Part shown: piece by piece, positions 1 through 64,000 of the stretch
Layout of the letters: the number at the start of each line of letters is the position of its first letter
How positions within the stretch are numbered: position 1 is the stretch's first letter
Virus record (IMG/VR): IMGVR_UViG_3300046787_000286
Span: 1 to 64,000 of that record
DNA: 64,000 nucleotides
Reading direction: 5' to 3' (one strand)
Position numbers and translations under genes: made by a program
The notes under the pieces: model-generated
Database searches by the model: none
What the model saw: the letters and a program-made list of their open reading frames with translations, nothing else
Told to the model about the DNA's origin: nothing

Positions 1-1237
1 TACAGACGGTAGCACATACACTGTAAGTTCGCGAGCACTTGAATATTTCTTTGGTTCTGTCTTGCAAAACCGTTTCTTCTTTTACGGTGCTGAACAAGTA
101 TATGATAGCAGAACTGGCACAGTGATTAAAGATTTTGTTAACGTGTTAAAGACAAACAGCAAGCCTGATAGTGCTTTGCCATTAGCAGAAGATATTAAAC
201 TTGATATTGTTGATCAACCTGTTCTTAGCGATGGGTTTGTTGATGACTTCCAAGTGCTAGTAAGTTTTAAAGATAGTGATGCCGACGGGGTTCCGGATAA
301 TCCCGACTTCTTCAACGACATTGTTGCACCAAGCGTAGATCCAACAACAAAGTTAGTTTTCTTAGAAAAGACAGTTGATTTTGATAATCTAGAAAGATAC
401 CTATTGGTAGAAAGCGGTCGTGTAAATTCTGAGTACAGCACACAAGATTCTATTGAGCTTGTTAAAGAACAATATGCAAACGGTCAAGTGTTTTATGCTA
501 CTACTGAAAAAGAATTTTATGAATTAGCAGTAAGTGTTGTTACTGGTATTAGAACATTGTCTAATGTTAGCGAAAGTTGGATAGCTCGCACTGGTAGACA
601 AAACTTATCGTTCCAGTATAGACACAACAGTCCGTTGACATCTAGAATCGATCCGGGTACAACTAACATTATTGATTTATATGTTGTAACCTCTCAGTAT
701 TATACAGCTTACCAAAATTATATTCGTGATGTAACTGGTACAGTCCCTGAGCCGACTCAACCAACAATCAACGAGCTAACAACAGCTTACCAAGGTCTAC
801 AAGATTTCAAGATGATCTCTGATACTGTAATTTTAAATTCAGTTGAGTTTAAACCATTGTTTGGCGAAAAAGCCGACCAAAGTTTGAGAGCAACTATCAA
901 AGTTATCAAGGCGTCTAACAGTACAGCAAGTGTTAGTGAAATTAAAAATTTAGTAGTTACATATATGAATGAATACTTTAGTATTGACAAATGGGATTTT
1001 GGAAACACATTCTACTTCTCGGAACTGGCTGCATATCTACACGATAACTTAGCAGGCGTAGTTAGCTCAATAGTGTTAGTGCCGCTAGACTCTCAGAAGA
1101 GTTTTGGTGATTTATACGAGATTAGATCGACACCGAGCCAAATCTTCGTGAATGCAGCGACAGTAAATAACATTGATGTGATTGAAGCCCTCACAAGTAC
1201 GAACCTTCGTACAGCACCGGGCAGTGGAGTAATATAA
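1..1237 (+). CDS. Baseplate wedge subunit (T4 gp6-like), 5'-partial
   Basis: Frame is open from position 2 (TDGSTYTVSSRALEYFF...). The C-terminus 'WDFGNTFYFSELAAYLH...SIVLVP' resembles the gp6/baseplate-J C-terminal region. Directly precedes the giant structural gene. Confidence 0.65.
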   Translation, partial: TDGSTYTVSSRALEYFFGSVLQNRFFFYGAEQVYDSRTGTVIKDFVNVLKTNSKPDSALPLAEDIKLDIVDQPVLSDGFVDDFQVLVSFKDSDADGVPDNPDFFNDIVAPSVDPTTKLVFLEKTVDFDNLERYLLVESGRVNSEYSTQDSIELVKEQYANGQVFYATTEKEFYELAVSVVTGIRTLSNVSESWIARTGRQNLSFQYRHNSPLTSRIDPGTTNIIDLYVVTSQYYTAYQNYIRDVTGTVPEPTQPTINELTTAYQGLQDFKMISDTVILNSVEFKPLFGEKADQSLRATIKVIKASNSTASVSEIKNLVVTYMNEYFSIDKWDFGNTFYFSELAAYLHDNLAGVVSSIVLVPLDSQKSFGDLYEIRSTPSQIFVNAATVNNIDVIEALTSTNLRTAPGSGVI

Positions 1238-1238
1238 G

Positions 1239-4200
1239 ATGGCACGAGTTAGAACAGTAGAATTTTTACCTGAGATTTTTCAAACTTCCACAAATAAACA
1301 ATTTCTTGCAGCAACGTTAGATCAACTAGTACAAGAACCAGCGTTTACTAAAATACAAGGGTTTGTTGGTCGTCGGGTTGGACCTGGAGTTAATCCCAGC
1401 GACGAATACATCAAGGAAGAAACTGATGTAAGAACAAATTATCAACTTGAGCCTGGTGTTGTAATCAAGAAGTACGACACAAACGAAGTCAGGGATGTTA
1501 TTACATATCCTGGTATCACTGACGCTATGGGGCTAGCAGGCGGTTTCACAGACAACTCAGATAGATTATACACCAGCGACTATTATACTTGGGATCCGTT
1601 TATTGATCTTGACAAGTTTTCGAACTTTAGTCAATACTATTGGATTCCAGCTGGCCCTAACTCAGTGGATGTTTTTGCAGGCCAGCTGCCATTAACTGAC
1701 ACATTTGATGTTGTTAGAGAAAACGGTGTTTATACATTTGGCGGCATAAGTGGAGACAACCCAGTTATTCGCTTGGTGCGCGGTGGCTCATACAATTTTA
1801 ATGTAGCACAAAATTCTAAAGAAACAGTTAACTATCGTGTAACCAATGATGGTATATCTTCTTTTGTAATTGATTATCAAAATAACCCAACACTGACATT
1901 AGTCAGAGGCAATACCTATGTATTCAATCTAACAAGAAATGAATATGCGTTTTATATCAAAACAGATGATACGTTAGGTACAACAAATCAATATACCAGT
2001 GGAGTAACAAACAACGGTTCTGTCAATGGACGAGTTACATTTACTGTGCCGCAAGACGCTCCAGATACATTGTATTACTGCAATGACGTTCAACGAAATC
2101 TCAAAGGTACGTTAAACATTGTCGACGCAGTTCCAGGAACAGGACCAGGATTCTGGATTCAAGTTGACCCAGGAGTTGATGGTAAATTAATTTCTACACC
2201 TAACATTAGCAGCAGGGATGTGTTTGGTGTTGTTAACAACGGCGAAGACCTAGGCACTGTAACTTTTAATGTGCCGCTAGCAACTGATCAAAATTTCTAT
2301 TACAGTTTAACTAATATTAACAGTAGTCTAACAACCAACGGTGTTGACCTAGTTACTTCTTTAAAGTTTAACCAAATTAACAATGTTTTTGTTGATCAGT
2401 TCTTAATTCAGAACCCAACAGGCATCGATGGCATTACAAACTTAGACGGCAAAACAGTTATATTCTTAGAACAACAATCTGACGCCGAGGCCGGTGGCTG
2501 GGAAGTTACTACACAATTTGATCCACTAGTTGAATCTTCAGACAACAACGGTCGTCTAGGATCATACGATACAACATTGTTTGATCAGACTACAATTATC
2601 AATCCGGCACAACGTTATAGTGTGTGGCAAATAAGCTATGTTACTACCGAAGGCGGCAACAAATATCTTAAATTGAATCCTGTAATTGCAGTAAACAATC
2701 TCGAAAAGTTTTCAATTTTATCTGGGACTGCATACTCAAGCACTGAGTGGTTTAAAAATTCAGTTGGCGTGTTTGAGCAAGTTCCACTACTAACTGCGGT
2801 TAAAACAACCTTGTACTATCAAGACGCCACAGATCCAGAAATTTTTGGTAGAATTCAAATTGTTGACGAGCAAAATGCAGGAACGTTGGATGTTAACGAA
2901 ATCATTGGCAAGAAAAATTATACTAGCCCAAATGGTGTAGTGTTCACCAACGGATTAAAAATTACTTTCATTGGTAATGTTGAGCCGGCAAGCTATCAAA
3001 ACAACAGCTATTACATCGAAGGTGTTGGTACAGCAATTAAACTGCTACCAGTTGGAAATTTTGTAACTCCAGAAACATATACACAAAGCGCAACTATTCC
3101 TTACGATAGCAGTGCATACGATGTTGGTAACTTTGATGCAAGTTTAAACCAGCCGTTGGTCCCAGACTATCTTACTATCAATAGAGCAAGCCTTGATCTT
3201 AACCCGTGGACACGATCTAACCGTTGGTTCCACATTGATGTTATTAATGCGTCTGCAGAATACAACAATACTGTTCCGGTCCTGGATAATAATTTTAGAG
3301 CAAAACGCCCTATTATTGAATTCCGCGCTGGCACACGATTATTTGATTTCGGCACAGAAGGTAAAGAACCAGTTGACATTATTGATTTTGCTGCTACAGA
3401 TGCGTTAAGCACAATTAACGGTAGTGTGGGTTATAGTATCGACGGGTATTCGTTTATCAATGGCTCTAGAGTTATTTTTGCAGCAGATGCTGACCCAGCA
3501 GTTCGTAATAAAATTTACGTAGTTGAATTTATTACGCCAGACACAGTTGCACCTCTAATTGCAGAGCCAATTATCAATCTTGTGCCAGCGTCTGACGCAG
3601 ACATTAAAGCAGAACAAACTGTAGTATGTTTGTCTGGCATTATTCAACAAGGTAAGAGTTTCTACTTTGATGGCGTTGAGTGGTTAGAATCACAACAAAA
3701 GACTCAAACCAACCAGGCACCGTTGTTTAATGTGTATGACATTAACGGTGTTAGTCTCGGTGACCGTATTACATATCCATCAACTAACTTTGTTGGTAGT
3801 AGACTATTCTCGTACGCAGTAGGCACCGGCACAGATGATACTGTGTTAGGTTTCCCGCTAAAGTATTTGAGCTTGAGTAACGTTGGAGATATTGTATTTG
3901 ATAACAACTTATACTCGGACCAGTTCACCTACACCAAAGACAGTGTGTCAAATACTGAGTTTATTAGTCAAGGTAGCGTAAGAGAATACAGCACAAGAAT
4001 AGCGTATGTAAAAGAAATTGGCTGGCAACCGGCCGCAGCAAAAAGTGCAGCTAGACAACAGTTTAGCTTTACATATGACGGCAGTCCGTTAGTGTTAGAC
4101 ATTCCAGTTGATACAACTTCTGTGTTCCCGGCACTTCAAATTTATGTAAGCGGTATTTTTATTGACCCTAACGATTATACCTACACTGTGACCAACGATA

Positions 4201-7200
4201 CTACAACTATTGTAATCAATACTGTTGACGAGTTTGGTGGCATCGGTAGTAACATTGAAGTTGATGCATTAAGCAATCTAACAAGCAAATATGGATTCTA
4301 TCAAGTCCCTGTTAACTTAGAAAACAACCCATTAAACGGGAACAGTAAAACATTCACACTAGGTACAGTTAGATCTCACTATGAGTCTATTGGCGAAAAC
4401 CTTAAAGGGCTGACAGGCAAGATCAACGGTGCTAACAACAGCCGTGACCTAGGCAATATTATTCCCTACGGCGAAAATATCTTGCAACAAAGTTCGCCAA
4501 TGACTTTAGCTGGCTATTTTATGCGTAGCCAAGAATATAATATTTTTGCCTCGCTCGAATACAACAGCCGCGAATATGAAAAATTTAAAGCACAGTTGTT
4601 AGATACTGTAACTCGTAACGATTACACGAACTACACTATTCCTAACATGCTTACAGCAGCAATCAATGACATTAATACTGGCAAGATTGAAACATCGCCA
4701 TTTTACTGGTCAGACATGTTGCCAGCTAGTTCTATCTACAGCCAGAATGTTGTAAAAATTACTCCTATCAGTACAAATGTGTTTGATTTGTCGACCACTT
4801 ACGACTTTACAAGTTCGAATTACAAAGGATTGTTAGTTTACTTGAACGATACGCTGCTAACGATCGACAAAGATTACACTGTATCTTCGGATAGTCCTCA
4901 ATTAACTATCACAGCTACATTAGCTGTTGGTAATACTGTTACTATTAGAGAGTATCCTACTACCAATGGTAATTTTGTTCCAAACACTCCGACGAAAATG
5001 GGATTGTATCCTGCGTACAGACCACGCATTTATGTAGACACAAACTACGTAAATCCTCAAACAATGATTCTAGGACACGACGGCAGTCTAACTGTTGCGT
5101 TTGGTGATTTCCGTGACGAACTGTTGTTGGAGTTCGAAACTCGTATTTTTAATAACTTAAAAGTCCATAGTAAGATTCCAGTAACCGCAGTTGATGTTAT
5201 TCCTGGACAATTTAGAACAACTGATTATACACTAAACGAAATTAATACTATCTTGTCAACTGACTTCTTGAGTTGGATTGGCTGGAACAAACTTAACTAC
5301 CAGTCACAAGATTACGTTTCAACAAATGAGTTTACATGGAATTATAGTGCATGCGGTAACAAATTAACTGGACCGAATGAAGTTCCTGTGCCAGTTGGCG
5401 CATGGAGAGGGTTGTATCAATTCTTCTACGATACCACTAGCCCAAACACTACACCTTGGGAAATGCTTGGATTCAGTATTGAGCCAACATGGTGGGAAGA
5501 CGTATATGGTGCAGCACCATACACTAGCGACAACTTAGTTCTATGGGATGACCTTGCAGCCGGTAAAGTTGCAGATCCTTCTGGCGAGTATTACTTGCCG
5601 CAGTATGCTCGCCCACGTTTAACTGAAGTTATCCCAACTGGAACCGAGGGCGAATTGTTAAGCCCGTTCGACAGTGTAGTCGGCACTTATGATTCAAGTC
5701 AATTCCAAAAATCTTGGGCAGTTGGCGACGAAGGTCCAGTTGAGTACTCATGGAGAAGAAGTTCTAGCTATCCATTTGCAGTAATGCGTTTGTTGGCACT
5801 AACTCGTCCTGCAGAATTCTTCTCATTGTTTGCTGACAGAGATCTTTATAAGTTTGATACTGATTACAACCAGTATCTTTATAATGGACGTTATAGACTT
5901 GATGCTAACGGTGTTCAGGTATATGGCCTGGGTACAAGTAAAGCTAGTTTTATTAACTGGATTGTTGACTATAACCAGCAAACAGGAGTACACACTTCTG
6001 AAAATTTAACAAAAGATCTTGCAAGCCTTGACGTTCGCTTGTGCTATCGTGTTGGTGCGTTTACTGATAAACAATACTTAAAGATTTACACAGAGAAGTC
6101 TAGTCCGAATAGTTTGAATTCTAGCTTGTTGCTGCCAGACGAAAGTTATAGCTTGATGCTATACAAAAATCAACCGTTTGAACGCATAATATACAGTTCT
6201 GTTATTTTCCAAATGGTAGAAAATGGTTATGCAGTTTACGGTTATAGCATTACTGCGCCATATTTTAATACATTGGTTAGTAAAACTTACGGCACAAAAA
6301 CTACAATTAGTGCAGGCGGCCAAAGTATAACTGTTCCTACTCAGTACACAGATGAAGTTGTGCAGGTGCCGTACGGATATGTGTTTACTAACAAAACTGT
6401 AGTGATTGACTTCTTGTTAAGTTACGGTGCGTTACTCGAACAACAAGGTGTAGTGTTCAGCGACAGAGAAAATGGATACACTCTCAACTGGAATCAGATG
6501 GCTCAGGAATTTTTATATTGGGCTAATCAAGGATGGGAGCCAGGCGCAGTTATTAACCTTAATCCAACTGCATTTAGCTTAACTGCTATTCAGCCACAAG
6601 CTATTATTGATAGCATTGTGGCACAAACTCCTGAGAACAGTATACTTGACCAAAATAGATCTACTGTGCCTGTGCGCAACTTAGTAGTAGATCGTAACGA
6701 AAATGTCTTCAAGGTGTCGACATTAAATGAACAAACTATTAGCTATCTAGATCTTAAATTTACAAATTACGAAAGTATTGTTGTATTAGATAATATTAGT
6801 GTCTTCAATGATTTAATTTACGAACCTGTAACAGGCGCACGCCAAAGCAGAATTAACGTCACTGCTATTATTAATTCTGACTGGAACGGTCAATTAGATG
6901 CACAAGGATTTATTTTCAATAACAGTGCAACCATTGAGCCATGGTCTTCGTTGAAAAAATATGCCAAGGGCGAAATTGTTACCTATAAGAACAACTACTG
7001 GGCAGCGCAAACTATTGTGCAACCTAAGTTAGAATTTGATTACAGCGATTGGGTCAAGAGCGACTATACAAAAATTCAAAAGGGATTGCTGCAAAACTTA
7101 CCGAACCTAAGTGATCAATTGGCCAATTCTTATAACACAAATAGTGCTAACTTGGAAACAGATCAAGATTTAGTATCATTTGGGTTGATTGGATTCCGTC

Positions 7201-10200
7201 CTAGAGAATACATGTCTGCACTGAACCTTGACGACGTTAGTCAAGTTAACGTGTACAAACAATTCCTTAAGGATAAAGGAACAATTCGAAGCATACAACT
7301 GATTGGCAACGCCAAGGCAGACAAAGAAGTTGCAGAATACAGCCTTTACGAAAACTGGGCAATCCTTCGCGGAGCATACGGTGCCACTGCAAATAAGAGC
7401 TTCATTGAGTTAAGACTAAACGAAGCATTATTGTTAGCAGATCCTGCAACAATTCAAATTGTTAATGTTGGACAAGAAAGCCAGGCAGACCAGCAAATTT
7501 TATTAAGCGATTTGTGGAGACAAAGTTACAAGATCCCAACAACGGATGTATTCCCAACAACCACAACACCAATACAAGATTCTTCATTGCCTACTGCCGG
7601 CTATGTTAATCTTGACGACGTTGACATTACGGTGTTCTCGTTGGATGCTAATTTAGCATTAGCACCAGGTGTATTAAATTCTATTGGAGCAGGTACAACC
7701 ATCTGGGCTGCAAAAATTAATGCATATGATTGGGGGGTGTACCGTTGTATGCCAGTTCCTGGATCAGTGCAACAAGTAACTTCTAATTTGAATTCTACTG
7801 CGATTGTTACATTCACTGGTAAACACAATTTAGCATTAAATGATATTATTGTGATTCAAAACTTTGCTAGCAGCGTTGACGGAGTTCATCGAGTGTTATC
7901 AGTGCCATCTGCTAATACAGTAGTAATTGAAGCACCGATAACAAGAAATGTTATAGGCAGCGGCGTTGCAGTTGTTCTTAGAACCATGCGTGTTTCTCAA
8001 GCCAGTGACGTTATTAATTTAAGTTATGCCAATGAGCTTACTGCTGGTGCTAAAGCATGGGTAGACGACAACGGCAGTGGCTTATGGCAAGTGCTCGAAA
8101 AGCAAACCCCGTTCTCTCAGACAACAGTTGATTCTCTTCCATTGGATACACCTGTATACGGCGCACAATTTGGTAGTTCCGTGGCACAGGGTAATCAGAA
8201 TATTATTGCTGCTGTGGGCGCACCTGGGTATAGAACTCCTTACGAAGAGTCAACCCCAATTGGTGCAGTGTATCCTTATCTAAGAGATAATTCAAATAGA
8301 TATGCTGAGAATACTATACTTAATTTAGGAACAACTGGCACTCTTGGTTACGGCAATGCAGTTGACATTGGTTATCAAAGTTGGCTGGCAGCAGGCGCAA
8401 GTGCATCTAACAATAATATGGGGTATGCTTCGGCAGTATACCGAGCAGAAGATAGCAATTCGTTTGAACAACGACAGCTTCTAGTTGCTCCAGACCAGGA
8501 TTTTGGTAGCGGTGAATTTGGTTACTCTGTATCAGTTAGCAAAGACGAGCAATGGATGTATGTTGGCGCTCCGGGCAACAACAAAGTTTATGCATTTGCA
8601 CGTCGGGATGTAGAATTACAAGTATCTCGTCACACTACTAATGGAGTTACAAAAATTTATTCATTCACTAACGAAATTGTTATTGATCCTGAATATCCTG
8701 AACAACTTTCTGTAGTTTATAACAACAAATTGTTAACATATGGTGTTGACTATTCTGTAACTGGAACTAGTGTTGTATTGACTACATTACCTCCAGCTGA
8801 TCAGCTAGTTATTATTCAACGTAAACAAGGTCAGATACTAGATACTCAAACGTATTATGATTTAAGTCAAGATAGCACATCAGGTGCTGGTACCGGCGCA
8901 GTGTTTACAATTACAAACACACGAGGAGAATATTTTGTAACAATTTCTTCCCTAGGTGAAGACTATGTTGTCAGCGATACTGTAACATTTGATGGATCAA
9001 CCCTGGGAACAGAAAATTCTTTACCTAGTACTCCAACTACTCCTGCAAACGATTTAGTGTTAACAGTAACTGGTGTCGACGACAACGGTGGAATTACTGC
9101 ATTTACTATTAGCGGAAACGGTATAACAAACAATTATATTTTCCCTATTAATCCATATCTATATGGAATTGAAAATATTTGGTCAATGTCTGTAACAGTC
9201 AACGGAATTTTACAAAGACCGTTTATTGACTACGACTTTAATACCGACAGTGCAGAGGCGTTCGACATTGTGTTTAACACCGTGCCAGCCGCTGGTACAA
9301 ATATCGCAGTTACAGCAAAGACGCAATTTACATTTGTTGATACACTTTCTGTAACAGGGCTATCTCCGATAGATAGATTTGGTACAAGTCTCGCACAAAC
9401 AGACGGCGGAAGATTTGTTGTTGTTGGAGCATCCGATGCAAACACTACTGCTAATAAGAGCGGTGCTAGCTATGTGTTCAGCCGAGGATTTATCAAGTAC
9501 ATTATTGATGATGCGTCTCAAACAACATTTGAATTGCCAGCAGCGTTTAACAGTCCTGCGGCAGTGATCCTCAACGGACAGTATCTAACTAATTCTGCAC
9601 AGTATATCAACGGACAATATTCAATTGTTGGAACAGATGTAATCCTTAACAGTTCTGTAGTATTGAATGTTGGTGATGTGATTGAGATAGAAAATAATAT
9701 TTTCCATCTAATTCAAACTGTAGCAGCTGGGACTCCATCTGACAATGCTAAGTTTGGTAGCTCATTGGATATTTGCCCAACTAATTGTAGTCTTTACATC
9801 GGATCGCCAACTGATAGCTCAGTGCAAGCTCGAGCAGGATCAGTAGATCGATATGTAAACCAATCTAGATTATACGGAGTGATAACATCTACTAATGAGT
9901 ATCCAACCCTAGTACCAGGCGGGACTATTCTTGTTAGCGGCTTTGAAGTTACATTATCAACTCCCGAGACATGGGACTCGCTAGTAGAATACGCAAAAGG
10001 TGATTTTGTTATTACCAATGGTGATATTTACGAAGCTATTCGAACTGTTCCTGTCCCTACACAAATCACTAATACAGATTACTGGAAAGCAAGTAGTTGG
10101 ATTGAGCTACTATCGTCAGACATTAATTCTGCAAGTTTGCCAAATATTACATCGTCGGTTAGAAACGGTCTAATGACAATCAGTGTTATTAACTCAGACG

Positions 10201-13200
10201 CTGCAACAGAATTTAATAAACTATCAGTGCTACCGGGCATTACGTCTACACTGTTTGATGATGTAGGGTTCGACGTTTATGTACATACACAAACAATCAC
10301 AAGCCCTTATCCATCTGTGAATGCAAATTTTGGCACATCTTTGGCAATATCATCTGATGCATTGACATTGATTGTAGGTGCACCGGGCGGTAACACTTAT
10401 GAGCCTGTTACATTTGACGACAACACTACTGTATTCGATGATAGAAGTACAGCGTTCTTCTCATCAGTAATTGAAGGCGGTGTAGTGTATTCATATGATA
10501 TGTTACAGAGTGCAAACTCGAGCATTGCAAATCCTGTTAAATTTGTGTTTGGACAACAAATTTATAACAGCGGAGTAGAGCCACTTGACCAATGGGGCAC
10601 TGCGGTTAGTTATGTTAGCGGTAGATTGTTAGTGGGCGCACCGGGCAGTGACCTTGGCGATAGCTCAGTGAACTACGGCAAGGTAGGTGTATTTGAAAAT
10701 ACAACAAATCGACCAGCATGGTATCCTATACATGTTCAAGAGCCCACAGCAGATGTGACGTTGTTTAACAATGTCTACATGTATAATAAGCTGCAATCAA
10801 GTAAGACATACTTCCTTGATTATATCAATCCGTTACAAGGTAAAATTCTTGGAGCCGCAAGACAGAACATTGATTTTATCGGATCAGACGACCCTGCAAA
10901 ATATAATGCAGGTCCAATGAATAACAATGGTAATTTCTGGGCAGAAGAAAATGTAGGAAAAATTTGGTGGGATATTAGATCTGCTAGATTCATTGATCCA
11001 AGTCAGAATGACATTGTCTATACAAGCCGTCGATGGGGCCAACTATTCCCAGGAAGCACAGTTGACATTTATCAATGGGTTGAAAGTGCTGTTCCTCCAG
11101 CATCATATTCTGGACAAGGTACTCCATTAAATGTCACTAGTTATACAGTTAGAACAAACTTGAACCAACAAGGTGTGTTTGTCACTAGCTATTACTTCTG
11201 GGTGTCAGGTATTGATATCATTAATACCAACGCCGGTAAAACATTAAGCACAACAGGCATCGCAAGATATATTGAAAATCCTCGTAGCTCAGGAATCTCT
11301 TACATTGCACCAATTAATTCTAGCACAATCGCTTTGTATAATTCGATAGAATACCTAAGCGCATCAGATACTATTATTAACATTGGGTTTGATAGGGAAC
11401 GTAACGATGATAATATTCATACTGAATATGAATTGATTGCACAGGATAGTCCAGATAGCTTCTTGAGTGATAATTTGTATAAAAAGTTGCAAGATAGTTT
11501 CTGTGGAGTGAATGCTGCCGGTGCCCTTGTGCCAGACGTTACGTTGAGCCCAGCCGAACGTTATGGTGTTCAGTTCCGTCCTCGACAAAGCATGTTTGTG
11601 GACAGATTTAATGCTCTTAACAATTACCTAACATATTCTAACTCAGTGTTAGCGAAGTTCCCAATTACTGAAACTCGCTCATTCATCTTGTTGAATAGTT
11701 TGGAACCTGAGCCGACTGCTGCTAGCGGAGAATGGAATAAGAGATTAAACAACATTCAAGAATTGTCATATCAAAACTTGTCAGAAGTTAACATCGGTTA
11801 CAAATATCTAATAGATTCAGACAGTAGTAACGGCGGCTTATGGACTATCTACACAGTGGTCCAGGGTACTGACTTAATTGGCGCACCTCGTTATACTCAA
11901 CTATCAAGAGTGCAAAACTATGATACAAGAAAATATTGGAGTTATATCAATTGGTTCGAAACTGGATACAACAATACACAAGTTTTAGTCGCCGAAGTTC
12001 CAATTTACGCAGACTTGGTTACAATAGAATTAACCACCCCAGTTGGCGCTAGCGTAAAAGTTACTGCCAACGCACAAAACAAGTGGGAGATCTATCAACG
12101 AATTGTTGACGGATGGACTCGTGTTGGTTTAGAAGATGGCACAATTGCGTTTAGTGATGTGTTATGGGATTATGCTGCTGGACGATTTGGATTTGACGTT
12201 GAAGTTTTTGATGTGCAATACTTTGACTCGGAGCCAGTTATTGAAACTAGAAAAATCATCCAAGCAATTAACGAAGAATTGTTCATTGACGATTTAGCAA
12301 TTTATCGTAACAAAGCATTGATCTTGGCATTTAACTACATGCTGAGTGAGTTTGAAGCACCTGAGTGGTTAACTAAGACCAGTCTGATCGATGTAAATCA
12401 CAAGATTCGTGAGTTGTTGCCGTTCCAAATCTTCCGACAAGATAACCAAGACTTTGTGCTTGATTACATTCAAGAAGTTAAACCTTACCATGTACAAATT
12501 AGAGAATTTAATTTAACATACAATGGCCAGGACTTATATGATGGGCAAATGACTGACTTTGATGTGCCTGCATATTATGATCGCTTGCTTGATATTCCTC
12601 GTTACATTAGTCCAGTATTATTGCCATACACAAAGAGTGGCGCAGTAGGAACAGGAACTCCAAACGGGGATTCTGATGCATATAGCGACGCTGAAGTTTG
12701 GACACGTTGGCCTTGGAGTCAATGGTATACAAATTATCTGTTAAGCATTGAAAGTGTTAACATGATTGCCGGCGGCACAGGATACACAGAACCACCGTTA
12801 GTTACTGTGACTGGTGAGTGCGAGGTACCGGCTGAGCTGGAAGCAGTGATTAACAGTGCCGGAGCAGTTGTTGCAATCAATGTCATCGAACCGGGTGTTG
12901 GTTATTCAACTACAGCAGTGATTACCATTACTGAAGGTAACGGAGTCGGTGCAAGAGCTTATGCAGTTATGGGCAACCAACTGGTAAGATCTATTAAGAC
13001 TACTATCAAATATGATCGTTGCGAGTATACTTCGACTATTGTTAACTGGGAAGCGAACACAACTTATGCTGCCGGTAGTTTAGTACGTTACGAAGACCAA
13101 GTTTGGGAAGCAGATTCTAGTATTACAACCGCAACATTTGATCCAGATTTTTGGACACAAGTCCCGGCTAATATATTAGGTGCAGCTGATCGTGTACAAG

Positions 13201-15566
13201 GTTACTATGCGCCTACTGTTAATCAGCCAGGTGTGCAACTTCCATTAGTAATCGACGGAGTAGAATATCCTGGGGTGCAAGTTACAGGTCCAGACTTTAA
13301 TCAGAATACTGGTTTTGACATTGGAAACTTTGACATCAACCCATACGATAACTTGTCATACGGTCCAGAAGGACGCCCTACATATGATCCTGCTATCCTT
13401 GATGCAATTTATGAAAGTCCATACTTAGACCCGTTCCTTGGCACTCGTGCTACAGACGTTAATGTTGACGGCGGAGCATACGTTGATACATTCTCGAGCT
13501 TTGCTCCTGAAGAATTAGTTCCTGGCGCAGAGTTTGATACGCTTGATATGCGCATCTACACACGCCCTGGCTCAGATTGGGCAGCGGACGGACACGGGTT
13601 TAATTCGTATTCGTTTGCAATTGAAGTAAGTGAGCTTCCGCAGACTTACAATTTTGAATCGTGGTACACTTATGTTCCGTATCTAGTAACTGGGTTGTTA
13701 ACAAACCAAACAACCGGGGTTGAAATGCTACAAGGCATTAACTTTACTGTTAACTGGGGTGCAAAAGAGTTTACTATCACTTCAGGTTGTAATGTTGGCG
13801 ACTCACTAGTTGGCACAGCATACAGCGCAGGCGGCGGCAATCAATTGTACCGTAACAATTATGTTGGCAACGAGATTGTTTCTAACACAGTTAATGTTCC
13901 AGTATTGTTTACACAAATTCAAGAAGTTGATGTGTGGGTAAACGGTGCACCTTACACTAATGTAACTTACACCGCAGGTACAAATAATACAACTAATGTA
14001 TCGTTTGGGAACACGTTTACTAGCAGCGACTCAGTGGTTGTATATGTGCTAGGACCAACAACGCTTAACGGCACTCAGGTAAACTACAGTTGGAGTGCTC
14101 CTGTAACACAATATATTGTGGCTAACGGATCATCGTTGATATTTGATCTTGACAACAGTACAGATTATACAAACCCTGCTAACATGGTTGTTACTGTAAA
14201 TGGTGTTAGAGCAAGAACTGCCGGCGGAGTTGAATATTATGCTGACGGTAGTTCTGCATACTTGCTACCTGAACGATTGGGATTTAGCGATTCGATGGTT
14301 GCTGACAACGAAGTATTAGTTTATATCAATGATATTCCTCAAACACTTGGGTCTGACTTTATTGTAGAACCATACACTGGTGATCATCGACATGTTGTGT
14401 TTAACACAGCACCAGCCGACGGTGAGAGAATTTTGATTGCAGTTACAACAAATACTCAGGCACGTATTGACAGCGGTACTAACTTGTATTTTGATCCATC
14501 GCAAGGATTGATTCCAGTTGCGGGCGATATAATTACAGTTACTACCTGGAATGACACTCGTCAGCAAGACATTGTTACTACTGTATATGTTGGGCCAGTG
14601 CAATCGGGAGCTACTGTAACAGAAGGTTTTGACACTACAGATTATTCTCCAGCTACATTGAATAGTACTCCGGGAAGTTTTGATTACACTGCTGGTATTA
14701 TTGTTACTAACAACGAGCTATATCTGCCACGACCTGTTACAAACCCAGATCGTTTGTGGGTATCGTTAAACGGTAGAATATTGTTCTTTGGTGAAGATTA
14801 TACTATTGTAAACGACGAGATTATTTTAGCTAGAGGTGTTATTAATACCAATGACGTTGTAATGATTACTGAGTTTACAAATAGTATCAGCCCAGATGCT
14901 ATTGCGTTCCGTATATTCCAGGACATGCGTGGCGTCCAAGTAACTTTCAAAATTACACCTAACTCTACTACTGCGTTGGCGCAGACCCTCGGGGAGAATG
15001 ATGATGTGATTTATGTTGATGATGCGTCAGCTTTAGACGAACCAGAAATTACATCTAATATCTGGGGAGTATTGACTATCGGTGGCGAAAGAATTATGTA
15101 CCGAAATAGAGATATTGTTAATAACACTGTTAGCAGCCTACGTCGTGGCACTGCTGGCACTGCTATTACATCACATGAAGCAAGCACAGTTGTGTATGCA
15201 ATGGGTCGTGGTGAGGCTATGCCTACTGAATTCCAGAACTATATTGACAGCAACTACTTCTTGGGCAACGGGTCTACTGTGTCATTTGAAGCAACTAATA
15301 TTACATTCAGCGATACTGATAGTACATTAGAAGTTGATGCAGTTGAAGTTTGGGTAGGAGGTTCTAGAGTAACAAGTGGGTACACTATTACGGGGTCTAA
15401 CCCAGTTGGTGTCGAATTTGATATTGCACCCGCAGCCGGTACCGGGATTACTATTTTGGTACGTCGCGGTGTAAATTGGTATCAACCTGGTGTGAATACC
15501 CCAAGTGATGGTGTTGCGTTGCAAGATACTAACACTCCTGCGGCAAGGTTCTTACGCGGGCTGTAA
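1239..15566 (+). CDS. Giant (4775 aa) baseplate/tail-associated structural protein with FG-GAP-like blades, CBM5/12-like and Ig-like repeats
   Basis: N-terminus 'RTVEFLPEIFQT..NKQFLAATLDQL' is typical of wedge (gp7-like) proteins. Seven 'FG.S.A...L.VGAPG'-type motifs and three 'W....Y..G..V...G..W.A' motifs. Thr/Val/Asn-rich beta composition. Confidence 0.75.
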   Translation: MARVRTVEFLPEIFQTSTNKQFLAATLDQLVQEPAFTKIQGFVGRRVGPGVNPSDEYIKEETDVRTNYQLEPGVVIKKYDTNEVRDVITYPGITDAMGLAGGFTDNSDRLYTSDYYTWDPFIDLDKFSNFSQYYWIPAGPNSVDVFAGQLPLTDTFDVVRENGVYTFGGISGDNPVIRLVRGGSYNFNVAQNSKETVNYRVTNDGISSFVIDYQNNPTLTLVRGNTYVFNLTRNEYAFYIKTDDTLGTTNQYTSGVTNNGSVNGRVTFTVPQDAPDTLYYCNDVQRNLKGTLNIVDAVPGTGPGFWIQVDPGVDGKLISTPNISSRDVFGVVNNGEDLGTVTFNVPLATDQNFYYSLTNINSSLTTNGVDLVTSLKFNQINNVFVDQFLIQNPTGIDGITNLDGKTVIFLEQQSDAEAGGWEVTTQFDPLVESSDNNGRLGSYDTTLFDQTTIINPAQRYSVWQISYVTTEGGNKYLKLNPVIAVNNLEKFSILSGTAYSSTEWFKNSVGVFEQVPLLTAVKTTLYYQDATDPEIFGRIQIVDEQNAGTLDVNEIIGKKNYTSPNGVVFTNGLKITFIGNVEPASYQNNSYYIEGVGTAIKLLPVGNFVTPETYTQSATIPYDSSAYDVGNFDASLNQPLVPDYLTINRASLDLNPWTRSNRWFHIDVINASAEYNNTVPVLDNNFRAKRPIIEFRAGTRLFDFGTEGKEPVDIIDFAATDALSTINGSVGYSIDGYSFINGSRVIFAADADPAVRNKIYVVEFITPDTVAPLIAEPIINLVPASDADIKAEQTVVCLSGIIQQGKSFYFDGVEWLESQQKTQTNQAPLFNVYDINGVSLGDRITYPSTNFVGSRLFSYAVGTGTDDTVLGFPLKYLSLSNVGDIVFDNNLYSDQFTYTKDSVSNTEFISQGSVREYSTRIAYVKEIGWQPAAAKSAARQQFSFTYDGSPLVLDIPVDTTSVFPALQIYVSGIFIDPNDYTYTVTNDTTTIVINTVDEFGGIGSNIEVDALSNLTSKYGFYQVPVNLENNPLNGNSKTFTLGTVRSHYESIGENLKGLTGKINGANNSRDLGNIIPYGENILQQSSPMTLAGYFMRSQEYNIFASLEYNSREYEKFKAQLLDTVTRNDYTNYTIPNMLTAAINDINTGKIETSPFYWSDMLPASSIYSQNVVKITPISTNVFDLSTTYDFTSSNYKGLLVYLNDTLLTIDKDYTVSSDSPQLTITATLAVGNTVTIREYPTTNGNFVPNTPTKMGLYPAYRPRIYVDTNYVNPQTMILGHDGSLTVAFGDFRDELLLEFETRIFNNLKVHSKIPVTAVDVIPGQFRTTDYTLNEINTILSTDFLSWIGWNKLNYQSQDYVSTNEFTWNYSACGNKLTGPNEVPVPVGAWRGLYQFFYDTTSPNTTPWEMLGFSIEPTWWEDVYGAAPYTSDNLVLWDDLAAGKVADPSGEYYLPQYARPRLTEVIPTGTEGELLSPFDSVVGTYDSSQFQKSWAVGDEGPVEYSWRRSSSYPFAVMRLLALTRPAEFFSLFADRDLYKFDTDYNQYLYNGRYRLDANGVQVYGLGTSKASFINWIVDYNQQTGVHTSENLTKDLASLDVRLCYRVGAFTDKQYLKIYTEKSSPNSLNSSLLLPDESYSLMLYKNQPFERIIYSSVIFQMVENGYAVYGYSITAPYFNTLVSKTYGTKTTISAGGQSITVPTQYTDEVVQVPYGYVFTNKTVVIDFLLSYGALLEQQGVVFSDRENGYTLNWNQMAQEFLYWANQGWEPGAVINLNPTAFSLTAIQPQAIIDSIVAQTPENSILDQNRSTVPVRNLVVDRNENVFKVSTLNEQTISYLDLKFTNYESIVVLDNISVFNDLIYEPVTGARQSRINVTAIINSDWNGQLDAQGFIFNNSATIEPWSSLKKYAKGEIVTYKNNYWAAQTIVQPKLEFDYSDWVKSDYTKIQKGLLQNLPNLSDQLANSYNTNSANLETDQDLVSFGLIGFRPREYMSALNLDDVSQVNVYKQFLKDKGTIRSIQLIGNAKADKEVAEYSLYENWAILRGAYGATANKSFIELRLNEALLLADPATIQIVNVGQESQADQQILLSDLWRQSYKIPTTDVFPTTTTPIQDSSLPTAGYVNLDDVDITVFSLDANLALAPGVLNSIGAGTTIWAAKINAYDWGVYRCMPVPGSVQQVTSNLNSTAIVTFTGKHNLALNDIIVIQNFASSVDGVHRVLSVPSANTVVIEAPITRNVIGSGVAVVLRTMRVSQASDVINLSYANELTAGAKAWVDDNGSGLWQVLEKQTPFSQTTVDSLPLDTPVYGAQFGSSVAQGNQNIIAAVGAPGYRTPYEESTPIGAVYPYLRDNSNRYAENTILNLGTTGTLGYGNAVDIGYQSWLAAGASASNNNMGYASAVYRAEDSNSFEQRQLLVAPDQDFGSGEFGYSVSVSKDEQWMYVGAPGNNKVYAFARRDVELQVSRHTTNGVTKIYSFTNEIVIDPEYPEQLSVVYNNKLLTYGVDYSVTGTSVVLTTLPPADQLVIIQRKQGQILDTQTYYDLSQDSTSGAGTGAVFTITNTRGEYFVTISSLGEDYVVSDTVTFDGSTLGTENSLPSTPTTPANDLVLTVTGVDDNGGITAFTISGNGITNNYIFPINPYLYGIENIWSMSVTVNGILQRPFIDYDFNTDSAEAFDIVFNTVPAAGTNIAVTAKTQFTFVDTLSVTGLSPIDRFGTSLAQTDGGRFVVVGASDANTTANKSGASYVFSRGFIKYIIDDASQTTFELPAAFNSPAAVILNGQYLTNSAQYINGQYSIVGTDVILNSSVVLNVGDVIEIENNIFHLIQTVAAGTPSDNAKFGSSLDICPTNCSLYIGSPTDSSVQARAGSVDRYVNQSRLYGVITSTNEYPTLVPGGTILVSGFEVTLSTPETWDSLVEYAKGDFVITNGDIYEAIRTVPVPTQITNTDYWKASSWIELLSSDINSASLPNITSSVRNGLMTISVINSDAATEFNKLSVLPGITSTLFDDVGFDVYVHTQTITSPYPSVNANFGTSLAISSDALTLIVGAPGGNTYEPVTFDDNTTVFDDRSTAFFSSVIEGGVVYSYDMLQSANSSIANPVKFVFGQQIYNSGVEPLDQWGTAVSYVSGRLLVGAPGSDLGDSSVNYGKVGVFENTTNRPAWYPIHVQEPTADVTLFNNVYMYNKLQSSKTYFLDYINPLQGKILGAARQNIDFIGSDDPAKYNAGPMNNNGNFWAEENVGKIWWDIRSARFIDPSQNDIVYTSRRWGQLFPGSTVDIYQWVESAVPPASYSGQGTPLNVTSYTVRTNLNQQGVFVTSYYFWVSGIDIINTNAGKTLSTTGIARYIENPRSSGISYIAPINSSTIALYNSIEYLSASDTIINIGFDRERNDDNIHTEYELIAQDSPDSFLSDNLYKKLQDSFCGVNAAGALVPDVTLSPAERYGVQFRPRQSMFVDRFNALNNYLTYSNSVLAKFPITETRSFILLNSLEPEPTAASGEWNKRLNNIQELSYQNLSEVNIGYKYLIDSDSSNGGLWTIYTVVQGTDLIGAPRYTQLSRVQNYDTRKYWSYINWFETGYNNTQVLVAEVPIYADLVTIELTTPVGASVKVTANAQNKWEIYQRIVDGWTRVGLEDGTIAFSDVLWDYAAGRFGFDVEVFDVQYFDSEPVIETRKIIQAINEELFIDDLAIYRNKALILAFNYMLSEFEAPEWLTKTSLIDVNHKIRELLPFQIFRQDNQDFVLDYIQEVKPYHVQIREFNLTYNGQDLYDGQMTDFDVPAYYDRLLDIPRYISPVLLPYTKSGAVGTGTPNGDSDAYSDAEVWTRWPWSQWYTNYLLSIESVNMIAGGTGYTEPPLVTVTGECEVPAELEAVINSAGAVVAINVIEPGVGYSTTAVITITEGNGVGARAYAVMGNQLVRSIKTTIKYDRCEYTSTIVNWEANTTYAAGSLVRYEDQVWEADSSITTATFDPDFWTQVPANILGAADRVQGYYAPTVNQPGVQLPLVIDGVEYPGVQVTGPDFNQNTGFDIGNFDINPYDNLSYGPEGRPTYDPAILDAIYESPYLDPFLGTRATDVNVDGGAYVDTFSSFAPEELVPGAEFDTLDMRIYTRPGSDWAADGHGFNSYSFAIEVSELPQTYNFESWYTYVPYLVTGLLTNQTTGVEMLQGINFTVNWGAKEFTITSGCNVGDSLVGTAYSAGGGNQLYRNNYVGNEIVSNTVNVPVLFTQIQEVDVWVNGAPYTNVTYTAGTNNTTNVSFGNTFTSSDSVVVYVLGPTTLNGTQVNYSWSAPVTQYIVANGSSLIFDLDNSTDYTNPANMVVTVNGVRARTAGGVEYYADGSSAYLLPERLGFSDSMVADNEVLVYINDIPQTLGSDFIVEPYTGDHRHVVFNTAPADGERILIAVTTNTQARIDSGTNLYFDPSQGLIPVAGDIITVTTWNDTRQQDIVTTVYVGPVQSGATVTEGFDTTDYSPATLNSTPGSFDYTAGIIVTNNELYLPRPVTNPDRLWVSLNGRILFFGEDYTIVNDEIILARGVINTNDVVMITEFTNSISPDAIAFRIFQDMRGVQVTFKITPNSTTALAQTLGENDDVIYVDDASALDEPEITSNIWGVLTIGGERIMYRNRDIVNNTVSSLRRGTAGTAITSHEASTVVYAMGRGEAMPTEFQNYIDSNYFLGNGSTVSFEATNITFSDTDSTLEVDAVEVWVGGSRVTSGYTITGSNPVGVEFDIAPAAGTGITILVRRGVNWYQPGVNTPSDGVALQDTNTPAARFLRGL

Positions 15567-15573
15567 AACTAGG

Positions 15574-15579
15574 TAAATA
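15574..15579 (+). promoter_or_regulatory. Putative late promoter core TAAATA
   Basis: TAAATA lies 4 nt before ATG 15584; the same core precedes several other genes (T4-like late consensus TATAAATA). Confidence 0.55.
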
Positions 15580-15583
15580 GTTC

Positions 15584-15742
15584 ATGGATCAAAAAGATAG
15601 CAATGCACAACAACCCAAGGAGACTGTGGAACAGCAGTCTCCTAAAAAGCGCCCAAATGAAACTGGGAGTATTAGTGTTGAAGGCTTTGTAAGTATTTTT
15701 GATCCAAATACAAAAGAAAAATTTGTGGAGAAACGAGCATGA
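15584..15742 (+). CDS. 52-aa protein (missed by ORF track), paralogous to the N-terminus of the next gene
   Basis: MDQKDSNAQQPKETVEQQSPKKRPNETGSISVEGFVSIFDPNTKEKFVEKRA*; ATGA overlap with 15739. Confidence 0.7.
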   Translation: MDQKDSNAQQPKETVEQQSPKKRPNETGSISVEGFVSIFDPNTKEKFVEKRA

Positions 15743-16344
15743 TTCAGCCTGGTTTGGCTAAAATTGAAGGGTTTGTAAAAATTCACGACCCTGTTAGCAA
15801 AGAAGTATTTGTTGACAAAAAGAACGCTATTCATTACGAAAACATTAGTATTGCAATGGCTCAGACTTTGAGCAATAGAGATCTGGGCTGGATATACACT
15901 ATGGCGTTTGGTAATGGCGGAAGTTCAGTTGACCCAACTGGAGTTATTACGTATTTGCCACCGAACACTACTGGCCAGAACGCTGATTTGTATAACGAAA
16001 CGTATGCAAAAGTAGTTGATGATAATTCAAGCGCAAACACTGATGCCACCAACAACAAAATGACAGTACTACATACAACTGGTAAAGTTTATACTGATAT
16101 TCTTGTAACATGTTTGTTAGATTACGGCGAGCCACCAGGGCAACAAGCGTTTGATAATTCAACAAACTTCAACGGTGAATATGTATTTGACGAATTAGGA
16201 CTAAAGTGCTGGAATGGTGCAGTAGACAATCTAAGATTGATTACACACGTAATTTTTCACCCAGTACAAAAGAGTTTGAACCGTCAGATTCAAATTGATT
16301 ATACATTACGAATCCAAACTTTGACTAATTTAAGTCAAGCGTAA
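15739..16344 (+). CDS. Virion structural protein (baseplate/tail-fibre attachment-like)
   Basis: 201 aa within the structural block. 'AFGNGG...L..ETY.K' and 'FDELGL' motifs resemble phage tail-collar/gp53-H-type N-terminal proteins. Confidence 0.55.
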   Translation: MIQPGLAKIEGFVKIHDPVSKEVFVDKKNAIHYENISIAMAQTLSNRDLGWIYTMAFGNGGSSVDPTGVITYLPPNTTGQNADLYNETYAKVVDDNSSANTDATNNKMTVLHTTGKVYTDILVTCLLDYGEPPGQQAFDNSTNFNGEYVFDELGLKCWNGAVDNLRLITHVIFHPVQKSLNRQIQIDYTLRIQTLTNLSQA

Positions 16345-16361
16345 TATGTATAGATTATCGG

Positions 16362-16371
16362 TAAATAAATA
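16362..16371 (+). promoter_or_regulatory. Putative late promoter (tandem TAAATAAATA)
   Basis: Intergenic, upstream of RBS GGAG and ATG 16396. Confidence 0.55.
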
Positions 16372-16395
16372 AATTAAGGACACGGAGTAACCCAA

Positions 16396-17685
16396 ATGGC
16401 ATATACAATCAATCTAACTGATGGCGCAATCTTTGCTACTATTGCAGACGGCACTATCAACACATCTAGTTCAATGATTTTAGTAGGTAAGAACTACGCT
16501 GGCTACGGCGAGTTTATAGACGAAAACTTCATCCACTTGCTAGAAAATTCATCAAACACAACAGCCCCGGGCGCACCACTAACTGGTCAGATCTGGTGGG
16601 ATTCCGGCAATGGAATTTTAAACGTTTACAACGGCTCTGCCTGGAAACGTATCGGTGGTGCAACTGCAAGCGCAAGTGCTCCGAGTGGCGCAACAAGCGA
16701 GCAGGGCGACTTGTGGTATGATTCAACCAACGCACAGTTGAAAGTTTATACTGGAGCTGCTTGGTTATTAGTTGGCCCAGCGTTTACTGCTGGCACTGGA
16801 ACCACAGGCGCGATTGTTGACACTATTGTTGATAACGTTGCTGTTAGCCACGTTGTTATTAAATTCTATGTTGAAGATAGCGTTGTAGCAATTATGAGCA
16901 AAGATGCTACCTTTACTCCACAGTCGTCTATTACAGGATTTACAACAGTTCGTCCAGGCATGACAATGGCAACAACAGTTGGCGGCCAAACTCCATTGTT
17001 CCAAGGAACTGCAACAGATTCACAATTGCTCGACGGTATTGATTCTACAGGCTTTTTGAGCGCAACTAGTAACGATACTACAACTGGTACACTAGGTATC
17101 TTGAATGATTCTGGTCTATCAGTTGGTCAAGATAGCGATGCTAAGTTGAGCGTTTCTGGCGCAGGTGTTGTTACACTTGCTAACCAAACAAGCGGCCAAA
17201 ATATGACATTCTCTGTTAACGTTGGCGGAACCCCAACTACTGCATTGACAATCTACGGTGCAAACGGTACAGTAAGTGGTAATCAAATTAATGCTAACTA
17301 TGCCGACGTTGCAGAACGTTTTGCAGCAGACGAAGTATACGAAGCAGGTACTGTTGTTGAGCTCGGTGGCGCTAATGAAATTACAAGAGTTACTTCGGAC
17401 CTAAGCGATAAAGTATTTGGTGTCATAAGTACTAGAGCAGCTTATCTAATGAACAGCGCCGCTGGTAATGATGAAACTCATCCTCCAGTTGCTATGACCG
17501 GTCGTGTTCCAGTTAAAGTCATTGGACAAATTAACAAAGGTGATCGTTTAGTATCAGCAGGTAACGGTATTGCAAGAGCTGCACAACCAGGCGAAGCAAC
17601 AGCTTTCAACGTTATCGGTCGTAGCCTAACTGCCAAGGCAGACTCAAGTCTAGGCACAGTTGAAGCGATTGTAACGATCAAATAA
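16396..17685 (+). CDS. Tail fibre protein with C-terminal intramolecular chaperone (peptidase G2/S74-like)
   Basis: N-terminal 'GKNYAGYGE...ENF.HLLEN...P...GQIWWD' fibre anchor. C-terminal 'YADVAERF...YEAGTVV..GG..EIT...GVIS...P.AMTGRVPVKV' autocleavage chaperone pattern. Confidence 0.75.
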   Translation: MAYTINLTDGAIFATIADGTINTSSSMILVGKNYAGYGEFIDENFIHLLENSSNTTAPGAPLTGQIWWDSGNGILNVYNGSAWKRIGGATASASAPSGATSEQGDLWYDSTNAQLKVYTGAAWLLVGPAFTAGTGTTGAIVDTIVDNVAVSHVVIKFYVEDSVVAIMSKDATFTPQSSITGFTTVRPGMTMATTVGGQTPLFQGTATDSQLLDGIDSTGFLSATSNDTTTGTLGILNDSGLSVGQDSDAKLSVSGAGVVTLANQTSGQNMTFSVNVGGTPTTALTIYGANGTVSGNQINANYADVAERFAADEVYEAGTVVELGGANEITRVTSDLSDKVFGVISTRAAYLMNSAAGNDETHPPVAMTGRVPVKVIGQINKGDRLVSAGNGIARAAQPGEATAFNVIGRSLTAKADSSLGTVEAIVTIK

Positions 17686-17698
17686 TTAGGAATCAATA

Positions 17699-18673
17699 AT
17701 GACTTATTCAGTAGGTGGATTAATACAAGCAACAGATTATAACGGGTTTGCTAGCACTACCGCTAGCGGCAACGTTAATAGTATTTGGGGAACAGGTGCT
17801 GGTACTTACGGTTACGGTCAGTCAACCACTTTGTCAACAGTAGCAGCTGGTGGTACTGTAACCGCAACACAATGGGCCGACTTGGTTAATAGAATTAGTT
17901 CTATTGCAAGTCACCAAGGCACAACAATAACTGCACGTACCGCACCAGTGGCTGGTAATACAATTGCAATTCTAAATGCAGTTGCAACTGACTTGTCTAC
18001 TTGTTTTACTAACCGTAACAATGCAGTTAGCTCGGGCAGTACTATTACCCCGGCTACTGGAACTTGGTGGCAGGCGACAAATACTCCAAACGCTGCTTGG
18101 ACAATCACAACAACCCATACAATTACATTCGCTAACGCAGCAGCGGCACGTTATTTCTTTAACTCCGGTGGCTTGATTAAATGGGACGTTGCAAAAACAT
18201 CTACTGGTACAGAAGCTGATACAGAATGGAACGATCTAGCGCAAACGCTAGTAGGGGACATTTACCTCAGCGGCGCTAACACTTCGCATACAATTAATGG
18301 TACTGCATACACTGGAACTACCAAGTCGGGCGGAACAGGAACTCCTACTACGTTAAACACCACAGTTGGGTTCTACAACTTAACCACTGTGGCAACTACT
18401 TTGTACGACCAATTTGCAGATAGTTCTCCTTACACCAGTGACCATATTAGAATACAAGGCACAGTTAACGATAATACAAATCCAACAGTATTGACTTTAA
18501 CTACAGCATGGATCAACGCTAGTTCAGCTACACCAGGTTCTACTGAAATTATTACAGGCGGCGCTGCTGGTACTGGACCAACTACAGTTGTTAACTATAT
18601 TGCACCTGAAACAACTTATATCGCTAACACTTGGGGCGCAATTAGTATTTCTGCTACTACCGGAGTAGCGTAA
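17699..18673 (+). CDS. Tail fibre-like / virion structural protein
   Basis: 324 aa, Thr/Ala/Gly-rich; 'GYGQ...TVTATQW..L' and 'ARYFFNSGG' motifs; follows the tail fibre gene. Confidence 0.6.
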   Translation: MTYSVGGLIQATDYNGFASTTASGNVNSIWGTGAGTYGYGQSTTLSTVAAGGTVTATQWADLVNRISSIASHQGTTITARTAPVAGNTIAILNAVATDLSTCFTNRNNAVSSGSTITPATGTWWQATNTPNAAWTITTTHTITFANAAAARYFFNSGGLIKWDVAKTSTGTEADTEWNDLAQTLVGDIYLSGANTSHTINGTAYTGTTKSGGTGTPTTLNTTVGFYNLTTVATTLYDQFADSSPYTSDHIRIQGTVNDNTNPTVLTLTTAWINASSATPGSTEIITGGAAGTGPTTVVNYIAPETTYIANTWGAISISATTGVA

Positions 18674-18711
18674 CCTAATTTAGGTTAACCAAAAGGGCCT
18701 TAGGGCCCTTT
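18671..18711 (+). terminator. Intrinsic terminator region (two hairpins)
   Basis: TAACCT-AATTT-AGGTTA, then AAGGGCC-TTAG-GGCCCTT followed by a T-rich tract, at the end of the structural operon. Confidence 0.65.
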
Positions 18712-18737
18712 ACTTTTATTCATCCTTCCTGTATACT
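18709..18737 (+). promoter_or_regulatory. sigma70-like promoter TTTACT-17-TATACT
   Basis: Correct 17-nt spacing, immediately before ATG 18744, at the head of the glycan island. Confidence 0.55.
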
Positions 18738-18743
18738 GTTTAA

Positions 18744-19049
18744 ATGAATACTGAAAACATTGTTGCACACGCACGAGCTCGGTTTGATCACGAGAGTGCA
18801 AAACGAGTACTTAAAGAAAAATACCAGGCCAAACTGATATTTGCCCACAACGGCGGCATGTTTAGAGCAACTCCTGAACTGCTTGCATTTGTGCAAAGCT
18901 GGCCTATTGCCGAACTGTATATTGCAGACTTGTATAACAACCCAATTGAAGTAGACAAACAAGTATTCCTAGTAAAGTTGCAGCAACACTACCATGAACA
19001 AATGAATGCTTGGCATGTAGAGTATACAGAAATGAGCAACAAACGATGA
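18744..19049 (+). CDS. Hypothetical protein (possible fibre assembly chaperone)
   Basis: 101 aa helical protein; ATGA-coupled to the next gene. Confidence 0.6.
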   Translation: MNTENIVAHARARFDHESAKRVLKEKYQAKLIFAHNGGMFRATPELLAFVQSWPIAELYIADLYNNPIEVDKQVFLVKLQQHYHEQMNAWHVEYTEMSNKR

Positions 19050-19855
19050 CCACAGGCGCACTGATATTTGCGTTCAACAATGAAAAAACTGATTACGTTA
19101 AGATGGCCACTTGGTGTGCTAAAAGGATTCGTGCGCACCTCGACATTCCGGTTGCAATCGTCACAGATAACACAAACAGTGGATTACATCAACAATTTGA
19201 TCATGTCATTAACGCAGGAGCGCAAACCGGGGGTTCTAGATACTTTGAAGATTATGCAGACTCTGTGTCGTGGCACAACGCCGGAAGAACTGACGCTTAT
19301 AACTTATCTCCATTTGAGCAAACCCTTGTACTCGATTCCGATTACGTGGTCTGCGGTGATCAATTACAGCAAGTCTTAAACGCTCCGCAGGACTTTCTAG
19401 CACATAGAGCAGCATTTAATGTTGCTCGCCCCGAAGAACCTTTTTTAGACACATTCGGGCGCAACAAATTTCCCATGTGGTGGGCCACAGTAATGATGTT
19501 TCGTAAAAGCCCTACAGCACAATACATTTTTGATTGTATGGAAATGATCAAACACAATTGGCAGCACTACAGAAACTTATACGGAATAACAGAACACCAT
19601 TACCGTAACGACTATGCACTAAGCATTGCATTGGGTATTGTGAGTGGGCACACACTAAAAGTAGATTCGATTCCTTGGCCATTGATGAGTGCTATGCCTG
19701 ATACAGAATTAACAAGAGACACGTATGGCAGTGCCGAAGCCTGGATCATGAAGTATGCAGGCCGTGACGGAAAGCCTAAAAGTGTTAGCATTGCAGGGCA
19801 AGACTTTCATGCAATGGGTAAAAAGTATTTGGAGGCAATAATTGACGCCAGTTGA
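19046..19855 (+). CDS. GT-A fold glycosyltransferase-like (GT8-like)
   Basis: Start reassigned to ATG 19046 (ATGA overlap). 'TLVLDSDYVV' DxD motif, 'WWATVMMF', 'RNDYALSIA'. Confidence 0.65.
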   Translation: MTTGALIFAFNNEKTDYVKMATWCAKRIRAHLDIPVAIVTDNTNSGLHQQFDHVINAGAQTGGSRYFEDYADSVSWHNAGRTDAYNLSPFEQTLVLDSDYVVCGDQLQQVLNAPQDFLAHRAAFNVARPEEPFLDTFGRNKFPMWWATVMMFRKSPTAQYIFDCMEMIKHNWQHYRNLYGITEHHYRNDYALSIALGIVSGHTLKVDSIPWPLMSAMPDTELTRDTYGSAEAWIMKYAGRDGKPKSVSIAGQDFHAMGKKYLEAIIDAS

Positions 19856-20618
19856 AGAACGCGGATACATTATCCCTGCATTTAATGTTGGTAAGATTGA
19901 CTATGTTGACTGTGCTAGATCGTTAGCAAAAACGCTGTTGCTGCATCATCCTGATGCTAGAATCTGTTTGTTAACCAACGACAAGTCGGCGACTGATCAT
20001 CACTTGTTTGCTTACACGCACATAGTAGAAGACATTGATACTGCGAACCCTTATGCGAATGACACACTGGTGTTTAGTCACACACCGTTTAGGCAAACAA
20101 TTAAACTAGAAGCAGACATGATGGTTGCTAGTGCAGTTGACCATTGGTGGACACTGTTTGAACATCGTGATGTTGTTGTTAGTCGAGGCAGTAGGGACTT
20201 TTACGATCAACCTGCTACAAGTAGAAAGTATCGCAAACTGTTTGATAACAACAACTTGCCCGATGTGTACAACGCTATAACATATTGGCGAGTAAGCAAA
20301 ACTGCCACAGATTTCTTTAAACTTGTAAGGAAAATCTTTACAAATTGGGAAAGCTACAAGATTTTATTAAAGTTTCCCGAGGAAGTACCGTCCACTGATG
20401 TAGTGTATGCAATGGCTGCACAAATATTGGGACCAGAACAAGTGACATTACCTCCAGGGCTAGGTCCACAGATTGTGCATATGAAGACTGGTATGAGTCC
20501 GTTCTCTGCGCCACATTGGACTGATGAATTAGTTTGGGAAATGAATCCGCTACGTATCCAAACTGTGGCGCAATGGGGCTTCGTGCATTTACATGTAAAG
20601 GATCGTATAGATGAATGA
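19842..20618 (+). CDS. GT-A fold glycosyltransferase-like, paralogue of the previous gene
   Basis: TTG start with GGAGG RBS. 'TPFRQTIKLEADM' (ExD in place of DxD), 'PDVYNAITYW', 'TDVVYAMA'. Confidence 0.6.
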   Translation: MTPVEERGYIIPAFNVGKIDYVDCARSLAKTLLLHHPDARICLLTNDKSATDHHLFAYTHIVEDIDTANPYANDTLVFSHTPFRQTIKLEADMMVASAVDHWWTLFEHRDVVVSRGSRDFYDQPATSRKYRKLFDNNNLPDVYNAITYWRVSKTATDFFKLVRKIFTNWESYKILLKFPEEVPSTDVVYAMAAQILGPEQVTLPPGLGPQIVHMKTGMSPFSAPHWTDELVWEMNPLRIQTVAQWGFVHLHVKDRIDE

Positions 20619-20958
20619 AACTACACAAAACTTACTGGATGTATTTGCCAACTTAGCGCCCTGGCAACCGCCTGTTGTATTTTGGAGATTGCATTACGGT
20701 GAAGTAGGAGAGCCATTGTTTTACACCCAGGAAGATAAACCAGGTAATTACATTGATGTAACGCCTGAGCAATACCAACGTGCTAGCATGCAAGTTAAGG
20801 TAGTTAACAGGAAGTTAGTAGAGCTGTCAACTAAACGTACACGCAAGTTGATGCCTAGTACAACAGGAACTCCTTGCTATCTCTCTGATGTTAGCATTGT
20901 TGTTCCAACAACTGAACAGCACCAGTGCTGGAGATTAAAAACAAATGAAACAAATTGA
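20611..20958 (+). CDS. Hypothetical protein
   Basis: 115 aa; overlaps both neighbours as in an operon. Confidence 0.65.
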   Translation: MNETTQNLLDVFANLAPWQPPVVFWRLHYGEVGEPLFYTQEDKPGNYIDVTPEQYQRASMQVKVVNRKLVELSTKRTRKLMPSTTGTPCYLSDVSIVVPTTEQHQCWRLKTNETN

Positions 20959-21871
20959 CATCGCAGACTTAGACTGCATTTACCTATCGTATGATGAACC
21001 ACAAAAAGAAGAGCATTGGGTCAAGATTAAGAACATGGTGCCTTGGGCACGAAGGGTCGATGGCGTTAAGGGCAGCGATGCTGCTCACAAAGCAGCGGCA
21101 CAGGCCAGTAACACTGATAGATTCATTCTCATTGATGGCGACAATCTCCCCGACCCGTCGTTTTTTAATCAAACGCTTGTTCTTCCTACAGAAGAATACG
21201 AGAACGCTGTTTTCCGCTGGCGGGCACGTAACAATATCAATGGACTAATGTATGGCAATGGTGGTTTATCTTCGTGGACCAAGGAGTTTGTCCATAATAT
21301 GCAGACTCATGAAGCTTCCGACGGACGCACCGAAACCCAGGTCGAGTTCTGTTTCGATCCCCTTTATTGGGCTATGCACGATTGTTATTCTACCACCTAT
21401 CCCAATGGGAGTGCGTTCCATGCCTGGCGTGCAGGATTTCGCGAGGGTGTTAAAATGTGTCTTAACCGGGGTGCAAAGCCATCTGTTGCGGAGTTCCAAA
21501 GCCGTGTTCACAGCAAGAACTTGGATAACTTAACTATCTGGCACAACGTGGGTGCAGATGTAGAATACGGTGAGTGGGCAATTGCAGGGTCACGTATGGG
21601 CACTTATATGACTATGTTAACAGCATGGGATTATACTGCGGTACAGAACTTTGACGAGTTAGAGAAGTTATGGGACACTGTTAAAGATGATAATCCAAGA
21701 CATGTTGCGCTTAGAATCGCTACAGAGTTAAACGCACAACTAGACTTACCAATGATTATTTTAGAATCTGAACAAAGTGCTTTCTTTAAGAAACACTACC
21801 TTTCTAACTGGCACAACCGTGGCATAATGGTTAGAGAGATTGATGTTATTAGACAACAAGAAGGCTGGTAA
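20945..21871 (+). CDS. Glycosyltransferase-like (GT-A) protein
   Basis: 'DCIYLSYDEP', 'RVDGVKGSDAAHKAAA', 'FILIDGDN' DxD motif, 'AWRAGFREGVK'. Confidence 0.6.
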   Translation: MKQIDIADLDCIYLSYDEPQKEEHWVKIKNMVPWARRVDGVKGSDAAHKAAAQASNTDRFILIDGDNLPDPSFFNQTLVLPTEEYENAVFRWRARNNINGLMYGNGGLSSWTKEFVHNMQTHEASDGRTETQVEFCFDPLYWAMHDCYSTTYPNGSAFHAWRAGFREGVKMCLNRGAKPSVAEFQSRVHSKNLDNLTIWHNVGADVEYGEWAIAGSRMGTYMTMLTAWDYTAVQNFDELEKLWDTVKDDNPRHVALRIATELNAQLDLPMIILESEQSAFFKKHYLSNWHNRGIMVREIDVIRQQEGW

Positions 21872-21877
21872 CAGTTA

Positions 21878-23269
21878 ATGACCAAAAGCGTTTTTCAAAG
21901 CTCAGCAGATGAAATGCAAAGCAAGTTAGGTCCTGCAATGTGCCTTGCTAAATGGCAACAAACCAGTTTACACTTAACTACAGGGCACACCAATTCATGC
22001 TATCATCCTCCGTTGCACAAAATTGAACTGAGTGACATAGAAAATAATCCGTCTGGATTGCATAACACTGAGCATAAAAAACAGCAACGTGTGATAATGC
22101 TAAAGAACGAACGCCCTTCAGAATGTTCCTACTGCTGGAACATGGAAGACCTGGGCAAAACAAGCGATAGGCACTACAGATCAGGCGAACCTTGGGCAGC
22201 AGAACACTATGACACAATCAAAAACTCAACTGGACTCGAACGGGACGTTACACCTTCATACGTGGAGGTTAACTTTAATAATGCTTGCAATCTACGTTGC
22301 TCTTATTGCTCTCCTCAGTATAGTTCTAGCTGGGCCGATGAGTCCAATAGGCACGGCGCATATCCTACTAGCGTACCTCATAACGCACCTGAATATTTTA
22401 GTGGCAGTAGGAGACCTATCCCGTCTAGGGAAGCTAATCCATACGTTGATGCGTTTTGGGAGTGGTGGCCGGAGCTTTACCCTAATCTAAAACATTTTAG
22501 AATGACTGGCGGCGAGCCACTAATGGATAAGAATACACACCGTGTATTAGATTACGTTATAGCTAACCCCAGCCCGCAACTGCACTTGAACGTAACTTCA
22601 AACTTTTCAGTAGAAGAAGTACTGTGGCAAAAGTATCTAGACAAAGTCAAGCGCATTTGCGACGGCCGCATCGAACACTTTATGCAGTATGTGAGTTTAG
22701 ATGGCTTTGGATCGCAAGCAGAATACATTAGACACGGGCTTGACTTTAGATTACTGTGGGACAGAGTAAATCAATTCTTAACAGAAGTTCCTGAGTATTC
22801 TAGTTTGACATTTATTGTAACAATGAATAATCTAAGCGTGAATTCATTCAGCAGCTTGATGTCGGGCATATTTGGGTTGCGTCAGATATATTCTAAAACG
22901 TATCAACGTGTGTGGTTCGACACCCCTGTGCTTCGCGATCCTGCGTGGCAAAGTTTACAAATACTACCTGAAAGCTATGCTGACCGTTTGGAAACAACCT
23001 GGGCATGGATGGTAAATCCCTGTAAAGATGTGTCTGAGCCTAATCCGCTGCATGTGTTCAAGGACTATGAGCTTGCTAGATTAGATCGTGACATAGCGTG
23101 GATGCGTGAAGGGCAGAAAATGGACCCTGTGGAATTAAACAAGCGCAAAGCAGACTTCTATCGTTTCTTTTCGGAGCACGATCGACGTCGCGGCACAGAC
23201 TTCAATTTAATATTCCCTGAAATGAAATCATTCTGGCAGGAATGTGAGTACCATGCCAAAAACTCCTAA
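21878..23269 (+). CDS. Radical SAM protein 1 (N-terminal twitch/SPASM-like)
   Basis: CNLRCSYC (CxxxCxxC), 'MTGGEP', N-terminal CLAKW..CYH and CSYCW. Confidence 0.9.
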   Translation: MTKSVFQSSADEMQSKLGPAMCLAKWQQTSLHLTTGHTNSCYHPPLHKIELSDIENNPSGLHNTEHKKQQRVIMLKNERPSECSYCWNMEDLGKTSDRHYRSGEPWAAEHYDTIKNSTGLERDVTPSYVEVNFNNACNLRCSYCSPQYSSSWADESNRHGAYPTSVPHNAPEYFSGSRRPIPSREANPYVDAFWEWWPELYPNLKHFRMTGGEPLMDKNTHRVLDYVIANPSPQLHLNVTSNFSVEEVLWQKYLDKVKRICDGRIEHFMQYVSLDGFGSQAEYIRHGLDFRLLWDRVNQFLTEVPEYSSLTFIVTMNNLSVNSFSSLMSGIFGLRQIYSKTYQRVWFDTPVLRDPAWQSLQILPESYADRLETTWAWMVNPCKDVSEPNPLHVFKDYELARLDRDIAWMREGQKMDPVELNKRKADFYRFFSEHDRRRGTDFNLIFPEMKSFWQECEYHAKNS

Positions 23270-24329
23270 GCTAGTGTTAGACACATTCTCAGAAGTATAC
23301 AATCTACTAAAGCCTTATGCTGATGACGAATTCTGGGATTTGTCACAGCACGATATTATCCCGGGCGCCACGTATGTTGTAGGGCGCAAGCAATGTATAG
23401 ATCATCGCGAGCGTTTACTAGAGTTAGCAAATAACAACACTATACAGCTAGTTATAAGCAACCCGCACGAAGGTTCGCAAACACTAGCAGGGCAAATGAC
23501 ACGTCTGGGGTTCAAGAACGCCAACATCAAGCTAATAGGCGGGGGCAACATGCCTGCAGACTGGGACTACATACTCTACGATAAGTTCCTGCCCGAAATA
23601 CTGGACTACGAAGAAAACTTGATAGCAGCAGACTCTACTCTTGCAATATACAACAAAACATCTAAGCCATACCAGTTTCTTTTTCTAAATGGCAGAGCTC
23701 GCCCACATAGGGCAGACTTAATTCGCAAGCTCGCTACCAGATCATTGCTAAACAACAGCTTGTGGACCAATCTAGACTCAGGAAATGGTGCTGTGCAAAC
23801 ACTGCACCCAGCTTACGAAGTTCCTCGCTATAGAAACAATGCCACAACTGATCACTATGTCAAGTTCGAATTGTTTAATAATGAATGGGGAGAAATCTAT
23901 TTAGAACCTGCGCCTTATATTGATACCTATTTTAGTTTGATAACAGAAACAGTATTTGATATTCCTTATAGTTTCCGCACAGAAAAGATTTGGAAACCCA
24001 TTGTTATGGGTCATCCTTGGATAGCAGTGGCCAACGCAGGCTTTTATAGAGACATGCGCAACCTAGGCTTCCAAACATACTCGCATCTAATAGACGAATC
24101 CTTTGACAGTATTGAAAATAATACAGACAGATTGGATAGAATAGTCGATATAGTAAAAGATTTATGCAGTCAAGACCTTGCGGCTTTCTTGCAAGAGTGC
24201 TATAATACTAGTAAATACAATCAGCAACATCACAGGGAAATGGCCGCAAAGGTCCGAAAAGAATTTCCCGAACGCTTTTTCCAATTTATCAATGAACGAT
24301 CTAGAATACCGCCAGCAAGTACTGGATAA
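23253..24329 (+). CDS. GT10-like (GT-B) glycosyltransferase-like protein
   Basis: 'YFSLITET...RTEKIWKPIVMGHPW...LGFQTY...DESFD' resembles the alpha-1,3-fucosyltransferase C-terminal motif; start probably ATG 23253. Confidence 0.6.
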   Translation: MPKTPKLVLDTFSEVYNLLKPYADDEFWDLSQHDIIPGATYVVGRKQCIDHRERLLELANNNTIQLVISNPHEGSQTLAGQMTRLGFKNANIKLIGGGNMPADWDYILYDKFLPEILDYEENLIAADSTLAIYNKTSKPYQFLFLNGRARPHRADLIRKLATRSLLNNSLWTNLDSGNGAVQTLHPAYEVPRYRNNATTDHYVKFELFNNEWGEIYLEPAPYIDTYFSLITETVFDIPYSFRTEKIWKPIVMGHPWIAVANAGFYRDMRNLGFQTYSHLIDESFDSIENNTDRLDRIVDIVKDLCSQDLAAFLQECYNTSKYNQQHHREMAAKVRKEFPERFFQFINERSRIPPASTG

Positions 24330-25620
24330 ACTTTCACCTAGCTTTTGTGCTGCCAAATGGTACAATGCTACTATATGGCTGGGCTCAGGGCAAACAACCA
24401 GTTGCCATCACCCTCCTGCACATGCCATAGATGCAGAAGCAGTTAAAACAAACCCTGCTGCATTGCACAATACCAAACAAAAGAAAATTGATCGTTTAAT
24501 GATGCAAAATGGGGAAAGACCCTCAGGTTGCGAATACTGTTGGAAAATTGAAGACATGGGAGTAGATGCAGTTAGCGATCGTGTGTACAAATCCAAGATA
24601 TATCCCATAAAGGCTTTAAATGACGCATACTCGACACCTGCTGCACATGACGTGGATCTCCGTACTTTGGAGATTGCTTTTGATCGTACTTGTCAGTTTG
24701 CTTGTAGCTATTGCAACCCAGCATTTAGTTCTACATGGGTTAATGATATTAAACGTAACGGACCCTACACTAACTTGGTTAGCGATGGTAGGAATCACTT
24801 CACTCATACTCATGAGTCTAGTCAGCTATATCGCTACGGGGAAACCAATCCGTATGTTGAGGCATTTTTTGACTGGTGGGAATCGAGCTTACATAGAACA
24901 CTTCAAGAGCTACGAATCACAGGAGGAGAGCCCCTCATGTCCGCCCACACATGGAAGCTCATTGATTGGTTCAAAACAAATTCGGGCAAGAGTAATACAC
25001 GCTTGGCTATCAATAGTAACCTCGGGACTGAGGTCGACGTCACACGTTTACTGGAATCCACGCAGGGTCTAGACGTAGAAATATACACTAGCATGGAAGC
25101 TGTAGGTGCGCAAGCTGAATACATTCGCGACGGACTTGTATATGCAGACTGGCAAGCAAACGTAGATAAGCTGTTAAACGCAGGTGTTACAGTACACTTT
25201 ATGGCAACCATTAATGCTCTTTGTTTGGAAACTCTAACAGATCATTTAAATTACTTGCTGACCTTGAAAGAATTATACGGGCGTGATCGTGTTAATTTTA
25301 CATTAAATATTCTACGCTTTCCGTCATTTCAAAGTGCTCTAGTACTGGATCCAGATGATCGCACCTATTTTAAATTGGCGTTGCAGTCATGGCTAAACGC
25401 CAACGGCAACAGCCCTTTATTGCACGAACACGAAGTTAATCACACACAACGATTAATTGATTACTTGGACATTGTTAAAACACCGCACTCGGATACGTTT
25501 GACATGCCCAAGTTACTGAATGACTTTAAACATTTCTACGAGCAATACGACCTGCGTAGGAAAAAGAATTTAAAAGAAACATTCCCTATTATTGGATATT
25601 GGTATAATTTATGTCTATAA
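24292..25620 (+). CDS. Radical SAM protein 2
   Basis: CQFACSYC, 'ITGGEP', N-terminal CAAKW..CHH and CEYCW; start probably ATG 24292. Confidence 0.9.
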   Translation: MNDLEYRQQVLDKLSPSFCAAKWYNATIWLGSGQTTSCHHPPAHAIDAEAVKTNPAALHNTKQKKIDRLMMQNGERPSGCEYCWKIEDMGVDAVSDRVYKSKIYPIKALNDAYSTPAAHDVDLRTLEIAFDRTCQFACSYCNPAFSSTWVNDIKRNGPYTNLVSDGRNHFTHTHESSQLYRYGETNPYVEAFFDWWESSLHRTLQELRITGGEPLMSAHTWKLIDWFKTNSGKSNTRLAINSNLGTEVDVTRLLESTQGLDVEIYTSMEAVGAQAEYIRDGLVYADWQANVDKLLNAGVTVHFMATINALCLETLTDHLNYLLTLKELYGRDRVNFTLNILRFPSFQSALVLDPDDRTYFKLALQSWLNANGNSPLLHEHEVNHTQRLIDYLDIVKTPHSDTFDMPKLLNDFKHFYEQYDLRRKKNLKETFPIIGYWYNLCL

Positions 25621-27314
25621 CCCAGACTTTAACAACATTGCGTGAACAATACAATGTGCTAGCAGTGGTCGATTTAGACCAAACTGCTAGCATGAGTTAT
25701 TCAGACATGCAAGATTGGCTGCGTAATCAGTGTCAATCCTTGTATGCGCCAGAGTTCAACCCAGGCGACAAAATTATTTTTACTTACTCAACAGACACGT
25801 ATGTAAATGATGATAAGATTGGGTTATTGATTCGCAATTTACAAATATCCATACTTGCAGTTGATATTAGTACTGCATTTATCACAGTGGTTAGCACAAA
25901 CCCAACGTTGCTAGCAGAACTAAAGCTAGTGCAAGCAATGAGTGAACTAGATATAGCAATTGACGGTGTAGTAGTTGATGCGCCTTGGAACAAAAAAATT
26001 GTCAACAAGTACCCTAGCTCTATTAGGGAGTTGTACGATTATGATTCTGTTAACCCATTAAAGATGTCAATTAATGATTTAAGTGATCGCGAGAGGTCAT
26101 TGCTTACCAAAAGTAAAGTATTTTGCATATACCCTTGGACACATTTAAATGCAGGTCCAGACGGACAGGCGTACCCGTGCTGCATGACTGATTTTAAATG
26201 TTCTGTGGGGGACACTAAAAAAGATACTCTGGCTACTATATGGAACAATGACCCAATGAAGCAGGTGCGCTTAGACATGCTAAACGAAACGCCCATTGAA
26301 GGATGTAGCCGCTGTTACGAACAAGAAAAGTCGGGCTTTGTTTCTGGCAGAATCAGTGCAAACAAGCACCACGGACATCATATTAGCAAGGTACTAGAAA
26401 CCAACCCCGACGGTAGCCTGGACCAATTTAAAATGGTGTACTGGGATATTCGATTTAGTAACTTGTGTAATTTACGGTGCCGTAGCTGTGGGCACATTTA
26501 CAGTAGTCAATGGTATCAAGATCAGGCCAAGCTAGCAGGGCCCGCCTGGGCAATTAACAATCAAGTGTTGAATTATGCAGGGCGCACCGAAACAGATATG
26601 TGGGAACAATTAGAACCCCATTTAGAGTACGTGGAGCAGATTTATTTCGCGGGCGGTGAGCCATTACTAATGGAAGAACACTATAACATTCTTGAAGAAT
26701 TACTCAAGCGTGGCCGCACAGATGTTCGATTGATATACAATACAAACTTTACGCACACTAAGTTAAAGGACAAGTATGTGTTTGAATACTGGAAAAAGTT
26801 TGATAGTGTTAGCGTAGGTGCAAGTTTAGACGCAATGGGCCCACGTGGCGAGTATATTAGAAAAGGCACAAACTGGGCGCAAGTTGAACGCAACAGAGAA
26901 AAGATGCTTGAAATTTGCCCGGGTGTTGATTTTTATATTAGTGCAACCCTGAGCATTCTAAATGCCAAACACCTGCCGGACTTTCATAAAAACTGGGTGG
27001 AGCGTGGACTTATTAAAACTCAGGACTTTAACGTAAACATTCTATTAGATCCTTCGTACTATCGAATTGACATTGCATCAGAACAGTACAAAGAAGAAAT
27101 AGCTGCACTGTATCGCGAACACTTGTTCTGGATTGAACAACACGGTGATCATCTTGGCCGTGCTACTACAGGATTTGAATCAGCTATTAAGTTAATGAAT
27201 GCAACGGACAACAGCACGTTAATTCCCAAGTTCTGGGAAAAGACTGAGCAGTTGGATGCTTTAAGAAATGAAACATGCTTGGATATCATACCTGAATTAA
27301 AGGCGCTAAAATGA
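25611..27314 (+). CDS. Radical SAM protein 3 with ~170-aa extra N-terminal domain
   Basis: CNLRCRSC, 'FAGGEP', FCIYPW..YPCC and CSRCY. Confidence 0.9.
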   Translation: MSITQTLTTLREQYNVLAVVDLDQTASMSYSDMQDWLRNQCQSLYAPEFNPGDKIIFTYSTDTYVNDDKIGLLIRNLQISILAVDISTAFITVVSTNPTLLAELKLVQAMSELDIAIDGVVVDAPWNKKIVNKYPSSIRELYDYDSVNPLKMSINDLSDRERSLLTKSKVFCIYPWTHLNAGPDGQAYPCCMTDFKCSVGDTKKDTLATIWNNDPMKQVRLDMLNETPIEGCSRCYEQEKSGFVSGRISANKHHGHHISKVLETNPDGSLDQFKMVYWDIRFSNLCNLRCRSCGHIYSSQWYQDQAKLAGPAWAINNQVLNYAGRTETDMWEQLEPHLEYVEQIYFAGGEPLLMEEHYNILEELLKRGRTDVRLIYNTNFTHTKLKDKYVFEYWKKFDSVSVGASLDAMGPRGEYIRKGTNWAQVERNREKMLEICPGVDFYISATLSILNAKHLPDFHKNWVERGLIKTQDFNVNILLDPSYYRIDIASEQYKEEIAALYREHLFWIEQHGDHLGRATTGFESAIKLMNATDNSTLIPKFWEKTEQLDALRNETCLDIIPELKALK

Positions 27315-28696
27315 GCGCCTGGGCAGAGTTTTACAACAGTATTCGCGATCCTTCATGGCCGGATTGTAACAGTGAAACTGACTTTAAAACCTTGCCGCAG
27401 CACATACAGCAAGAGTGTTGTGAAGTATTTGGCTATGAGCCTGGCCACTTTGCAACCCACAGTAAGTTGCCCAATCGAGTATTTCCTATAAAGACTGAAA
27501 CTGCTTGCCAATTAAAATGGAATTGGAGTACTGTGTTCTTAACGTCTGAAGAAACTGCCAGTTGTCACAGAACAAATCATCACAAGTTTGACACAGGCTT
27601 GTTTGATTTTCACAATACTCCTTCCAAGCTGGATGATCGTGAACAAATGCTGCAAGGTAAATGGCCCCAGGCAGGCTGTGACTACTGTAAGAATATAGAA
27701 GACGCAGGCGGCGCCAGTGATCGTATTACCAATTTAGATTTCCCGGGCATGCATGCACCTGTTGAATTAGATCAAGACCCTACTGCTGTTAATGTAACGC
27801 CCAGGATACTAGAAGTGTATTTTGACAATACCTGCAACTTAAAATGCTTGTATTGCGGCCCGCACTTTAGTAGTTTGTGGGACGCTGAAAACGTACGAGC
27901 AGGTATCCCAGCATTCAATAAAAGTGCAAACATTGAACAAAATAAACAAAAGCTGTTTGACTGGCTAAAGTTAAACCGACAGCATCTCGGTGTGTTTAAT
28001 ATACTAGGCGGTGAACCATTGTATCAGCGCGAGTTGGAGCAGTGTTTAGACTTGTTTGAACAATACCCTGCGCCGGACCTAAAGCTACAAATCTTTACCA
28101 ATCTAAATGCCAAATTGTTACATGTACAAAAGATAGTAGAACGTGTAAACTCGCTAATAGATAGCGGGTGTATTAGGGAGTTTGAAGTTACTGCTAGTCT
28201 TGACTGTTGGGGAGAGCAGCAGGAGTATGTGAGATACCCATTAGACTTAGCAGTTTGGGAACGTAATTTTGAATACCTGCTGAGTCAACGCTGGATCAAT
28301 TTAATTGTTAGCTCAACAGTTACTCCTTTAACTATTAAAACTCTACCTGAGCTGCTGTTAAAAATTCAAACATGGAACAAGACTAGGCCTGTGTATCATT
28401 ATCAGAACTCTGTAAACAGCCCTAGCTATTTGTTCATTGATATATTTGGGGATATATTTAGAAATGATTTTGATCGTGCTGTTGCACTAAAACCCGCAAC
28501 TACCCCCGAAGAAGTTGCTAGTAAGAATTATCTACAAGGCATTGCAGCACAGTCTGCACACGCAGGTGCAAACATAAAAGAAATCAGCAAGTTGTTTAAT
28601 TTTTTAAATACTATAGACCAAAGAAGAAATACCAATTGGTCAACCACATTCCCCTGGCTTGTTAATGAGTTTAACAAATACGGATTAATTAAATGA
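27311..28696 (+). CDS. Radical SAM protein 4
   Basis: CNLKCLYC, 'LGGEP', CQLKW..CHR and CDYCK; N-terminal 'RDPSWPDC' module. Confidence 0.9.
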   Translation: MSAWAEFYNSIRDPSWPDCNSETDFKTLPQHIQQECCEVFGYEPGHFATHSKLPNRVFPIKTETACQLKWNWSTVFLTSEETASCHRTNHHKFDTGLFDFHNTPSKLDDREQMLQGKWPQAGCDYCKNIEDAGGASDRITNLDFPGMHAPVELDQDPTAVNVTPRILEVYFDNTCNLKCLYCGPHFSSLWDAENVRAGIPAFNKSANIEQNKQKLFDWLKLNRQHLGVFNILGGEPLYQRELEQCLDLFEQYPAPDLKLQIFTNLNAKLLHVQKIVERVNSLIDSGCIREFEVTASLDCWGEQQEYVRYPLDLAVWERNFEYLLSQRWINLIVSSTVTPLTIKTLPELLLKIQTWNKTRPVYHYQNSVNSPSYLFIDIFGDIFRNDFDRAVALKPATTPEEVASKNYLQGIAAQSAHAGANIKEISKLFNFLNTIDQRRNTNWSTTFPWLVNEFNKYGLIK

Positions 28697-29901
28697 ATAT
28701 TCCACACGATAAATTTTGCGTACTACCTTGGATCAGCTTAGAAGCATCACCCATTGGTACTGTGCGCCCATGCTGTTTGGCAAAATATGAACTGTACGAC
28801 AATGATGGCAGCAAGTTTAATCTAGCCACAGCTAAGTTTACTGGCATACAGAACTCTACAGAAATGCGCTCGTTGCGCGAACAGTTCCTAGAAGGCACAA
28901 AGCCTGCCACATGCGAAAAGTGCTGGGCCGAAGAAGATGCCGGACGTACATCAAAGCGTATGCACACACTAGATAGACTAAAGCACATGGGCATTACAGG
29001 GGACTGGACTACAGATGCCAAGCCTTTAATGTTCTTGGACCTAAAGCTGGGCAACATCTGTAACCTAAAGTGCCGTATATGCGGGTCATGGTCAAGCTCA
29101 CAGTTTGCGTCAGAAGAACTAAAGTTTGTGTCTGACAAAAAGAATTCATTCCATTATCAAATGCTTCGAGACGGTGCATGGCCCAGGGAAAACGAATCAT
29201 TTTGGACAGAAATAGATAATGCATTAACAGATATTCGTTACATTGAATTCACTGGTGGGGAGCCATTTCTAATACAAGAACACTTTGATATGCTGCAAGG
29301 CATTGTGGATCGTGGTATTGCGCACAATGTAGAAATACATTACAATACAAATGGCACTCAATACCCTGAGCAAGCCGAGCAGATCTGGAAGCACTTTAAA
29401 ACCGTGGAAATTGCATTTTCAATTGATGATCTAGACACACGCTTTGAATACCAACGCTCTAACGCTGTGTGGGCAGAAGTATGTGCTAACCTAGATCGAT
29501 TCCGCGACTTAAAAGAAACACATGCCAATATCAAGCTACAGATATGCACCACTGTAAATGTGTTTAATGTGTACTATATAGATCAAGTTGCAGATTGGAT
29601 TGCTAACAATAGAGAATCCTTTGATTTTGTATACTGGAATATGTTACACGAAATTTGGTACTTCTCTATCAGTCGATTGCCCCACACAGTAAAAACAGTG
29701 CTAGAAACACATTTAAACTCCTGTGCTATTCCCACTGAGTTTGTGGGAGAGTTTAAAAAGATTATTGATTTTATGAACAACGGCGAATCATCAGATGGCT
29801 CTGCTATGTTAGCAGCAATGAAACAATTGGATCAACGTAGAAATCAGAACTTATCACACGTAATGCCAGAGCTGGCAGGATTAATTGGTTATGACATTTA
29901 A
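28693..29901 (+). CDS. Radical SAM protein 5
   Basis: CNLKCRIC, 'FTGGEP', FCVLPW..RPCC and CEKCW. Confidence 0.9.
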   Translation: MNIPHDKFCVLPWISLEASPIGTVRPCCLAKYELYDNDGSKFNLATAKFTGIQNSTEMRSLREQFLEGTKPATCEKCWAEEDAGRTSKRMHTLDRLKHMGITGDWTTDAKPLMFLDLKLGNICNLKCRICGSWSSSQFASEELKFVSDKKNSFHYQMLRDGAWPRENESFWTEIDNALTDIRYIEFTGGEPFLIQEHFDMLQGIVDRGIAHNVEIHYNTNGTQYPEQAEQIWKHFKTVEIAFSIDDLDTRFEYQRSNAVWAEVCANLDRFRDLKETHANIKLQICTTVNVFNVYYIDQVADWIANNRESFDFVYWNMLHEIWYFSISRLPHTVKTVLETHLNSCAIPTEFVGEFKKIIDFMNNGESSDGSAMLAAMKQLDQRRNQNLSHVMPELAGLIGYDI

Positions 29902-30997
29902 ATGTAAACTACCCTGGCAGGCTCTGCACATTGTAACAGGTATGATCGCTCCTTGTTGCAATTTTTCAAGGGTAGGTCCACCGCCAGCTAGTCTTGACGA
30001 ATATATCAACAGCGCAGAACTAAAGTCTATTAGACAGCAACTGTCGCAAGGGGTAGCTCCTCGGGAGTGCAAGAACTGTGTTCACGAAGAAAAGATTTCT
30101 GGACACAGTCATAGAACTCTTTCAAATCGATTTGAAAATAATGATCCTGTGTATGAATTTGAAAATGTGTCTATTGTTACTAGCAATACATGCAATCTAA
30201 AATGCACTAGCTGCACGGGTAATAGCAGTTTTGTTCGTGGCTTAGAATTAACAAAAATGGGTCTAGCCGCCAAGTCACCAGGACATTTTACTCATACATT
30301 AGATATTGATGCGCTAATAAATTACCCCATTAAATCATTAACAATATCTGGTGGCGAGCCATTTGTTGATAGTACTAGAGAAGTGCTGGACAAACTTGTG
30401 CATGCGGGCCGCAGCACTGTGATTGATCTAAGACTAAATTCAAACTGCACAATGATAACACGTGACTGGTTAGAGTATCTTAACAGTAACTTTAAATCAA
30501 CCATGATCAAGGCCAGCTTGGATGGAGTAGGCGCAGTTAATGATTATTTGCGTTACCCCAGTAACTGGGATGAAATTGCAGCAAACTTAGCAATGCTCAA
30601 AGAATACCCACGCATTACTGCTGTGTTAGTAACCAGCGTATTGAGTAATCTAAGCGTGATTAGATTTCATGATCTTATCAATTGGTGTGTTGATAACAAC
30701 ATTGAAGATCTAGTGGTATTAACACTTCGTAACCCTGTACACATGCAACCACATGTGCTACCTGCAGAGCTAAAGCAACAACTGTTATTGACATATACTG
30801 AATTGAGAGAAAAACACAAACACGCTGGAGATCGCATTGTGGAATGTATTGATACATGTATAGGGATTTGTAGCAATCAAACCTCCACTGCTGATGAATT
30901 CACTCGCGCACTAGAATGGTATCAAGCACATGATCGCCATCGCGGCAATAACATATTTGATGTATTCCCAGAATTAAAACCATATGAACAAACCTGA
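29891..30997 (+). CDS. Radical SAM protein 6
   Basis: CNLKCTSC, 'SGGEP', CKLPW..APCC and CKNCV. Confidence 0.9.
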   Translation: MTFKCKLPWQALHIVTGMIAPCCNFSRVGPPPASLDEYINSAELKSIRQQLSQGVAPRECKNCVHEEKISGHSHRTLSNRFENNDPVYEFENVSIVTSNTCNLKCTSCTGNSSFVRGLELTKMGLAAKSPGHFTHTLDIDALINYPIKSLTISGGEPFVDSTREVLDKLVHAGRSTVIDLRLNSNCTMITRDWLEYLNSNFKSTMIKASLDGVGAVNDYLRYPSNWDEIAANLAMLKEYPRITAVLVTSVLSNLSVIRFHDLINWCVDNNIEDLVVLTLRNPVHMQPHVLPAELKQQLLLTYTELREKHKHAGDRIVECIDTCIGICSNQTSTADEFTRALEWYQAHDRHRGNNIFDVFPELKPYEQT

Positions 30998-32279
30998 CAC
31001 AATGTGTTTAGCGCCGTGGGTGCATACATATCTAAGCCCGCAAACAGAGCGTAGAATGTGCTGTGCGAGTCGCGAACCTGCACAGAACTTTACCCAGTAT
31101 ATAGACACTGGCGCCGGTACCGGGAAATACATTCCTTTAACACTGGAGCAGCACTGGAATAGTGACCACATGAAGAGTGTGCGTAAAAGAATGATGAACG
31201 GGGAAACTCTCCCAGAATGTGAAGTATGCAATGACCGACTCCTTAACACTTCAGTATACCGCACCTACTTCGATCATTTATTTCAGCACAAACTCCCCGA
31301 AGTTTACGCTACAACGCTGGAGGATGGTTTCACGACTATGGCTCCTGTATCGTGGGATTATAGGTTCAGTAACTTATGTAACTTCAAGTGCAGGACCTGC
31401 GGAGATATGCTATCATCAGCCTGGGAATCAGAGCAGAAGACTCATAGCATGGTTAATTGGCACGACAGCAAAAACAATTGGATGGTACCCGAAATTCGCA
31501 AAGAGATATCACAATTTCAGGATGGTGAGATTGAGGCCGAATTTAGTGCGGCTGTAGAAAATCATTCAGTAGAAGAAATATACTGGGTAGGTGGAGAACC
31601 GCTGATGTACGAACAGCATTGGCGCTATATGAAAAGAATTGTGGAGCTGGGTGATGGACCTAAACTATACGCTAGATACAATACTAATTTGTCTAGAATT
31701 AGCTATCGGGGTATATCTCTTTATAGGGATATCCTCGCTCATGTACGGGATTGGCAGATATGTGCTAGCTTGGATGGAACTAACGAAATCGGTGAATATA
31801 TTCGTACAGGACTGGATTACAAACAGTTCTTTGATAATTTTGAATACGGATTACAACATGCAAAGCACCGCAGACAAATGCGTATTGACTTTACCCTCAC
31901 ACTACCCGGGATGTTCGAGACTGGTGCGATACAACGCCTGGCTCAGTACTGGGGCGTGGAACTACTAAGCAAGGTAATCTTTAGCTTTAGTCCAGATATC
32001 ATAATGAGTCCGCTGGCTCTGCCCCGGCACATACTGCATCCTTGGCTAGATGAATTGATTGCAGAATGTACTCAAGACAGCATGCGTGATGTATTAACAC
32101 AGCTAAAGAACCGCCCTACGTTTGATGAACAATGGCCAAATGAGTACCAAGCAGCTCTTGCTCGAGGCCGGGCTCGTGTGTTAAAATTAGAACAAATACG
32201 CACACAAAAAGTAACCATGACTGACATATTGAGTCAGCGTAAAGATGTATTAGAATGGTGGATGAACATTGAAACTTGA
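30984..32279 (+). CDS. Radical SAM protein 7
   Basis: CNFKCRTC, 'VGGEP', CLAPW..RMCC and CEVCN. Confidence 0.9.
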   Translation: MNKPDTMCLAPWVHTYLSPQTERRMCCASREPAQNFTQYIDTGAGTGKYIPLTLEQHWNSDHMKSVRKRMMNGETLPECEVCNDRLLNTSVYRTYFDHLFQHKLPEVYATTLEDGFTTMAPVSWDYRFSNLCNFKCRTCGDMLSSAWESEQKTHSMVNWHDSKNNWMVPEIRKEISQFQDGEIEAEFSAAVENHSVEEIYWVGGEPLMYEQHWRYMKRIVELGDGPKLYARYNTNLSRISYRGISLYRDILAHVRDWQICASLDGTNEIGEYIRTGLDYKQFFDNFEYGLQHAKHRRQMRIDFTLTLPGMFETGAIQRLAQYWGVELLSKVIFSFSPDIIMSPLALPRHILHPWLDELIAECTQDSMRDVLTQLKNRPTFDEQWPNEYQAALARGRARVLKLEQIRTQKVTMTDILSQRKDVLEWWMNIET

Positions 32280-33309
32280 TGAAATTGAAATCACCCTGCG
32301 TGGCAAAGACAGTGAGTTAACTGTTTACATAGACATAGATAACAACAGTCTAAGCCGTAAATGGCTGGGTGCATTAAATCATTTAATTGCAAATGATTAT
32401 CATTTAGAAAAGAATTACTGCTGGCTAGGGTGGACAGGGACAGAAAGATCAGTTGATTTATTGTGTCAAAACATTAACCGTAGTGTTGAGCATATTAACC
32501 GCAGCGCATTAGACTATTACATAGCTACAGATCCATTTACCTCTGCTAATGTAGTAGATGAAAAGCTAGGTGTAAACCACGAGCGCATGAATCTGCTGCA
32601 TCGTTGGTTTGAAGACCTGCAAGGATGGTCTGGCAGTATCTCAAACCACTATAACAGTGCAGACACAGAAACACGCTGGCATATACGTCAATTAAATCTC
32701 CTGTGCCACGAGCTAGAAAGCCTTGTGTTAAGCATACGCAAAGACTCAACAGCACCAGAATGGAAGCGCCCTAGTCAATTAATGTGTTGGCTAAATGCTC
32801 CACGTTATGAATTAGAGGAAGAAGATTATGAGCTCTTTGGGGTTGATACTATTAATCGTAGTCTCGGTGGTGTGTATGTGGGAGTTAATAAAGCAGTGGG
32901 CAAACATCATTGGGAAGTGTTCTGTGACGAAGGCAGAGATAGTAGAATTGGTGAGCTGGTTACTAGTTCCTTACGTTCGCAAACTCAAGCCGCTGGGGAC
33001 TTTGATATTGAATGGGCCCGTGACCCTGGAGCGTTTCACTGGCAGATCAAACAACTGGGTGAGTTTAAAGAGTGGCTTACAAATAACGGGTTCGACCCAG
33101 ACGATAAGCACCTTACAATCGGGCACCCGCAAGTGGGACAAGTGGATCTCAACAGGTCGTTTGGGTCAACTGACTATCGAGAGATATGGCGCCAGCTATC
33201 CACTAAGCTGGATGTGTATAAAATACGCACATCATCTGCTGAAGCTATATATGATTACAGATGGTCGGATATCGATTATGCTAAACAACAACAAAGGTAT
33301 TTAAAATGA
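32269..33309 (+). CDS. Hypothetical protein in the radical SAM island
   Basis: 346-aa ORF overlapping both neighbours; no motif recognised. Confidence 0.75.
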   Translation: MKLDEIEITLRGKDSELTVYIDIDNNSLSRKWLGALNHLIANDYHLEKNYCWLGWTGTERSVDLLCQNINRSVEHINRSALDYYIATDPFTSANVVDEKLGVNHERMNLLHRWFEDLQGWSGSISNHYNSADTETRWHIRQLNLLCHELESLVLSIRKDSTAPEWKRPSQLMCWLNAPRYELEEEDYELFGVDTINRSLGGVYVGVNKAVGKHHWEVFCDEGRDSRIGELVTSSLRSQTQAAGDFDIEWARDPGAFHWQIKQLGEFKEWLTNNGFDPDDKHLTIGHPQVGQVDLNRSFGSTDYREIWRQLSTKLDVYKIRTSSAEAIYDYRWSDIDYAKQQQRYLK

Positions 33310-33407
33310 AATGGATTAAAAATCTATGGGCAAGGATCACGTTAGAAATACGTTATCGTAAAAAACTAAAAGAACTACGTAAACGCGACCCATTTATCTA
33401 CAAATGA
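33306..33407 (+). CDS. 33-aa basic peptide (missed by ORF track)
   Basis: MKWIKNLWARITLEIRYRKKLKELRKRDPFIYK*; ATGA overlaps at both ends. Confidence 0.7.
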   Translation: MKWIKNLWARITLEIRYRKKLKELRKRDPFIYK

Positions 33408-34885
33408 ATACACTAGGCATATCAGCAGGGTTTCATGATGCAGCAGCGTCTGTAATTGACCGCGACGGTAACATACTGTTTGCCAGTCATTCTGAACGTT
33501 ATAGTAAACAAAAGAGTGACTCAGATATTTCGTTAGAAATGTTAAACGAAATAGATATGAGTACTGTAGATACCATTGCGTACTACGAGCGTCCTTTAGT
33601 TAAACAACTACGTCAATTTTATTCCGGACAAGGGATTGAGTGGGATAAGCTAACTACTCGACAAGTATTAGAACAACAGTTGGGCTACAACAGAATTGGC
33701 AATCGCAAGCTAAAAAGCTACAATCATCACTTGTGTCATGCAGCCGCAGGCTTTCAAACCAGCTCGTTTGATCGTGCTACTGTAGTTGTGATTGATGCAG
33801 TAGGCGAGTTTGAAACCATTACTATATGGGGAGCAGAATATGATAAACACGGTCGTGCAAAGTATAAGAAACTTTGGCAACAACATTACCCACATTCAAT
33901 TGGACTCTTTTACACTGGAGTTACTCAGCGGGTTGGCCTACGCCCACTAGACGAAGAATACATTCTAATGGGAATGGCAGCATACGGCAGTAACGACGTT
34001 AGTAATCGCATGCGTTATGATCTAATAGACGACGAATGGGAAATACGTTTCAAGGAGAACTTGCATCTAGGACTGTCAGTTAAATATCTAAGCGATTATT
34101 CAGACTTTGATATTGCTGCCGGCGCACAAGACTTGGTAGAAGACCTGATACTCAACGTTATGGTTCGAGCAAGAAAGTTCAAGTGGAGCAGTAATTTAGT
34201 CTACATGGGCGGTGTTGCTCTTAATTGCTCTGCTAATAGGAGAATTGGAAATTATTTCGATAATATATGGATTATGCCTAATCCTGGCGATGCTGGCAGT
34301 AGTCTTGGCGCTGCCGCTTTGGCTCATGGGCGTAAAATTAACTGGAGCAACGCTTATCTCGGGCATGATATTCCTGGTGCTTATCCTGTTAACGACATAC
34401 TTGATGAGCTACTTGTTCGGAAGATTGTGGGAGTGGCTTCCGGGAGAGCCGAGTTCGGTCCAAGAGCACTTGGAAACAGAAGCCTGCTTGCAGATCCTAG
34501 AGGCAGCGAGATTAAGGAGAAAGTAAATGACATTAAACGTAGACAACAATTCAGACCATTTGCGCCCGTTATTTTGGAGGAACTGGCTGATACTTACTTT
34601 GATATGCCTCGTGGCTTCAGTAATAGTAGGTATATGCAGTCAGTCGCTCGTTGTAGGGTACCTGAGTTATTTCCTGCTATCGTTCACGCTGACGGCACTA
34701 GTCGTGTTCAGACAGTGCCGAAAGATGGATCAGGCATTAGAGAACTGCTTGAAAAATGGTACGTAATGACTGACTGCCCCATGTTGCTTAACACAAGTTT
34801 AAACATACGTGGGGAGCCTATGGTTAACGATCGAGCAGACGCTGACCGCTTTGAACGAGAGTATGGGGTTAGAGTATGTTCTTAA
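33404..34885 (+). CDS. Carbamoyltransferase (NodU/CmcH family)
   Basis: 'GISAGFHDAAA', 'HHLCHAAA', 'GGVALNC', 'GRAEFGPRALGNRS', 'RQQFRPFAP', 'LLNTSLNIRGEP'. Confidence 0.95.
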   Translation: MNTLGISAGFHDAAASVIDRDGNILFASHSERYSKQKSDSDISLEMLNEIDMSTVDTIAYYERPLVKQLRQFYSGQGIEWDKLTTRQVLEQQLGYNRIGNRKLKSYNHHLCHAAAGFQTSSFDRATVVVIDAVGEFETITIWGAEYDKHGRAKYKKLWQQHYPHSIGLFYTGVTQRVGLRPLDEEYILMGMAAYGSNDVSNRMRYDLIDDEWEIRFKENLHLGLSVKYLSDYSDFDIAAGAQDLVEDLILNVMVRARKFKWSSNLVYMGGVALNCSANRRIGNYFDNIWIMPNPGDAGSSLGAAALAHGRKINWSNAYLGHDIPGAYPVNDILDELLVRKIVGVASGRAEFGPRALGNRSLLADPRGSEIKEKVNDIKRRQQFRPFAPVILEELADTYFDMPRGFSNSRYMQSVARCRVPELFPAIVHADGTSRVQTVPKDGSGIRELLEKWYVMTDCPMLLNTSLNIRGEPMVNDRADADRFEREYGVRVCS

Positions 34886-36059
34886 CCAGCTCTGCTAGCT
34901 TTAGTTTCTTATCCAAGCTGCTGAGATATAGCTGACGATTATACTGCATATCTTCCCACATACTCATATACCAGGCGTGCATGTCCAGGTTTTTTATTTT
35001 CTTTACAGCTTCCACACATAGTTTAAAACGCTCAGTGTTATCTTCCACTTCGTCATAACTGTTGTCAATTGCATAGTCATAGGTTCTGTACCCTAATTTA
35101 CGCAAAGTCTTTAATGTATGTGGAGTACCGAATACCACAAATGGTTGTCCGTGACGAATAGGTTTAAACACCTTTTCACTAATGAAACAACCGTTGCTGC
35201 CGTCTGCATCAAAGAACGTTTCTAGTACTAAATGACAATAGCTATCAGCATAGTGCTCAGGTACAAACATCCAGTGACTGTTATGTTCTGTGGCGTTTTG
35301 TTCGTCGCACTTGTAAGGCCCTGCTGCTAAAAACTCAGCCATGCTGGTATCTAGCCTGGCAAATTGATGCACTTGAATTGGGTTGTCTTCGTAACGATCG
35401 CCAATGTCCACATTGCCGTAACTCCAGTAGCTATTGCCCAGCAACTGATTATTATACAAATGACTCACAATAGTTGAGCGCCACCATTTGTGTACACGAC
35501 TTAATAGTGTAAACTCTCTATTGCGCTTGAACAGGTGAGGCTCACACCCAATTTGCGGAATATCATTCCATACTACACTATTGCGCCAGTAAAACAATTC
35601 GTGATCAGCAAAGTAAACAAAGTTATCTATACTGTCTGCTTCTGTGTTACCGGATATAAAGCGATAGCAGTCTACTGGCAAGTTATGCTCCGCACACAGT
35701 TGATCTAGTCGTGCTTTTTCGTGATGCGGATTGTCGCCTTCGTGATAATAGAATAACGCACGTAATTTGCCACTACGCAGATAGCTTCTAACTTGCTCGC
35801 TCATTAGGCCAAAGAAGTCTAGTGAAAAGTCAAACCAACTGATACCAATAGGGTAGAACGCATTGGGCGGCAATGACTCGTTGATGTAGCTGATGTTAAT
35901 AGGAAAGCCGTGATCCGCTGCATAGTAGAATATGCGTATGGGACAAATAAATGGATACTCGTCACCTATGTCACTGTATCCTGTGCGTGTGTCTGTCCAG
36001 GGTGCTAGATTAGGGTAAGGCCCTGCAGAGCCTGTTCGATCATAAACGAGATTCAGCAT
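34869..36059 (-). CDS. GT10-like glycosyltransferase-like protein
   Basis: 'CHLVLETF...FISEKVFKPIRHGQPF...LRKLGYRTY...DNSYD'; paralogue of 23253. Confidence 0.6.
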   Translation of the reverse strand: MLNLVYDRTGSAGPYPNLAPWTDTRTGYSDIGDEYPFICPIRIFYYAADHGFPINISYINESLPPNAFYPIGISWFDFSLDFFGLMSEQVRSYLRSGKLRALFYYHEGDNPHHEKARLDQLCAEHNLPVDCYRFISGNTEADSIDNFVYFADHELFYWRNSVVWNDIPQIGCEPHLFKRNREFTLLSRVHKWWRSTIVSHLYNNQLLGNSYWSYGNVDIGDRYEDNPIQVHQFARLDTSMAEFLAAGPYKCDEQNATEHNSHWMFVPEHYADSYCHLVLETFFDADGSNGCFISEKVFKPIRHGQPFVVFGTPHTLKTLRKLGYRTYDYAIDNSYDEVEDNTERFKLCVEAVKKIKNLDMHAWYMSMWEDMQYNRQLYLSSLDKKLKLAELVKNIL

Positions 36060-37185
36060 GAATATCCTTTAACATAGATTGTAGCTCGTCCCACAGAATC
36101 TCTTCAAAACCACCATTATAGAAGTGTTTCCAATTATGCTCGACCGTCTCACGACAAAGGTGGAATAGTGCAATTCTTTCTTCAACGGAAAGGTCACAAA
36201 GAGTTTTAAGCAAGCTGGCAATCGCTGCGATACGCTCATGAGGATCCGCAATTGTGTCGTAGGTCTCATCCCATATATGCCCAAAAGTCTTAAATCCATA
36301 ACTACGCAAATACTCCAAACTGCCTTGTGTTGCTACTAGCACAAACGGCATACCTAATGCAATAGGTTTAAATGTTTTCTCTGTTAAATGATGTCTGCGA
36401 CCATCTGCAACAGTTTCGGTTACTAAGTATAGCAGACTATCTGCTGCTTGGTCAAACAAACTGAGCCAGCATGAATGCATGGGGTGATCAGTTTCGTTCT
36501 CAAAGTTAATAGGCAACTGCTGTGCAGCAAACACATCCTGTATATCTGGGTAGATTCCTAACAATGGCTCAGCAGCATCTACTATGCTTATGTTCTCAGC
36601 AGGGCACACAGCAGGGCACGAAATGTGATTGTCTGTTAGATTGTTCTTGAATATGTGATAAAGCATTTCCAATCTGTGTTTGCGTTCGCCTGCAATAATA
36701 CGGTTAGGTGCTATAAACGTTCGAGTAGGAGCACGTTTAGCAATAGGTGTAATTAGGAATGTTTTATTATATCCTCTATACCAGTCTAGTGCTGCCCAAC
36801 CGTGAAAGAAATAGTAATAACTGCGCCAGCCAAAAGATGCACACAATTCATCCACAGCATCGCTATCACGTTCACTGGTTACAATGCTACCGGGCCACTT
36901 TTTGTAACCTTCAAATTTGGGTAAATTCTCAGCGTTCCAGTGAATGTCGTAATTGTGGTAATCTCTAACTCGATCAAACGTAGGTAAGTGTATACCCAAA
37001 TGAATTGGCTCTTGATCAAAAAATAGTGTATAATTATACTCGGGTATGTCATTTAGTCCATAATTAAGTATACTATCAGGATCGCTTCTACCGAATGGAT
37101 CGCAAAATTGTATTCTATGGCCTGGTAAATTTTTCTTAAACCACGGCCAAAATGTATTTTGATATATTTCGTCTATTCTAAACAT
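36040..37185 (-). CDS. GT10-like glycosyltransferase-like protein
   Basis: 'LYLVTETV...LTEKTFKPIALGMPF...LRSYGFKTF...DETYD'. Confidence 0.6.
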   Translation of the reverse strand: MFRIDEIYQNTFWPWFKKNLPGHRIQFCDPFGRSDPDSILNYGLNDIPEYNYTLFFDQEPIHLGIHLPTFDRVRDYHNYDIHWNAENLPKFEGYKKWPGSIVTSERDSDAVDELCASFGWRSYYYFFHGWAALDWYRGYNKTFLITPIAKRAPTRTFIAPNRIIAGERKHRLEMLYHIFKNNLTDNHISCPAVCPAENISIVDAAEPLLGIYPDIQDVFAAQQLPINFENETDHPMHSCWLSLFDQAADSLLYLVTETVADGRRHHLTEKTFKPIALGMPFVLVATQGSLEYLRSYGFKTFGHIWDETYDTIADPHERIAAIASLLKTLCDLSVEERIALFHLCRETVEHNWKHFYNGGFEEILWDELQSMLKDIHAESRL

Positions 37186-38989
37186 GTTTGATATTTTTTA
37201 TATTGGCCAGAAGCCAAATCTTTTTGCCCACGAGCAGCCAGTTGATAGCATAAAGCAAGCACAAGAACTCAGCAGAACTAGATATTGTTGGGTAATAAAT
37301 TACTTAGCGGATCTGGGCAGTTGGGATTTTCTTTGGGAACCAAGTCCGTGGCAAAGTCACTTTAGACATGCATGGCCCAGCCAACATCAAAAAGACGCAG
37401 GCGTATATCTTGTTCCCAAGACCTGGAATGGAACTGACACACACTACCATACTAGCCCTGCTGTAACTAGACTATCAGGTGTCGACAACTGGAGCGGTGT
37501 TAATTATAACTTTGACTATTCGTGGCACCCAGACTACAGTGAGCCACCGTACATTTATCAGTTTGGTACACAGCACCAACGCACAGGTGGCCCACAATAT
37601 ATTATTCCGGGCGCAACAGAAATCAAGTTTGTAGACCAATACAAGGTCAAAGTTGATAGGGTTGCTACAGCTATTGTAGAAATTGATCACTTGGACGGTA
37701 ATGCAGGACACATACCCGGTGCTACTGATAGAGCAAGATACTTTGACAACTACAGAGATACGCTGATTCGTATTGCAAAAAAATTAAACGGGCAACACGA
37801 ATTTGCTTGGATATGTTCTAGCATCTGCGACTACGAAGGGTTTGACTTTTCGTGGCACCCAGAGCAGTGGCAAGCAACAATGCTTCATGTATTCCCCAGC
37901 AATGATCAAAAGTTTGGCGATACATTCTTTATGCATGTGCCTACCTTTGCGTATCGAGCAGAACAGTTTAAATTACTAGACTGGTATGATGTAAACTTTA
38001 TTGATACAGTAGTACCTAGACGTCGATTACCTGTGATAGAACACACCAGTGACAGTCAAGCAGAAGCAATCAAAAGCACCGACTGGGCAGGGCCATTGGC
38101 ATTGTTTACAGTGGACGGATTGCCAATGACTATCCCCGCAGTGTCTTTATGGAGACAAGAAACAAAAACAATCATGCCGTTGAGTAAGGGCGCAAGTTCT
38201 GTAATTGTTCCTAAAACAGCAGTGCCATATATCAAAACACAGCTATACGATTACCCTTACATAGATAAAACTAATACTAGGCGTGCTAGCGATCAACCTC
38301 TAGACATTGTGTTTATCAGCAACGGTGAATCAAATGCAGAAGACAACTGGATGATGTTGGAAAACAGGATCTTGTTGTTGGAACCAAACAAACTACACAG
38401 AGTAGATAGAGTCAACGGTCGAGCTGCTGCTTATCATGCCGCTGCTAGAGCAAGTACTACACCTTGGTTCTTTGCAGTGTTTGGCAAGTTAGCAATCGAT
38501 TTAAGATTTGATTGGGAGTGGCAACCTGATCGCATGCAGGAAGCCAAGCACTACATCTTCCACGCTCGTAATCCTGTTAATGGATTAGAGTATGGCCATC
38601 AGGCAATGATTGCTTACAACAAGCAATTGGTATTAAACAATCCTGGGGTAGGACTAGACTTCACACTAGATAGCCCACACGAGGTTGTTCCTATCCTTAC
38701 AGGCACAGCCTATTATAATGATAGTGCGTGGCAGTGCTGGCGCACAGCGTTTCGCGAAGTTCTAAAGCTCAAAGCAAGTCTTCCTGATGTAGAAGCAGAG
38801 TATCGTATTAGTCGCTGGCTACTCCCTAACTTTGGAGATATTGATAAGTGGAGCCAGTTGGGCGCACAAGATGCAGTTGAGTACTACGATGAAGTGGACG
38901 GAGACTTCGATGCTCTTAAAAAGAGCTATGAATGGGAATGGCTAGCAAGCTATGCGTTCGTTAAACGCAGTCTAGTACCTGGTCAATAA
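37184..38989 (+). CDS. Multi-domain glycosyltransferase-like protein
   Basis: 601 aa with an internal repeat ('FDYSWHP' / 'FDFSWHP'). The C-terminal domain is paralogous to 20945 ('DIVFIS', 'AAAYHAAA', 'WRTAFREVLK'). Confidence 0.6.
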   Translation: MFDIFYIGQKPNLFAHEQPVDSIKQAQELSRTRYCWVINYLADLGSWDFLWEPSPWQSHFRHAWPSQHQKDAGVYLVPKTWNGTDTHYHTSPAVTRLSGVDNWSGVNYNFDYSWHPDYSEPPYIYQFGTQHQRTGGPQYIIPGATEIKFVDQYKVKVDRVATAIVEIDHLDGNAGHIPGATDRARYFDNYRDTLIRIAKKLNGQHEFAWICSSICDYEGFDFSWHPEQWQATMLHVFPSNDQKFGDTFFMHVPTFAYRAEQFKLLDWYDVNFIDTVVPRRRLPVIEHTSDSQAEAIKSTDWAGPLALFTVDGLPMTIPAVSLWRQETKTIMPLSKGASSVIVPKTAVPYIKTQLYDYPYIDKTNTRRASDQPLDIVFISNGESNAEDNWMMLENRILLLEPNKLHRVDRVNGRAAAYHAAARASTTPWFFAVFGKLAIDLRFDWEWQPDRMQEAKHYIFHARNPVNGLEYGHQAMIAYNKQLVLNNPGVGLDFTLDSPHEVVPILTGTAYYNDSAWQCWRTAFREVLKLKASLPDVEAEYRISRWLLPNFGDIDKWSQLGAQDAVEYYDEVDGDFDALKKSYEWEWLASYAFVKRSLVPGQ

Positions 38990-40049
38990 CATATTCAACT
39001 TCTGAATCTGTTAGCTCAGGATAGATAGGCAAGCTCAAACAACGTCTGCTTAGAGCTTCTGCGCCACTAAAGAAACGTTCGCTGTGGTAGCAATTACTAT
39101 ATGCTGGTAAACTCCACAAAGGCTCTGTGTAATGCACTTTTGTTTCAATGCCACGTTCTTTAAGTTTAGCGGCCACTTGATCTCGGTTGTCTAGTGCAAT
39201 AACAAACTTGTGATAGCAATGCTTGTCAAAGTTTGTTTTATCTATTAAACTACGCACAGGGCTATTTTCTAAACGAGTCATCCAGTCTTGTGCAATAACT
39301 CGTCTACGATGTTGCCAGTAATCAATAGCGCGAGTCTTGACCATCATTTGGGCACAGTCTATTTCACTCATGCGAGAGTTAGATCCTGCCATGTGATGTT
39401 TGTGATGTTTTCCGTGTGTGGTCCAGTCTCTAGCAAACGAAGCCAGTAACGAATCATCTGTTACAATAGCGCCGCCGTTGCCATAGTTTGCTAGATTCTT
39501 TGTGGGATCGAAACTAATAGCAGTGGCTTTACTGCGACGTCTACATTTATCTGCAAGCCAATGCTGGGCACCATCCTCGATTACGTAGTCTGAATAGTAA
39601 TACGCAGTATCATCAGCAAGTGCCTGTCCGTATAACCCAACTACGCATACGGCTTGACGACTACGACTGCGATCGATCTTGTTGTAGTCTATTTGTCCGT
39701 AAGCATCTGTGTCAATAAGATCTATTTCCCAACCTGCACGACTCCATGCGTTGGCAGTAGCAGGGAATGTTAGTGCAGGGAGTATCACACGCGGAGGGTG
39801 TATACTTTGTTCTTCGGCATAATACGCAGCAATAATTTCTAATGCTTGTGTGCCAGAGTGGCAGGTTACTGCATGTCGTTGACGATTCTTGTTAGCAAGC
39901 CATTCTTCGAACAGTGTAGTTTGTTCCCCGCTCATGAGGTTACCTGAACGCAACACTCGATCAGTTGCATCCAGGATTTCTTCTCTGAGATTGTTATACT
40001 GCCTTTGGATTCCAGTAAACGGAATTGTTAAGCCATTTGTAGTATTCAT
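38961..40049 (-). CDS. DegT/DnrJ/EryC1/StrS PLP-dependent sugar aminotransferase
   Basis: 'SGTQAL', 'IEDGAQ', 'SFDPTKNL..YGNGGA' (catalytic Lys), 'NSRMSEI', 'LSLPIYPEL'. Confidence 0.92.
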   Translation of the reverse strand: MNTTNGLTIPFTGIQRQYNNLREEILDATDRVLRSGNLMSGEQTTLFEEWLANKNRQRHAVTCHSGTQALEIIAAYYAEEQSIHPPRVILPALTFPATANAWSRAGWEIDLIDTDAYGQIDYNKIDRSRSRQAVCVVGLYGQALADDTAYYYSDYVIEDGAQHWLADKCRRRSKATAISFDPTKNLANYGNGGAIVTDDSLLASFARDWTTHGKHHKHHMAGSNSRMSEIDCAQMMVKTRAIDYWQHRRRVIAQDWMTRLENSPVRSLIDKTNFDKHCYHKFVIALDNRDQVAAKLKERGIETKVHYTEPLWSLPAYSNCYHSERFFSGAEALSRRCLSLPIYPELTDSEVEYVIDQVLDCV

Positions 40050-40962
40050 GGAATCCTTGTTCTACGTCAATCTTGGGGTCAAAACCTAGTTTAGCTCTAG
40101 CCTTGTCAATGTTTAGTGCGCCACGACTTGGAAAGTCTGCGTCTTTGTCTTTTACTTCTATTGAGCCTTTGCCCACAATACTAACCACCATTTGGGCGGC
40201 TTGGAGGAGTGAGACTGAATGAGATTTAGTAATGTTGTAAGTATCGTTCGCAGCACCCACTTCCAGTGCAGCCGCCACAATTCCATCCGCAGCGTCATCG
40301 ACATAGGTAAAGTCCAGTGTCTCCGACGCTCCGTTAACCTTAAGGGTTTCACCACGCATGGCTGTAAGCATAAACTTTGCAACAACTCTATCTTCCACGT
40401 CCAGAGGCCCGTATACTGCCGATGGACGTATGATAACATACTCCATTCCTGTTCGTCGTGCGTAATCTTTGACAAGCCATTCTCCTGCAAGTTTCATAAT
40501 GCCGTATTGTCCCTGTGGGTTGCATACTGCATCTTCTGTGACTTGATCTTGAAAGTCACCATACACCATTGAACTGGAGATATAAACAAAACGTCTAACT
40601 CCGTGTGCTTTAGCACTTTCTAGCAAGTTGATCAAGCCACGCATCATTACATCCGCACCTGCTTGTGGGTTTGCGTTTACAACTTTCTGTCTAGGAAAGC
40701 TGGCCATGTGTATCAACACTTCTGGCTTGGTAGATTTTACAACAAAATCAATATTGTCTTTGTCTGCAATATTAGTACTGTAATGCAAGTGGTACCCAAT
40801 CTTATCACCACGTTGATGCATTAAGTAATCAATTTCGCTTTGCGGAATGATGCCGTAGGTTGTTTTGTTGTCGACAATACTTGTGTGATGTTTTAAATCT
40901 TTCAAGCGTTTGATAACGTTGTGACCGATTAGGCCGTACCCGCCTGTTACTAATATTTTCAT
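39994..40962 (-). CDS. NAD-dependent NDP-sugar epimerase/dehydratase (extended SDR)
   Basis: 'ILVTGGYGLIG', 'ISSSMVYG', 'YGIMK' (YxxxK), 'RPSAVYGP', 'LDFTYVDD'. Confidence 0.92.
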   Translation of the reverse strand: MKILVTGGYGLIGHNVIKRLKDLKHHTSIVDNKTTYGIIPQSEIDYLMHQRGDKIGYHLHYSTNIADKDNIDFVVKSTKPEVLIHMASFPRQKVVNANPQAGADVMMRGLINLLESAKAHGVRRFVYISSSMVYGDFQDQVTEDAVCNPQGQYGIMKLAGEWLVKDYARRTGMEYVIIRPSAVYGPLDVEDRVVAKFMLTAMRGETLKVNGASETLDFTYVDDAADGIVAAALEVGAANDTYNITKSHSVSLLQAAQMVVSIVGKGSIEVKDKDADFPSRGALNIDKARAKLGFDPKIDVEQGFHEYYKWLNNSVYWNPKAV

Positions 40963-41240
40963 TTATTCATCCATTTCATTTGATACCATGTGTAGACTTT
41001 TTCGTCCATTACTGTAAAGTCTCCACCTATGCTATACTGCCAGTATCTTCCGTTTTTATAAACGCCCGGCCATCCATATGTTTCTTTTAGCCATTGTATT
41101 TGATCACTAGTTGGAATGCCCTTGCTTTTGTGTAACGTCATTGGGATAAATGTTTTTGTATCGTTATCCCAAACTTGTTTCTTTACTGGAGGCGGAAGTG
41201 TGACTTCTACATCAATGTATTCTATTTTTTGTTCCCACAT
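40959..41240 (-). CDS. Small hypothetical protein (F-x-L-[KR]-W-like C-terminus)
   Basis: 93 aa, ends 'DEKVYTWYQMKWMNK'. Confidence 0.65.
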   Translation of the reverse strand: MWEQKIEYIDVEVTLPPPVKKQVWDNDTKTFIPMTLHKSKGIPTSDQIQWLKETYGWPGVYKNGRYWQYSIGGDFTVMDEKVYTWYQMKWMNK

Positions 41241-41554
41241 AGCAGCCTCCAGAATGTTTCGTTTTGTTCACTAAGGCGGGCCATTATTTGATACTTGGTG
41301 CCCCAGCTATTGTAGTCCATGCCACTGATCCAGTAAGGTTTTTCTTCGGCATGCTCCATTACAAACTTGCCAGCTTCGGTCTGCTGCCAATCGTAAATTG
41401 GACTAGCGACCCACAAGTCTGGATCTTCTACATCACCCATTGTTATTTCATGCACACATACATCGCGAAAACGCACTGCCTTCCCGTCTATTACTTTTGT
41501 AAATTCAGGTTGCCAGTGCTTGTATTCGGCTTGTTCGTTTCGTGTTATTGCCAT
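41222..41554 (-). CDS. Hypothetical protein
   Basis: 110 aa, directly behind a sigma70 promoter. Confidence 0.7.
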   Translation of the reverse strand: MAITRNEQAEYKHWQPEFTKVIDGKAVRFRDVCVHEITMGDVEDPDLWVASPIYDWQQTEAGKFVMEHAEEKPYWISGMDYNSWGTKYQIMARLSEQNETFWRLLCGNKK

Positions 41555-41559
41555 ATATT

Positions 41560-41588
41560 AGTATAGCATACCTGCTAGTACTAATCAA
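41560..41588 (-). promoter_or_regulatory. sigma70-like promoter TTGATT-17-TATACT
   Basis: 17-nt spacing; -10 lies about 5 nt from ATG 41554. Confidence 0.6.
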
Positions 41589-41591
41589 CTA

Positions 41592-42491
41592 CTACACAGC
41601 CATTTTGGCTTTGATTGAGTCCATTGGTGCATAGTTTTCTAGACGCATACTATCCATTGTAAATTTATCAATTTCGTGTATGTTAGCATCTAGCCAAAGC
41701 TGCGGAAGCTCTGTTGGTGTGCGTGTTAACTGTTCTTTAACTTGCTCGATATGATCTTGATAGATATGTGTGTCGCCTGTAGAGATAACAAGCTCTCCTA
41801 CCTTTAAGTCGCACACTTGAGCGATCAGGTGTGTTAACAATGCGTAACTAGCAATGTTAAACGGCAACCCCAAGAACACATCAACACTTCGTTGGTACAT
41901 GTGGCAACTGAGTTCACGGTTCTTGTTTACATAGAACTGACTCATAACATGACAAGGTGGCAAGCCCATTTGATCCAGTTCGCCTACATTCCATGCACTT
42001 AGAATGTGTCTACGCCCGTTTGGATCTGACTTTAATCCTGCAATAAGATTTGCAAGTTGATCAACTTCAATTTGATCTACAGCTAGTCTTGTTCCGCCTT
42101 TATGTGCAGCACCCAGATCTTTTTCAACACGATACTTGTTCCAGTGTCTCCACTGCACACCATATACTCTACCCAAGTCACCATCAAACTGTGCTCGTGG
42201 TTTCCAATAAGGCGCTTGAGCATTGGGGGTCCAAATTGTGACTTTTCCTTCTGCGGTACCGTGTGTAATTTCTGCAAGTCTGCGCTCATCGTTGCTTCCT
42301 TCGATGAACCAAAGTAGCTCACCACTACAGGCTTTCCAAGCTAGCTTCTTTGTAGTCACAGCAGGAAAGCCCTTACGCAAATCAAAACGAAGACTACGGC
42401 CAAATACACTAATAGTGCCGGTGCCAGTTCTATCGTCCTTGGCCTCGCCATTGTCTAATATATCTTGCAGTAGGTCTAAGTATTGTTTCAT
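41592..42491 (-). CDS. thyA: Thymidylate synthase
   Basis: 'DRTGTGT', 'ELLWF', 'LPPCH', 'YQRSVDVFLGLPFNIASY', 'GDTHIY'. Confidence 0.97.
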   Translation of the reverse strand: MKQYLDLLQDILDNGEAKDDRTGTGTISVFGRSLRFDLRKGFPAVTTKKLAWKACSGELLWFIEGSNDERRLAEITHGTAEGKVTIWTPNAQAPYWKPRAQFDGDLGRVYGVQWRHWNKYRVEKDLGAAHKGGTRLAVDQIEVDQLANLIAGLKSDPNGRRHILSAWNVGELDQMGLPPCHVMSQFYVNKNRELSCHMYQRSVDVFLGLPFNIASYALLTHLIAQVCDLKVGELVISTGDTHIYQDHIEQVKEQLTRTPTELPQLWLDANIHEIDKFTMDSMRLENYAPMDSIKAKMAV

Positions 42492-42793
42492 GATAATTTT
42501 TGTAGTAGTTCGTCTGTTTTGGGCTGGAGCATTTCTGCTACCATTGCAGCGTCAATCACATATTCGAGATCGCGGACTTGATCGCCGTAATCACCGATAG
42601 TGCGAATTACCGCTGTTTCGATTTCGTCAAAGTCGAGACCTTGACGTTTGAGATTATGTAGATTAATTGTGCGTTGCTTGCCACCTTTAAGTTTTATTAG
42701 AACTTTTTTAATACATTCTAATGGAACTTCGGTGGCAGTTACTTCGCTAATTAATCTTTCCCAGTGTTGCAGTGTTCGATTATCAAGCGGCAT
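42488..42793 (-). CDS. Hypothetical protein
   Basis: 101 aa; ATGA-coupled to thyA. Confidence 0.7.
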   Translation of the reverse strand: MPLDNRTLQHWERLISEVTATEVPLECIKKVLIKLKGGKQRTINLHNLKRQGLDFDEIETAVIRTIGDYGDQVRDLEYVIDAAMVAEMLQPKTDELLQKLS

Positions 42794-43511
42794 TAGTAGC
42801 AGTAACCTTGCTAGCGTTAGAAGGGCGACCGCGCTTTGGCTTTACTGACTCTTTAGAAGTTAGCGGAACATTAGTAGGAATTGGAGCAGGTGCAACAACA
42901 GTTGGATCCATGCGCTCCGCATCCTTTTTCATTCTAGCAGCTTCGGCAATTAAACCTTTGGCCTCTGCTTCCATTCGGGTAGCCTGAGTAAGCATGTTTT
43001 GCGCAATTGCACGATCACTTAGTGCATCGTCACTTGACTGAACAGGTGCCTGCGGGTTCTGACTATTTTTGTACGCAGCTTCGGCAGCACGTTTAATTTC
43101 TGGTGCAACCATGCCACGGGCAGCATCGTTTTGTGCCATGCGTCGAATAGCTTCTTCGCCAGTCTTCATCTCGTTTAACATGTTGTTGAGTTCGTCTAGA
43201 CGAATTGAACTATCAGGCCGAGGTGTAACTAACACATCGGCAGTTCGAACTTTCTTGATCATGTTCTCTTTATGGAGAGTTTCAAGGATCACGCGACCGT
43301 CGGGTAATAGGCTGCGATGTAATGCGTCGGCAAAGTTTTCTGCTTGCTGCCCCATGTCGCTTTCGATTACCTTCATGATAGCCGATTCCCAAGGTGCTGG
43401 TAGTGTGTCTGGATAAATGACCAAGCACATGTGACCTTCTTGCGGCACCTCACGGAATAGCACAGCTACTTTGCGATCACCGTGGCGACCAATATGTTTC
43501 ATAATTTTCAT
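42783..43511 (-). CDS. Hypothetical protein with C-terminal coiled coil and basic tail
   Basis: Start ATG 43511 with GGAG RBS; 'MKIMKHIGRHGDRKVAVLFRE'. Confidence 0.75.
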   Translation of the reverse strand: MKIMKHIGRHGDRKVAVLFREVPQEGHMCLVIYPDTLPAPWESAIMKVIESDMGQQAENFADALHRSLLPDGRVILETLHKENMIKKVRTADVLVTPRPDSSIRLDELNNMLNEMKTGEEAIRRMAQNDAARGMVAPEIKRAAEAAYKNSQNPQAPVQSSDDALSDRAIAQNMLTQATRMEAEAKGLIAEAARMKKDAERMDPTVVAPAPIPTNVPLTSKESVKPKRGRPSNASKVTATNAA

Positions 43512-43512
43512 T

Positions 43513-43719
43513 TTATTCTCCTTGGGGTTGTTCAGCATCATCTGCTGATTGTTCTTGCGCTTGTGACTGTGCAATAACGGCTTCTAAGAAGTTTGACAGC
43601 TTGGTATAGACTGTTCCTACTTCTAACATTTCTTCTGCTTTATACGCACCGCGTTCTGCGGCTAGGTTAATAACATTGCGAATGCTAACAAGATCGCTGA
43701 TTGAGATATTTGTTTCCAT
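43513..43719 (-). CDS. Small hypothetical protein
   Basis: METNISISDL...; ATG lies 5 nt after a TAAATA. Confidence 0.7.
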   Translation of the reverse strand: METNISISDLVSIRNVINLAAERGAYKAEEMLEVGTVYTKLSNFLEAVIAQSQAQEQSADDAEQPQGE

Positions 43720-43724
43720 GACAA

Positions 43725-43730
43725 TATTTA
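43725..43730 (-). promoter_or_regulatory. Putative late promoter TAAATA
   Basis: TATTTA on the + strand, just upstream of CAT 43717-43719. Confidence 0.55.
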
Positions 43731-43765
43731 ATGTTGTATTGTTCACGGGAATAGTTTTTGAACGT

Positions 43766-43791
43766 AAAAAATACCCCTTTACGGGGTATTT
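43766..43791 (-). terminator. Intrinsic terminator
   Basis: Minus strand AATACCCC-GTAAA-GGGGTATT followed by a T run. Confidence 0.75.
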
Positions 43792-43803
43792 CGGTAAGAT
43801 TGA

Positions 43804-44052
43804 TTAGCTGTTTTTCTGCTTGAGAAGATACATTGTGACTTCTGCGCCACTAACTTTAACTAATTCAGTTGGATACTTGTTGCAAGATCCCCAGCTTCTG
43901 GCACCCACCGCTTTAACACCAACCATCTTGGGATTGAGTTTGACTACTGTGCCCACGTGCATCATGTTGGAACGAGGGTACACAATACAATCGCCTATTT
44001 CAAGTGGTTGCCCAAACAGATCGTTATGTTTGATAGGTTCTTTTACAGCCAT
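43804..44052 (-). CDS. Small SH3/KOW-like hypothetical protein
   Basis: 82 aa; 'D.FGQPLEIGDCIVY...GTVVKL'. Confidence 0.7.
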   Translation of the reverse strand: MAVKEPIKHNDLFGQPLEIGDCIVYPRSNMMHVGTVVKLNPKMVGVKAVGARSWGSCNKYPTELVKVSGAEVTMYLLKQKNS

Positions 44053-44357
44053 GAATGAGCGCTCCAGTTGTTGAGATAACGCATACTACCTTTGCCAGCT
44101 GCGCCGAAATGTTTGATCATAAAATTGTTATAAGTCACACGCCACTTCTTTTGAATAGGCTCCGGTGAGTGGCAAGCGAGGTGGTGTAAGCGACTGTGAA
44201 TACTGCCGATGGTGCGCTTATTAACTCCCCAGCCTGCTAGAAACCATTTGGCACGAGTTGGAAAGTTGTAGTTAATCCATGCGTTATCGTAGCCCATGCG
44301 GCGCAACTTAATAGTTGCCTTCTTGCTTGATTCCATTGGGCGAAACATTTTATTCAT
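44043..44357 (-). CDS. Hypothetical protein
   Basis: 104 aa, in an overlapping gene run. Confidence 0.6.
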   Translation of the reverse strand: MNKMFRPMESSKKATIKLRRMGYDNAWINYNFPTRAKWFLAGWGVNKRTIGSIHSRLHHLACHSPEPIQKKWRVTYNNFMIKHFGAAGKGSMRYLNNWSAHSWL

Positions 44358-44593
44358 TTGTATGCCTTGATGTCTTTGTGTTTAACAACAATAATATTAT
44401 GGATGTTACCTTGATACTTAATAGGCAGGTCTAAGTGTATGGTAACTTCAGGACCGTCGCGATCATTGAGCTGACGATCATTGCCTACACTTCCTACAAA
44501 CGGAATCTTGTTCCACTTGCCAGTTACACGATCGCCGATGTTCCATTTGCTATGATAACGATTAGCCTCAAAGTAATTTGCTACATTGCTCAT
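44354..44593 (-). CDS. Hypothetical protein (SH3-like)
   Basis: 79 aa, ATGA overlaps. Confidence 0.7.
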   Translation of the reverse strand: MSNVANYFEANRYHSKWNIGDRVTGKWNKIPFVGSVGNDRQLNDRDGPEVTIHLDLPIKYQGNIHNIIVVKHKDIKAYK

Positions 44594-44796
44594 ACTTCCA
44601 AGCTCTTGATATAGTCGTTGGCACGTTGAGTGGCTTCTTCAATAGACTCCGCTAACAAAGTAATAAACGCATGGTCTCCGAGTATCTCCATGTCATATGG
44701 CACACTTCCGTTAAATTGGAAACGCTTGGGCATGGTAACTTGAACTTCGAACTCTTGAAGTTTGCCAATGCGATTAATTACTTGTTTCGCGTCCAT
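44590..44796 (-). CDS. Hypothetical protein
   Basis: 68 aa, ATGA overlap. Confidence 0.65.
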   Translation of the reverse strand: MDAKQVINRIGKLQEFEVQVTMPKRFQFNGSVPYDMEILGDHAFITLLAESIEEATQRANDYIKSLEV

Positions 44797-45016
44797 TGTC
44801 TACTCCAAAATGTTGTTTGATCAATGCTTGATAGTTTGCCATTGCGTATGCAAGATCAGTTTCTCCCATTTCGAGATACCTGTCTTCTTCTTGTTCCGCT
44901 AACTGGATACATTTATCAACAATCAATTTTGCAAATGCTTCCTGCATGTTGGGATTGATACTGGGGTAGTGGCTACCGCCTGCTTGGAGACTAAAGTTCT
45001 TTAGTATTGGATTCAT
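44774..45016 (-). CDS. Hypothetical protein
   Basis: Start ATG 45016 (MNPILKNFSLQAGG; 'FAKLIVDKC'). Confidence 0.65.
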   Translation of the reverse strand: MNPILKNFSLQAGGSHYPSINPNMQEAFAKLIVDKCIQLAEQEEDRYLEMGETDLAYAMANYQALIKQHFGVDNGRETSN

Positions 45017-45200
45017 TAAATTGTCTTTCTGCACACATGATTTCAAATGTGCCCCACAGTTGATTAAACTTGTGTTCGTAGTAGGTACTTAGTGCGTTGA
45101 GACTATCGGTGCTGGCATTTTGTTTTGCCATCATTGTGATGTCTTCTGTTACTTTCCAACACTCTAGTATCTGTTGCTCTAAATCAAATCGATTAGTCAT
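44991..45200 (-). CDS. Hypothetical protein
   Basis: MTNRFDLEQQILECW...; TAATG coupling at 45200. Confidence 0.7.
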   Translation of the reverse strand: MTNRFDLEQQILECWKVTEDITMMAKQNASTDSLNALSTYYEHKFNQLWGTFEIMCAERQFNESNTKEL

Positions 45201-45328
45201 TACCATTCATCCTTTGCTTTACGTGCTTCGCTTACAATCTTCTTGATTATAGTCCAAATAGGATGCCATAGATATCCTGCTACAAATCCCCAGGCAAACA
45301 TTTCAACTGCTTCTTTAAAGCTAGTCAT
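45200..45328 (-). CDS. 42-aa membrane peptide (missed by ORF track)
   Basis: MTSFKEAVEMFAWGFVAGYLWHPIWTIIKKIVSEARKAKDEW*; overlaps neighbours at start and stop. Confidence 0.6.
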   Translation of the reverse strand: MTSFKEAVEMFAWGFVAGYLWHPIWTIIKKIVSEARKAKDEW

Positions 45329-45507
45329 GGGTTCAATCCAAATCCAGATGCGTCAAGAGCATCCATCTCGCGGGTCCAACGTTCAAGTAACTTGCGAAAC
45401 TCTTTGCGGTTGTCTTCGTCGTGGAATACGTCTCCACTAAACACAGCCGCATCTACTGCGTCGAGGTGCTCGTCGTCTAGACGTTTGTATGCTTGTTCGT
45501 ATGTCAT
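45325..45507 (-). CDS. Hypothetical protein
   Basis: 60 aa, acidic; ATGA overlaps. Confidence 0.65.
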   Translation of the reverse strand: MTYEQAYKRLDDEHLDAVDAAVFSGDVFHDEDNRKEFRKLLERWTREMDALDASGFGLNP

Positions 45508-45614
45508 TTTTCTGTTTCCTTGCTAGCTTTGCCTGCACGATAACCTGTGTAGATTAGACTACCAACAACAGCTACAATGCCTACTGCCATTAAAAATTCT
45601 ACTAGCACAATCAT
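45504..45614 (-). CDS. 36-aa membrane peptide (missed by ORF track)
   Basis: MIVLVEFLMAVGIVAVVGSLIYTGYRAGKASKETEK*; ATGA overlaps. Confidence 0.6.
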   Translation of the reverse strand: MIVLVEFLMAVGIVAVVGSLIYTGYRAGKASKETEK

Positions 45615-45751
45615 TTTAAGTCCTCTACATTAAAACGTTTGCGAAGTTTAGTTGCAAAATAACCTTTAAGGATGACTTCATCAAACATAAAGAACAGCCC
45701 AATCAACATTACAAACGTCATTGTAATCATAAAAAGGTCAGCAAAAAACAT
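45611..45751 (-). CDS. 46-aa membrane peptide (missed by ORF track)
   Basis: MFFADLFMITMTFVMLIGLFFMFDEVILKGYFATKLRKRFNVEDLK*. Confidence 0.6.
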   Translation of the reverse strand: MFFADLFMITMTFVMLIGLFFMFDEVILKGYFATKLRKRFNVEDLK

Positions 45752-45753
45752 AA

Positions 45754-46875
45754 TTAATCCCAGCTAGATGAGCTTGATGAAGAACTGTCGCTTGAGCTAG
45801 AGCCACTGTCCCAGCTACTTGAGCTAGATGAGCTATCTGAACTGCTACTCCAACTAGAGCTTGACTTGCTTGAACTAGAGCTGTCGTCGTCCCAGCTAGA
45901 GCTACGTGAGCTAGACTTAGCAGGAGCATCGTCCCAGGAGCTGTCTCGACTTGGGGCAGGTACTTCACGTACAGTTTCACGAACCACAGTGCGCTCAGTA
46001 TCGTGCGAGTGGTGCGACCCACTCAACATGTTACCAATCAACACACCAGTCAGCATGTCGTTGCTACCTGAGTTAGTATGCACTACAGTCTGAGTTGGCT
46101 GCACTGCTTGTGCCGAAGTGCGGTACATTCGTGCGCTGGCTTCTGCGGCATCTGCACGGGCTTGTGCTTCACGGCGCTCTTGTGCTTCAAGGAACAGGCG
46201 TTGCTTTTCTGCCGCTTCTTCTTTAACCTGCTTAACCGATTTCAACTTGTCAGGATTCTCTGGATCGAAACGTTCGTGTCCGTAGTTCTTATGAGCTTTG
46301 AGAGCAGCTTCAGCAGCCAGTTCAGCTTTGCGTTCGGCATCTTGTTTGGCAAGCATGTCCATATGTTCCTGCTTACGCTTTGCATCACGTTCTGCGCGGA
46401 TGCGATCCAATTCTGCTTCACGTTCTGCTTCTGCTTTTGCTTCGGCTTCTTGTTCTTTACGCATATACAGCATGAATGCAAAACCAATTGCACTTGCTAG
46501 GATCAACGCCATAATAGTGTTGCGCCAAAAGTGCGTTTCCTCGATGCTCTCAATCTTTGAAACTTGCGGAGTAATTGCATCCTTTAAACTTTGCACACTT
46601 GATGCAGGTGCAAAGTCCAACGTCGGGTTCAACCCTGTTGCAATGTTAAGAGCTTTTTGTGCTTTTTCCAAGTTACCCATGCCCGCTTGTGCTTGTGCCA
46701 TTGCATAAAATGCTTTGGCTGACTTGGGATGGTTTTGGATAATTGTTTCCAACCCACTTGCGGCAGCTTGGTATTGATGTTGTTGGATCAGTGTTTGGAT
46801 CTGATCAAATGACGCTTCAGCTTGTGCGGCAATTGCCATCAAACCAAACGCTACTGCTACTAGAAACTTTTTCAT
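45754..46875 (-). CDS. Membrane protein: signal peptide, TPR, TM helix, coiled coil, Ser/Trp/Asp-rich tail
   Basis: 'AKAFYAMAQAQAGMGNLEKA' TPR; hydrophobic 'TIMALILASAIGFAFML'; SSSWD repeats. Confidence 0.8.
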   Translation of the reverse strand: MKKFLVAVAFGLMAIAAQAEASFDQIQTLIQQHQYQAAASGLETIIQNHPKSAKAFYAMAQAQAGMGNLEKAQKALNIATGLNPTLDFAPASSVQSLKDAITPQVSKIESIEETHFWRNTIMALILASAIGFAFMLYMRKEQEAEAKAEAEREAELDRIRAERDAKRKQEHMDMLAKQDAERKAELAAEAALKAHKNYGHERFDPENPDKLKSVKQVKEEAAEKQRLFLEAQERREAQARADAAEASARMYRTSAQAVQPTQTVVHTNSGSNDMLTGVLIGNMLSGSHHSHDTERTVVRETVREVPAPSRDSSWDDAPAKSSSRSSSWDDDSSSSSKSSSSWSSSSDSSSSSSSWDSGSSSSDSSSSSSSSWD

Positions 46876-46883
46876 ACTTGTCC

Positions 46884-47126
46884 TTACTTAGGTGAATACT
46901 CTTTGCCGTCAATGATAACCGAAGTAGTTCCGGATTTGTCACTTTGACGAACTGCGGTTGTGCTGTTTGGGCATCGTGCCACTGTAATGCTTGCACCATC
47001 TCCGTCTGTTAAACGAAAGAACTTGCAGTCCTTTAATTCGTCGGGTAGAACTGGATAGTTTTTAACTCGTGCATCAGGACTGCATCCAGCTAGCACCAAC
47101 AGTCCGATAATAAACAAATGCTTCAT
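46884..47126 (-). CDS. Small lipoprotein
   Basis: Lipobox 'LVLAGC' after a hydrophobic signal. Confidence 0.7.
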   Translation of the reverse strand: MKHLFIIGLLVLAGCSPDARVKNYPVLPDELKDCKFFRLTDGDGASITVARCPNSTTAVRQSDKSGTTSVIIDGKEYSPK

Positions 47127-47155
47127 AGTGTCCTTTTGATGCTGTCTATGTGTAT

Positions 47156-47184
47156 ATTATAGCAAATCAATAGTTTTTAGTCAA
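47156..47184 (-). promoter_or_regulatory. sigma70 promoter TTGACT-17-TATAAT
   Basis: Near-consensus, with TGC before the -10. Confidence 0.8.
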
Positions 47185-47188
47185 CTAA

Positions 47189-47482
47189 TTAGCGTACCTT
47201 AAAGAATTGGAACTCTTGGAACAGGACTGTAAAAGCAACGCCTTTGACAGCTGGATTAGTGCTCTTGCGCACGCCAAACATCTTGGCGCCTTTAGCCAAG
47301 TCCATCTCCCAACCCACAAGGGTCATGCCAGCCATGAACAAGATAGCAAGGATGCTCAAGGGCCACAGGACGCCCAGCAAGAACACAACGCTTACATCTT
47401 CGTGCGGTACACGAGCGGCAAATGCACCAACGAGTAGGATAACGCCTGTTGCGTAGATTGCGTATGCTGTAAGAAAGTCCAT
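47189..47482 (-). CDS. Small membrane protein
   Basis: 97 aa, two hydrophobic segments, AGGAG RBS. Confidence 0.7.
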   Translation of the reverse strand: MDFLTAYAIYATGVILLVGAFAARVPHEDVSVVFLLGVLWPLSILAILFMAGMTLVGWEMDLAKGAKMFGVRKSTNPAVKGVAFTVLFQEFQFFKVR

Positions 47483-47515
47483 GTTCTACTCCTGTTTGTT
47501 GCTGTCTATGTGTAT

Positions 47516-47544
47516 ATTATAGCAAATCGGGCATTATTGGTCAA
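47516..47544 (-). promoter_or_regulatory. sigma70 promoter TTGACC-17-TATAAT
   Basis: Part of a 52-bp exact repeat shared with 50636-50687. Confidence 0.8.
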
Positions 47545-47550
47545 CCGTGA

Positions 47551-47580
47551 AAAAAGGTAACACTTTCGTATTACCTTTTG
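47551..47580 (-). terminator. Intrinsic terminator with GAAA loop
   Basis: Minus strand AAGGTAATAC-GAAA-GTGTTACCTT-TTT. Confidence 0.75.
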
Positions 47581-47596
47581 TAGGGGCTAGTTTTTG

Positions 47597-48445
47597 TTAT
47601 TTGCTTACGTTAATAAACGGGACATTGTTGCCAAGCACAGTGTTGGGCAGTTGACCGTTCCACTTTTCGATTGCTTGCAATTGTACGTATGCCGCGCCGC
47701 CTTGATGTTGAATGGCACTTGCTTGGATCGCAATAGCTTCGGCTTCACCTTTAGCTTGTGCAATACGGCTCTTAGCTTCAACTTGAATACGTTCGTAGTC
47801 TTGATCAGCTCGCAATTTGGCCTGTGTAGCAATAACCTTTTGCTCAATAGCATCTTGATATGCTTTGCTGAATCCAAAGTTAACCAAGCTCACGTTGTTC
47901 ACAACAATGTTGAATGGTGCCAACTTTTCGCTCAGTCGAGCCATAATGTCTAAGTTAACTGCATCGCGTTTGGTGATCAGTTCTTCACTGGTATAGTGAC
48001 CAACTGCTGACTTAAACGATTCGTTAATAGCCGGTCCTAGCACCTTTGTGTCTACGTCCAGTCCAAACTCTTTGTAGATGTGCGGCACTTTGTTTGGCGT
48101 CAAGCGATAGTTGATAACAATATCAGTATGCACTTGTTGAATATCTTTGGTGCCGGCACTTGCGTTATTCAAGTTAGCACGAGCAAGTCGAACGTCAACA
48201 TACTTGACATTACTAATTGGATTAACAAACTGAGCGCCTTCGGTTAGCACAGTTTGATTAACTTCGCCCATTGTAATCTGCACACCCACGTGACCAGCAG
48301 GCACAATAGTGAATGAGCTATAGATTACACCAATAGCAAAGATTACAATACCTGCTACATTAGCCAGCACTTTTTGCTGGAGGAAAACTGCAATAGCCGC
48401 AGATGCAACTACTGCAAGAATAAAGAAAAATACAATTGTAAACAT
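47597..48445 (-). CDS. SPFH/prohibitin (band 7) family membrane protein
   Basis: 'IVPAGHVGV', 'GTKDIQQV', 'EELITKRD', 'VSLVNFGFSKAY..AIEQK', 'IEKWNGQLP'; start ATG 48445. Confidence 0.9.
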   Translation of the reverse strand: MFTIVFFFILAVVASAAIAVFLQQKVLANVAGIVIFAIGVIYSSFTIVPAGHVGVQITMGEVNQTVLTEGAQFVNPISNVKYVDVRLARANLNNASAGTKDIQQVHTDIVINYRLTPNKVPHIYKEFGLDVDTKVLGPAINESFKSAVGHYTSEELITKRDAVNLDIMARLSEKLAPFNIVVNNVSLVNFGFSKAYQDAIEQKVIATQAKLRADQDYERIQVEAKSRIAQAKGEAEAIAIQASAIQHQGGAAYVQLQAIEKWNGQLPNTVLGNNVPFINVSK

Positions 48446-48603
48446 TATTTGATCCCACAAGCCGTTTTGATTTTGTCTGCTTCGACGCCGGCTTTGATAG
48501 CCTCGATGCGACATTGATTGTTACCGTATTCGATGATCACCAAGGGTGAAAACATTATTACGATAAACCCCATGAACATACCAACGATCCACTTATCACT
48601 CAT
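48445..48603 (-). CDS. 52-aa membrane peptide (missed by ORF track)
   Basis: MSDKWIVGMFMGFIVIMFSPLVIIEYGNNQCRIEAIKAGVEADKIKTACGIK*; TAATG coupling to the SPFH gene. Confidence 0.65.
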   Translation of the reverse strand: MSDKWIVGMFMGFIVIMFSPLVIIEYGNNQCRIEAIKAGVEADKIKTACGIK

Positions 48604-48841
48604 TTGTTACCTCCGGAACGTCTTTCCAGGCACTCCACTGCATGTTAGCAGTTTTTGCAAGACTTTCATTGTCCCACATGCCTGCAGCCGCAGCACGAAT
48701 TGTAACGTCAACCATTTGACGATACTGTAGCTTCTGCTTAACCACTGTGTGTTTGTCAAACTCCTTACCAAATTGGATTTCGTGCGCAGGAGGAACAATG
48801 TATTCTTCCTCCTCCCGGGCTAGCCACCGCATCTCTATCAT
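48596..48841 (-). CDS. Hypothetical protein
   Basis: 81 aa; 'MIEMRW...LQYRQ...WKDVPEV'. Confidence 0.65.
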   Translation of the reverse strand: MIEMRWLAREEEEYIVPPAHEIQFGKEFDKHTVVKQKLQYRQMVDVTIRAAAAGMWDNESLAKTANMQWSAWKDVPEVTNE

Positions 48842-50149
48842 TTAGCGACCTTTCTTTTCTTCGTCGTAGTAGGCGTATTGTCCCCATGGTGGAACAATGG
48901 TAGTAGTTCCGTGCAAGATAAACACTGTGTCAGTGTAGTTCTCGTCGCCCCAGCTACCAAATGGGTAACCGTCAGTAAACATAATCAAACGCTTGGGTTC
49001 AATTTCTTCTGCCTTCAAGTAGTTGTAAACACAGTCAAAGTCTGTGCCACCGCCACCTTTGACTTCGTAGTCACAGATTGAATCTAAGTTTTCTGAATCG
49101 TACTGAGCAGGATTGTATGCTTCAGTATCAAACGTCACAACGTGAATCTTGTAAGCAGGGAACGAGTCCATGATGCCTTGGATCTCACTCAAGAAGTCCT
49201 TTAGCATGCTTTCTGAAATAGAACCAGATGCGTCCAATGCCACAGCAATGTCAATCATTGGGTCCAGTTTCATGCCAGGCATAACTGCATCCATGTGCCA
49301 GCCTTTGCGGCTTGAGCGCATCCATGTGTAGTCGGACTTGATAGTAGATTCCAATTGCATACGCAACAGTTCACGCCAGTTCATCTTTGGCTCAGTCAAG
49401 TCATTGATCATGCGTTTGACGCCAGCTGGGATATTGCCTGCATCTTGTGTGGCACTTGCCGCTGCCAACATAGCTTCTTTGATCTCGTCCTTGATAGCGT
49501 CGCGATCAGCCTGGCTCAACTTTGGACGACCTTTGCCTTCTTGGTCGCCGTCGCCGTCGCCGTCACCTTCGCCATCCAAATGCTCGTCGATCATTTTGTC
49601 CAACAAGTCACTCATGTTGATCTTTTGAGCGTTTTGCATCAAGTCGTCATAAACTTCTTCTGAGCTCATGCCTTCGTATTTTTTGTCATACAAGCAAGGC
49701 ACAGTAGTAATCATTTCGCCCACGTTGTGCTTTTTCAAGTCTGCGTTAACACAGAAGTCGTTGGCAAAGTTCCAGATTTTTGGATCACGATCGCCACGGC
49801 GACCAAAGTGATCATAAACGCAGTGTAACACTTCGTGTCCAAACAAGAATTCAATTTCCTTTGGACGAAGCATTTCAACGAAACGAGTGTTGTAATAAAA
49901 ATTACGGCCGTCAGTTGCCGCAGTACCGCACCATTCATCGGCATTGATCAACTTCAAACGAGTGGCCAAGTTACCAAAGAAGCTGGCTTTCAACAGCAAG
50001 CCCACGCGGGCAGTGATCAGTTTTTCGCGAACTTTGCGATCCAGTGCTGGGTCTGTAGGGCCGATAAGATCTTTAAACTTAGCTGACTCTTTGCTGTCGG
50101 CAGTAGTGCCAGCAGTAGCATGCAGTACGTCTGGGTTAAAATATTGCAT
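48842..50149 (-). CDS. Putative metallopeptidase + vWA domain protein (DUF2201-like), MoxR partner
   Basis: 'TAATDG', 'HEVLH' (HExxH), 'DFCVN', vWA MIDAS 'LDASGSI', 'GGGGTDF', 'MFTDG'. Confidence 0.9.
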   Translation of the reverse strand: MQYFNPDVLHATAGTTADSKESAKFKDLIGPTDPALDRKVREKLITARVGLLLKASFFGNLATRLKLINADEWCGTAATDGRNFYYNTRFVEMLRPKEIEFLFGHEVLHCVYDHFGRRGDRDPKIWNFANDFCVNADLKKHNVGEMITTVPCLYDKKYEGMSSEEVYDDLMQNAQKINMSDLLDKMIDEHLDGEGDGDGDGDQEGKGRPKLSQADRDAIKDEIKEAMLAAASATQDAGNIPAGVKRMINDLTEPKMNWRELLRMQLESTIKSDYTWMRSSRKGWHMDAVMPGMKLDPMIDIAVALDASGSISESMLKDFLSEIQGIMDSFPAYKIHVVTFDTEAYNPAQYDSENLDSICDYEVKGGGGTDFDCVYNYLKAEEIEPKRLIMFTDGYPFGSWGDENYTDTVFILHGTTTIVPPWGQYAYYDEEKKGR

Positions 50150-50175
50150 AGGTATCCTTTGTTGTGTTATGTGTT

Positions 50176-50204
50176 AGTATAGCAGATCACAATTTACTGG
50201 TCAA
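50176..50204 (-). promoter_or_regulatory. sigma70 promoter TTGACC-17-TATACT
   Basis: 17-nt spacing, upstream of the vWA gene. Confidence 0.75.
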
Positions 50205-50208
50205 CGTA

Positions 50209-50622
50209 TTACTTGACTAATGCGTAGGGTTTATCCCAGCGGCCAATGTTGATGTCAATGTAGTGCGAGCGATGAAAGTAATCTGTTTGGATGTCGCTGT
50301 GATCAAAGTAGTCTGGGCCTTTCATTGCCGCAACAATCTCAGTCAAAAACGTTTTAGCAACACCGCTGAAGTGCTCGTGATACCAGTATGTGTTGACATC
50401 GATAGAGTTAGTAGCAGGTTGAAATGGCAAGTGTTCTGGGCGAGATTTTGCACCGCATACTTGGTTGTAATTGCCAATGAAGTCGATGCCACCTTGCTGG
50501 ATGTTAAGCACAAGGCTGGAGTGATGACGAACTGCAAGGCTAGCTTTGACACCGTACTTTTTGCAGATTGCTTTGATAGCTGGTGCCAATTTTGCTTTCA
50601 TTTCCTGGGATACAAATGCCAT
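50209..50622 (-). CDS. Hypothetical protein
   Basis: 137 aa with GGAG RBS; 'DHSDIQTDYFH..YIDINIG.WDKPY'. Confidence 0.75.
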   Translation of the reverse strand: MAFVSQEMKAKLAPAIKAICKKYGVKASLAVRHHSSLVLNIQQGGIDFIGNYNQVCGAKSRPEHLPFQPATNSIDVNTYWYHEHFSGVAKTFLTEIVAAMKGPDYFDHSDIQTDYFHRSHYIDINIGRWDKPYALVK

Positions 50623-50656
50623 CTCAAACTCCTGTTTTGTTGCTGTCTATGTGTAT

Positions 50657-50685
50657 ATTATAGCAAATCGGGCATTATTGGTCAA
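50657..50685 (-). promoter_or_regulatory. sigma70 promoter TTGACC-17-TATAAT
   Basis: Identical to 47516-47544. Confidence 0.8.
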
Positions 50686-50720
50686 CCAAAAAGTGTAACT
50701 TAAAAAGTAGTACTAGAGTA

Positions 50721-51008
50721 TTACAAATTCAAGTACTTTAGCTGGAACCAGCTTTGTGCTTTGTCGTCAAAGAAATCTAGATGTACTTGGTCTTCGTAGT
50801 GCATGTTGGTACCATTATTAGTCTTGTGTTCGTTTGGTACGAGCCCTTGGTGGTAGCGATATGTAAACCCAAGCTCACGTTTCATTCGCGGTCGCACTGC
50901 CATGCCCATGCCAAAGTCCCGGAGGATGCTTGCATAGATGTCTGACCACTCTCCAGGATTGTGAAAGATGATTAGATGTTTTTTAACAGTGACTTTGCTC
51001 ACGACCAT
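50721..51008 (-). CDS. Small protein, F-x-L-[KR]-W paralogue family
   Basis: Ends 'LDFFDDKAQSWFQLKYLNL'. Confidence 0.7.
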   Translation of the reverse strand: MVVSKVTVKKHLIIFHNPGEWSDIYASILRDFGMGMAVRPRMKRELGFTYRYHQGLVPNEHKTNNGTNMHYEDQVHLDFFDDKAQSWFQLKYLNL

Positions 51009-51370
51009 CCACCGCCTAGCCGTTTCCAGGCCAGCCGTTGTTCCATTATTAATTTGAACTTACGTGCTTCATCTTCTTTGATAAATTTGCAGCCAATAAC
51101 CACATGATGATCTGATACGTATCGCGCGGCGCCTTCTTGATCTTGGAACCATGCAGCTTCGTTGAGATACATAGTTTCAAATTGGTCCGGCTTGTTGTAT
51201 TCATGCACGCCGAGTATGGCCTCAACAACACCAATGTCATCAAACAAGATTGCCAACAAGTTTTTGGCTTTGTTTGCATTGTTTACAACAACCATTTCAA
51301 ATCCAGGCCAGCTCACTGACCAGTGATTATCAGGCAAGTCTTTTAAAACAAAACGTTCTGTTACTTCCAT
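50999..51370 (-). CDS. Small protein, same family (divergent)
   Basis: Ends 'KFIKEDEARKFKLIMEQRLAWKR'. Confidence 0.65.
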   Translation of the reverse strand: MEVTERFVLKDLPDNHWSVSWPGFEMVVVNNANKAKNLLAILFDDIGVVEAILGVHEYNKPDQFETMYLNEAAWFQDQEGAARYVSDHHVVIGCKFIKEDEARKFKLIMEQRLAWKRLGGGWS

Positions 51371-51669
51371 TTTAACATCAACATGGTGTAAAGTTTTTCG
51401 TGCATGTCAAACACATTGAAGTGCATGTACCACTGCTTATCTATATGCTCGTGTCTGTGCCACATGTCGGGATCTTGTTCTTGCACCCAGCCACTAACTA
51501 GGCTAGGCTTACATTGTACTGTATACCAGGTTTCTCCGTCAACTTGGGCTTGATCCAAAATGCGAATTGCTGGCGGGTTCGCTATGTCCATGTATGTGCT
51601 TTTGCCCGTTTGTTGAGCAGCCATTAGTGTAGTAATTTGGCCTTTACGCCATCCTGTTGCTGTGGTCAT
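51361..51669 (-). CDS. Small protein, same family
   Basis: Ends 'FDMHEKLYTMLMLKWK'. Confidence 0.65.
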   Translation of the reverse strand: MTTATGWRKGQITTLMAAQQTGKSTYMDIANPPAIRILDQAQVDGETWYTVQCKPSLVSGWVQEQDPDMWHRHEHIDKQWYMHFNVFDMHEKLYTMLMLKWK

Positions 51670-51871
51670 CTAATAAGATTTCAAAAAGTGTTGCGTATTG
51701 TGTTTCGGGTTCCATGTGAAACCCTGAACCCCAAACTATCCATACCTTACGCTTATATGCCTGCTGCCAGCCAATACGTTGTCCTGTAATTGTCTTGCGT
51801 GGCCACATAACAAATGTCTTGGTCCAAGGATAACAATCTGCTCCATCGGTAATAATTTGTTTTATTTCCAT
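51644..51871 (-). CDS. Small hypothetical protein
   Basis: MEIKQIITDGADCYPW..FVMWPRKTITGQRIGW; start ATG 51871. Confidence 0.6.
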   Translation of the reverse strand: MEIKQIITDGADCYPWTKTFVMWPRKTITGQRIGWQQAYKRKVWIVWGSGFHMEPETQYATLFEILLDDHSNRMA

Positions 51872-52122
51872 CGTAACAAAAACCAATCACGGTCTGCTTC
51901 ATTTCTAAACCAAAACTTAGCATTGTTTACATACCAACGACAGCTAGGTGTAAACACACCATCTTTAGGAGTGGGACCAAATGTTTCTACACACCACGCA
52001 ACCATGTTATTCCAAGTGTCAATCCCGCCCCAGTCACCGGCTGGATCCCAGTTGGGCACTGGCTTCACAGTCCAGTACCTTGCACCAAATACTCGACCTT
52101 CGTTGATCTCAAATTGTCTCAT
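51862..52122 (-). CDS. Small protein, same family
   Basis: 'MVAWCVETFG', ends 'FWFRNEADRDWFLLRWK'. Confidence 0.75.
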   Translation of the reverse strand: MRQFEINEGRVFGARYWTVKPVPNWDPAGDWGGIDTWNNMVAWCVETFGPTPKDGVFTPSCRWYVNNAKFWFRNEADRDWFLLRWK

Positions 52123-52337
52123 GAAAACTTCAGCGCAAATATTGTAGCATCCTCGTCGTCTTCAAACTCAACAAATTTGCCAGCCCAATCGGGTGCCATA
52201 TAGGACGGCGCCTGGCAATTCTGTTTGCACCAGTAATGAATTTCGCCCCAGTTATATTTGGGGTTGTAAGTTGCTCTGTGCAATTTTGGCACTTTAAAAG
52301 TTGGATGTTCTTTCCAAGGGTAAGTGTATGTAATCAT
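52119..52337 (-). CDS. Small protein, same family
   Basis: Start ATG 52337; 'IHYWCKQNC', ends 'VEFEDDEDATIFALKFS'. Confidence 0.75.
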   Translation of the reverse strand: MITYTYPWKEHPTFKVPKLHRATYNPKYNWGEIHYWCKQNCQAPSYMAPDWAGKFVEFEDDEDATIFALKFS

Positions 52338-52573
52338 GCTGTTCCAAATTTTAATGCAAACATTATAGCAGGCTGTTCCCACTCGAACTGATATGTGACA
52401 TATCCATTGTCAAACTCTCTAGTGTCTAAGTACCAACGCTGAAAGTAGCCTGTACCAGTTACTGGGTACGCTTCACACCATTCATATGCGCCTTCACAAG
52501 CATCACGGCGCAGCCGCACCTTGTAGCGAAAGTCTGGGTTTGATCGGCCGCCGCCACCGTAGAACTTTTCCAT
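52334..52573 (-). CDS. Small protein, same family
   Basis: Start ATG 52573; 'AYEWCEAY', ends 'YQFEWEQPAIMFALKFGTA'. Confidence 0.75.
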   Translation of the reverse strand: MEKFYGGGGRSNPDFRYKVRLRRDACEGAYEWCEAYPVTGTGYFQRWYLDTREFDNGYVTYQFEWEQPAIMFALKFGTA

Positions 52574-52782
52574 TAACTCCACCTCAAACAAAATGCAGTC
52601 AGAGTTGACGTATTGGGGAATACCACAGTCATTCCAACAAATGCAGAACCGTTGTCCCAGCACCAGTTTCGCAATTCAGTTTCATGATCTGCCCAGTAAT
52701 GGAAGTCTGACAGTATAACCATTTGTTCGGCGTCAGTTAACACGCAAGGGACGACAATGAATCTCTCTTGAGTTGAAACCAT
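52573..52782 (-). CDS. Small protein, same family
   Basis: 'LRNWCWDN', ends 'VVFPNTSTLTAFCLRWS'. Confidence 0.7.
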   Translation of the reverse strand: MVSTQERFIVVPCVLTDAEQMVILSDFHYWADHETELRNWCWDNGSAFVGMTVVFPNTSTLTAFCLRWS

Positions 52783-53021
52783 GTTGCATCCTTGTGTGCT
52801 TTAAAGTATATGTCGCACCATTTGCGTTTAATAACAGCAGGAGCAGAGTCAAGCCATTCATATCGTGTCCGATGAAACCATGTGCCTTTTCTAGTGCCAC
52901 CTTTGCCAAATAAATTTTGTGCAAGTATTAGAGCATTAAACACATGCTCGTCATAATCTTTACGAGTCCACCATCCGTTGCCTTGTTCTTCTGCTAGTAC
53001 ACTAATTCTTGTAGACTTCAA
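52737..53021 (-). CDS. Small protein, same family
   Basis: Ends 'IYFKAHKDATWFQLKR...'. Confidence 0.65.
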   Translation of the reverse strand: MKSTRISVLAEEQGNGWWTRKDYDEHVFNALILAQNLFGKGGTRKGTWFHRTRYEWLDSAPAVIKRKWCDIYFKAHKDATWFQLKRDSLSSLAC

Positions 53022-53025
53022 TTGA

Positions 53026-53268
53026 TCAACCCCACTTTAATTTAAAGATCATAGCGTCCGAACTTTTTTCAAATGCAAATTTACGCATTGCAAAACTTCC
53101 AACCCAATGTCCACTACACCGGCTATTGCACCAAATAGTGAGTCCCATCCAACTTGTTGCCGCAGTATGTTCGTCTCCAGGCTCTAGCACAGTCCAGCCA
53201 CGTTTGACAGCACCGCGCACACTCCGGGGATTTGACACTTTGTATGGTAAATGATATCCTCTAGACAT
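53026..53268 (-). CDS. Small protein, same family
   Basis: 'LTIWCNSRC', ends 'FAFEKSSDAMIFKLKWG'. Confidence 0.75.
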   Translation of the reverse strand: MSRGYHLPYKVSNPRSVRGAVKRGWTVLEPGDEHTAATSWMGLTIWCNSRCSGHWVGSFAMRKFAFEKSSDAMIFKLKWG

Positions 53269-53605
53269 TTGTTATATCAATTGGGTGAGACAACTGGAAC
53301 CAACCAAGTTCTTTTTCACTGGCCAAGTAGATTCGATAGTCATTGTATTGCACAGAGTAAGCCCAATGCTGGTTGATGTCTTCATCTTGTACCACAGTAT
53401 TAATTGGATCCATTCTGCGTTGTAACAAGTTGGAACGAGTCTCCACGTCTTGTGACCAACCCCAATTAGTAGTCATCCAACGTCTAGAACGATCAAAGTC
53501 TAATACGCCAGTGCCTTTCCAGGTGCTTTTAGAAAACTCTAGCATATAAGCAAATTGAGCACACCAGCTATGTCGACGATCTAATTTAGTTACTTCGTAT
53601 CTCAT
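53261..53605 (-). CDS. Small protein, same family
   Basis: Start ATG 53605; 'RRWMTTNWG', ends 'IYLASEKELGWFQLSHP...'. Confidence 0.7.
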   Translation of the reverse strand: MRYEVTKLDRRHSWCAQFAYMLEFSKSTWKGTGVLDFDRSRRWMTTNWGWSQDVETRSNLLQRRMDPINTVVQDEDINQHWAYSVQYNDYRIYLASEKELGWFQLSHPIDITNV

Positions 53606-53610
53606 AATAA

Positions 53611-53640
53611 AGAAAAAGGCTGTGGGGGACACAGCCTGTG
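53611..53640 (-). terminator. Intrinsic terminator
   Basis: Minus strand AGGCTGTG-TCCCC-CACAGCCT-TTTTCTT after the ATPase stop. Confidence 0.75.
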
Positions 53641-53661
53641 CAACCCCCACTGCCTTCTAGT

Positions 53662-54753
53662 TTAGGCCGAAGCCTGCAAAATGTACTTGCCGTACTTGTC
53701 GTGGAACTGATCAAAGTTCTTCAACTTGGTAGGCTGGAATGGCAAGTTGTATGTGGTAAGCGCAATACGAGCACCCATCACAACCAACTCAGTTTCAAAG
53801 TTCTTCATCATGTATGAGAAGAAGTTATCTGCCATTTCGTGGAACTTCTTAGAATCCACTTTTGCTTCCACTGCACCCTTCAATTCGTAGCACATGGAAA
53901 TCACCAGTGAGTACATCGCTGACACTTCCTTGACATTCAAGTCCATGACCTTGCCTGACAAAATGTCTTCTGGCTTGGGCATGCGACCTGCAATCTTACG
54001 GTGAGCCATAAACTTCACAGCAAGACCTTCGCCAACAGTACCTGCAATCAAGTTGGTTGCTGTTTCGTCATCTACAGTTTCGTCATCCAACAGCTGGCTC
54101 ACAAAGGTCCATGAACGTGGAGTAGCGAACGCCCGGCTTGCAGATTTTGCATCAAAGTCATACAAGTCTTGCTTGGCAAAGCTCAAGTAACCCACAACGT
54201 CTTTGTTGATGTTGGCGTTAACGGCCCATTCTTGCCAGCTTGGGAAGTCAACACGCATTTCTTGGTGAACAAAACGGTTGCTCAACGGAGTTGGCATACG
54301 ATATGTCACACCTTTGTCTGACTCACGGTTACCTGCGGCAACCATAACCACGTTGTCTGGCAACATATACTTGCCAATACGACGGTTCAAAATCAACTGA
54401 TAAGCCGCAGATTGCACAGAAGGTGCAGCCGAGTTCATTTCGTCCAAGAACAACACCACAACTGGGTATTGTGCGGCAGTTTCTGCGTCGGGCAAGTCAA
54501 CTGGAGCTGCCCAGTCCATTTTGCCATTGTCTTTGTTGTAGAATGGGATACCACGAATGTCTGTGGGCTCCATCTGACCTAAACGCAAGTCATACATGAT
54601 ACCACCGAGGTCCTTGGTAATACCTTCAACAAGCTCTGACTTACCGATACCAGGAGGGCCCCACAAGAAGATTGGGCGTTTAACTTTGAAAGCCTGCAAA
54701 ATGGATTTACGGGCTTGGACTGCGGTAACGGTACGTGCATCTGATACTGACAT
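53662..54753 (-). CDS. MoxR-like AAA+ ATPase
   Basis: Walker A 'GPPGIGKS', 'DIRGIP', Walker B 'LFLDEMN', 'AAGN', 'LSNRF', 'TPRSW'. Confidence 0.92.
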   Translation of the reverse strand: MSVSDARTVTAVQARKSILQAFKVKRPIFLWGPPGIGKSELVEGITKDLGGIMYDLRLGQMEPTDIRGIPFYNKDNGKMDWAAPVDLPDAETAAQYPVVVLFLDEMNSAAPSVQSAAYQLILNRRIGKYMLPDNVVMVAAGNRESDKGVTYRMPTPLSNRFVHQEMRVDFPSWQEWAVNANINKDVVGYLSFAKQDLYDFDAKSASRAFATPRSWTFVSQLLDDETVDDETATNLIAGTVGEGLAVKFMAHRKIAGRMPKPEDILSGKVMDLNVKEVSAMYSLVISMCYELKGAVEAKVDSKKFHEMADNFFSYMMKNFETELVVMGARIALTTYNLPFQPTKLKNFDQFHDKYGKYILQASA

Positions 54754-54794
54754 GGGCTGTGCCTTTCTGTTTAAAAATTAACTACTGAAACTCT

Positions 54795-54823
54795 ATTATA
54801 GCAAAAGTTGATTTATTGGTCAA
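54795..54823 (-). promoter_or_regulatory. sigma70 promoter TTGACC-17-TATAAT
   Basis: Upstream of the MoxR gene. Confidence 0.8.
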
Positions 54824-54826
54824 CTA

Positions 54827-54991
54827 TTAGCTGTTGATTGTTGCAAACGGACTGTTGTTTTCATGCAACTGTTCTTGCTCTTCGAAGATCCAAGAAATTG
54901 GAATATCAAGCGCATAAGCAATGTCAACTGGTTCTTCGCCACGCTCAAGGCGCTCTTGGATCATTATTGATAAATCACTCATCTTGCTCAT
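54827..54991 (-). CDS. 54-aa hypothetical protein
   Basis: MSKMSDLSIMIQERLERGEEPVDIAYALDIPISW (HTH-like); AGGAG RBS. Confidence 0.7.
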   Translation of the reverse strand: MSKMSDLSIMIQERLERGEEPVDIAYALDIPISWIFEEQEQLHENNSPFATINS

Positions 54992-55021
54992 TTGCAACTC
55001 CTTGTTTCTTACTATGTACAT

Positions 55022-55050
55022 AGTATAGCAAAAACAGAATTAATGGTCAA
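55022..55050 (-). promoter_or_regulatory. sigma70 promoter TTGACC-17-TATACT
   Basis: 17-nt spacing; the -10/TSS overlaps a 14-bp palindrome ACTATGTACATAGT (55011-55024). Confidence 0.75.
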
Positions 55051-55051
55051 T

Positions 55052-55080
55052 AAAAAACCCTACACAGTGTAGGGTTTAAA
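55052..55080 (-). terminator. Intrinsic terminator
   Basis: Minus strand AAACCCTAC-ACTGT-GTAGGGTTT-TTT. Confidence 0.75.
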
Positions 55081-55096
55081 AAGTAGTACTTGAGTA

Positions 55097-56233
55097 TTAC
55101 ACACTAGCAACTTTATACAACGGGCTTAGATGCCCTTTTAATCCTTCGTTGACTGTGTTGTTATTGAACCATTTTTTGCCGCATTGGCGTTCTAGTTCCC
55201 ACAGGCTACCTTCCCACTTGAGTCTCGCTTCTAACTGCCCATCCAAAAACCACTTGGACAGTTCGTTGTAGATAGCACCAGTTGGCTTTTTAATCTGCCA
55301 TGTGTTATGATTCCAGTCTGCATAGATACTGAAGTTTACTTCTTTGTAATAACTTTCGTCGTGGAAGCTAGCAACATTACTCATGTGTTTGATTAGATTG
55401 AGTTTGTTGTTGGCACGAAGCCAGTTTACAACCACATGACTTTGCTTGATTGCTAGTTCGGGCATGTTCGGAGACCAATAAAAGTACTCGTCGTTCTCCC
55501 AGTACTCGCCAAGTATGTCATTAGTTGGCAAGGTGCCAGTGGTCATAATAACATCTAAAAATGCAAAGTAGATGTTATTGTCATCACGAAGCAGTCTTGG
55601 CTTATCTACCCCGTAAACAAACCCAACACGTTTTCCGCGATGCACTAACTCGTTGTGCTCTCGGAATACTTTGTGAAACTTGCTACGAACCATGCAAGTA
55701 GGATCGAATCTAACTCCGGCTGACCAAATCCAATCAGGGTCGTTAGCAGCTTCTACTATGTGCTTGGTCCAATCAAACACGTTAACTTTGATTTTTTTAT
55801 CCGCTACAAGTTTTTTAAGAGCGGGCAGGGCCTGTTGAATTTCTCTAGTGTAGTAACCGGGGTCACGACCAAATCCCAATCGAGAGTATTCTTTCTCTTC
55901 GGCTTCGAATGCACCGAACATGTAGATCTCATCTATGCGGATATTATTTTTAATAAACGCATTGAGGATATTCCAACTATCAACTCCGCCTGAATAGAAC
56001 AACACTAAATGGTCATATGCTTCGCGAAGTTGTAATGCTCGCTGTTTGTATAGCTCTTCTAGCTCTACAGTTGGTTCGAGATCCCACTTGTGCGCTCCGA
56101 AGATAGCGTCGTGATAGTCCCACTCAATCCACGAACCTGGATTAGCGTTGACTTCTAATATGGCTTCTAGTTTGTTTAAAAAAGGTTTACCGTTTGCACA
56201 GTAAATCCCTTTATTATGATACAGATATGTCAT
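55097..56233 (-). CDS. PP-loop (N-type ATP pyrophosphatase / adenine nucleotide alpha hydrolase-like) protein
   Basis: 'LVLFYSGGVDSWNIL' SGGxDS motif; 'GVDKPRL'; substrate unknown. Confidence 0.7.
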   Translation of the reverse strand: MTYLYHNKGIYCANGKPFLNKLEAILEVNANPGSWIEWDYHDAIFGAHKWDLEPTVELEELYKQRALQLREAYDHLVLFYSGGVDSWNILNAFIKNNIRIDEIYMFGAFEAEEKEYSRLGFGRDPGYYTREIQQALPALKKLVADKKIKVNVFDWTKHIVEAANDPDWIWSAGVRFDPTCMVRSKFHKVFREHNELVHRGKRVGFVYGVDKPRLLRDDNNIYFAFLDVIMTTGTLPTNDILGEYWENDEYFYWSPNMPELAIKQSHVVVNWLRANNKLNLIKHMSNVASFHDESYYKEVNFSIYADWNHNTWQIKKPTGAIYNELSKWFLDGQLEARLKWEGSLWELERQCGKKWFNNNTVNEGLKGHLSPLYKVASV

Positions 56234-57123
56234 TGGCGAGCGTTATTAATTTGTTGCTTAAATTGTTCTTGTTTGATTCTAACAGTGTTCATAGATGTTG
56301 CATAAAACTCTTCTACAGTAACATTATCAAACACTGGAGGTCTAACAGCAGATAGCTTGTAGATTTCTTCTGGTCCTACGAATTTTGTGGCATTGTTCAA
56401 GATAATACCAATAGCTTTCCTGCGAGTTTCGTTCATGCTTTTAGAAGCAACGATAATATTAAAAACATATGGTGCGTCCATACCAAGTTCTTTAAGAGTT
56501 TTTACTTTGGGCTCTTGCGGCAAACGAGTTTGACAACTTGCTGCTACCATTTTTAAATTTGAATTTTTTGTCTTTAGAGCTGCATAGGATTCGTAACGAT
56601 CGATAACAAACTCAACACCATTATTGCCGGCCATGTTGATTAACGCATCATTATTAGATTTGAACACAATATAACGAGTTTTAAACTTATACTTTTCTGC
56701 AAGCATTAGACCGGTTAGATGTGAAGCATTGCCGTATCCTACTCCCCCGAGTGTAAACTCAGTTTGATTTTTAAAATCCTTGTTAGTCACAACAGCCCAA
56801 CATGCATTTCCTAATGCATACACTGGCACGTAGTTTTCTTCTTTAAGTTTGCCAGTAGCAATATTATCAACATACGCCGGTGCTATAATAGCTAGACTAT
56901 TTTCTGTAGTTAGTGATGTTACTGCAATTGTTTGATTACCACCTGGTTTAAACTCTAGTATAAAGGTATAGGCGGTTTGAGATGAATTTGCTGCATCAAT
57001 GATTTTATACAAGGCAGGCGTTGCACTATGGCTTGGTGAATACGGCGAATAAATTTTGATAACTTCGCTAGCGTTAACAACTGCCGAGCCAAGAAGTAAT
57101 AATGTAAAAAAAAGTTTTTTCAA
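56230..57123 (-). CDS. TctC/Bug-like periplasmic solute-binding protein
   Basis: TTG start with AGGAG RBS; signal peptide; 'IYSPYSPSH', 'EFKPGGNQTIA', 'GGVGYGNASHL', 'IVFKSNNDALINMAG', 'PKVKTLKELG'. Confidence 0.75.
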   Translation of the reverse strand: MKKLFFTLLLLGSAVVNASEVIKIYSPYSPSHSATPALYKIIDAANSSQTAYTFILEFKPGGNQTIAVTSLTTENSLAIIAPAYVDNIATGKLKEENYVPVYALGNACWAVVTNKDFKNQTEFTLGGVGYGNASHLTGLMLAEKYKFKTRYIVFKSNNDALINMAGNNGVEFVIDRYESYAALKTKNSNLKMVAASCQTRLPQEPKVKTLKELGMDAPYVFNIIVASKSMNETRRKAIGIILNNATKFVGPEEIYKLSAVRPPVFDNVTVEEFYATSMNTVRIKQEQFKQQINNARQ

Positions 57124-57274
57124 TTTTAAATCTCCTAAATAAGAATAACTTAAGAGCTAGTAGAAGACCTCTACTCACGGACGGCGTTATAGGCATATTA
57201 TGCTAGTAAAAGAGTAAAGTACTCTAGGCGTCGATTTGATTCCGACGTCGGAAAGAACTCCGGCGTTGCAATAT
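57124..57274 (-). ncRNA. Candidate structured 5' leader (cis-regulatory RNA)
   Basis: ~150 nt between a TAAATA and the RBS, containing palindrome TTCCGACGTCGGAA, hairpins AGAGTA/TACTCT, GCATA/TATGC and AGTAGA/TCTACT, and three ACGCC repeats. Confidence 0.45.
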
Positions 57275-57280
57275 TATTTA
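57275..57280 (-). promoter_or_regulatory. Putative late promoter TAAATA
   Basis: TATTTA on the + strand at the 5' edge of the leader. Confidence 0.5.
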
Positions 57281-57301
57281 TTATCTGATACCCGAAGAAA
57301 A

Positions 57302-57607
57302 TTATTCTTCAGGTGTAATACCGTTTGAGTGCTTGTCTGTCTGCCGTTCCACATCTTGCATCAGTCTGCGTTCTTGCGTTGTTAACCGTTCTTTCTTAGT
57401 CCAGGCATTTCTACGAGGGTTGCCGCAAAGTGTGCATCCTGGTGTACCACAATCCATAGCATGGCGCTTGGCTAGACGATGTGGTTCCTTGTCTAGTTTT
57501 GTGTTATGGCTGCTGCTTTGTTTGGCAATTTTAAGTTGTCTTGCAATAAACACATCTGTCTTATGACGACGGCGGGAATTTAAGAATTTTGCTGTTTCGT
57601 TGCTCAT
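57302..57607 (-). CDS. Basic protein with putative Zn-binding Cys motif
   Basis: 'HAMDCGTPGCTLCGNPRR'; ATG lies 5 nt after a TAAATA. Confidence 0.75.
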   Translation of the reverse strand: MSNETAKFLNSRRRHKTDVFIARQLKIAKQSSSHNTKLDKEPHRLAKRHAMDCGTPGCTLCGNPRRNAWTKKERLTTQERRLMQDVERQTDKHSNGITPEE

Positions 57608-57612
57608 ACAGT

Positions 57613-57618
57613 TATTTA
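57613..57618 (-). promoter_or_regulatory. Putative late promoter TAAATA
   Basis: Immediately upstream of ATG 57607. Confidence 0.55.
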
Positions 57619-57658
57619 AGTTGGGTAGAACTAATTATAAAAGTTCTACCCCTTAAAA

Positions 57659-58174
57659 TCAACTGTTTAGAACACGAGCAACACTAGTGATTACACTAGC
57701 AATCCGCCCGATATCGCGCAACTGCTCAACTGTGTAACCTTCTTGTTTTAAAGTCTCGTAGTGAGCCTTTACACAAAAATGGCACTTGCCTACAATACTC
57801 GCTGCCAAGCTGTATGCTTCGAATCGAGCTTTAGTTGTGCCGCCATGTGAACTAATAGCGTTCATGCGTAACTGGGCCGGCAAACCTTTTAAGTTCTCGT
57901 CATCGGCCATTTCGACATAGGGGTACCAGATGTTGTTTTGTGCCATGATCGAGCCGGCTGTTAGTGCAGCATCACGCTCTTTTGTGTCAACAATGCTGCT
58001 ACTAATAAAAGTAATCAGTTTGCCGTTACCTGTTGCAAAGGCCGCAGCCAGTGCAATTGCTTCTGCTTCCTCTGGTGCCAAGGTACTGCGTTTGATCACA
58101 GCGTCAAGATTTAACTTGGTGTCCTTAGCATACTCAGGAAGACCTTCTTTAAGTTGGTCTACCCATGCAGTCAT
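57659..58174 (-). CDS. ahpD: Alkyl hydroperoxidase AhpD
   Basis: 'YAKDTKLNL', 'MAQNNIWY', 'KCHFCVKAH' CxxC; TAATG-coupled to ahpC. Confidence 0.9.
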   Translation of the reverse strand: MTAWVDQLKEGLPEYAKDTKLNLDAVIKRSTLAPEEAEAIALAAAFATGNGKLITFISSSIVDTKERDAALTAGSIMAQNNIWYPYVEMADDENLKGLPAQLRMNAISSHGGTTKARFEAYSLAASIVGKCHFCVKAHYETLKQEGYTVEQLRDIGRIASVITSVARVLNS

Positions 58175-58713
58175 TACAGAGTCTCCCCGCCTACTGTACG
58201 GTTACAAGCGCAAAGTTCGCCAGTCTGCAATGCGTCAAGAATACGCAGAGTTTCTTCTGGGCTACGGCCAACGTCCAAGTTGTTGACAGTAACGTGTTGG
58301 ATAACGTTGTCCGGGTCAACGATGAATGTTGCGCGAAGTGCCGCACCTGCTGGCGCATAGAACACACCTAGTTGTTCGACCAAGCTCAACTCACCACGCT
58401 GTGTATCAGCAAACTGAGTGTGAGTAATTTTCTTCAAATCACTGTGTGCCATTTGCCATGCTGTCTTACAGAACTCGTTGTCTGTTGAACCTGTTAGCAA
58501 TACTGCATCGCGATCAGCAAAGTCACCAGTCAACTTATCGTAGGCCACAATTTCAGTTGGGCAAACGAATGTGAAGTCTTTTGGATAGAACACGATTACT
58601 TTCCATTTGCCTTCGAAGCTTTGGTCTGTAATTGTGAAGTATGCGTCTTCTGGTTGGCCTGGCTTAACTCCTGTGACTGCGAACGCTGTTAGTTTATCAC
58701 CGATTGTTTTCAT
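58174..58713 (-). CDS. ahpC: Peroxiredoxin AhpC
   Basis: 'FYPKDFTFVCPTE' peroxidatic Cys, 'RATFIVDP', 'GELCACNR'. Confidence 0.95.
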   Translation of the reverse strand: MKTIGDKLTAFAVTGVKPGQPEDAYFTITDQSFEGKWKVIVFYPKDFTFVCPTEIVAYDKLTGDFADRDAVLLTGSTDNEFCKTAWQMAHSDLKKITHTQFADTQRGELSLVEQLGVFYAPAGAALRATFIVDPDNVIQHVTVNNLDVGRSPEETLRILDALQTGELCACNRTVGGETL

Positions 58714-58763
58714 TGGGTTCTCCTATTAAAAAATGAAAGTATATGTCTTGTTGACATGTTGTT

Positions 58764-58792
58764 ATTATAATAGTATATAGCAATGAAGTCTA
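58764..58792 (-). promoter_or_regulatory. sigma70-like promoter TAGACT-17-TATAAT
   Basis: Upstream of the ahpC RBS AGGAG. Confidence 0.6.
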
Positions 58793-58817
58793 CGAAAAAA
58801 TAGGTTTTTCCTATTGT

Positions 58818-59057
58818 TTATCGCAATGTCGACAATATAGATTTTCTATAGTGCTTGGTGTAGATTTTGGGATAGGGAGCTTCCGGTTGCCACGCTGTCT
58901 CGGCGGCAGGAAAGTAATGTTGCACAAATGCAGGTGCTGTCTTTTGCGGAAAGCTATCTGTGAACTCTGTGATGCAAGTGTAGGTTGCAGGATTGTATGG
59001 CAACCCACTTGTGGTTGCACGAAGTAGTTGTAGATTTTCTTCGTCGTGGTCTGACAT
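58818..59057 (-). CDS. 79-aa hypothetical protein
   Basis: ATG lies 4 nt after TAAATA (59062-59067), just 3' of tRNA-Leu. Confidence 0.5.
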   Translation of the reverse strand: MSDHDEENLQLLRATTSGLPYNPATYTCITEFTDSFPQKTAPAFVQHYFPAAETAWQPEAPYPKIYTKHYRKSILSTLR

Positions 59058-59068
59058 ACTTTATTTAT

Positions 59069-59152
59069 TGGTGCCCAGGGCGAGACTCGAACTCGCACGG
59101 ATTTCTCCACTACCACCTCAAGATAGCGTGGCTACCATTACACCACCTGGGC
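59069..59152 (-). tRNA. tRNA-Leu(GAG)
   Basis: GCCCAGG/CCTGGGC acceptor, CTATC-TTGAGGT-GGTAG anticodon arm, long variable arm, TTCGAGT, CCA. Confidence 0.93.
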
Positions 59153-59527
59153 TTATCTTATTGCTTTTGCTCTAGCGTGAATAACATCATCAACATTGCC
59201 TTTAACAATGACATTGGTGTAGGTGTCTACAAATTCGCTAGCATGATCTACCACACGATTGTCAGGTTCGTGGTAGGTCCTAACTCGCTCGCTACCTGCT
59301 AGGTTGCGTTCCTTGTCTTTGTGGAAGTGTGCCTGAATGCGTGACAAGCAGGTAATGTAGGCTGCACGTTTGTTATCTTCGCGGCTACGGCTGTTAGTGC
59401 CGTTCGCTTGAATGCCAGTGGGCTCATGAATGCATCGGCAACAATTTTGATGCTTGTTACGATGTTGCCCACCTTTGCCTGTTCCAGAGAACCACTCGTA
59501 ACGAAATTGATCTTCTGTAATTTTCAT
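59153..59527 (-). CDS. Truncated class-I peptide release factor (GGQ domain; ArfB/PrfH-like)
   Basis: 'WFSGTGKGGQHRNK...IHEPTGI...SRSREDNK..A' plus RF-like 'ERVRTYHEPDNRVVDH'; start ATG 59527 with AGGAG RBS. Confidence 0.85.
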   Translation of the reverse strand: MKITEDQFRYEWFSGTGKGGQHRNKHQNCCRCIHEPTGIQANGTNSRSREDNKRAAYITCLSRIQAHFHKDKERNLAGSERVRTYHEPDNRVVDHASEFVDTYTNVIVKGNVDDVIHARAKAIR

Positions 59528-59541
59528 TGCAGTCTCCTGAT

Positions 59542-59616
59542 TGGTGCGCGATGAGAGATTCGAACTCCCGACATCTGTCGAGTCAGAACAGCGCTCTACC
59601 ACTGAGCTAATCGCGC
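59542..59616 (-). tRNA. tRNA-Val(GAC), atypical U37
   Basis: GCGCGAT/ATCGCGC acceptor, canonical D and T arms, CTGTT-CTGACTC-GACAG anticodon arm, A73, CCA. Confidence 0.85.
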
Positions 59617-59794
59617 AAAAAAAGCAGTAGGGTTACTGCAAACAGAATGAACTGAGTGGCTTGCCCTACTGCGGATGTTGTGTGCATACTACTTGTCTCA
59701 TTATACTCCGCATGCAAGGGAGAGGCTTCTAACAGTAGGCGTTTAGAGTTCGGCGTTAGCGGAAACATCTAACCGTTTTGTCCTACTGTGTTAT

Positions 59795-59877
59795 TGGTGC
59801 GGACGGTGAGACTCGAACTCACACGCACTAGGCACTGGCTTCTAAGACCAGCGTGGCTACCATTACACCACGTCCGC
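59795..59877 (-). tRNA. tRNA-Leu(TAG)
   Basis: GCGGACG/CGTCCGC acceptor, CTGGT-CTTAGAA-GCCAG, long variable arm, CCA. Confidence 0.93.
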
Positions 59878-59883
59878 AATTTT

Positions 59884-60111
59884 TTATCTAACTTTTTTAA
59901 GATACTCTGGACCGACTTTGCCGGCTTGCACTTCAAGTAATGCAGTAACTGAAGCATTCAACTGACCAGGATTTTCTGATCGTTTATGCCTGACAATAAG
60001 TTCACGCACTCTAGCAGATGCTGCGATTACTAAATCGAATCTGTTGCCAATTTGTTCAACACAAGCGTCTGTATCAATTTGAGTTCCGCGACTTTCAGTG
60101 AGAATTTTCAT
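59884..60111 (-). CDS. rpoZ: RNA polymerase omega subunit homologue
   Basis: 'CVEQIGNRFDLVIAASARVREL...TALLEVQAGKV' matches the omega pattern (NRF.LV..A..RAR.L...AL.EI..GK). Confidence 0.8.
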   Translation of the reverse strand: MKILTESRGTQIDTDACVEQIGNRFDLVIAASARVRELIVRHKRSENPGQLNASVTALLEVQAGKVGPEYLKKVR

Positions 60112-60131
60112 AAAATATCTAAGTTAGTTGT

Positions 60132-60205
60132 TGGATGCGGGAGACAGATTCGAACTGCCGATGCACCTGGCTTATGAGACCGGTGTGGTGGCCACCCTTC
60201 CCGCG
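60132..60205 (-). tRNA. tRNA-Met(CAT), initiator-like but atypical
   Basis: C1:A72 mismatch, CTCATAA loop, GGCAG-TTCGAAT-CTGTC T arm, CCA; reduced D arm and U73. Confidence 0.75.
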
Positions 60206-60212
60206 TAATTAC

Positions 60213-60779
60213 TTATACCAATTGTTCTGCTTGGAGCAAAGCAACTGTGTCGGCATCCAATTCGATTTCGGTGCGAACGTTGAGTTCTAACACTTTGTCA
60301 TTGATGCTTTGCTTTTCTTTCTTGAGGCTTCGCATGTCGGCTTTGTAGGCTTCGATTTGAAGGTTGTCTAACACGCCAGTGTCGACGTTGTCGTTGTAAC
60401 CGTAAACACGGTTCTTGTTGTCTGTGTTGCGAAGTTTTTCTAACTTGCCGTTGAGAACAACGTAAGACTCAGCAGCCTTGCTCTCTGTCAGGCCTTTCAG
60501 GTGTCCTAGACGCTTGTCAACAAACGCAGCTTCAGCAAGCAAATCGCTTACGCCACTTTCTACGTTAGCACGACCAACACGGGCACGGATGCCATACAAC
60601 ACCTTGGTCAACTTTGCACGACGAAGGTCGCTTTCAACTAATGCACCACGTGCAACAGCGATCTCACCTTCAACGGTCTGGAACTCGTTTAGGGAGATCG
60701 ATGTTTTTACATCAATGGTTTTGATGTGATCCTGAATTGTGTTTTGCAGGGCGTTTGCTTTGCGAAGTGTAATCTTCAT
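60213..60779 (-). CDS. Coiled-coil hypothetical protein
   Basis: 188 aa 'MKITLRKANALQ...'; AAGGAA RBS. Confidence 0.8.
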   Translation of the reverse strand: MKITLRKANALQNTIQDHIKTIDVKTSISLNEFQTVEGEIAVARGALVESDLRRAKLTKVLYGIRARVGRANVESGVSDLLAEAAFVDKRLGHLKGLTESKAAESYVVLNGKLEKLRNTDNKNRVYGYNDNVDTGVLDNLQIEAYKADMRSLKKEKQSINDKVLELNVRTEIELDADTVALLQAEQLV

Positions 60780-60789
60780 ATTCGAGTTC

Positions 60790-61084
60790 CTTTCTATTTG
60801 AATTAGTAGCAGTGAGCGTATGGCAAGTCAATCGCCGGACAATGTGCAAGAGACATTAGCGAATGATAATTTTTCAGGTTATCACTTTACTAAAGCAAAA
60901 TACAAGAGACAGAGGATACCAATATTTCCGAGCATCAACAAACAGCGACTATAACAGCCAGTATAATCTCGGATCACTGGATCACGATTGGTAATTCCAG
61001 TAAGCATTTCAAGTGCTAACTAGAGGTGCAATCTCTCATCTCCATACACATCACAGTCCTGTTTTAAGAAACAGGCAAAAACTT
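60790..61084 (-). ncRNA. Candidate structured leader/ncRNA
   Basis: ~295 nt with no ORF in the track; hairpins CCTGTTT/AAACAGG, ACTGGA/TCCAGT, TCCGAG/CTCGGA and TGATAA/TTATCA; TGTCTCTTG occurs twice. Confidence 0.4.
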
Positions 61085-61162
61085 TGGAGTCCCGGGTAGG
61101 ATTCAAACCTACGAATCGATGGATTTGCAATCCACGCCATTAAGTCGCTCTGGTACCGAGAC
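61085..61162 (-). tRNA. tRNA-Cys(GCA)
   Basis: GTCTCGG/CCGGGAC acceptor, GTGGA-TTGCAAA-TCCAT, U73, CCA; T loop TTTGAAT. Confidence 0.9.
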
Positions 61163-61167
61163 ATATT

Positions 61168-61250
61168 CTTTATATGTAAACACACTAAAACGCGACCTTA
61201 GTTTCCCAGTTACGGTATTGTCAGTTGGTATAATGTGTTTGCATATAAAG
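61168..61250 (-). ncRNA. 83-nt element closed by a 17-bp stem
   Basis: CTTTATATGCAAACACA ... TGTGTTTACATATAAAG (one G-U pair). Confidence 0.45.
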
Positions 61251-62158
61251 TGGCGGACTGAGAATACATCCTAACCTAGTAACACCTCGGACATTATTAC
61301 AAACCTTGCGAGTCTGCTTTCTTCCGACTTCCACTAAAACCATATTGCTATGTATTCTAGTCTGTTACCAGTATCGCCGTTTTTAAAGACAGGCAGTAGT
61401 CTTGTCGTCACATGCTACTCTACACCATCTATCCCGTTGACCTTTAGAGCCATTCACTGTCGCTAAACAGCTACGAAACTTCCAGTATAAACAGATTTCA
61501 CCTTGCGAGTTACGTCTGACTGTATTGCCTTGCGGCTACAGCATTAGATACTTTTCACACATGACCGAGTCAGTCTTTGCATTTTAATCGTTAGCGGGAG
61601 TTGAACCCGCAGTCGACTCCTTAACAGGGAGTTGGCCTACCATTAGCCTATAACAACCTACTGCGATGTGCTGACTCAGTTGCTTCATACTCTTTTGGAA
61701 TACAAAATACAACACACCACGTTCCTTTTGTCTTGCGAACTACTCAGACGTCTTTTGCGATATGTGTCGGGTCTCGGCTTTCGCGTACCTCCACTTACCA
61801 CTCAAACTGCATACGAGCCCTAGGGTGCAACCCCTCGGACAAATACACTACCCTTTCTCATACCAATTAACTGGACTGGTTTCGTTGTGAAGTCAGCACC
61901 ACCTGTTACTTTCCATCTACTCAAGTTCCCCTTGATGCAATCTCAGGCTTGTAAGCAAACGTTCTTTCCACAACATCCAGCGTCATTGTTACAACCACCG
62001 GTCTTATCAGTGATCGCTCCCTTGCAGGAGTGAGCAGGCTTGCCTAAGTGAACTATTTTTAGTAGCGGAGTTATGTAGGCATACCTCCTTTGGCTGTGTC
62101 ACCACAGTTATTCTTCACTAGATAGCAAGCTACCTAGTAGGACATTAAGCTGCCCTTA
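61251..62158 (-). ncRNA. Large ornate ncRNA, GOLLD-like
   Basis: ~900 nt ORF-free, behind a perfect sigma70 promoter, next to tRNAs; many GNRA (GCAA/GAAA)-capped hairpins; embedded tRNA in a helix tip; boundaries approximate. Confidence 0.7.
61586..61657 (-). tRNA. tRNA-Asn(GTT) embedded in the large ncRNA, no encoded CCA
   Basis: GTTGTTA/TAACGAT acceptor, GGCT-AATGGTA-GGCC D arm, ACTCC-CTGTTAA-GGAGT, GCGGG-TTCAACT-CCCGC. Confidence 0.8.
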
Positions 62159-62164
62159 TATTCT

Positions 62165-62193
62165 ATTATAACATTGATTGCTGCACTTGTCAA
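62165..62193 (-). promoter_or_regulatory. Consensus sigma70 promoter TTGACA-17-TATAAT
   Basis: Perfect consensus; points into the large ncRNA/tRNA array. Confidence 0.88.
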
Positions 62194-62210
62194 CCATCAA
62201 CATTACCAAA

Positions 62211-62325
62211 TCTGTAAACAACTGCACACTTACAGGACTCGAACCTGACGACCAGGGCAATAGCCCTAGCTATGAATCCAACCATATCAGCGTGGCCTAC
62301 GCCTTTATGTGCATGTGTTTAAAGA
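62211..62325 (-). ncRNA. 115-nt tRNA-like small RNA without CCA
   Basis: Ends pair (TCTTTAAACA..TGCACA / TGTGCA..TGTTTACAGA); internal hairpins GCGT/ACGC and CTAGGGC/GCCCTGG; T arm CAGG-TTCGAGT-CCTG; has its own promoter. Confidence 0.55.
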
Positions 62326-62347
62326 CTTTGTTACTGTCTAAGTATCT

Positions 62348-62376
62348 ATTATAGCAAATTACGATATACTTGTCAA
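62348..62376 (-). promoter_or_regulatory. Consensus sigma70 promoter TTGACA-17-TATAAT
   Basis: Perfect consensus with TGC extension; drives the 115-nt element. Confidence 0.88.
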
Positions 62377-62406
62377 CTACTTTTTTGCATTTTGGGTAAA
62401 GTGTTA

Positions 62407-62414
62407 TATAAATA
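62407..62414 (+). promoter_or_regulatory. T4-type late promoter TATAAATA
   Basis: Exact T4 late consensus, 7 nt before ATG 62422. Confidence 0.7.
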
Positions 62415-62421
62415 TTCCACT

Positions 62422-63600
62422 ATGAATAAATCTAAAACTTTTTGTATAGCCACTCATGTTTGTATGGCAGTACAAAACGAAGTTGACTACTGTTGTTGCA
62501 ACGCCAACAAAGAAAGTTGGAAAACAAATGACCACCAAGTCATGCGTGTAAACGAACACTCTCCCAAACAAGCCTGGAACAGCTATTCTCGTAAAATAAT
62601 AAGAGAAGTATTAGATAATGGGCAACAACATCATTCGTGCCAGAAGTGTTGGGACATTGAGGCTGCTGGTAGCATAAGTCAACGTATGACATTGAATAAT
62701 ATGTTTGTTGATGTTGAGTTACTCAACGACCAACCGCAGATTATAATTATAAAACCCGGAAATACTTGTAATTTTGCATGCCGAATGTGCAATCCTGAAA
62801 CTAGCTCAAGCTGGTATTCGGATGCATACAAATTAGAAAAATCTACTTTGCCCTTTTCCGAATACACTCGTAAGTTTGAAACTATACGAAACAGTTTTAA
62901 CCGTGATAATGAAAATTTTTGGAATACCTTCAAACAGTGGTTGCCAACTATAAAGTACATTGACATTTACGGCGGAGAACCATTCTTAGCTCCTGCATTG
63001 TTTGATCTACTAGAGCACGGAGTTAACATAGGTGCTGCAAAAGAAGTTTCTTTGCAACTGCATACAAATGCATCAATCATGAATCAACATTATCTTGATA
63101 TTTTAAGTCAGTACAAAAAAGTTACCTGTAAAGTAAGTATTGATTCAAGTGATCCGAAGAAAAACGATTACATACGGCATCAAGGAAACTTTGATAAAAC
63201 AATAGCTAATGCAAAATTATTCAAAACATTTTTTGATCAACATAAAAATTTAAATTTTGGAGTAACATACACACTTACGCCGTTGAATGTGTTCCATGTG
63301 GATCAAGATAAAGAACTTATTAGCGAACTATTAGAATTACCTAAAATAGATGTAAACATAGTAACTACACCAGAATACGACATACGTCACTTACCGATTC
63401 CAGTTAAGGACTTTCTAATTAATAATATTAACGATAGCTCGGTGAACAATTTTCTAAAACAAACTATACCAGGTTGCGACATTGAGTGGCCAAAATTCTG
63501 TAAAGTAACTGATGAGTTAGATGCCATACGCAACCAAAGTTTTGCCGAAACATTCCCCGAATGGTGGGAAATGCTCAAACCATACTGGGTGTCTCAATGA
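62422..63600 (+). CDS. Radical SAM protein 8 (same family as the island paralogues)
   Basis: CNFACRMC, 'YGGEP', FCIATH..YCCC and CQKCW; start ATG 62422. Confidence 0.9.
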   Translation: MNKSKTFCIATHVCMAVQNEVDYCCCNANKESWKTNDHQVMRVNEHSPKQAWNSYSRKIIREVLDNGQQHHSCQKCWDIEAAGSISQRMTLNNMFVDVELLNDQPQIIIIKPGNTCNFACRMCNPETSSSWYSDAYKLEKSTLPFSEYTRKFETIRNSFNRDNENFWNTFKQWLPTIKYIDIYGGEPFLAPALFDLLEHGVNIGAAKEVSLQLHTNASIMNQHYLDILSQYKKVTCKVSIDSSDPKKNDYIRHQGNFDKTIANAKLFKTFFDQHKNLNFGVTYTLTPLNVFHVDQDKELISELLELPKIDVNIVTTPEYDIRHLPIPVKDFLINNINDSSVNNFLKQTIPGCDIEWPKFCKVTDELDAIRNQSFAETFPEWWEMLKPYWVSQ

Positions 63601-64000
63601 AACTATTACTAGGACTTAGGGGCACAGCAGAATGTAATGATGTTTGTGTTGAGGTTTTTGTAAATCAAAAATTAATTGCTCAACGCACATCTCAACTTGA
63701 CGAATTTATAACCGAACTAGTATTGCCAGAAAACCCTGCTGCTCATGTGGTAGAGATCTGCATATCTGGGAAAACAGAAAAACATACAGAAGTCGATGCA
63801 CAGGGCAACATTGTATCTGATGTAGCATTTATAATAGAAACGCTACAAATCGAAGACATAGACATGAAGCCAGTGTTCTGCCAAGGCAGACAGTGCTACT
63901 ATCACTCATCGAACATTCCCAATGGGCCAATAATTCAAGATGAGTTATACGATTATATAGGGTTTAACGGAAAAGTTCAACTCGAATTCTTTACACCTAT
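63597..64000 (+). CDS. Hypothetical protein, 3'-partial (missed by ORF track)
   Basis: ATGA overlap; open to the window end (MKLLLGLRGTAECNDVCVEVFVNQ...GFNGKVQLEFFTP). Confidence 0.7.
   Translation, partial: MKLLLGLRGTAECNDVCVEVFVNQKLIAQRTSQLDEFITELVLPENPAAHVVEICISGKTEKHTEVDAQGNIVSDVAFIIETLQIEDIDMKPVFCQGRQCYYHSSNIPNGPIIQDELYDYIGFNGKVQLEFFTP

What the first reader, a model, noticed from the sequence alone, without database searches (positions are those of the whole stretch)
8150..10700. Seven integrin-like FG-GAP blades split by large domain insertions in the 4775-aa virion protein
Seen: blade motifs near 8160 (GAQFGSSVA..AVGAPG), 8346 (GYGNAVDI..LAAGA), 8517 (FGYSVSV..MYVGAPG), 9378 (FGTSLA..VVVGA), 9753 (FGSSLD..LYIGSP), 10329 (FGTSLAI..LIVGAPG) and 10593 (WGTAVS..LLVGAPG), with inserts of roughly 100-290 aa between several blades. 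Established: seven FG-GAP repeats form the integrin-alpha beta-propeller. Inference: a propeller hub displaying Ig-like and carbohydrate-binding arms on the baseplate, acting as an adhesin-like receptor-binding platform.
Basis: partly seen in the sequence, partly recalled or inferred. Interest (0 to 1): 0.6.

Follow-up and report, generated by a model that had tools for sequence, protein, structure and literature searches.

The report
Integrin-like propeller in giant phage protein
A 4775-residue baseplate-region protein of an uncultured freshwater-type jumbo phage contains a closed seven-bladed FG-GAP (integrin-alpha-like) beta-propeller whose loops carry small domains that are swapped in and out among relatives, most likely a display scaffold for host-surface binding.

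Summary
All seven FG...GAP-type motifs sit at the stated coordinates, inside ORF 1239..15566 (4775 aa). Pfam FG-GAP_2 passes its cut-off (E=1.7e-10), and these are its only hits in the 214-kb phage record.

An AlphaFold2 model of aa 2270-3190 (57-sequence alignment, pLDDT 89, pTM 0.88) superposes end to end on integrin-alpha propellers: Z 36-40, rmsd 2.7-3.0 A, 350-380 residues, 17-20% identity. It also superposes on complete seven-bladed WD40 rings. The stated refutation test is therefore passed.

The inserts are nested domains:
- three copies of a ~60-aa T7-fibre-N-terminal/XD2-like beta-domain, which recurs about 10 times in the giant;
- an unassigned ~110-aa beta-domain;
- a 45-aa CBM5/12-like cassette plus a ~60-aa module.

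Across at least 240 metagenomic relatives the blades keep their length, while cassettes come and go at about 8 sites. Cultured relatives (PA5oct, Serratia BF, Atu_ph07) lack the propeller. They have 115-1515 unrelated residues at the same point, so the propeller is a lineage-specific accessory module at an insertion hot spot.

It is not an integrin: it has no Ca2+ loops and no integrin context. Baseplate location (synteny, PA5oct mass spectrometry) and an adhesin role are inferred, not shown.

The parts
1239..15566 (+). Giant ORF (4775 aa, P0001). It is a homologue of the giant virion structural proteins of PA5oct (gp355), Atu_ph07 (gp180) and Serratia BF (gp235).
   Evidence: (phrog_10938, E=1.9e-283)
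8106..10730 (+). Propeller module, aa 2290-3164: seven FG-GAP blades plus nested inserts. This is the part of the model that aligns to integrin alpha residues 1..452.
   Evidence: model range 21..895 of segment 2270-3190
8154..8642 (+). Blades 1-3 (aa 2306-2362, 2363-2420, 2421-2468), contiguous, four strands each.
8643..8831 (+). Insert 3-4, domain a (aa 2469-2531): small beta-domain of the T7 gp17 N-terminal / CBA120 TSP4 XD2 fold. Present in all 57 relatives compared.
   Evidence: (Z 8.6-9.9, rmsd 1.1-1.3 A over 61-65 residues)
8832..9161 (+). Insert 3-4, domain b (aa 2532-2641): ~110-aa all-beta domain with no assigned fold. It is present in 34 of 57 relatives and reduced to a 17-18 aa linker in most of the others.
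   Evidence: (best Z 5.2)
9162..9365 (+). Insert 3-4, domain c (aa 2642-2709): second copy of the small domain, related to domain a by HMM (i-E 1.5e-7).
9366..9503 (+). Blade 4 (aa 2710-2755), the best single FG-GAP_2 match.
   Evidence: (E=2.2e-5)
9504..9689 (+). Insert 4-5 (aa 2756-2817): third copy of the small domain (weaker HMM link), between two long strands of 14-15 residues.
9690..9890 (+). Blade 5 (aa 2818-2884), with an invariant CxxxC (C2846, C2850; nt 9774-9788).
9891..10280 (+). Insert 5-6 (aa 2885-3014). It holds a 45-aa CBM5/12-like cassette (aa 2907-2951, nt 9957-10091) followed by a ~60-aa helix/strand module. The cassette is present in 33 of 57 relatives and cleanly absent in the rest.
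   Evidence: CBM_5_12, E=0.0014; F2-pyocin tail fibre, E=6e-4
10281..10739 (+). Blades 6-7 (aa 3015-3110, 3111-3167), the most conserved part. Blade 6 carries a constant 33-aa loop with invariant D3060 and D3067.
2..1237 (+). Upstream neighbour: C-terminal part of a baseplate wedge subunit, homologous to PA5oct gp354.
   Evidence: (phrog_10646, E=1.9e-93)
15739..17685 (+). Downstream neighbours. The 201-aa protein is homologous to PA5oct gp357. The 429-aa fibre-like protein has a Peptidase_G2 intramolecular-chaperone domain and is homologous to PA5oct gp359 and to the N-terminus of gp358.

Best explanation
Shown by sequence and modelling: aa ~2290-3164 of the giant virion protein fold as a closed seven-bladed FG-GAP beta-propeller of the integrin-alpha type. 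It lacks integrin's Ca2+ hairpins. Folded domains are nested at three successive places on the ring (blades 3/4, 4/5, 5/6): three copies of a ~60-aa T7-fibre-N-terminal/XD2-like domain, one unassigned ~110-aa beta-domain, and a CBM5/12-like cassette plus a small helix/strand module.

Shown by comparison: the blades are length-invariant and better conserved, while cassettes of about 45-110 aa are gained and lost at about 8 defined sites. The whole module sits at a hypervariable point of an otherwise conserved giant protein. Cultured relatives carry 115-1515 unrelated residues there.

Inferred: the giant occupies the position after the gp6-like wedge gene and is a peripheral baseplate protein. 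The propeller is a rigid, lineage-specific display scaffold on its outside that presents exchangeable binding modules to the host envelope (glycan adhesion or primary, reversible attachment). Cassette turnover would then tune host specificity.
For: Fold and closure:
- Model pLDDT 89.4, pTM 0.88.
- The top 50 PDB entries by VIA-align are all integrin alpha: Z 36-40, rmsd 2.7-3.0 A, 350-380 residues, 17-20% identity, model 21..895 against chain 1..452.
- An unbiased search of 48,161 chains again puts integrins at ranks 1-9. Complete 7-bladed WD40 rings also align end to end (290 of 293 and 298 of 305 residues).

Family: FG-GAP_2 is above its cut-off here and in all seven relatives scanned (42-59 bits).

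Inserts: Z 8.6-9.9 to fibre N-terminal domains; Phage_T7_tail, E=1.8e-4 in a relative; CBM5/12-like.

Modularity:
- Searches give the segment lengths.
- On a tree built from blade columns only, the CBM cassette changes state at least 8 times and domain b at least 6 times.
- Majority-residue fraction is 0.50-0.67 in the blades against 0.32-0.34 in domain b and the CBM cassette.

Accessory nature: no tblastn match in 50,697 phage records. The flanks are conserved but the middle is replaced in PA5oct, BF and Atu_ph07.

Context: baseplate wedge upstream and fibre downstream, syntenic with PA5oct genes whose products were found in virions by ESI-MS/MS.

Precedent: other viral FG-GAP propellers exist, including an Atu_ph07 'hemagglutinin'.
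Against: - No experimental structure exists and no cultured member carries the module. I could not inspect model coordinates, so the face on which the inserts emerge and the exact strand bearing each insert are not established.
- Location in the baseplate is positional. hhalign found no similarity to T4 gp7 or gp6, and phmmer found no solved relative of the giant.
- The CBM5/12 call is sub-threshold on its own.
- The always-present small domains resemble protein-protein docking domains rather than receptor binders.
- The most conserved surfaces (blades 6-7) argue for a fixed partner.
- No ligand, host or binding is known.
Confidence: 0.55

Rival explanations
1. Fibre-docking adaptor. The T7-fibre-N-terminal/XD2-like domains on the propeller are protein-protein attachment sites that hold separate fibres or spikes (for example the downstream 429-aa fibre). 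The module would branch the adsorption apparatus, as T4 gp10 and CBA120 TSP4 do.
For: The small domain's best structural matches are all fibre-to-tail attachment domains (the A4 paper PMC12002296 calls XD2 a conserved attachment motif). The three copies are present in every relative, unlike the variable cassettes. Fibre genes that share an ~80-aa N-terminus lie just downstream.
Against: PA5oct and Serratia BF have homologous fibres and the giant protein but no propeller, so docking of those fibres does not need it. The known XD and gp17-N domains act within trimers, whereas here they are single nested inserts. The same domain recurs about 10 times along the giant, which suggests a generic building block. 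No complex was predicted or tested.
Confidence: 0.2
2. Purely architectural element. The propeller is a rigid strut or inter-subunit contact in an enlarged jumbo-phage baseplate and has no ligand-binding role.
For: Blade length is constant and blades 3-7 are well conserved. A constant 33-aa loop and the invariant FGQQI and CxxxC motifs fit fixed protein contacts. T7-type nozzle proteins use a seven-bladed propeller as a structural core with inserted domains.
Against: The module is dispensable in related phages. Repeated gain and loss of surface cassettes, including a CBM-like one, is the pattern of host-interaction proteins rather than struts.
Confidence: 0.15
3. Enzyme. The propeller is the catalytic domain of a depolymerase or lyase acting on host polysaccharide.
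For: Some seven-bladed propellers among the lower structural matches are enzymes (CylK Z 33.4, virginiamycin B lyase Z 31.3). There is a CBM-like module nearby.
Against: Integrin alpha ranks first with the highest sequence identity. No enzyme family was detected by Pfam or PHROGs. No conserved catalytic-type motif was identified.
Confidence: 0.05

Closest known systems
Integrin alpha-subunit beta-propeller, especially alpha-I integrins (alphaM, alphaX, alphaL)
   Same: Seven FG-GAP repeats forming a closed seven-bladed ring. These are the best structural matches (Z 36-40, 17-20% identity). Alpha-I integrins also carry a whole domain nested between two blades.
   Different: No DxDxDGxxD Ca2+ hairpins. 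No thigh/calf legs, membrane anchor or beta-subunit. There are three insertion points (3/4, 4/5, 5/6) rather than one (2/3, from my own knowledge of integrins), and the inserted folds are phage-type domains rather than a VWA domain. The context is a bacteriophage virion protein.
Pfam FG-GAP_2 (PF14312) proteins of bacteria and viruses, e.g. Atu_ph07 'hemagglutinin' A0A2L0UZX4, 'FG-GAP repeat' proteins of uncultured Caudovirales, and FG-GAP proteins of giant viruses
   Same: Same repeat family above its cut-off. Predicted propellers of viral proteins match the model.
   Different: Those are mostly stand-alone propellers of about 400-900 aa. Here the propeller is embedded at aa 2290-3164 of a 4775-aa protein and carries nested cassettes. 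[quoted passage not shown]
T7-type nozzle protein (T7 gp12; cyanophage A4 gp31, PDB 9k09_U)
   Same: A phage tail protein built on a seven-bladed propeller that bridges inserted platform, fibre-dock, tip and insertion domains. It matches both the propeller (Foldseek E=2e-7) and the small domain (Z 9.9, 28% identity).
   Different: It is not an FG-GAP propeller and is a far weaker match than integrins (outside the top 50 by Z). It is a hexameric channel-forming protein of podophages, with no sequence homology detected.
Tail-attachment domain of phage fibres and spikes (Pfam Phage_T7_tail PF03906; CBA120 TSP4 XD2; T4 gp10-type domains)
   Same: The fold of the three small inserts. There are weak Pfam hits in relatives, and the family is precomputed in one relative.
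   Different: Here the domain is nested in propeller loops and repeated about 10 times within one polypeptide, rather than sitting at the N-terminus of a trimeric fibre.
Giant virion structural proteins of jumbo phages (PHROG 10938: PA5oct gp355, Atu_ph07 gp180, Serratia BF gp235)
   Same: Homologous N-terminal, central and C-terminal blocks. Same gene position after the large wedge subunit. The PA5oct protein is in the virion by MS.
   Different: None of them has the propeller. At the same point they carry 300, 1515 and 115 aa respectively.

Membership tests
FG-GAP repeat propeller (Pfam FG-GAP_2, PF14312) | Sequence match to the repeat model above the curated cut-off | tested here: met
   41.3 bits against 23, E=1.7e-10. 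Five of seven blades are detectable singly. Seven relatives score 42-59 bits.
FG-GAP repeat propeller (Pfam FG-GAP_2, PF14312) | Seven repeats closing a seven-bladed beta-propeller | tested here: met
   This is an AF2 model, not an experimental structure. pLDDT 89.4, pTM 0.88. It superposes over whole integrin and WD40 seven-bladed rings.
Integrin alpha subunit | Ca2+-binding DxDxDGxxD hairpins in the C-terminal blades | tested here: not met
   No such motif in any blade or anywhere else in the protein.
Integrin alpha subunit | Thigh/calf domains, transmembrane helix, pairing with a beta subunit | tested here: not met
   The sequence after the propeller is homologous to the PA5oct giant protein. 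No integrin families were found by Pfam. A beta-subunit partner was not searched for.
T4 gp7-type baseplate wedge protein | Detectable homology to T4 gp7 | tested here: inconclusive
   hhalign of five profile segments against the single T4 gp7 and gp6 sequences gave probabilities of 2.7 or less. phmmer against PDB gave nothing. The test is weak because the template was a single sequence.
T4 gp7-type baseplate wedge protein | Gene position directly after the gp6-like wedge gene, product in the virion | tested here: met
   Wedge subunit upstream. The synteny hub, wedge, giant, 201-aa protein, fibres is shared with PA5oct, where the products carry ESI-MS/MS notes. Virion presence of this particular protein was not tested.
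CBM5/12 carbohydrate-binding module (insert 5-6) | Match to PF02839 above its cut-off | tested here: inconclusive
   The insert alone scores 19.1 bits against 26.2, E=0.0014. The whole protein passes (30 bits, 2 stretches, best at 3936-3963). The profile hits the F2-pyocin tail fibre at E=6e-4. Sugar binding was not tested.
Phage_T7_tail / XD2 fibre-attachment domain (small inserts) | Fold match over the whole domain | tested here: met
   Z 8.6-9.9, rmsd 1.1-1.3 A over 61-65 of 65 residues, 18-28% identity. The Pfam hits in relatives are below the cut-off.

The most novel reading that the evidence does not exclude
The propeller is a natural 'plug-in board'. It would be a rigid FG-GAP ring, acquired by one uncultured jumbo-phage lineage at a recombination hot spot of its giant baseplate protein, into whose outer loops binding cassettes (CBM-like, fibre-dock-like, unknown folds) are repeatedly inserted and removed to retarget host range. 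That would be a mode of receptor-binding diversification distinct from swapping fibre tips.
Probability: 0.3. Interest if true: 0.65.

Novelty: new variant of a known kind. Interest (0 to 1): 0.5.

Why it matters
FG-GAP propellers are textbook eukaryotic adhesion domains, and they are almost undescribed in phages. The held literature has no paper joining 'FG-GAP' with 'jumbo phage', and only giant-virus papers join it with phage tail or baseplate terms.

Here a large, purely metagenomic clade of ~330-345-kb phages (at least 240 protein clusters) embeds one in its largest virion protein and decorates it with exchangeable cassettes. If the module is exposed and binds the host, it has two uses. 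It gives a concrete structural handle for predicting host range in uncultured jumbo phages. It also offers a compact, loop-tolerant scaffold that could be useful for engineering phage binding modules.

The comparison also pinpoints an insertion hot spot in the giant protein shared by PA5oct-, Rak2/BF- and Atu_ph07-like phages.

Tried and rejected
- megablast and tblastn of the module against 50,697 phage records: no match. No cultured relative carries the module.
- phmmer of the whole giant against PDB sequences: nothing.
- Profile of the module against PDB sequences: only the CBM-like stretch hits (F2-pyocin fibre, E=6e-4). The galectin hits at E>0.2 were disregarded.
- hhalign of five segments of the giant against T4 gp7 and gp6: no signal. 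'gp7 homologue' is therefore not claimed, only the gp7 position.
- Foldseek of insert 3-4 against PDB: nothing at E<=0.001. The VIA wide search was needed to identify domain a. Domain b stayed unassigned: best Z 5.2, ESM Atlas shape search TM<0.5, language-model neighbours unnamed.
- The Atlas lead for insert 5-6 (chitin-binding GbpA_2, score 0.84) is a lead only.
- Pfam hits CBM_X2 (E=0.011) and CBM39 (E=0.076) on the small domains were judged noise, given the better fold match.
- A search for integrin-type Ca2+ motifs was negative.
- Two atlas calls failed on a length limit and were resent with part references. One fold search failed on the server and was resent.
- Not run: complex prediction, because no binding claim is made; the large representative search, because it was not needed; the read-mapping tools.
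Full report
**Observation**

The window belongs to a 214-kb IMG/VR virus record estimated 62% complete. ORF 1239..15566 encodes a 4775-aa protein. The FG dipeptides are at aa 2311, 2371, 2427, 2714, 2839, 3031 and 3119, each followed 12-14 residues later by a hydrophobic strand ending in GAP, GA or GSP.

This is well beyond chance.
- A loose FG-x-S/A/T-hydrophobic pattern occurs 8 times in the protein, 7 of them in this stretch.
- Pfam FG-GAP_2 scores 41.3 bits against a cut-off of 23 (E=1.7e-10).
- Blades 1, 3, 4, 6 and 7 hit the model even when scanned alone.
- A six-frame search of the whole 214-kb record finds FG-GAP_2 only at 8466-10685.

**Relatives**

No cultured phage in a 50,697-record collection matches the region at DNA or protein level. 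IMG/VR holds 143 relatives. The 80 kept are 31-92% identical over the full 881 aa, and all lie inside open frames of 4400-5340 aa where the contig is long enough.

The 5.8-billion-protein collection gives 240 clusters, all metagenomic. Their longest contigs are 329-342 kb. The only public name is 'hypothetical protein UFOVP328_225 [uncultured Caudovirales phage]'.

**Fold**

I aligned 57 non-redundant sequences (A1) and predicted aa 2270-3190. The model has mean pLDDT 89.4 and pTM 0.88.

Foldseek returned propellers, with the best target-normalised TM-scores for integrin alpha5 (0.54-0.57). Realigned with VIA-align, the top 50 entries are all integrin alpha chains: Z 36-40, rmsd 2.7-3.0 A, 350-380 aligned residues, 17-20% identity. 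Model residues 21..895 cover chain residues 1..452, the entire integrin propeller.

A search that does not depend on Foldseek (48,161 representative chains) again ranks integrins 1-9. Below them come complete seven-bladed WD40 rings aligned almost residue for residue, for example 290 of 293 and 298 of 305 residues.

Aligned on their FG, the seven repeats share one four-strand DSSP pattern. This is a prediction, not an experiment. I could not open the coordinates, so which face the inserts leave from and which strand closes the ring remain unexamined.

**Not an integrin**

There is no DxDxDGxxD Ca2+ motif in any blade. No integrin leg domains are detected. The sequence that follows the propeller is homologous to other phage giant proteins. 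The correct family statement is 'FG-GAP_2 propeller', structurally closest to integrin alpha.

**Inserts**

I folded insert 3-4 separately (A2; pLDDT 91.8).
- Its first 65 residues match the N-terminal tail-attachment domain of podophage fibres and related domains: cyanophage A4 9k09_U, LME-1, P-SCSP1u, Carin-1, T7 gp17 and CBA120 TSP4 XD2. The best matches have Z 8.6-9.9, rmsd 1.1-1.3 A and 18-28% identity. True Ig domains score about 3.4.
- The A4 paper describes XD2-like head-binding domains as a conserved fibre-attachment motif. It also describes the A4 nozzle as a seven-bladed propeller bridging inserted domains (PMC12002296).
- HMMs built from the copies show that domain c (aa 2642-2709) and, more weakly, insert 4-5 (aa 2756-2817) are the same domain. 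It recurs about ten times along the giant, for example near aa 966, 1195, 4226, 4361, 4503 and 4712.
- Two relatives give sub-threshold Pfam Phage_T7_tail hits, and one relative has the family precomputed.
- The ~110-aa middle domain b has no convincing match.
- Insert 5-6 begins with a 45-aa CBM5/12-like motif. Pfam gives E=0.0014, below its cut-off. The profile matches the F2-pyocin tail fibre at E=6e-4. The Atlas lead is weak. A ~60-aa helix/strand module follows.

**Comparison of insert content among relatives**

Blade segments keep nearly constant length in all 57 sequences. Blade 6, for example, is 85 residues in all but three. The variation is discrete:

| Site | Variation among the 57 sequences |
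|---|---|
| Domain b | ~101-117 aa in 29 sequences, shortened to 65-78 aa in five, a 17-28 aa linker in the rest |
| CBM-like cassette | 44-49 aa or 2-9 aa |
| Blade 1 loop | extra module of ~65-70 aa in 12 sequences, ~140 aa in one |
| Blade 2 loop | extra module of ~65-70 aa in 6 sequences |
| After domain c | extra module of ~65-70 aa in 11 sequences |
| After the CBM cassette | extra module of ~65 aa in 4 sequences |
| Insert 4-5 | extra module in 1 sequence |
| Before the CBM cassette | extra module in 2 sequences |

The smallest natural modules are ~765-778 aa. On a quick maximum-likelihood tree built from blade columns only, the CBM cassette changes state at least 8 times and domain b at least 6 times. 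Majority-residue conservation is 0.50-0.67 in the blades and 0.32-0.34 in domain b and the CBM cassette. The best-conserved stretches lie mostly in blades 3 and 5-7, including an FGQQI strand, a CxxxC in blade 5, and a constant 33-aa loop in blade 6 with two invariant aspartates.

**Place in the giant protein and in the virion**

PHROG 10938 ('virion structural protein') covers aa 979-1899. tblastn links this block to the giants of PA5oct, Atu_ph07, SCTP-2 and Rak2/BF-like phages at 24-30% identity.

Pairwise BLAST shows the same pattern in three cultured phages. The conserved blocks end at about aa 2079-2171 of this protein and resume at about 3148-3174. The corresponding gap is 300 aa in PA5oct, 115 aa in Serratia BF and 1515 aa in Atu_ph07, and none has FG-GAP motifs there. 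The propeller is thus one of several lineage-specific fillings of an insertion hot spot, not part of the conserved core.

The gene order is wedge subunit, giant, 201-aa protein, fibres. It matches PA5oct gp354-gp360, whose products carry ESI-MS/MS virion notes. The downstream 429-aa protein has a fibre intramolecular-chaperone domain. Direct homology to T4 gp7 was not detectable, so baseplate placement is positional inference.

**Mechanism**

I consider it most likely (about 0.55, with the structural part near 0.9) that the module is an exposed, rigid display scaffold whose exchangeable cassettes contact host envelope glycans. The rivals are:
- a docking adaptor for separate fibres (0.2). The fold of the constant small domains favours it. 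Its dispensability in relatives that have the same fibres weakens it.
- a purely architectural strut (0.15);
- an enzyme (0.05).

**Novelty**

The fold and the repeat family are known, and predicted FG-GAP propellers occur in other viral proteins. I found no description of FG-GAP propellers in phage tails or jumbo phages in the held literature. [quoted passage not shown]

The new elements are the embedding in a giant baseplate-region protein, the triple nested insertion and the cassette turnover. I rate this a new variant of a known kind.

Noticed in passing
window 21878-32279 (+), and 33404-34885 (+): Seven ORFs in a row (21878-23269, 24178-25620, 25611-27314, 27311-28696, 28693-29901, 29885-30997, 30984-32279) all hit PHROG radical-SAM families 14086/1802. 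After one unassigned ORF comes a Nol/NodU-like carbamoyltransferase (phrog_1601, E=2e-93). This is an unusually long tandem array of radical-SAM paralogues right after the tail-fibre genes.
   Followed up: partly
P0001 aa ~966-1000, 1195-1237, 2481-2530, 2644-2705, 2767-2817, 4226-4268, 4361-4403, 4503-4531, 4712-4739 (window ~4134-15455): A ~40-60-aa domain with the motif 'V.VNG..L....DYTV.G..V.F...P..G..I' recurs about ten times along the giant protein. The copy folded here has the T7 gp17 N-terminal/XD2 fold.
   Followed up: partly
window ~7475-7750 and ~10680-10760 (aa ~2079-2171 and ~3148-3174 of P0001): These conserved flanks bracket an insertion hot spot shared by jumbo-phage giant proteins: 115 aa in Serratia BF gp235, 300 aa in PA5oct gp355, 1515 aa in Atu_ph07 gp180, and ~1000 aa (the propeller) here.
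   Followed up: yes
window 9774-9788 (C2846, C2850) and 10383-10481 (blade 6 loop, D3060, D3067): There is an invariant CxxxC in the strand 1-2 loop of blade 5. Blade 6 has a constant-length 33-aa loop with two invariant aspartates. These are candidate disulfide, metal or ligand sites in a propeller that lacks integrin-type Ca2+ motifs.
   Followed up: no
window ~6945-7090 (aa ~1903-1950) and 13044-13127 (aa 3936-3963): The giant has two further CBM5/12-like motifs outside the propeller. The one near aa 1903-1950 falls in a gap of the PA5oct alignment, so it is another optional cassette.
   Followed up: partly
window 12741-13067 (aa ~3835-3943): A repeat of the type 'GGTGYT..P.VTVTG...' matches the C-terminal part of PHROG 1922 (baseplate hub/tail lysozyme) and PHROG 460 (head closure Hc2). 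Similar repeats occur inside the Atu_ph07-specific insert.
   Followed up: no
window 16396-17685 (+): This 429-aa fibre-like protein has a Peptidase_G2 intramolecular-chaperone domain (E=2.9e-7). Its first ~80 aa are homologous to the N-termini of both PA5oct gp358 (gp10-like) and gp359, which suggests a shared attachment domain.
   Followed up: partly
window 59069-62312 (-): A cluster of five tRNA genes (Leu-GAG, Val-GAC, Leu-TAG, Cys-GCA, Asn-GTT) plus one ARAGORN call with an abnormal two-base anticodon.
   Followed up: no

Follow-up and report, generated by a model that had tools for sequence, protein, structure and literature searches.

A large family of uncultured giant bacteriophages, and one cultured relative, carries a conserved block of about 20 genes just after its tail-fibre genes that joins sugar-transferring enzymes to five to seven unusual radical SAM enzymes, and this block most likely builds a heavily modified glycan for the virus particle. 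We examined a window of 64,000 nucleotides (positions 1 to 64,000 of IMG/VR record IMGVR_UViG_3300046787_000286), in which genes are named here by their first coordinate. The first-pass annotation had described a 22-kb island of seven radical SAM, seven glycosyltransferase (GT)-like and three further sugar-tailoring genes, mostly translationally coupled, and this observation is confirmed. Its interpretation, a phage-encoded pathway for a tailored glycan directed at virion proteins rather than DNA, is supported only in part. No paper that we found describes the module.

Seven ORFs on the + strand carry the CX3CX2C motif (21878, 24178, 25611, 27311, 28693, 29885 and 30984), of which the last six are consecutive. 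All seven hit Pfam Radical_SAM and exceed the curated cut-off of the uncharacterized NCBIfam family NF033640, at 227-395 bits against 170. An eighth member of this family, absent from the first-pass annotation, lies unlinked at 62392..63600 (+) after a tRNA cluster (NF033640, 246.8 bits; phrog_14086). In this family the auxiliary-cluster "twitch" domain is N-terminal. Radical SAM 1 (21878..23269, 319.6 bits), with CX3CX2C at residue 137 and twitch cysteines at 22/41/83/86, is present in 79 of 82 IMG/VR loci. Radical SAM 2 (24178..25620, 283.4 bits) is present in 80 of 82 and is 53% identical to gp202 of the cultured Ralstonia phage RsoM2USA; its match starts at residue 53, and its true start is probably about 24260-24290. 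Radical SAM 3 (25611..27314, 395.5 bits over residues 168-565) has an extra N-terminal extension of ~165 aa that is lacking in most of the 81 of 82 loci in which the gene is present. Radical SAM 5 (28693..29901, 341.4 bits) is present in 80 of 82 loci, with 7867 homologues at E <= 1e-5 among the 8000 candidates scored, and radical SAM 7 (30984..32279, 282.3 bits) in 77 of 82. In contrast to these five core genes, radical SAM 4 (27311..28696, 226.7 bits) is accessory, being present in only 12 of 82 loci, and radical SAM 6 (29885..30997, 235.8 bits), also accessory, is private to this contig in the sampled set, with 0 of 82 loci at >= 35% identity. Each radical SAM paralogue is 57-83% identical to its orthologue in other phages but only 20-31% identical to its neighbors, and the five core copies are therefore old and specialized.

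The three groups of GT-like paralogues are real by BLASTP, although they are not equally well supported as glycosyltransferases. The first-pass annotation had named structural modeling of these genes as GT-A or GT-B folds as a point on which its reading could fail, and two of the three groups do give glycosyltransferase folds. The group it called GT10-like comprises 23244..24329 (+), 34869..36059 (-) and 36040..37185 (-), with 34869 matching 23244 at 3e-19 and 36040 at 2e-15. The AF2 model of 23244 (pLDDT 86.9, pTM 0.85) adopts a predicted GT-B fold. Its top Foldseek hits in the PDB are nearly all GT-B enzymes, albeit weak (E at least 0.019), and its nearest named matches are giant-virus glycosyltransferases, the BFVD hits including a Mimivirus protein annotated GT10 (5e-6), Mimivirus L138 (3e-5) and an Indivirus GT (1e-6). 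No Pfam GT10 hit was found. Genes 34869 and 36040 are present in 68 and 73 of 80 loci, respectively, and extra copies of the C-terminal domain of 36040 are interspersed among the radical SAMs in relatives.

The second group consists of 20945..21871 (+), which is related to residues 373-567 of 37184..38989 (+). Gene 20945, the most conserved non-radical-SAM gene, has invariant DGD and AAHKAAA motifs and a mean column identity of 82% across 22 orthologues, gives a weak Glyco_tranf_2_3 hit (E 0.005), and is 38% identical to RsoM2USA gp350. Gene 37184, present in 80 of 80 loci, encodes a multi-domain protein of tandem GT-A-like domains, whose C-terminal domain has FAK in place of DGD. Its AF2 model is of low confidence (pLDDT 65.8), but Foldseek matched it to the tandem GT-A enzyme LH3 (1.7e-4), the chondroitin polymerase K4CP (2.5e-3), GtrB and PBCV-1 A64R. 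The third, "GT8-like" group, 19010..19855 (+) and its paralogue 19842..20618 (+), rests on motifs only. These putative GT-A/GT8-like transferases have a conserved, DxD-like LDADY motif, but profile searches gave no GT8 support, no Pfam hit was found for 19010, and hhalign of 19010 against a GT8 profile gave P 0.0028 but only 10.8% probability. Gene 19842 hits phrog_1903 at E 1.4e-8 and is present in 69 of 82 loci.

The carbamoyltransferase, the DegT aminotransferase and the SDR are solid assignments. The NodU/CmcH-type carbamoyltransferase (33404..34885, +) has both Pfam domains, Carbam_trans_N (125.7 bits) and Carbam_trans_C (158.1 bits), at E 2e-46 and 4e-36, and hits phrog_1601 at E 2e-93. 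The DegT-family PLP sugar aminotransferase (38961..40049, -; Pfam 211.8 bits, E 2e-62) falls below the PseC equivalog cut-off and is closest to 3-aminotransferases and to an inosose-type transaminase, its best PDB relatives being a glutamine-scyllo-inositol transaminase (3.6e-41), then QdtB, 2oga and WbpE. The extended SDR (39994..40962, -; Pfam Epimerase, 7.7e-45), present in 75 of 80 loci, is of the nucleotide-sugar epimerase type, with UDP-glucose 4-epimerase as its best PDB hit (1.3e-27). It has GGYGLIG, SSSMVYG and YGIMK motifs, and as SSSMVYG stands where 4,6-dehydratases carry the acid pair, the classical dehydratase-plus-aminotransferase route to an amino sugar is doubtful.

Three conserved genes had been left unassigned in the first-pass annotation. 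The first gene of the module, 18744..19049 (+), encodes a 101-aa protein of unknown function that is present in 56 of 82 loci at 44-60% identity and has a homologue in RsoM2USA gp354, while 20611..20958 (+) encodes a 115-aa protein of unknown function present in 67 of 82 loci; neither gave a family hit. Gene 32269..33309 (+), present in 71 of 82 loci, encodes a 346-aa partner protein of unknown fold, rich in invariant His, Glu and Asp residues, for which we found 623 representative clusters at E <= 1e-3 but no PDB, Pfam, PHROG or NCBIfam hit. A fourth conserved small gene, 41222..41554 (-, 110 aa), has no Pfam hit but is syntenic next to the SDR in 69 of 80 loci, and is probably the last gene of the module.

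The genes of the module overlap by 4-40 nt or are 6 nt apart, so translational coupling is plausible. The module is, however, separated from the upstream fibre genes. An intrinsic terminator hairpin at 18692..18711 (+), with an 8-bp stem containing 5 G-C pairs and a T-rich tail, closes the fibre operon, and a hairpin at the same place recurs in nearly all of 41 distinct upstream sequences with compensatory stem changes. This is followed by the module's own promoter-like site at 18709..18737 (+), TTTACT-17-TATACT, whose -10 ends 6 nt before the ATG of the first gene. A -10-like TAYAAT box is conserved just upstream of the ATG in the relatives, and the site differs from the strong early class TTGACCA...TGCTATAMT. 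Upstream lie three tail-fibre-type genes (15739-16344, 16396-17685 and 17699-18673, +), with hits to phrog_11259 and to fibre and structural PHROGs and a Peptidase_G2 intramolecular chaperone domain in 16396. These are preceded by a single ORF (1239..15566, +) for a giant 4775-aa fibre-like or structural protein with FG-GAP and CBM5/12 hits, a candidate acceptor. The positionally equivalent giant protein of RsoM2USA, gp361, whose gene heads the fibre block and whose sequence was not compared here, was found in virions by mass spectrometry (PMC8504454).

Rather than an island, the region is a clade-wide conserved module. The same order is seen in 82 + 80 IMG/VR loci (at least 160), in two contigs binned with a Haliscomenobacter MAG and, in part, in RsoM2USA, again after the giant virion protein and fibre genes. 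Conservation of the placement beside the fibres had been set out in advance as a test of the virion reading, and it holds in 37 of 40 informative loci, where a fibre gene lies directly upstream, as well as in RsoM2USA.

Gene neighborhoods in unrelated settings independently link these radical SAMs to glycan chemistry. In Vibrio phage K566, four copies interleave with two Pfam-significant GT8 genes and a weak, sub-threshold GT4-like hit, although this cluster is not near structural genes. In Bacteroidota, a Saprospiraceae cluster holds GT4, GT2-like, PMT_2, SDR and UbiA genes, and a Fluviicola cluster holds three copies with a carbamoyltransferase and a UbiA-GT4 fusion. Moreover, a radical SAM of the type of 25611 is fused to a 32269-like domain in P0266, which lies between Laminin_G_3 proteins, and the order radical SAM, 32269, carbamoyltransferase recurs in L170. 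The carbamoyltransferase co-occurs with N-twitch radical SAMs in RsoM2USA, L170 and Fluviicola. There are also precedents in the literature: the Mimivirus fibril cluster R135-L143 combines an aminotransferase, an SDR and GTs next to the fibril gene (PMC10117803), and pelagimyophage host-recognition clusters mix fibres, GT8 genes and radical SAM cassettes (PMC7029224).

Taken together, these data enabled us to propose a model, which we hold tentatively (probability about 0.4), in which the region is a separately transcribed glycan-building and glycan-tailoring module of a large clade of Rak2/RsoM2USA-like jumbo myoviruses that acts in the host cytoplasm and most likely decorates virion proteins. 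In this model, soluble GT-A-type transferases (20945, 37184 and probably 19010 and 19842) and GT-B-type transferases (23244, 34869 and 36040) would assemble an oligosaccharide from nucleotide sugars, with the SDR supplying an epimerized donor. The five core N-twitch radical SAM enzymes, plus the two accessory ones here, each with a SAM cluster and a four-cysteine auxiliary cluster, would each perform one position-specific radical reaction on a sugar residue, namely oxidation of an alcohol to a ketone, epimerization or deoxygenation, working together with the 32269 partner protein. DegT would then convert a radical-SAM-generated keto group into an amine, following the BtrN/BtrS logic of aminoglycoside biosynthesis, and the NodU-type enzyme would O-carbamoylate a hydroxyl group. 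No module protein has a transmembrane segment, all appear soluble, and the module has no lipid-carrier enzymes; in this view the acceptor must therefore be cytoplasmic. What our analysis demonstrates is the gene families, the predicted folds of two GT groups, the conservation, the synteny and the recurrent co-occurrence, whereas the action of the radical SAMs on sugars, the identity of their reactions and the virion protein as acceptor are inferences, with no direct evidence for any glycan, acceptor or reaction. The terminator and separate promoter-like site mean that co-expression with late structural genes is not shown, and as fibre-proximal regions are plastic zones the adjacency may be historical. 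The analogy with BtrN/HygY is by class only, the only PDB sequence match at E <= 0.01, from the single query 28693, is the peptide-modifying SkfB (E 2.9e-4), and the bacterial clusters point to lipid-linked envelope glycans rather than to protein glycosylation.

Other readings are less likely, but DNA glycosylation and a free metabolite are not excluded. Hypermodification of DNA, in which an oligosaccharide built on a modified base would be tailored by the radical SAMs, aminotransferase and carbamoyltransferase and protect the genome from host nucleases, would fit enzymes that are all soluble and cytoplasmic, as DNA-modifying enzymes are, a sigma70-like promoter-like site outside the fibre operon and an early-class promoter upstream of 34869. 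Large glycans on phage DNA also have precedent, such as the ~1 kDa substituent on thymidine in YerA41 (PMC9023294) and diverse DNA glycans (10.1101/2023.12.21.572611). A ThyA-family gene sits next to the module in this contig, but it passes the thymidylate synthase equivalog cut-off (342.5 against 327), and its adjacency is kept in only 3 of 80 relatives. In agreement with the first-pass annotation, no hydroxymethylase was found, nor any base kinase, TET/JBP enzyme or DNA methyltransferase, within the 64 kb, the remaining 150 kb of the contig not having been seen. Moreover, the top 50 viral matches of the GT-B model include no protein named as a phage DNA glucosyltransferase, only giant-virus GTs and unnamed phage proteins, and the homologous cellular clusters are envelope-glycan-like. 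We consider this reading unlikely.

Similarly unlikely is that the module remodels a host cytoplasmic glycan precursor, for superinfection exclusion or receptor masking, or makes a free, aminoglycoside-like carbamoylated molecule that acts on the host or on competing phages. The toolkit does mirror aminoglycoside pathways, with a twitch radical SAM, a DegT transaminase closest to an inosose-type enzyme, a carbamoyltransferase and GTs, as in BtrN, BtrS and TobZ. Bacterial relatives of the radical SAMs sit with UbiA, GT-C and an ABC transporter, which is envelope or export chemistry, and the authors of the pelagimyophage study interpreted fibre-cluster GTs as modifying the host O-chain (PMC7029224). 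However, the module has no membrane protein, flippase, polymerase, ligase, exporter or cyclitol synthase, seven GTs are many for a small molecule, and the strict synteny with the fibre genes across the clade is left unexplained. Least likely is direct radical modification of structural proteins in the manner of RiPP maturases, with the radical SAMs cross-linking or epimerizing residues of the fibres or of the small proteins 18744 and 20611, both conserved within the module, and the GTs acting separately. This draws on weak similarity to SPASM/twitch peptide maturases such as SkfB, PapB, ScmE and DynA, and on P0266 and a second radical SAM lying between Laminin_G_3 adhesin-like genes with no GT nearby. 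Conversely, similarities to MoaA, viperin, NirJ and BlsE are just as weak, no RRE-type recognition domain was detected, and the twitch domain is N-terminal, where maturases carry the RRE. Fibre protein 16396 and protein 18744 have no cysteine and 17699 has only one, and the recurrent partners are GTs and a carbamoyltransferase, not peptidases or leader-peptide genes.

If the favored reading is correct, this clade of giant phages would assemble a radical-tailored, aminated and carbamoylated glycan in the cytoplasm of its host and attach it to virion proteins, namely the fibres and the giant fibre-like protein encoded just upstream. The module would most likely build a heavily modified sugar coat for the virus particle, by a chemistry that nobody has yet characterized.

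The phage is a jumbo myovirus whose 214-kb contig was analysed over its first 64 kb, and whose baseplate wedge protein (62-1237) matches Rak2-like phages and other jumbo phages at 33-38% identity. A 4775-aa ORF with FG-GAP and CBM5/12 hits follows, and then three fibre-type genes, one of them with a Peptidase_G2 intramolecular chaperone domain. From 18744 to about 41554 lie 23 tightly packed genes, named here by the first coordinate of their reading frame. A megablast of 20 kb against GenBank phages found no match. The first-pass annotation had reported seven radical SAM paralogues among these genes, and this observation held: seven ORFs carry one CX3CX2C motif each and hit Pfam Radical_SAM. 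All seven, together with an eighth at 62392-63600, exceed the curated cut-off (170 bits) of NCBIfam NF033640, "twitch domain-containing radical SAM protein", with scores of 226.7-395.5 bits. The eighth lies 21 kb from the module, just after a cluster of six tRNA genes (59069-62312; Leu-GAG, Val-GAC, Leu-TAG, Cys, Asn, including one odd call with an undetermined two-base anticodon at 62224-62312), and on the opposite strand to its neighbours.

The NF033640 family is unusual because its auxiliary-cluster domain is N-terminal. Four conserved cysteines (C-x17/18-C...C-x2-C) precede the SAM-cluster motif by about 45-50 residues, which explains why Pfam places the SPASM hit before the core in 25611 and 28693, and both cysteine sets and a GG.P motif are invariant in a 12-sequence alignment. 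SAM cleavage was not assayed, and to our knowledge the family has no characterised member; none was found in the literature search. Radical SAM 25611 has an extra ~165-residue N-terminal extension (25611-26110), shared by only about 20 of the 80 relatives, which contains the most hydrophobic stretch in the module (KD 1.78 near residue 77). We considered an intron or intein in 25611, but the long matches that had suggested one are simply two adjacent paralogues. The long ORFs of 23244 and radical SAM 24178 overlap by about 150 nt in different frames (24178-24329), as also seen in relatives such as locus L004, and the true start of 24178 is probably further downstream.

BLASTP confirmed the three paralogue groups of glycosyltransferase (GT)-like genes proposed in the first-pass annotation. 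None of them gives a significant Pfam, PHROG, NCBIfam or PDB-sequence hit, even when searched as family profiles; searches of 32269 against PDB sequences likewise returned nothing, and NCBIfam searches of all ten unassigned proteins returned nothing useful. Whether these genes model as GT-A or GT-B folds had been set out in advance as a point on which the interpretation could fail. For the "GT10-like" group (23244, 34869 and 36040), an AlphaFold model of 23244 built on 23 orthologues is confident, with pLDDT 86.9 and pTM 0.85. Against solved structures its top hits are almost all GT-B enzymes (glycogen synthase, EXTL3, Tps1, TagF, BshA and MurG), but they are weak, with E at least 0.019 and TM 0.3-0.4. 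Against predicted viral structures the model matches many unnamed phage proteins as well as, strongly, annotated GTs at 1e-6 to 3e-4, including giant-virus GTs such as a Mimivirus protein annotated GT10 (5e-6) and Mimivirus L138 (3e-5). The two sets of matches differ in strength, and the comparison does not settle the GT-B assignment. No match to the GT10 sequence family was found in Pfam, NCBIfam or PHROG, the only link being structural, to the Mimivirus protein and to a cyanophage protein annotated fucosyltransferase (6.5e-3). A profile comparison (hhalign) of the GT-B family with DUF6071 showed no relation.

For the "AAHKAAA" group, the model of 37184 is only modest, with pLDDT 65.8. Its hits are nevertheless uniformly GT-A enzymes, led by the tandem-GT-A protein LH3 (1.7e-4) and chondroitin polymerase K4CP, with PcManGT, GtrB and A64R also present, whereas the Pfam GT2_3 match of 20945 scores only E 0.005, below the gathering cut-off; a GT-A fold is thus suggested without being decided. 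A DxD motif is present, D64-G65-D66 being invariant in 20945 orthologues, but the aligned position in its paralogue 37184 reads FAK, so that domain may be non-catalytic. The "GT8-like" pair (19010 and 19842) has a conserved LDADY motif, yet 0 of 36 family members hit Pfam Glyco_transf_8 at E <= 0.1. An hhalign comparison with a four-member GT8 profile aligns 157 columns in register but is not significant, with P 0.0028 and 10.8% probability; single-sequence comparisons were not significant, no structure was predicted for this pair, and no relation to the AAHKAAA family was detected by hhalign. In sum, two groups point to the anticipated folds at moderate strength, while the GT8-like pair rests on motifs only.

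Scanning IMG/VR with radical SAM 25611 returned 80 loci, and scanning with DegT returned 80 more, so that at least 160 viral loci carry the module. Mapping the window's proteins onto these loci by tblastn gives the same order throughout: fibre genes, 18744, 19010, 19842, 20611, 20945, radical SAM 21878, 23244 (present in some), radical SAMs 24178, 25611, 28693 and 30984, 32269, the carbamoyltransferase, the two minus-strand GT-B genes, 37184, DegT, the SDR and 41222. This is a conserved module, not an island as the first-pass annotation had it. Five radical SAMs are core, each present in 77-81 of 82 loci, whereas 27311 is accessory (12 of 82) and 29885 is private to this contig. Orthologues are 57-83% identical but in-genome paralogues only 20-31%, and the copies are therefore ancient and specialised. 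Constancy of position relative to the structural genes had likewise been named beforehand as a test, and a fibre gene lies directly upstream in 37 of 40 informative loci. The neighbouring thymidylate synthase (41592-42491) is not part of the unit, being adjacent in only 3 of 80 loci; at 299 aa, against about 264 aa for the model, and with its match split into two stretches by two of the models, it probably carries an internal insertion.

The cultured Ralstonia phage RsoM2USA carries the front half of the module in the same order: the giant protein gp361 and the fibre block, gp354 (the homologue of 18744), gp353 and gp352 (the homologues of 19010 and 19842), gp350 (the homologue of 20945), gp349 (a radical SAM) and gp348. 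Of these, gp361, together with gp356, was identified in its virions by mass spectrometry (PMC8504454). A second RsoM2USA locus (125035-129043) holds a radical SAM, gp202, that is 53% identical to 24178; it is surrounded by three paralogous DUF6071 genes and lies next to the carbamoyltransferase gp199, and DUF6071 may be another partner family of these radical SAMs. Two different jumbo-phage contigs of 183 kb and 148 kb (NZ_JBBAKG010000001.1 and NZ_JBBAKG010000003.1), each carrying the full module, are binned in one RefSeq MAG labelled Haliscomenobacter sp., which is either a host hint or, more likely, a binning artefact. We rejected assignment of the host to Saprospiraceae from MAG binning, as the window uses classical TTGACC/TATAAT promoters and an SD-like GGAG lies upstream of at least 16396, neither of which is typical of Bacteroidota.

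The 70-bp gap after the last fibre gene (18674-18743) holds a strong terminator hairpin (18692-18711), followed by the promoter-like site TTTACT-17-TATACT, with the T-rich tail of the terminator doubling as the -35 region. Both elements recur in nearly all of the 41 distinct relatives examined, and the hairpin stem shows compensatory changes. The -10 box ends 6-7 nt before the ATG of 18744 and no Shine-Dalgarno sequence intervenes, so the first gene may be translated from a leaderless mRNA. The module is therefore its own transcription unit, although its timing cannot be inferred from these data. Its promoter differs from the strong motif TTGACCA...TGCTATAMT, probably the early promoter class, which occurs eight times in the window and always on the minus strand (47516-62376, and also 36426-36455); one copy lies inside GT-B gene 36040, about 370 nt upstream of 34869. 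The early block also holds a DUF2201 metallopeptidase/VWA protein and a MoxR-type AAA ATPase (48842-50149 and 53662-54753), with an SPFH/Band 7 protein at 47597-48514.

Sequence similarity says little about what the radical SAMs work on. Scores to MoaA, viperin, NirJ, BlsE and the peptide maturases are all far below their cut-offs, and the only PDB match, in a search with the 28693 copy alone, is SkfB at 2.9e-4. Gene neighbourhood is more informative. In Vibrio phage K566, a 255-kb phage carrying NAD-salvage genes (PnuC transporter, nicotinamide phosphoribosyltransferase) and probably KVP40-like, four family members interleave with two Pfam-significant GT8 genes and a weak, sub-threshold GT4-like hit, although this cluster is away from structural genes. 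An uncharacterised Bacteroidota gene cluster recurs in two contigs. On a 285-kb Saprospiraceae MAG contig, two members sit with three PhyH oxygenases, UbiA, GT4, an SDR, a GT2-like gene and a PMT_2 GT-C. On a Fluviicola contig, three members sit with a carbamoyltransferase with DUF5989, a UbiA-GT4 fusion, WelO5, three PhyH genes and an ABC transporter. Two solitary bacterial copies, in Chromatiales and Bacteroidia, had uninformative neighbourhoods, and our profiles A1-A5 detected nothing in K566, in the first RsoM2USA locus or in the bacterial clusters. A profile of the orphan gene 32269 finds 623 representative clusters, one of which, P0266, is a fusion of a 32269-like domain with a 25611-type radical SAM, and on another contig the order radical SAM, radical SAM, x, 32269-like, carbamoyltransferase recurs. 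The recurrent partners are thus glycosyltransferases and a carbamoyltransferase, which supports sugar tailoring.

The carbamoyltransferase, DegT and SDR calls are unambiguous. The NodU/CmcH/TobZ-type enzyme has both Carbam_trans_N and Carbam_trans_C domains, at 125.7 and 158.1 bits against cut-offs of 24 and 27. DegT matches PF01041 at 211.8 bits but reaches no equivalog cut-off (PseC scores 152 against 423.5), and is closest to a glutamine-scyllo-inositol transaminase and to the 3-aminotransferases QdtB and WbpE, and 2oga (which we identify as DesV). The SDR has GxxGxxG and YxxxK, but reads SSSMVYG where 4,6-dehydratases carry their catalytic acid pair, and its best solved relative is UDP-glucose 4-epimerase. 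The dehydratase function implied by the "SDR plus DegT" route of the first-pass annotation is therefore not supported, and no ketoisomerase or dehydratase is evident; we also considered the 110-aa protein 41222 as a cupin-type 3,4-ketoisomerase, but it has no Pfam hit. We therefore suggest that the keto substrate for DegT is produced by a radical SAM dehydrogenase, as in the BtrN/BtrS pair of butirosin biosynthesis. That pair is established, whereas its application here is inference.

No module protein has a membrane segment, which led us to reject host envelope glycan assembly by the phage proteins themselves, and there is no lipid-carrier transferase, flippase, polymerase or ligase. Assembly must therefore occur on a cytoplasmic acceptor: a phage protein, DNA or a small molecule. 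We favour virion proteins, because synteny with the fibre genes is conserved, the giant virion protein lies directly upstream, and P0266 lies among Laminin_G_3 proteins. Mimivirus offers a parallel, with its aminotransferase, SDR and GTs clustered beside the fibril gene (PMC10117803), and pelagimyophage host-recognition clusters show the same mixture of fibres, GT8 genes and radical SAM cassettes (PMC7029224). The interpretation of the first-pass annotation is thus partly supported: the gene families, their conserved order and their recurrent association with sugar enzymes come from the analysis itself, whereas the radical SAM chemistry and the virion acceptor are inferred, virion proteins not having been analysed for glycans here. 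DNA glycosylation is weakened by the neighbouring ThyA homologue, which we had considered as a hydroxymethylase but which scores as a bona fide thymidylate synthase, and by the absence of any hydroxymethylase, TET/JBP enzyme or base kinase in the 64-kb window, although the remaining 150 kb of the contig were not examined. A role as RiPP maturases is not supported, as no RRE/PqqD-like recognition domain was found with Pfam or NCBIfam and maturase equivalog scores are 18-36 bits against cut-offs of 265-855.

A comparison with known systems highlights both similarities and differences. The Mimivirus fibril glycosylation cluster (R135-L143) and chlorovirus capsid glycosylation are likewise virus-encoded, host-independent sets of soluble GTs with a DegT-type aminotransferase and an SDR, clustered next to the gene for the fibre protein that they decorate (PMC10117803), and the matches of the 23244 model to Mimivirus L138 and the GT10-annotated protein, and of the 37184 model to PBCV-1 A64R, fit this likeness. 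However, those viruses are eukaryotic giant viruses, their clusters contain no radical SAM enzyme (the term "radical" does not occur in PMC10117803) and no carbamoyltransferase, and their SDR is a true 4,6-dehydratase. In mycobacteriophages, phage-encoded GTs modify the capsid and tail-tube subunits (Freeman et al. 2023, PMC10527164, as cited in PMC12619734). That system, found in siphoviruses of Actinobacteria, has one to a few GTs, uses host sugar donors and has no radical SAM, aminotransferase or carbamoyltransferase genes. The host-recognition clusters of pelagimyophages and cyanomyophages mix tail-fibre genes with GT8-type GTs and radical SAM cassettes (PMC7029224), and a T4-like marine genome with 12 radical SAM genes has been reported (PMC5332604). 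Those phages are T4-like and their clusters are described as hypervariable, whereas this module is strongly conserved in content and order; their function is likewise untested.

Among enzymes, the twitch/SPASM radical SAM proteins acting on sugars or cyclitols (BtrN, HygY, NeoN, BlsE), and the BtrN/BtrS oxidation-transamination pair, also use a radical SAM core plus an auxiliary 4Fe-4S cluster and are encoded beside DegT transaminases, GTs and, in the tobramycin pathway, a carbamoyltransferase. The relationship of DegT to a glutamine-scyllo-inositol transaminase and a weak BlsE hit are in keeping with this comparison. In the present family, however, the auxiliary domain is N-terminal rather than C-terminal, no significant sequence match to BtrN was found, there are five to seven paralogues per genome, and the context is a phage. 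The Bacteroidota clusters share the same radical SAM family (37% identity to 25611) in two or three copies, with GTs, an SDR and a carbamoyltransferase, but carry membrane enzymes (UbiA, PMT_2), Fe/2OG oxygenases and an ABC transporter, and lack the phage-specific families 18744, 19010/19842, 20945, 23244 and 32269.

A more far-reaching possibility, which we consider unlikely but not excluded, is that the N-twitch radical SAMs are a new class of post-glycosylation tailoring enzymes, each carrying out a position-specific radical epimerisation or oxidation on sugar residues already attached to a phage structural protein, with the 32269 protein acting as a substrate-presenting partner. In this way a phage could make rare amino and carbamoyl sugars from ordinary host UDP-sugars without any dedicated nucleotide-sugar pathway, and the result would be a virion glycan coat that shapes host range or shields the particle from defences.

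Virus-encoded glycosylation of virions is established for giant eukaryotic viruses and for a few mycobacteriophages, but not for jumbo phages of Gram-negative bacteria, and no known viral glycosylation system contains radical SAM enzymes. Full-text literature searches found only passing mentions of radical SAM cassettes in phage genomes, and none described this module or the function of this radical SAM family; what is new is the coupling of such a system to a battery of N-twitch radical SAMs, a partner protein and a carbamoyltransferase. The module is abundant, with more than 7800 environmental homologues of one paralogue alone, and its core is carried by a cultured phage, RsoM2USA, so the question is open to direct testing. 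If the radical SAMs tailor sugars on an assembled glycan, that would be new enzymology, and it would also explain why aquatic myoviruses keep radical SAM cassettes in their host-recognition regions.

What the first reader, a model, noticed from the sequence alone, without database searches (positions are those of the whole stretch)
21878..32279. Radical SAM paralogues carry the auxiliary-cluster (twitch/SPASM-like) motif N-terminal to the SAM cluster, and have diverged strongly
Seen: every copy has N-terminal C-x2-3-W...(P)C(C/H) and a later CxxC (CSYC, CEYC, CSRC, CDYC, CEKC, CKNC, CEVC; CQKC in the copy at 62422) before CxxxCxxC, and ends in a helical 'D..R...' segment. Established: SPASM/twitch domains are normally C-terminal to the radical SAM barrel. 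Inference: a permuted family expanded to at least 8 divergent members, each probably acting on a different sugar or position, or forming a hetero-oligomer.
Basis: partly seen in the sequence, partly recalled or inferred. Interest (0 to 1): 0.62.

Follow-up and report, generated by a model that had tools for sequence, protein, structure and literature searches.

The report
N-terminal-twitch radical SAM gene array
A freshwater jumbo phage carries ten very divergent copies of a radical SAM enzyme whose second iron-sulfur domain precedes the catalytic barrel; this layout is already a curated family of unknown function, and here the genes are interleaved with sugar-handling genes, which points to glycan tailoring.

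Summary
Seven ORFs in 21878-32279 and one at 62392-63600 are full-length members of NCBIfam NF033640 (N_Twi_rSAM, "twitch domain-containing radical SAM protein"; 227-396 bits, cut-off 170). Two more lie elsewhere in the 214-kb virus record. All ten keep four N-terminal Cys (C..C, then CxxC) followed by CxxxCxxC. Pairwise identity is only 17-31%. Pfam SPASM matches the N-terminal part. The four Cys align with the four auxiliary-cluster ligands of BtrN.

So the permuted layout is correct but already catalogued; its function is not described in anything I could find.

New here:
- The array (core r1-r2-r3-r5-r7) is syntenic in at least 80 related viral contigs. Near-complete 331-349 kb relatives carry 7-13 copies.
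- Arrays of 2-10 copies also occur in Bdellovibrionota and other bacterial chromosomes, so the subfamilies predate this phage clade.
- Neighbouring copies occur naturally fused (r3+r5, r5+r7).
- The genes are interleaved with GT10-like GT-B glycosyltransferases (fold-verified). A NodU-type carbamoyltransferase, a sugar aminotransferase and an NDP-sugar dehydratase/epimerase lie nearby, downstream of tail-fibre-like genes.

Best reading: position-specific radical tailoring of a phage-made glycan or its nucleotide-sugar precursors. This is inferred from context, not shown.

The parts
21878..23269 (+). r1, N_Twi_rSAM copy (463 aa); core member of the conserved array
   Evidence: NF033640 E 3.1e-95, 319.6 bits. 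An orthologue is present in 73 of 80 related loci.
23244..24329 (+). GT-B fold glycosyltransferase-like protein (family C), inserted between r1 and r2
   Evidence: AF2 model pLDDT 92.6. Foldseek best match is H. pylori alpha1,3-fucosyltransferase 2nzx, E 4e-4, and all other hits are GT-B enzymes. It is a paralogue of 34869-36059 and 36040-37185 (hhalign 99%). Present in 73 of 80 loci.
24178..25620 (+). r2, N_Twi_rSAM copy; the real start is probably the ATG at 24292
   Evidence: NF033640 E 3e-84, match from residue 53. Present in 76 of 80 loci.
25611..27314 (+). r3, N_Twi_rSAM copy with a 165-aa N-terminal extension of unknown function
   Evidence: NF033640 E 2.7e-118 over residues 168-565. 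Pfam SPASM at 172-236, E 2e-12. Present in 80 of 80 loci.
27311..28696 (+). r4, accessory N_Twi_rSAM copy
   Evidence: NF033640 E 5e-67. A closest-match gene is found in only 9 of 80 loci. Groups with r1/r2 in the tree.
28693..29901 (+). r5, N_Twi_rSAM copy (402 aa), the one modelled
   Evidence: NF033640 E 7.6e-102. Pfam SPASM at 9-78. AF2 pLDDT 91.5, pTM 0.89. The radical SAM core matches DesII, BlsE, viperin and anSME at Z about 12.
29885..30997 (+). r6, accessory N_Twi_rSAM copy
   Evidence: NF033640 E 8.6e-70. A closest-match gene is found in 1 of 80 loci.
30984..32279 (+). r7, N_Twi_rSAM copy lacking the C-terminal LDxxR motif
   Evidence: NF033640 E 6.5e-84, profile positions 2-388. Alignment. 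Present in 73 of 80 loci.
62392..63600 (+). r8, solitary N_Twi_rSAM copy next to a tRNA cluster
   Evidence: NF033640 E 3.9e-73. tRNAs at 59069-62312.
20945..21871 (+). Family B protein with a DGD motif; possible GT-A glycosyltransferase (weak lead)
   Evidence: Pfam Glyco_tranf_2_3 E 0.005, below cut-off, in 5 of 23 orthologues. Homologous to the C-terminal half of 37184-38989 (hhalign 99%). Present in 62 of 80 loci. Family B-like genes also sit next to N_Twi_rSAM genes in some MAG contigs.
32269..33309 (+). Highly conserved protein of unknown function that closes the rSAM array
   Evidence: Present in 70 of 80 loci. Mean column identity 62%. No Pfam, NCBIfam, PDB or Atlas match.
33404..34885 (+). 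NodU/CmcH-type O-carbamoyltransferase
   Evidence: Pfam Carbam_trans_N E 3.6e-36 and Carbam_trans_C E 2e-46. PHROG Nol-like carbamoyltransferase E 2.3e-93.
34869..36059 (-). GT-B (GT10-like) family C paralogue
   Evidence: hhalign to 23244-24329 at 99.7%. Own-HMM scan.
36040..37185 (-). GT-B (GT10-like) family C paralogue
   Evidence: hhalign 99.4-99.6%. In relatives, extra copies of this type are inserted between r5 and r7.
37184..38989 (+). 601-aa protein whose C-terminal part (372-581) is a family B domain
   Evidence: hhalign to 20945-21871 at 99.2%.
38961..40049 (-). DegT/DnrJ/EryC1-type sugar aminotransferase
   Evidence: Pfam PF01041 E 2.3e-62. NCBIfam PseC- and DesI-type hits are below the equivalog cut-offs.
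39994..40962 (-). NDP-sugar 4,6-dehydratase/epimerase-type SDR
   Evidence: Pfam Epimerase E 7.7e-45, GDP_Man_Dehyd E 1.2e-35. dTDP-glucose 4,6-dehydratase profile E 7.5e-39, below cut-off.
16396..17685 (+). Tail-fibre-like protein with an intramolecular chaperone domain, upstream on the same strand
   Evidence: Pfam Peptidase_G2 IMC domain E 2.9e-7. PHROG tail fibre and virion structural hits.

Best explanation
The genes are ten paralogues (eight in the window) of NCBIfam NF033640. This is a family of radical SAM enzymes in which a one-cluster 'twitch' iron-sulfur domain lies N-terminal to the AdoMet radical barrel instead of C-terminal. The domain has a Cys before a beta-hairpin, a Cys after it, and a CxxC after a helix.

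Shown:
- family membership;
- the conserved four-plus-three Cys pattern;
- a confident radical SAM fold;
- conservation of a five-gene core array (r1, r2, r3, r5, r7) across a clade of roughly 340-kb freshwater jumbo phages;
- interleaving with GT-B glycosyltransferase-fold genes.

Inferred mechanism:
- Each enzyme binds two [4Fe-4S] clusters.
- The CxxxCxxC cluster cleaves SAM to the 5'-deoxyadenosyl radical, which abstracts one particular hydrogen from a carbohydrate substrate.
- The auxiliary cluster, fully ligated by four Cys as in BtrN, takes or gives the electron needed to finish an oxidation, epimerisation, deoxygenation or similar step.
- The divergent paralogues supply different regio- or substrate specificities. 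They act in series, possibly as a physical assembly, with the neighbouring glycosyltransferases, carbamoyltransferase, aminotransferase and dehydratase.
- Together these would build a heavily tailored glycan, or its nucleotide-sugar units, made late in infection alongside tail-fibre genes.

The acceptor is unknown. It could be a virion protein such as the tail fibres or the 4775-aa protein upstream, or the host envelope.

The confidence given (0.5) is for the whole statement including the carbohydrate substrate. Family identity alone I put at about 0.97.
For: Family and motif:
- all ten copies are over the curated cut-off.
- the invariant residues are C9, C28, C74, C77, C123, C127 and C130, plus GGE.

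Twitch homology:
- Pfam SPASM matches the N-terminal part.
- C-terminal SPASM parts of the ScmE and StsB profiles align to the r3 N-terminal part.
- the BtrN twitch aligns, with the four Cys on C169, C187, C232 and C235.
- PMC6231123: twitch is a truncated SPASM with one cluster. BtrN uses four Cys placed before the hairpin, after the hairpin and after helix alpha2'.
- the AF2 model (pLDDT 91.5) has strands at 15-18 and 23-24 between C9 and C28, and helices before C74xxC77.

Core fold. The best matches are DesII, BlsE, viperin and anSME (Z 11.8-12.1), three of which act on nucleotide or nucleotide-sugar substrates.

Conservation:
- 163 viral contigs carry a relative; synteny holds in the 80 loci kept.
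- 7-13 copies in five 95-100% complete relatives.

Glycan context:
- family C has a GT-B fold, and the nearest structure is a GT10 fucosyltransferase.
- a second, separate operon links r10 to two more family C genes at C1:193829-196992.
- in relatives, extra family C genes are inserted between rSAM genes.
- carbamoyltransferase, DegT aminotransferase and 4,6-dehydratase-type SDR.
- single-copy bacterial members lie near GT2 (Paenibacillus) or GT90 (Nereida) genes.

Operon: 4-17 nt overlaps between consecutive genes, all on the + strand after the tail-fibre-like genes.
Against: - No substrate is shown. Most characterised SPASM/twitch enzymes modify peptides, not sugars.
- The structural matches of the core are tied among enzymes of very different function, so they do not discriminate.
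- In the long Bdellovibrionota and Parcubacteria arrays I found no glycosyltransferase neighbours. Most neighbours had no Pfam match, and one was an Asp/Asn beta-hydroxylase.
- In Paenibacillus the gene sits between an acyl carrier protein and FabG/KS genes, which points to a lipid-like substrate.
- The aminotransferase and SDR are on the opposite strand, several kb away, and were within reach in only 15 and 10 of the 80 loci (many loci are too short to include them).
- The GT-A assignment of family B is weak.
- Clustering of the four Cys in 3D and iron-sulfur content were not measured.
Confidence: 0.5

Rival explanations
1. The enzymes modify proteins or peptides, as most SPASM/twitch maturases do (thioether or carbon-carbon cross-links, epimerisation, formylglycine-type oxidation). 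Likely targets would be virion proteins encoded just upstream: the tail-fibre-like proteins, the 4775-aa protein, or small ORFs such as 20611-20958. The glycosyltransferases would then decorate the same protein targets independently.
For: - The closest sequence and fold relatives with auxiliary clusters include SkfB, CteB, anSME, SuiB and ChlB, all of which act on peptides or proteins.
- The array is co-oriented with, and directly downstream of, structural genes.
- One Bdellovibrionia array neighbours an Asp/Asn beta-hydroxylase-type gene.
Against: - No RiPP recognition element, leader-peptide-like gene, protease or exporter was found next to the array.
- The genes interleaved with the rSAM genes are glycosyltransferase-fold proteins, in two separate operons.
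- BtrN, the best twitch match, is a sugar-type dehydrogenase.
Confidence: 0.2
2. The paralogues form an obligate hetero-oligomeric machine that works on one substrate, rather than a set of independent enzymes. Some subunits could serve mainly as scaffolds or electron relays.
For: - Natural didomain proteins fuse neighbouring copies in gene order: r3+r5, r5+r7 and r6-like+r7. At least 62 protein clusters of about 800-870 aa are of this kind.
- The core set of five subfamilies is inherited together.
- Consecutive genes overlap by a few nucleotides.
Against: - Every copy keeps all seven Cys and GGEP, so none looks degenerate.
- Accessory copies (r4, r6) come and go, and solitary copies exist (r8, r9; single copies in Paenibacillus and Nereida).
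- Gene fusion also occurs between enzymes that merely act consecutively.
Confidence: 0.15
3. The cluster hypermodifies phage DNA or nucleotides. The radical SAM enzymes would tailor a base-linked sugar or side chain to evade host restriction.
For: - T4 DNA beta-glucosyltransferase is among the GT-B structural matches of family C (prob 0.87-0.91).
- A thymidylate synthase family gene lies at 41592-42491.
- The viperin and MoaA cores, which act on nucleotides, are among the nearest relatives.
Against: - The ThyA match is a strong full-length thymidylate synthase hit (353.6 bits), not obviously a hydroxymethylase.
- The best GT match is a fucosyltransferase, not a DNA glucosyltransferase.
- The cluster sits in a structural-gene block.
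- No DNA-binding or base-excision-type partner was seen.
Confidence: 0.08
4. The family acts on lipid or polyketide-like chains, and the phage cluster builds a glycolipid.
For: In two Paenibacillus genomes the single copy lies between an acyl carrier protein and FabG-type reductase, two ketosynthases and a GT2. The tetraether lipid synthase and GDGT-MAS appear among distant matches.
Against: No ACP, ketosynthase or acyltransferase was found in the phage cluster. The Paenibacillus copy belongs to one subfamily only.
Confidence: 0.05

Closest known systems
NCBIfam NF033640, N_Twi_rSAM (twitch domain-containing radical SAM protein)
   Same: All ten copies match the full profile above the curated cut-off. 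The order of Cys motifs is the same: twitch first, then CxxxCxxC.
   Different: Nothing structural. The family has no assigned function, and I found no paper on it. Added here: the jumbo-phage setting, 7-13 copies per genome, the natural fusions and the glycosyltransferase partners.
BtrN (butirosin 2-deoxy-scyllo-inosamine dehydrogenase), the founding twitch enzyme
   Same: One auxiliary cluster with four Cys ligands placed before and after a beta-hairpin and in a CxxC. The N-terminal domain profile aligns to BtrN 168-237 with all four Cys matched (PMC6231123). Its substrate is carbohydrate-like.
   Different: In BtrN the twitch follows the barrel; here it precedes it. The sequence similarity is marginal (E 0.27). 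Activity here is untested.
DesII and BlsE (radical SAM enzymes acting on TDP-4-amino-4,6-dideoxyglucose and cytosylglucuronate)
   Same: These are the best structural matches of the r5 core: Z 12.1, rmsd about 4 A, 211-226 residues. A DesI-type aminotransferase and a 4,6-dehydratase-type SDR, which make the DesII-type substrate class, lie in the window.
   Different: The Z scores are tied with viperin, anSME and SkfB. Identity is 16-17%. The match covers only the barrel (model residues about 106-369).
Canonical SPASM maturases (anSME, SkfB, CteB, PqqE, SuiB)
   Same: Homologous core and homologous Cys-rich iron-sulfur domain.
   Different: In those enzymes the domain is C-terminal and, in the SPASM enzymes (anSME, CteB, PqqE, SuiB), carries seven Cys for two clusters; SkfB is a one-cluster twitch enzyme. 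Here it is N-terminal with four Cys. No RRE peptide-binding domain is present.
GT10 alpha1,3-fucosyltransferase (H. pylori FucT, 2nzx), for the interleaved family C genes
   Same: GT-B fold; best Foldseek match E 4e-4, probability 1.0. The Atlas lead is to Glyco_transf_10. A 'TEK'-containing C-terminal motif resembles the FucT motif (recalled from memory, not tested).
   Different: No Pfam PF00852 hit. About 13% identity, TM about 0.46. Donor and acceptor are unknown.

Membership tests
NCBIfam NF033640 N_Twi_rSAM | Whole-protein score over the curated cut-off (170 bits) with near full-length profile coverage | tested here: met
   227-396 bits and profile coverage about 1-398 for all eight window copies. 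Ten copies are over the cut-off in the record.
NCBIfam NF033640 N_Twi_rSAM | Twitch-type Cys motif located N-terminal to the CxxxCxxC motif | tested here: met
   C9, C28 and C74xxC77 come before C123xxxC127xxC130 and are invariant in the ten copies. In the 81-sequence alignment C28 is nearly invariant. Pfam SPASM matches the N-terminal part.
Radical SAM superfamily | CxxxCxxC cluster motif, GGE SAM-binding motif and a partial TIM-barrel core | tested here: met
   Motifs are invariant. Pfam PF04055 hits, some below the gathering score. The AF2 model at pLDDT 91.5 matches many solved radical SAM cores at Z 10-12.
Radical SAM superfamily | Reductive cleavage of SAM by a [4Fe-4S] cluster | not testable with these tools
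   Needs anaerobic reconstitution and assay.
SPASM subfamily (two auxiliary clusters) | Seven-Cys motif CX9-15GX4C-gap-CX2CX5CX3C-gap-C, C-terminal to the barrel (PMC6231123) | tested here: not met
   Only four conserved Cys. There is no CX5CX3C after the CxxC, and the domain is N-terminal.
Twitch subfamily (one auxiliary cluster) | Cys before and after a beta-hairpin plus Cys after the following helix, ligating one Fe-S cluster | tested here: inconclusive
   The sequence pattern and predicted secondary structure fit. The four Cys align to the BtrN ligands, but at E 0.27. Spatial clustering of the Cys could not be measured because model coordinates are not returned. Metal content is untested.
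Sugar-tailoring radical SAM enzymes (BtrN, DesII, BlsE type) | Activity on a carbohydrate or nucleotide-sugar substrate | not testable with these tools
   Only context and tied fold matches.
GT10 / GT-B glycosyltransferases (family C neighbours) | Two-Rossmann-domain GT-B fold with a match to GT10 enzymes | tested here: inconclusive
   The fold is met: all significant Foldseek hits are GT-B enzymes, with FucT best. Sequence membership in PF00852 is not met.

The most novel reading that the evidence does not exclude
A widespread clade of roughly 340-kb freshwater jumbo phages carries a conserved assembly line. It has at least five ancient radical SAM subfamilies, sometimes fused into didomain enzymes, plus several GT10-like glycosyltransferases and a carbamoyltransferase. 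This line would build a radically tailored glycan on the virion's fibres or giant surface protein. That would be a kind of phage-encoded carbohydrate chemistry with no described precedent, and it would give the first functional handle on the large N_Twi_rSAM family, which also forms ten-gene arrays in predatory Bdellovibrionota.
Probability: 0.3. Interest if true: 0.75.

Novelty: new member of a known kind. Interest (0 to 1): 0.45.

Why it matters
The permuted architecture itself is catalogued, so the finding's headline claim is not a discovery. I found nothing published on its function. This phage clade offers an unusually informative context:
- a fixed set of divergent subfamilies;
- natural fusions that say which copies work together;
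- glycosyltransferase partners in two separate operons.

That makes a concrete biochemical hypothesis testable: radical tailoring of nucleotide sugars or glycans with a fully ligated N-terminal auxiliary cluster. It also bears on why jumbo phages and predatory bacteria both keep many copies.

Tried and rejected
- DNA megablast of the region against cultured phages: no match.
- tblastn shows only distant copies (22-27% identity) in Vibrio schizoT4-like phages, K566/K567 and Ralstonia RsoM2USA. Their neighbours are unannotated and did not match my family B/C profiles.
- The search for related loci with the broad alignments A1 and A2 failed for lack of a conserved stretch. A narrower alignment, A6, worked.
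- A terminase search in the record found nothing; the record is about 62% complete. I therefore did not place the phage taxonomically.
- Profile searches of families B and C and of the 32269 protein against PDB sequences: nothing.
- Atlas search of the 32269 protein: no usable hit.
- Literature searches for the family, for an N-terminal twitch or SPASM domain, for jumbo phage radical SAM genes and for Bdellovibrio radical SAM genes: nothing relevant.
- Complex prediction of the r3 core with r5: no verdict, score 0.00. This counts neither for nor against binding.
- The look-up of sequencing runs: freshwater DNA holders only, no RNA holder.
- Cys-Cys distances in the model could not be obtained because coordinates are not exposed.
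- The costly whole-library representative search was not run, because family assignment was already clear.

Full report
**What is there.** The window is the first 64 kb of a 214,006-bp IMG/VR virus record that CheckV rates about 62% complete. It comes from freshwater metagenomes. Between 21878 and 32279, all on the + strand, lie seven intact ORFs (r1-r7) plus one unrelated ORF at 23244-24329. An eighth copy (r8) is at 62392-63600. All eight match NCBIfam NF033640, 'N_Twi_rSAM, twitch domain-containing radical SAM protein', across the whole 398-position profile. E-values run from 5e-67 to 2.7e-118 and scores from 227 to 396 bits, against a curated cut-off of 170. A six-frame search of the whole record finds ten copies over the cut-off. 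The extra two are at C1:167736-169262(-) and C1:193829-195100(-).

**The motif.** In a MAFFT alignment of the ten copies and in an 81-sequence alignment with orthologues, the conserved residues (r5 numbering) are C9, C28, C74 and C77. C9, C74 and C77 are invariant in both alignments; C28 is invariant in the ten copies and nearly invariant in the 81. These are followed by C123xxxC127xxC130, GGE at 188-190 (P191 is nearly invariant), and a few Arg, Asn and Ser positions. Pairwise identity among the ten is 17-31%. Two details differ: r8 lacks the Trp after the first Cys, and r7 lacks the C-terminal LDxxR motif.

**Is the N-terminal segment a twitch domain?**
- Pfam's SPASM model (PF13186) matches r3 residues 172-236 over its full length (E 2e-12) and r5 residues 9-78 (E 3.9e-6).
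- The C-terminal SPASM parts of the ScmE and StsB NCBIfam profiles align to the r3 N-terminal region.
- A profile built from the N-terminal domain alone (A7) finds, weakly (E 0.27), BtrN residues 168-237. In that alignment the four conserved Cys fall on BtrN C169, C187, C232 and C235 (a similar hit appears).
- According to PMC6231123, the SPASM motif is CX9-15GX4C-gap-CX2CX5CX3C-gap-C. Twitch is the truncated one-cluster version. Both are C-terminal. BtrN's twitch supplies four Cys (before the hairpin, after the hairpin, and two after helix alpha2') to a fully ligated [4Fe-4S] cluster.
- The AlphaFold2 model of r5 (pLDDT 91.5, pTM 0.89) has strands at 15-18 and 23-24 between C9 and C28, helices at 49-66, and C74xxC77 at the start of the next helix. 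This is the same order of elements.
- There is no CX5CX3C, so this is a twitch and not a SPASM domain.

I could not measure Cys-Cys distances because model coordinates are not returned. No solved structure belongs to the family.

**The core.** Model residues about 106-369 superpose on many radical SAM barrels. DesII and BlsE score Z 12.1, viperin-like enzymes 11.9, and anSME 11.8 (Foldseek). These scores are tied, so they do not identify a substrate.

**Known or new?** The N-terminal-twitch layout is the defining feature of an existing curated family. I found no paper on the family's function.

**Distribution.**
- A scan of viral contigs with r5 found 163 contigs encoding a relative. The 80 loci kept have r5 orthologues at 63-77% identity, each with 3-8 rSAM genes within about 20 kb.
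- Synteny is conserved: tail-fibre-like gene, then 17699, 19010, 19842, 20611, 20945, r1, 23244, r2, r3, r5, r7, 32269, carbamoyltransferase, then 34869(-), 36040(-), 37184 and the aminotransferase(-).
- r4 and r6 are accessory, found in 9 and 1 of the 80 loci.
- Five near-complete relatives (331-349 kb, 95-100% complete, two with terminal repeats) carry 13, 9, 7, 10 and 9 copies over the cut-off.
- The word-indexed protein search returned the capped 8000 proteins at E below 1e-10.
- A scan of prokaryote genomes and my own HMM scan show arrays of 2-10 copies in many Bdellovibrionota genomes, for example L120 with ten. L137 has seven copies next to ATP synthase genes. A Parcubacteria genome has eight.
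- Single copies occur in Paenibacillus, Nereida, Cellvibrionaceae and Cytophagales.
- In a FastTree of 85 sequences the phage paralogues are not monophyletic. r1, r2 and r4 form a deep supported clade. r1, r2, r3, r5 and r7 each have their own sister in another array (L091), and bacterial rows interleave. The subfamilies are therefore older than this phage clade. The tree has many long branches, so finer placements are unsafe.

**Fusions.** The top 62 hits are 800-870-aa proteins with two complete N_Twi_rSAM modules. Domain and BLAST analysis shows that they are r3+r5, r5+r7 and r6-like+r7, that is, neighbouring genes fused in gene order. This suggests that adjacent copies act together. A complex prediction for r3 plus r5 gave no verdict and is not used as evidence.

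**Neighbours.**
- The ORF at 23244-24329 and its paralogues at 34869-36059(-) and 36040-37185(-) are homologous (hhalign 99%). They fold confidently (pLDDT 92.6) as GT-B glycosyltransferases. The nearest structure is H. pylori alpha1,3-fucosyltransferase, and all other matches are GT-B enzymes. An Atlas lead points the same way.
- My HMM scan of the whole record finds a second, separate operon in which r10 is followed by two more genes of this family (C1:195075-196034 and 196015-196992, - strand). A sixth copy is at 209888-211177.
- In relatives, extra copies are inserted between rSAM genes.
- 20945-21871 and the C-terminal half of 37184-38989 form another family with a DGD motif. Their hits to GT2-like models are only weak.
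- 33404-34885 is a NodU/CmcH-type carbamoyltransferase.
- 38961-40049(-) is a DegT-type sugar aminotransferase, and 39994-40962(-) is a 4,6-dehydratase/epimerase-type SDR.
- Upstream on the same strand are a tail-fibre-like gene with an intramolecular chaperone domain and a 4775-aa ORF with FG-GAP and CBM_5_12 matches.
- Consecutive genes in the array overlap by 4-17 nt.

**Interpretation.** The identity of the genes is secure. The mechanism I commit to is inferred. Each enzyme would be a two-cluster radical SAM enzyme with a fully Cys-ligated auxiliary cluster acting as an electron relay, as proposed for BtrN and anSME (PMC6231123). Each would abstract hydrogen from a particular position of a carbohydrate. 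The set would work with the glycosyltransferases and tailoring enzymes to make a complex glycan late in infection. I put this at about 0.45-0.5.

**Rivals:**
- protein or peptide modification of virion proteins, 0.2;
- an obligate hetero-oligomer, 0.15, which does not exclude the main reading;
- DNA or nucleotide hypermodification, 0.08;
- a lipid-type substrate, as the Paenibacillus ACP/KS context suggests, 0.05.

**Against the sugar reading.** The long bacterial arrays show no glycosyltransferase neighbours, and most characterised relatives act on peptides.

**Verdict.** The architecture is already known. The jumbo-phage array, the fusions and the glycosyltransferase pairing are new context for a family whose function is not described in anything I found. 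Interest is moderate.

Noticed in passing
window 1239-15566 (+): A single 4775-aa ORF directly upstream of the tail-fibre-like genes. Its only Pfam matches are an FG-GAP repeat (around residue 2712) and a CBM_5_12 carbohydrate-binding module (around residue 3936). It may be a giant fibre or surface protein and a candidate acceptor for the glycan.
   Followed up: partly
window 59069-62312 (-): A cluster of six tRNA genes: Leu-GAG, Val-GAC, Leu-TAG, Cys-GCA, Asn-GTT, and one odd call with a two-base anticodon. It lies just upstream of the solitary copy r8. A phage tRNA-Cys next to Cys-rich Fe-S enzyme genes may be coincidence.
   Followed up: no
G000:C1:193829-196992 (-), outside the window: A second operon pairs an N_Twi_rSAM copy (r10) with two GT10-like family C genes. 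A further family C gene lies at C1:209888-211177.
   Followed up: partly
P0001-P0062; L016:13357-15813: Natural proteins of about 800-870 aa with two full N_Twi_rSAM modules: fusions of r3+r5, r5+r7 or r6-like+r7.
   Followed up: yes
L120, L137, L129, L110 and many other Bdellovibrionota and Parcubacteria loci: Bacterial chromosomes with tandem arrays of up to ten N_Twi_rSAM genes, often mixed with other low-scoring radical SAM genes and unannotated ORFs. Predatory Bdellovibrionota dominate the hits.
   Followed up: partly
L086, L087 (Haliscomenobacter sp. MAG contigs of 183 and 148 kb); L088 (Legionellales MAG): These 'bacterial' MAG contigs carry the same phage gene cluster in the same order (r3 66-68% identical). 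They are probably mis-binned phage contigs, or possibly a hint at the host.
   Followed up: no
window 25611-26105 (r3 residues 1-165); G000:C1 r9 N-terminal part: r3 and r9 carry N-terminal extensions of about 120-165 aa before the twitch domain, with no family match. Orthologues of r3 occur with and without the extension.
   Followed up: no
window 32269-33309 (+): This is one of the two most conserved accessory proteins aligned from the cluster (mean column identity 62%, many invariant His, Glu, Asp and Trp). It has no match in Pfam, NCBIfam, PHROGs, PDB sequences or the Atlas. It always follows r7.
   Followed up: partly
window 41592-42491 (-), 47597-48514 (-), 48842-50149 (-); G000:C1:65141-66088 (-): Other genes nearby: a thymidylate synthase, an SPFH/Band 7 protein, a DUF2201 metallopeptidase plus VWA protein, and a T4 RNA ligase 1-like gene.
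   Followed up: no
L100:9552-14512 and L102 (Paenibacillus): A single N_Twi_rSAM gene sits between an acyl carrier protein and a FabG-type reductase, two ketosynthases and a GT2. This is a quite different, lipid-like context for one subfamily.
   Followed up: partly
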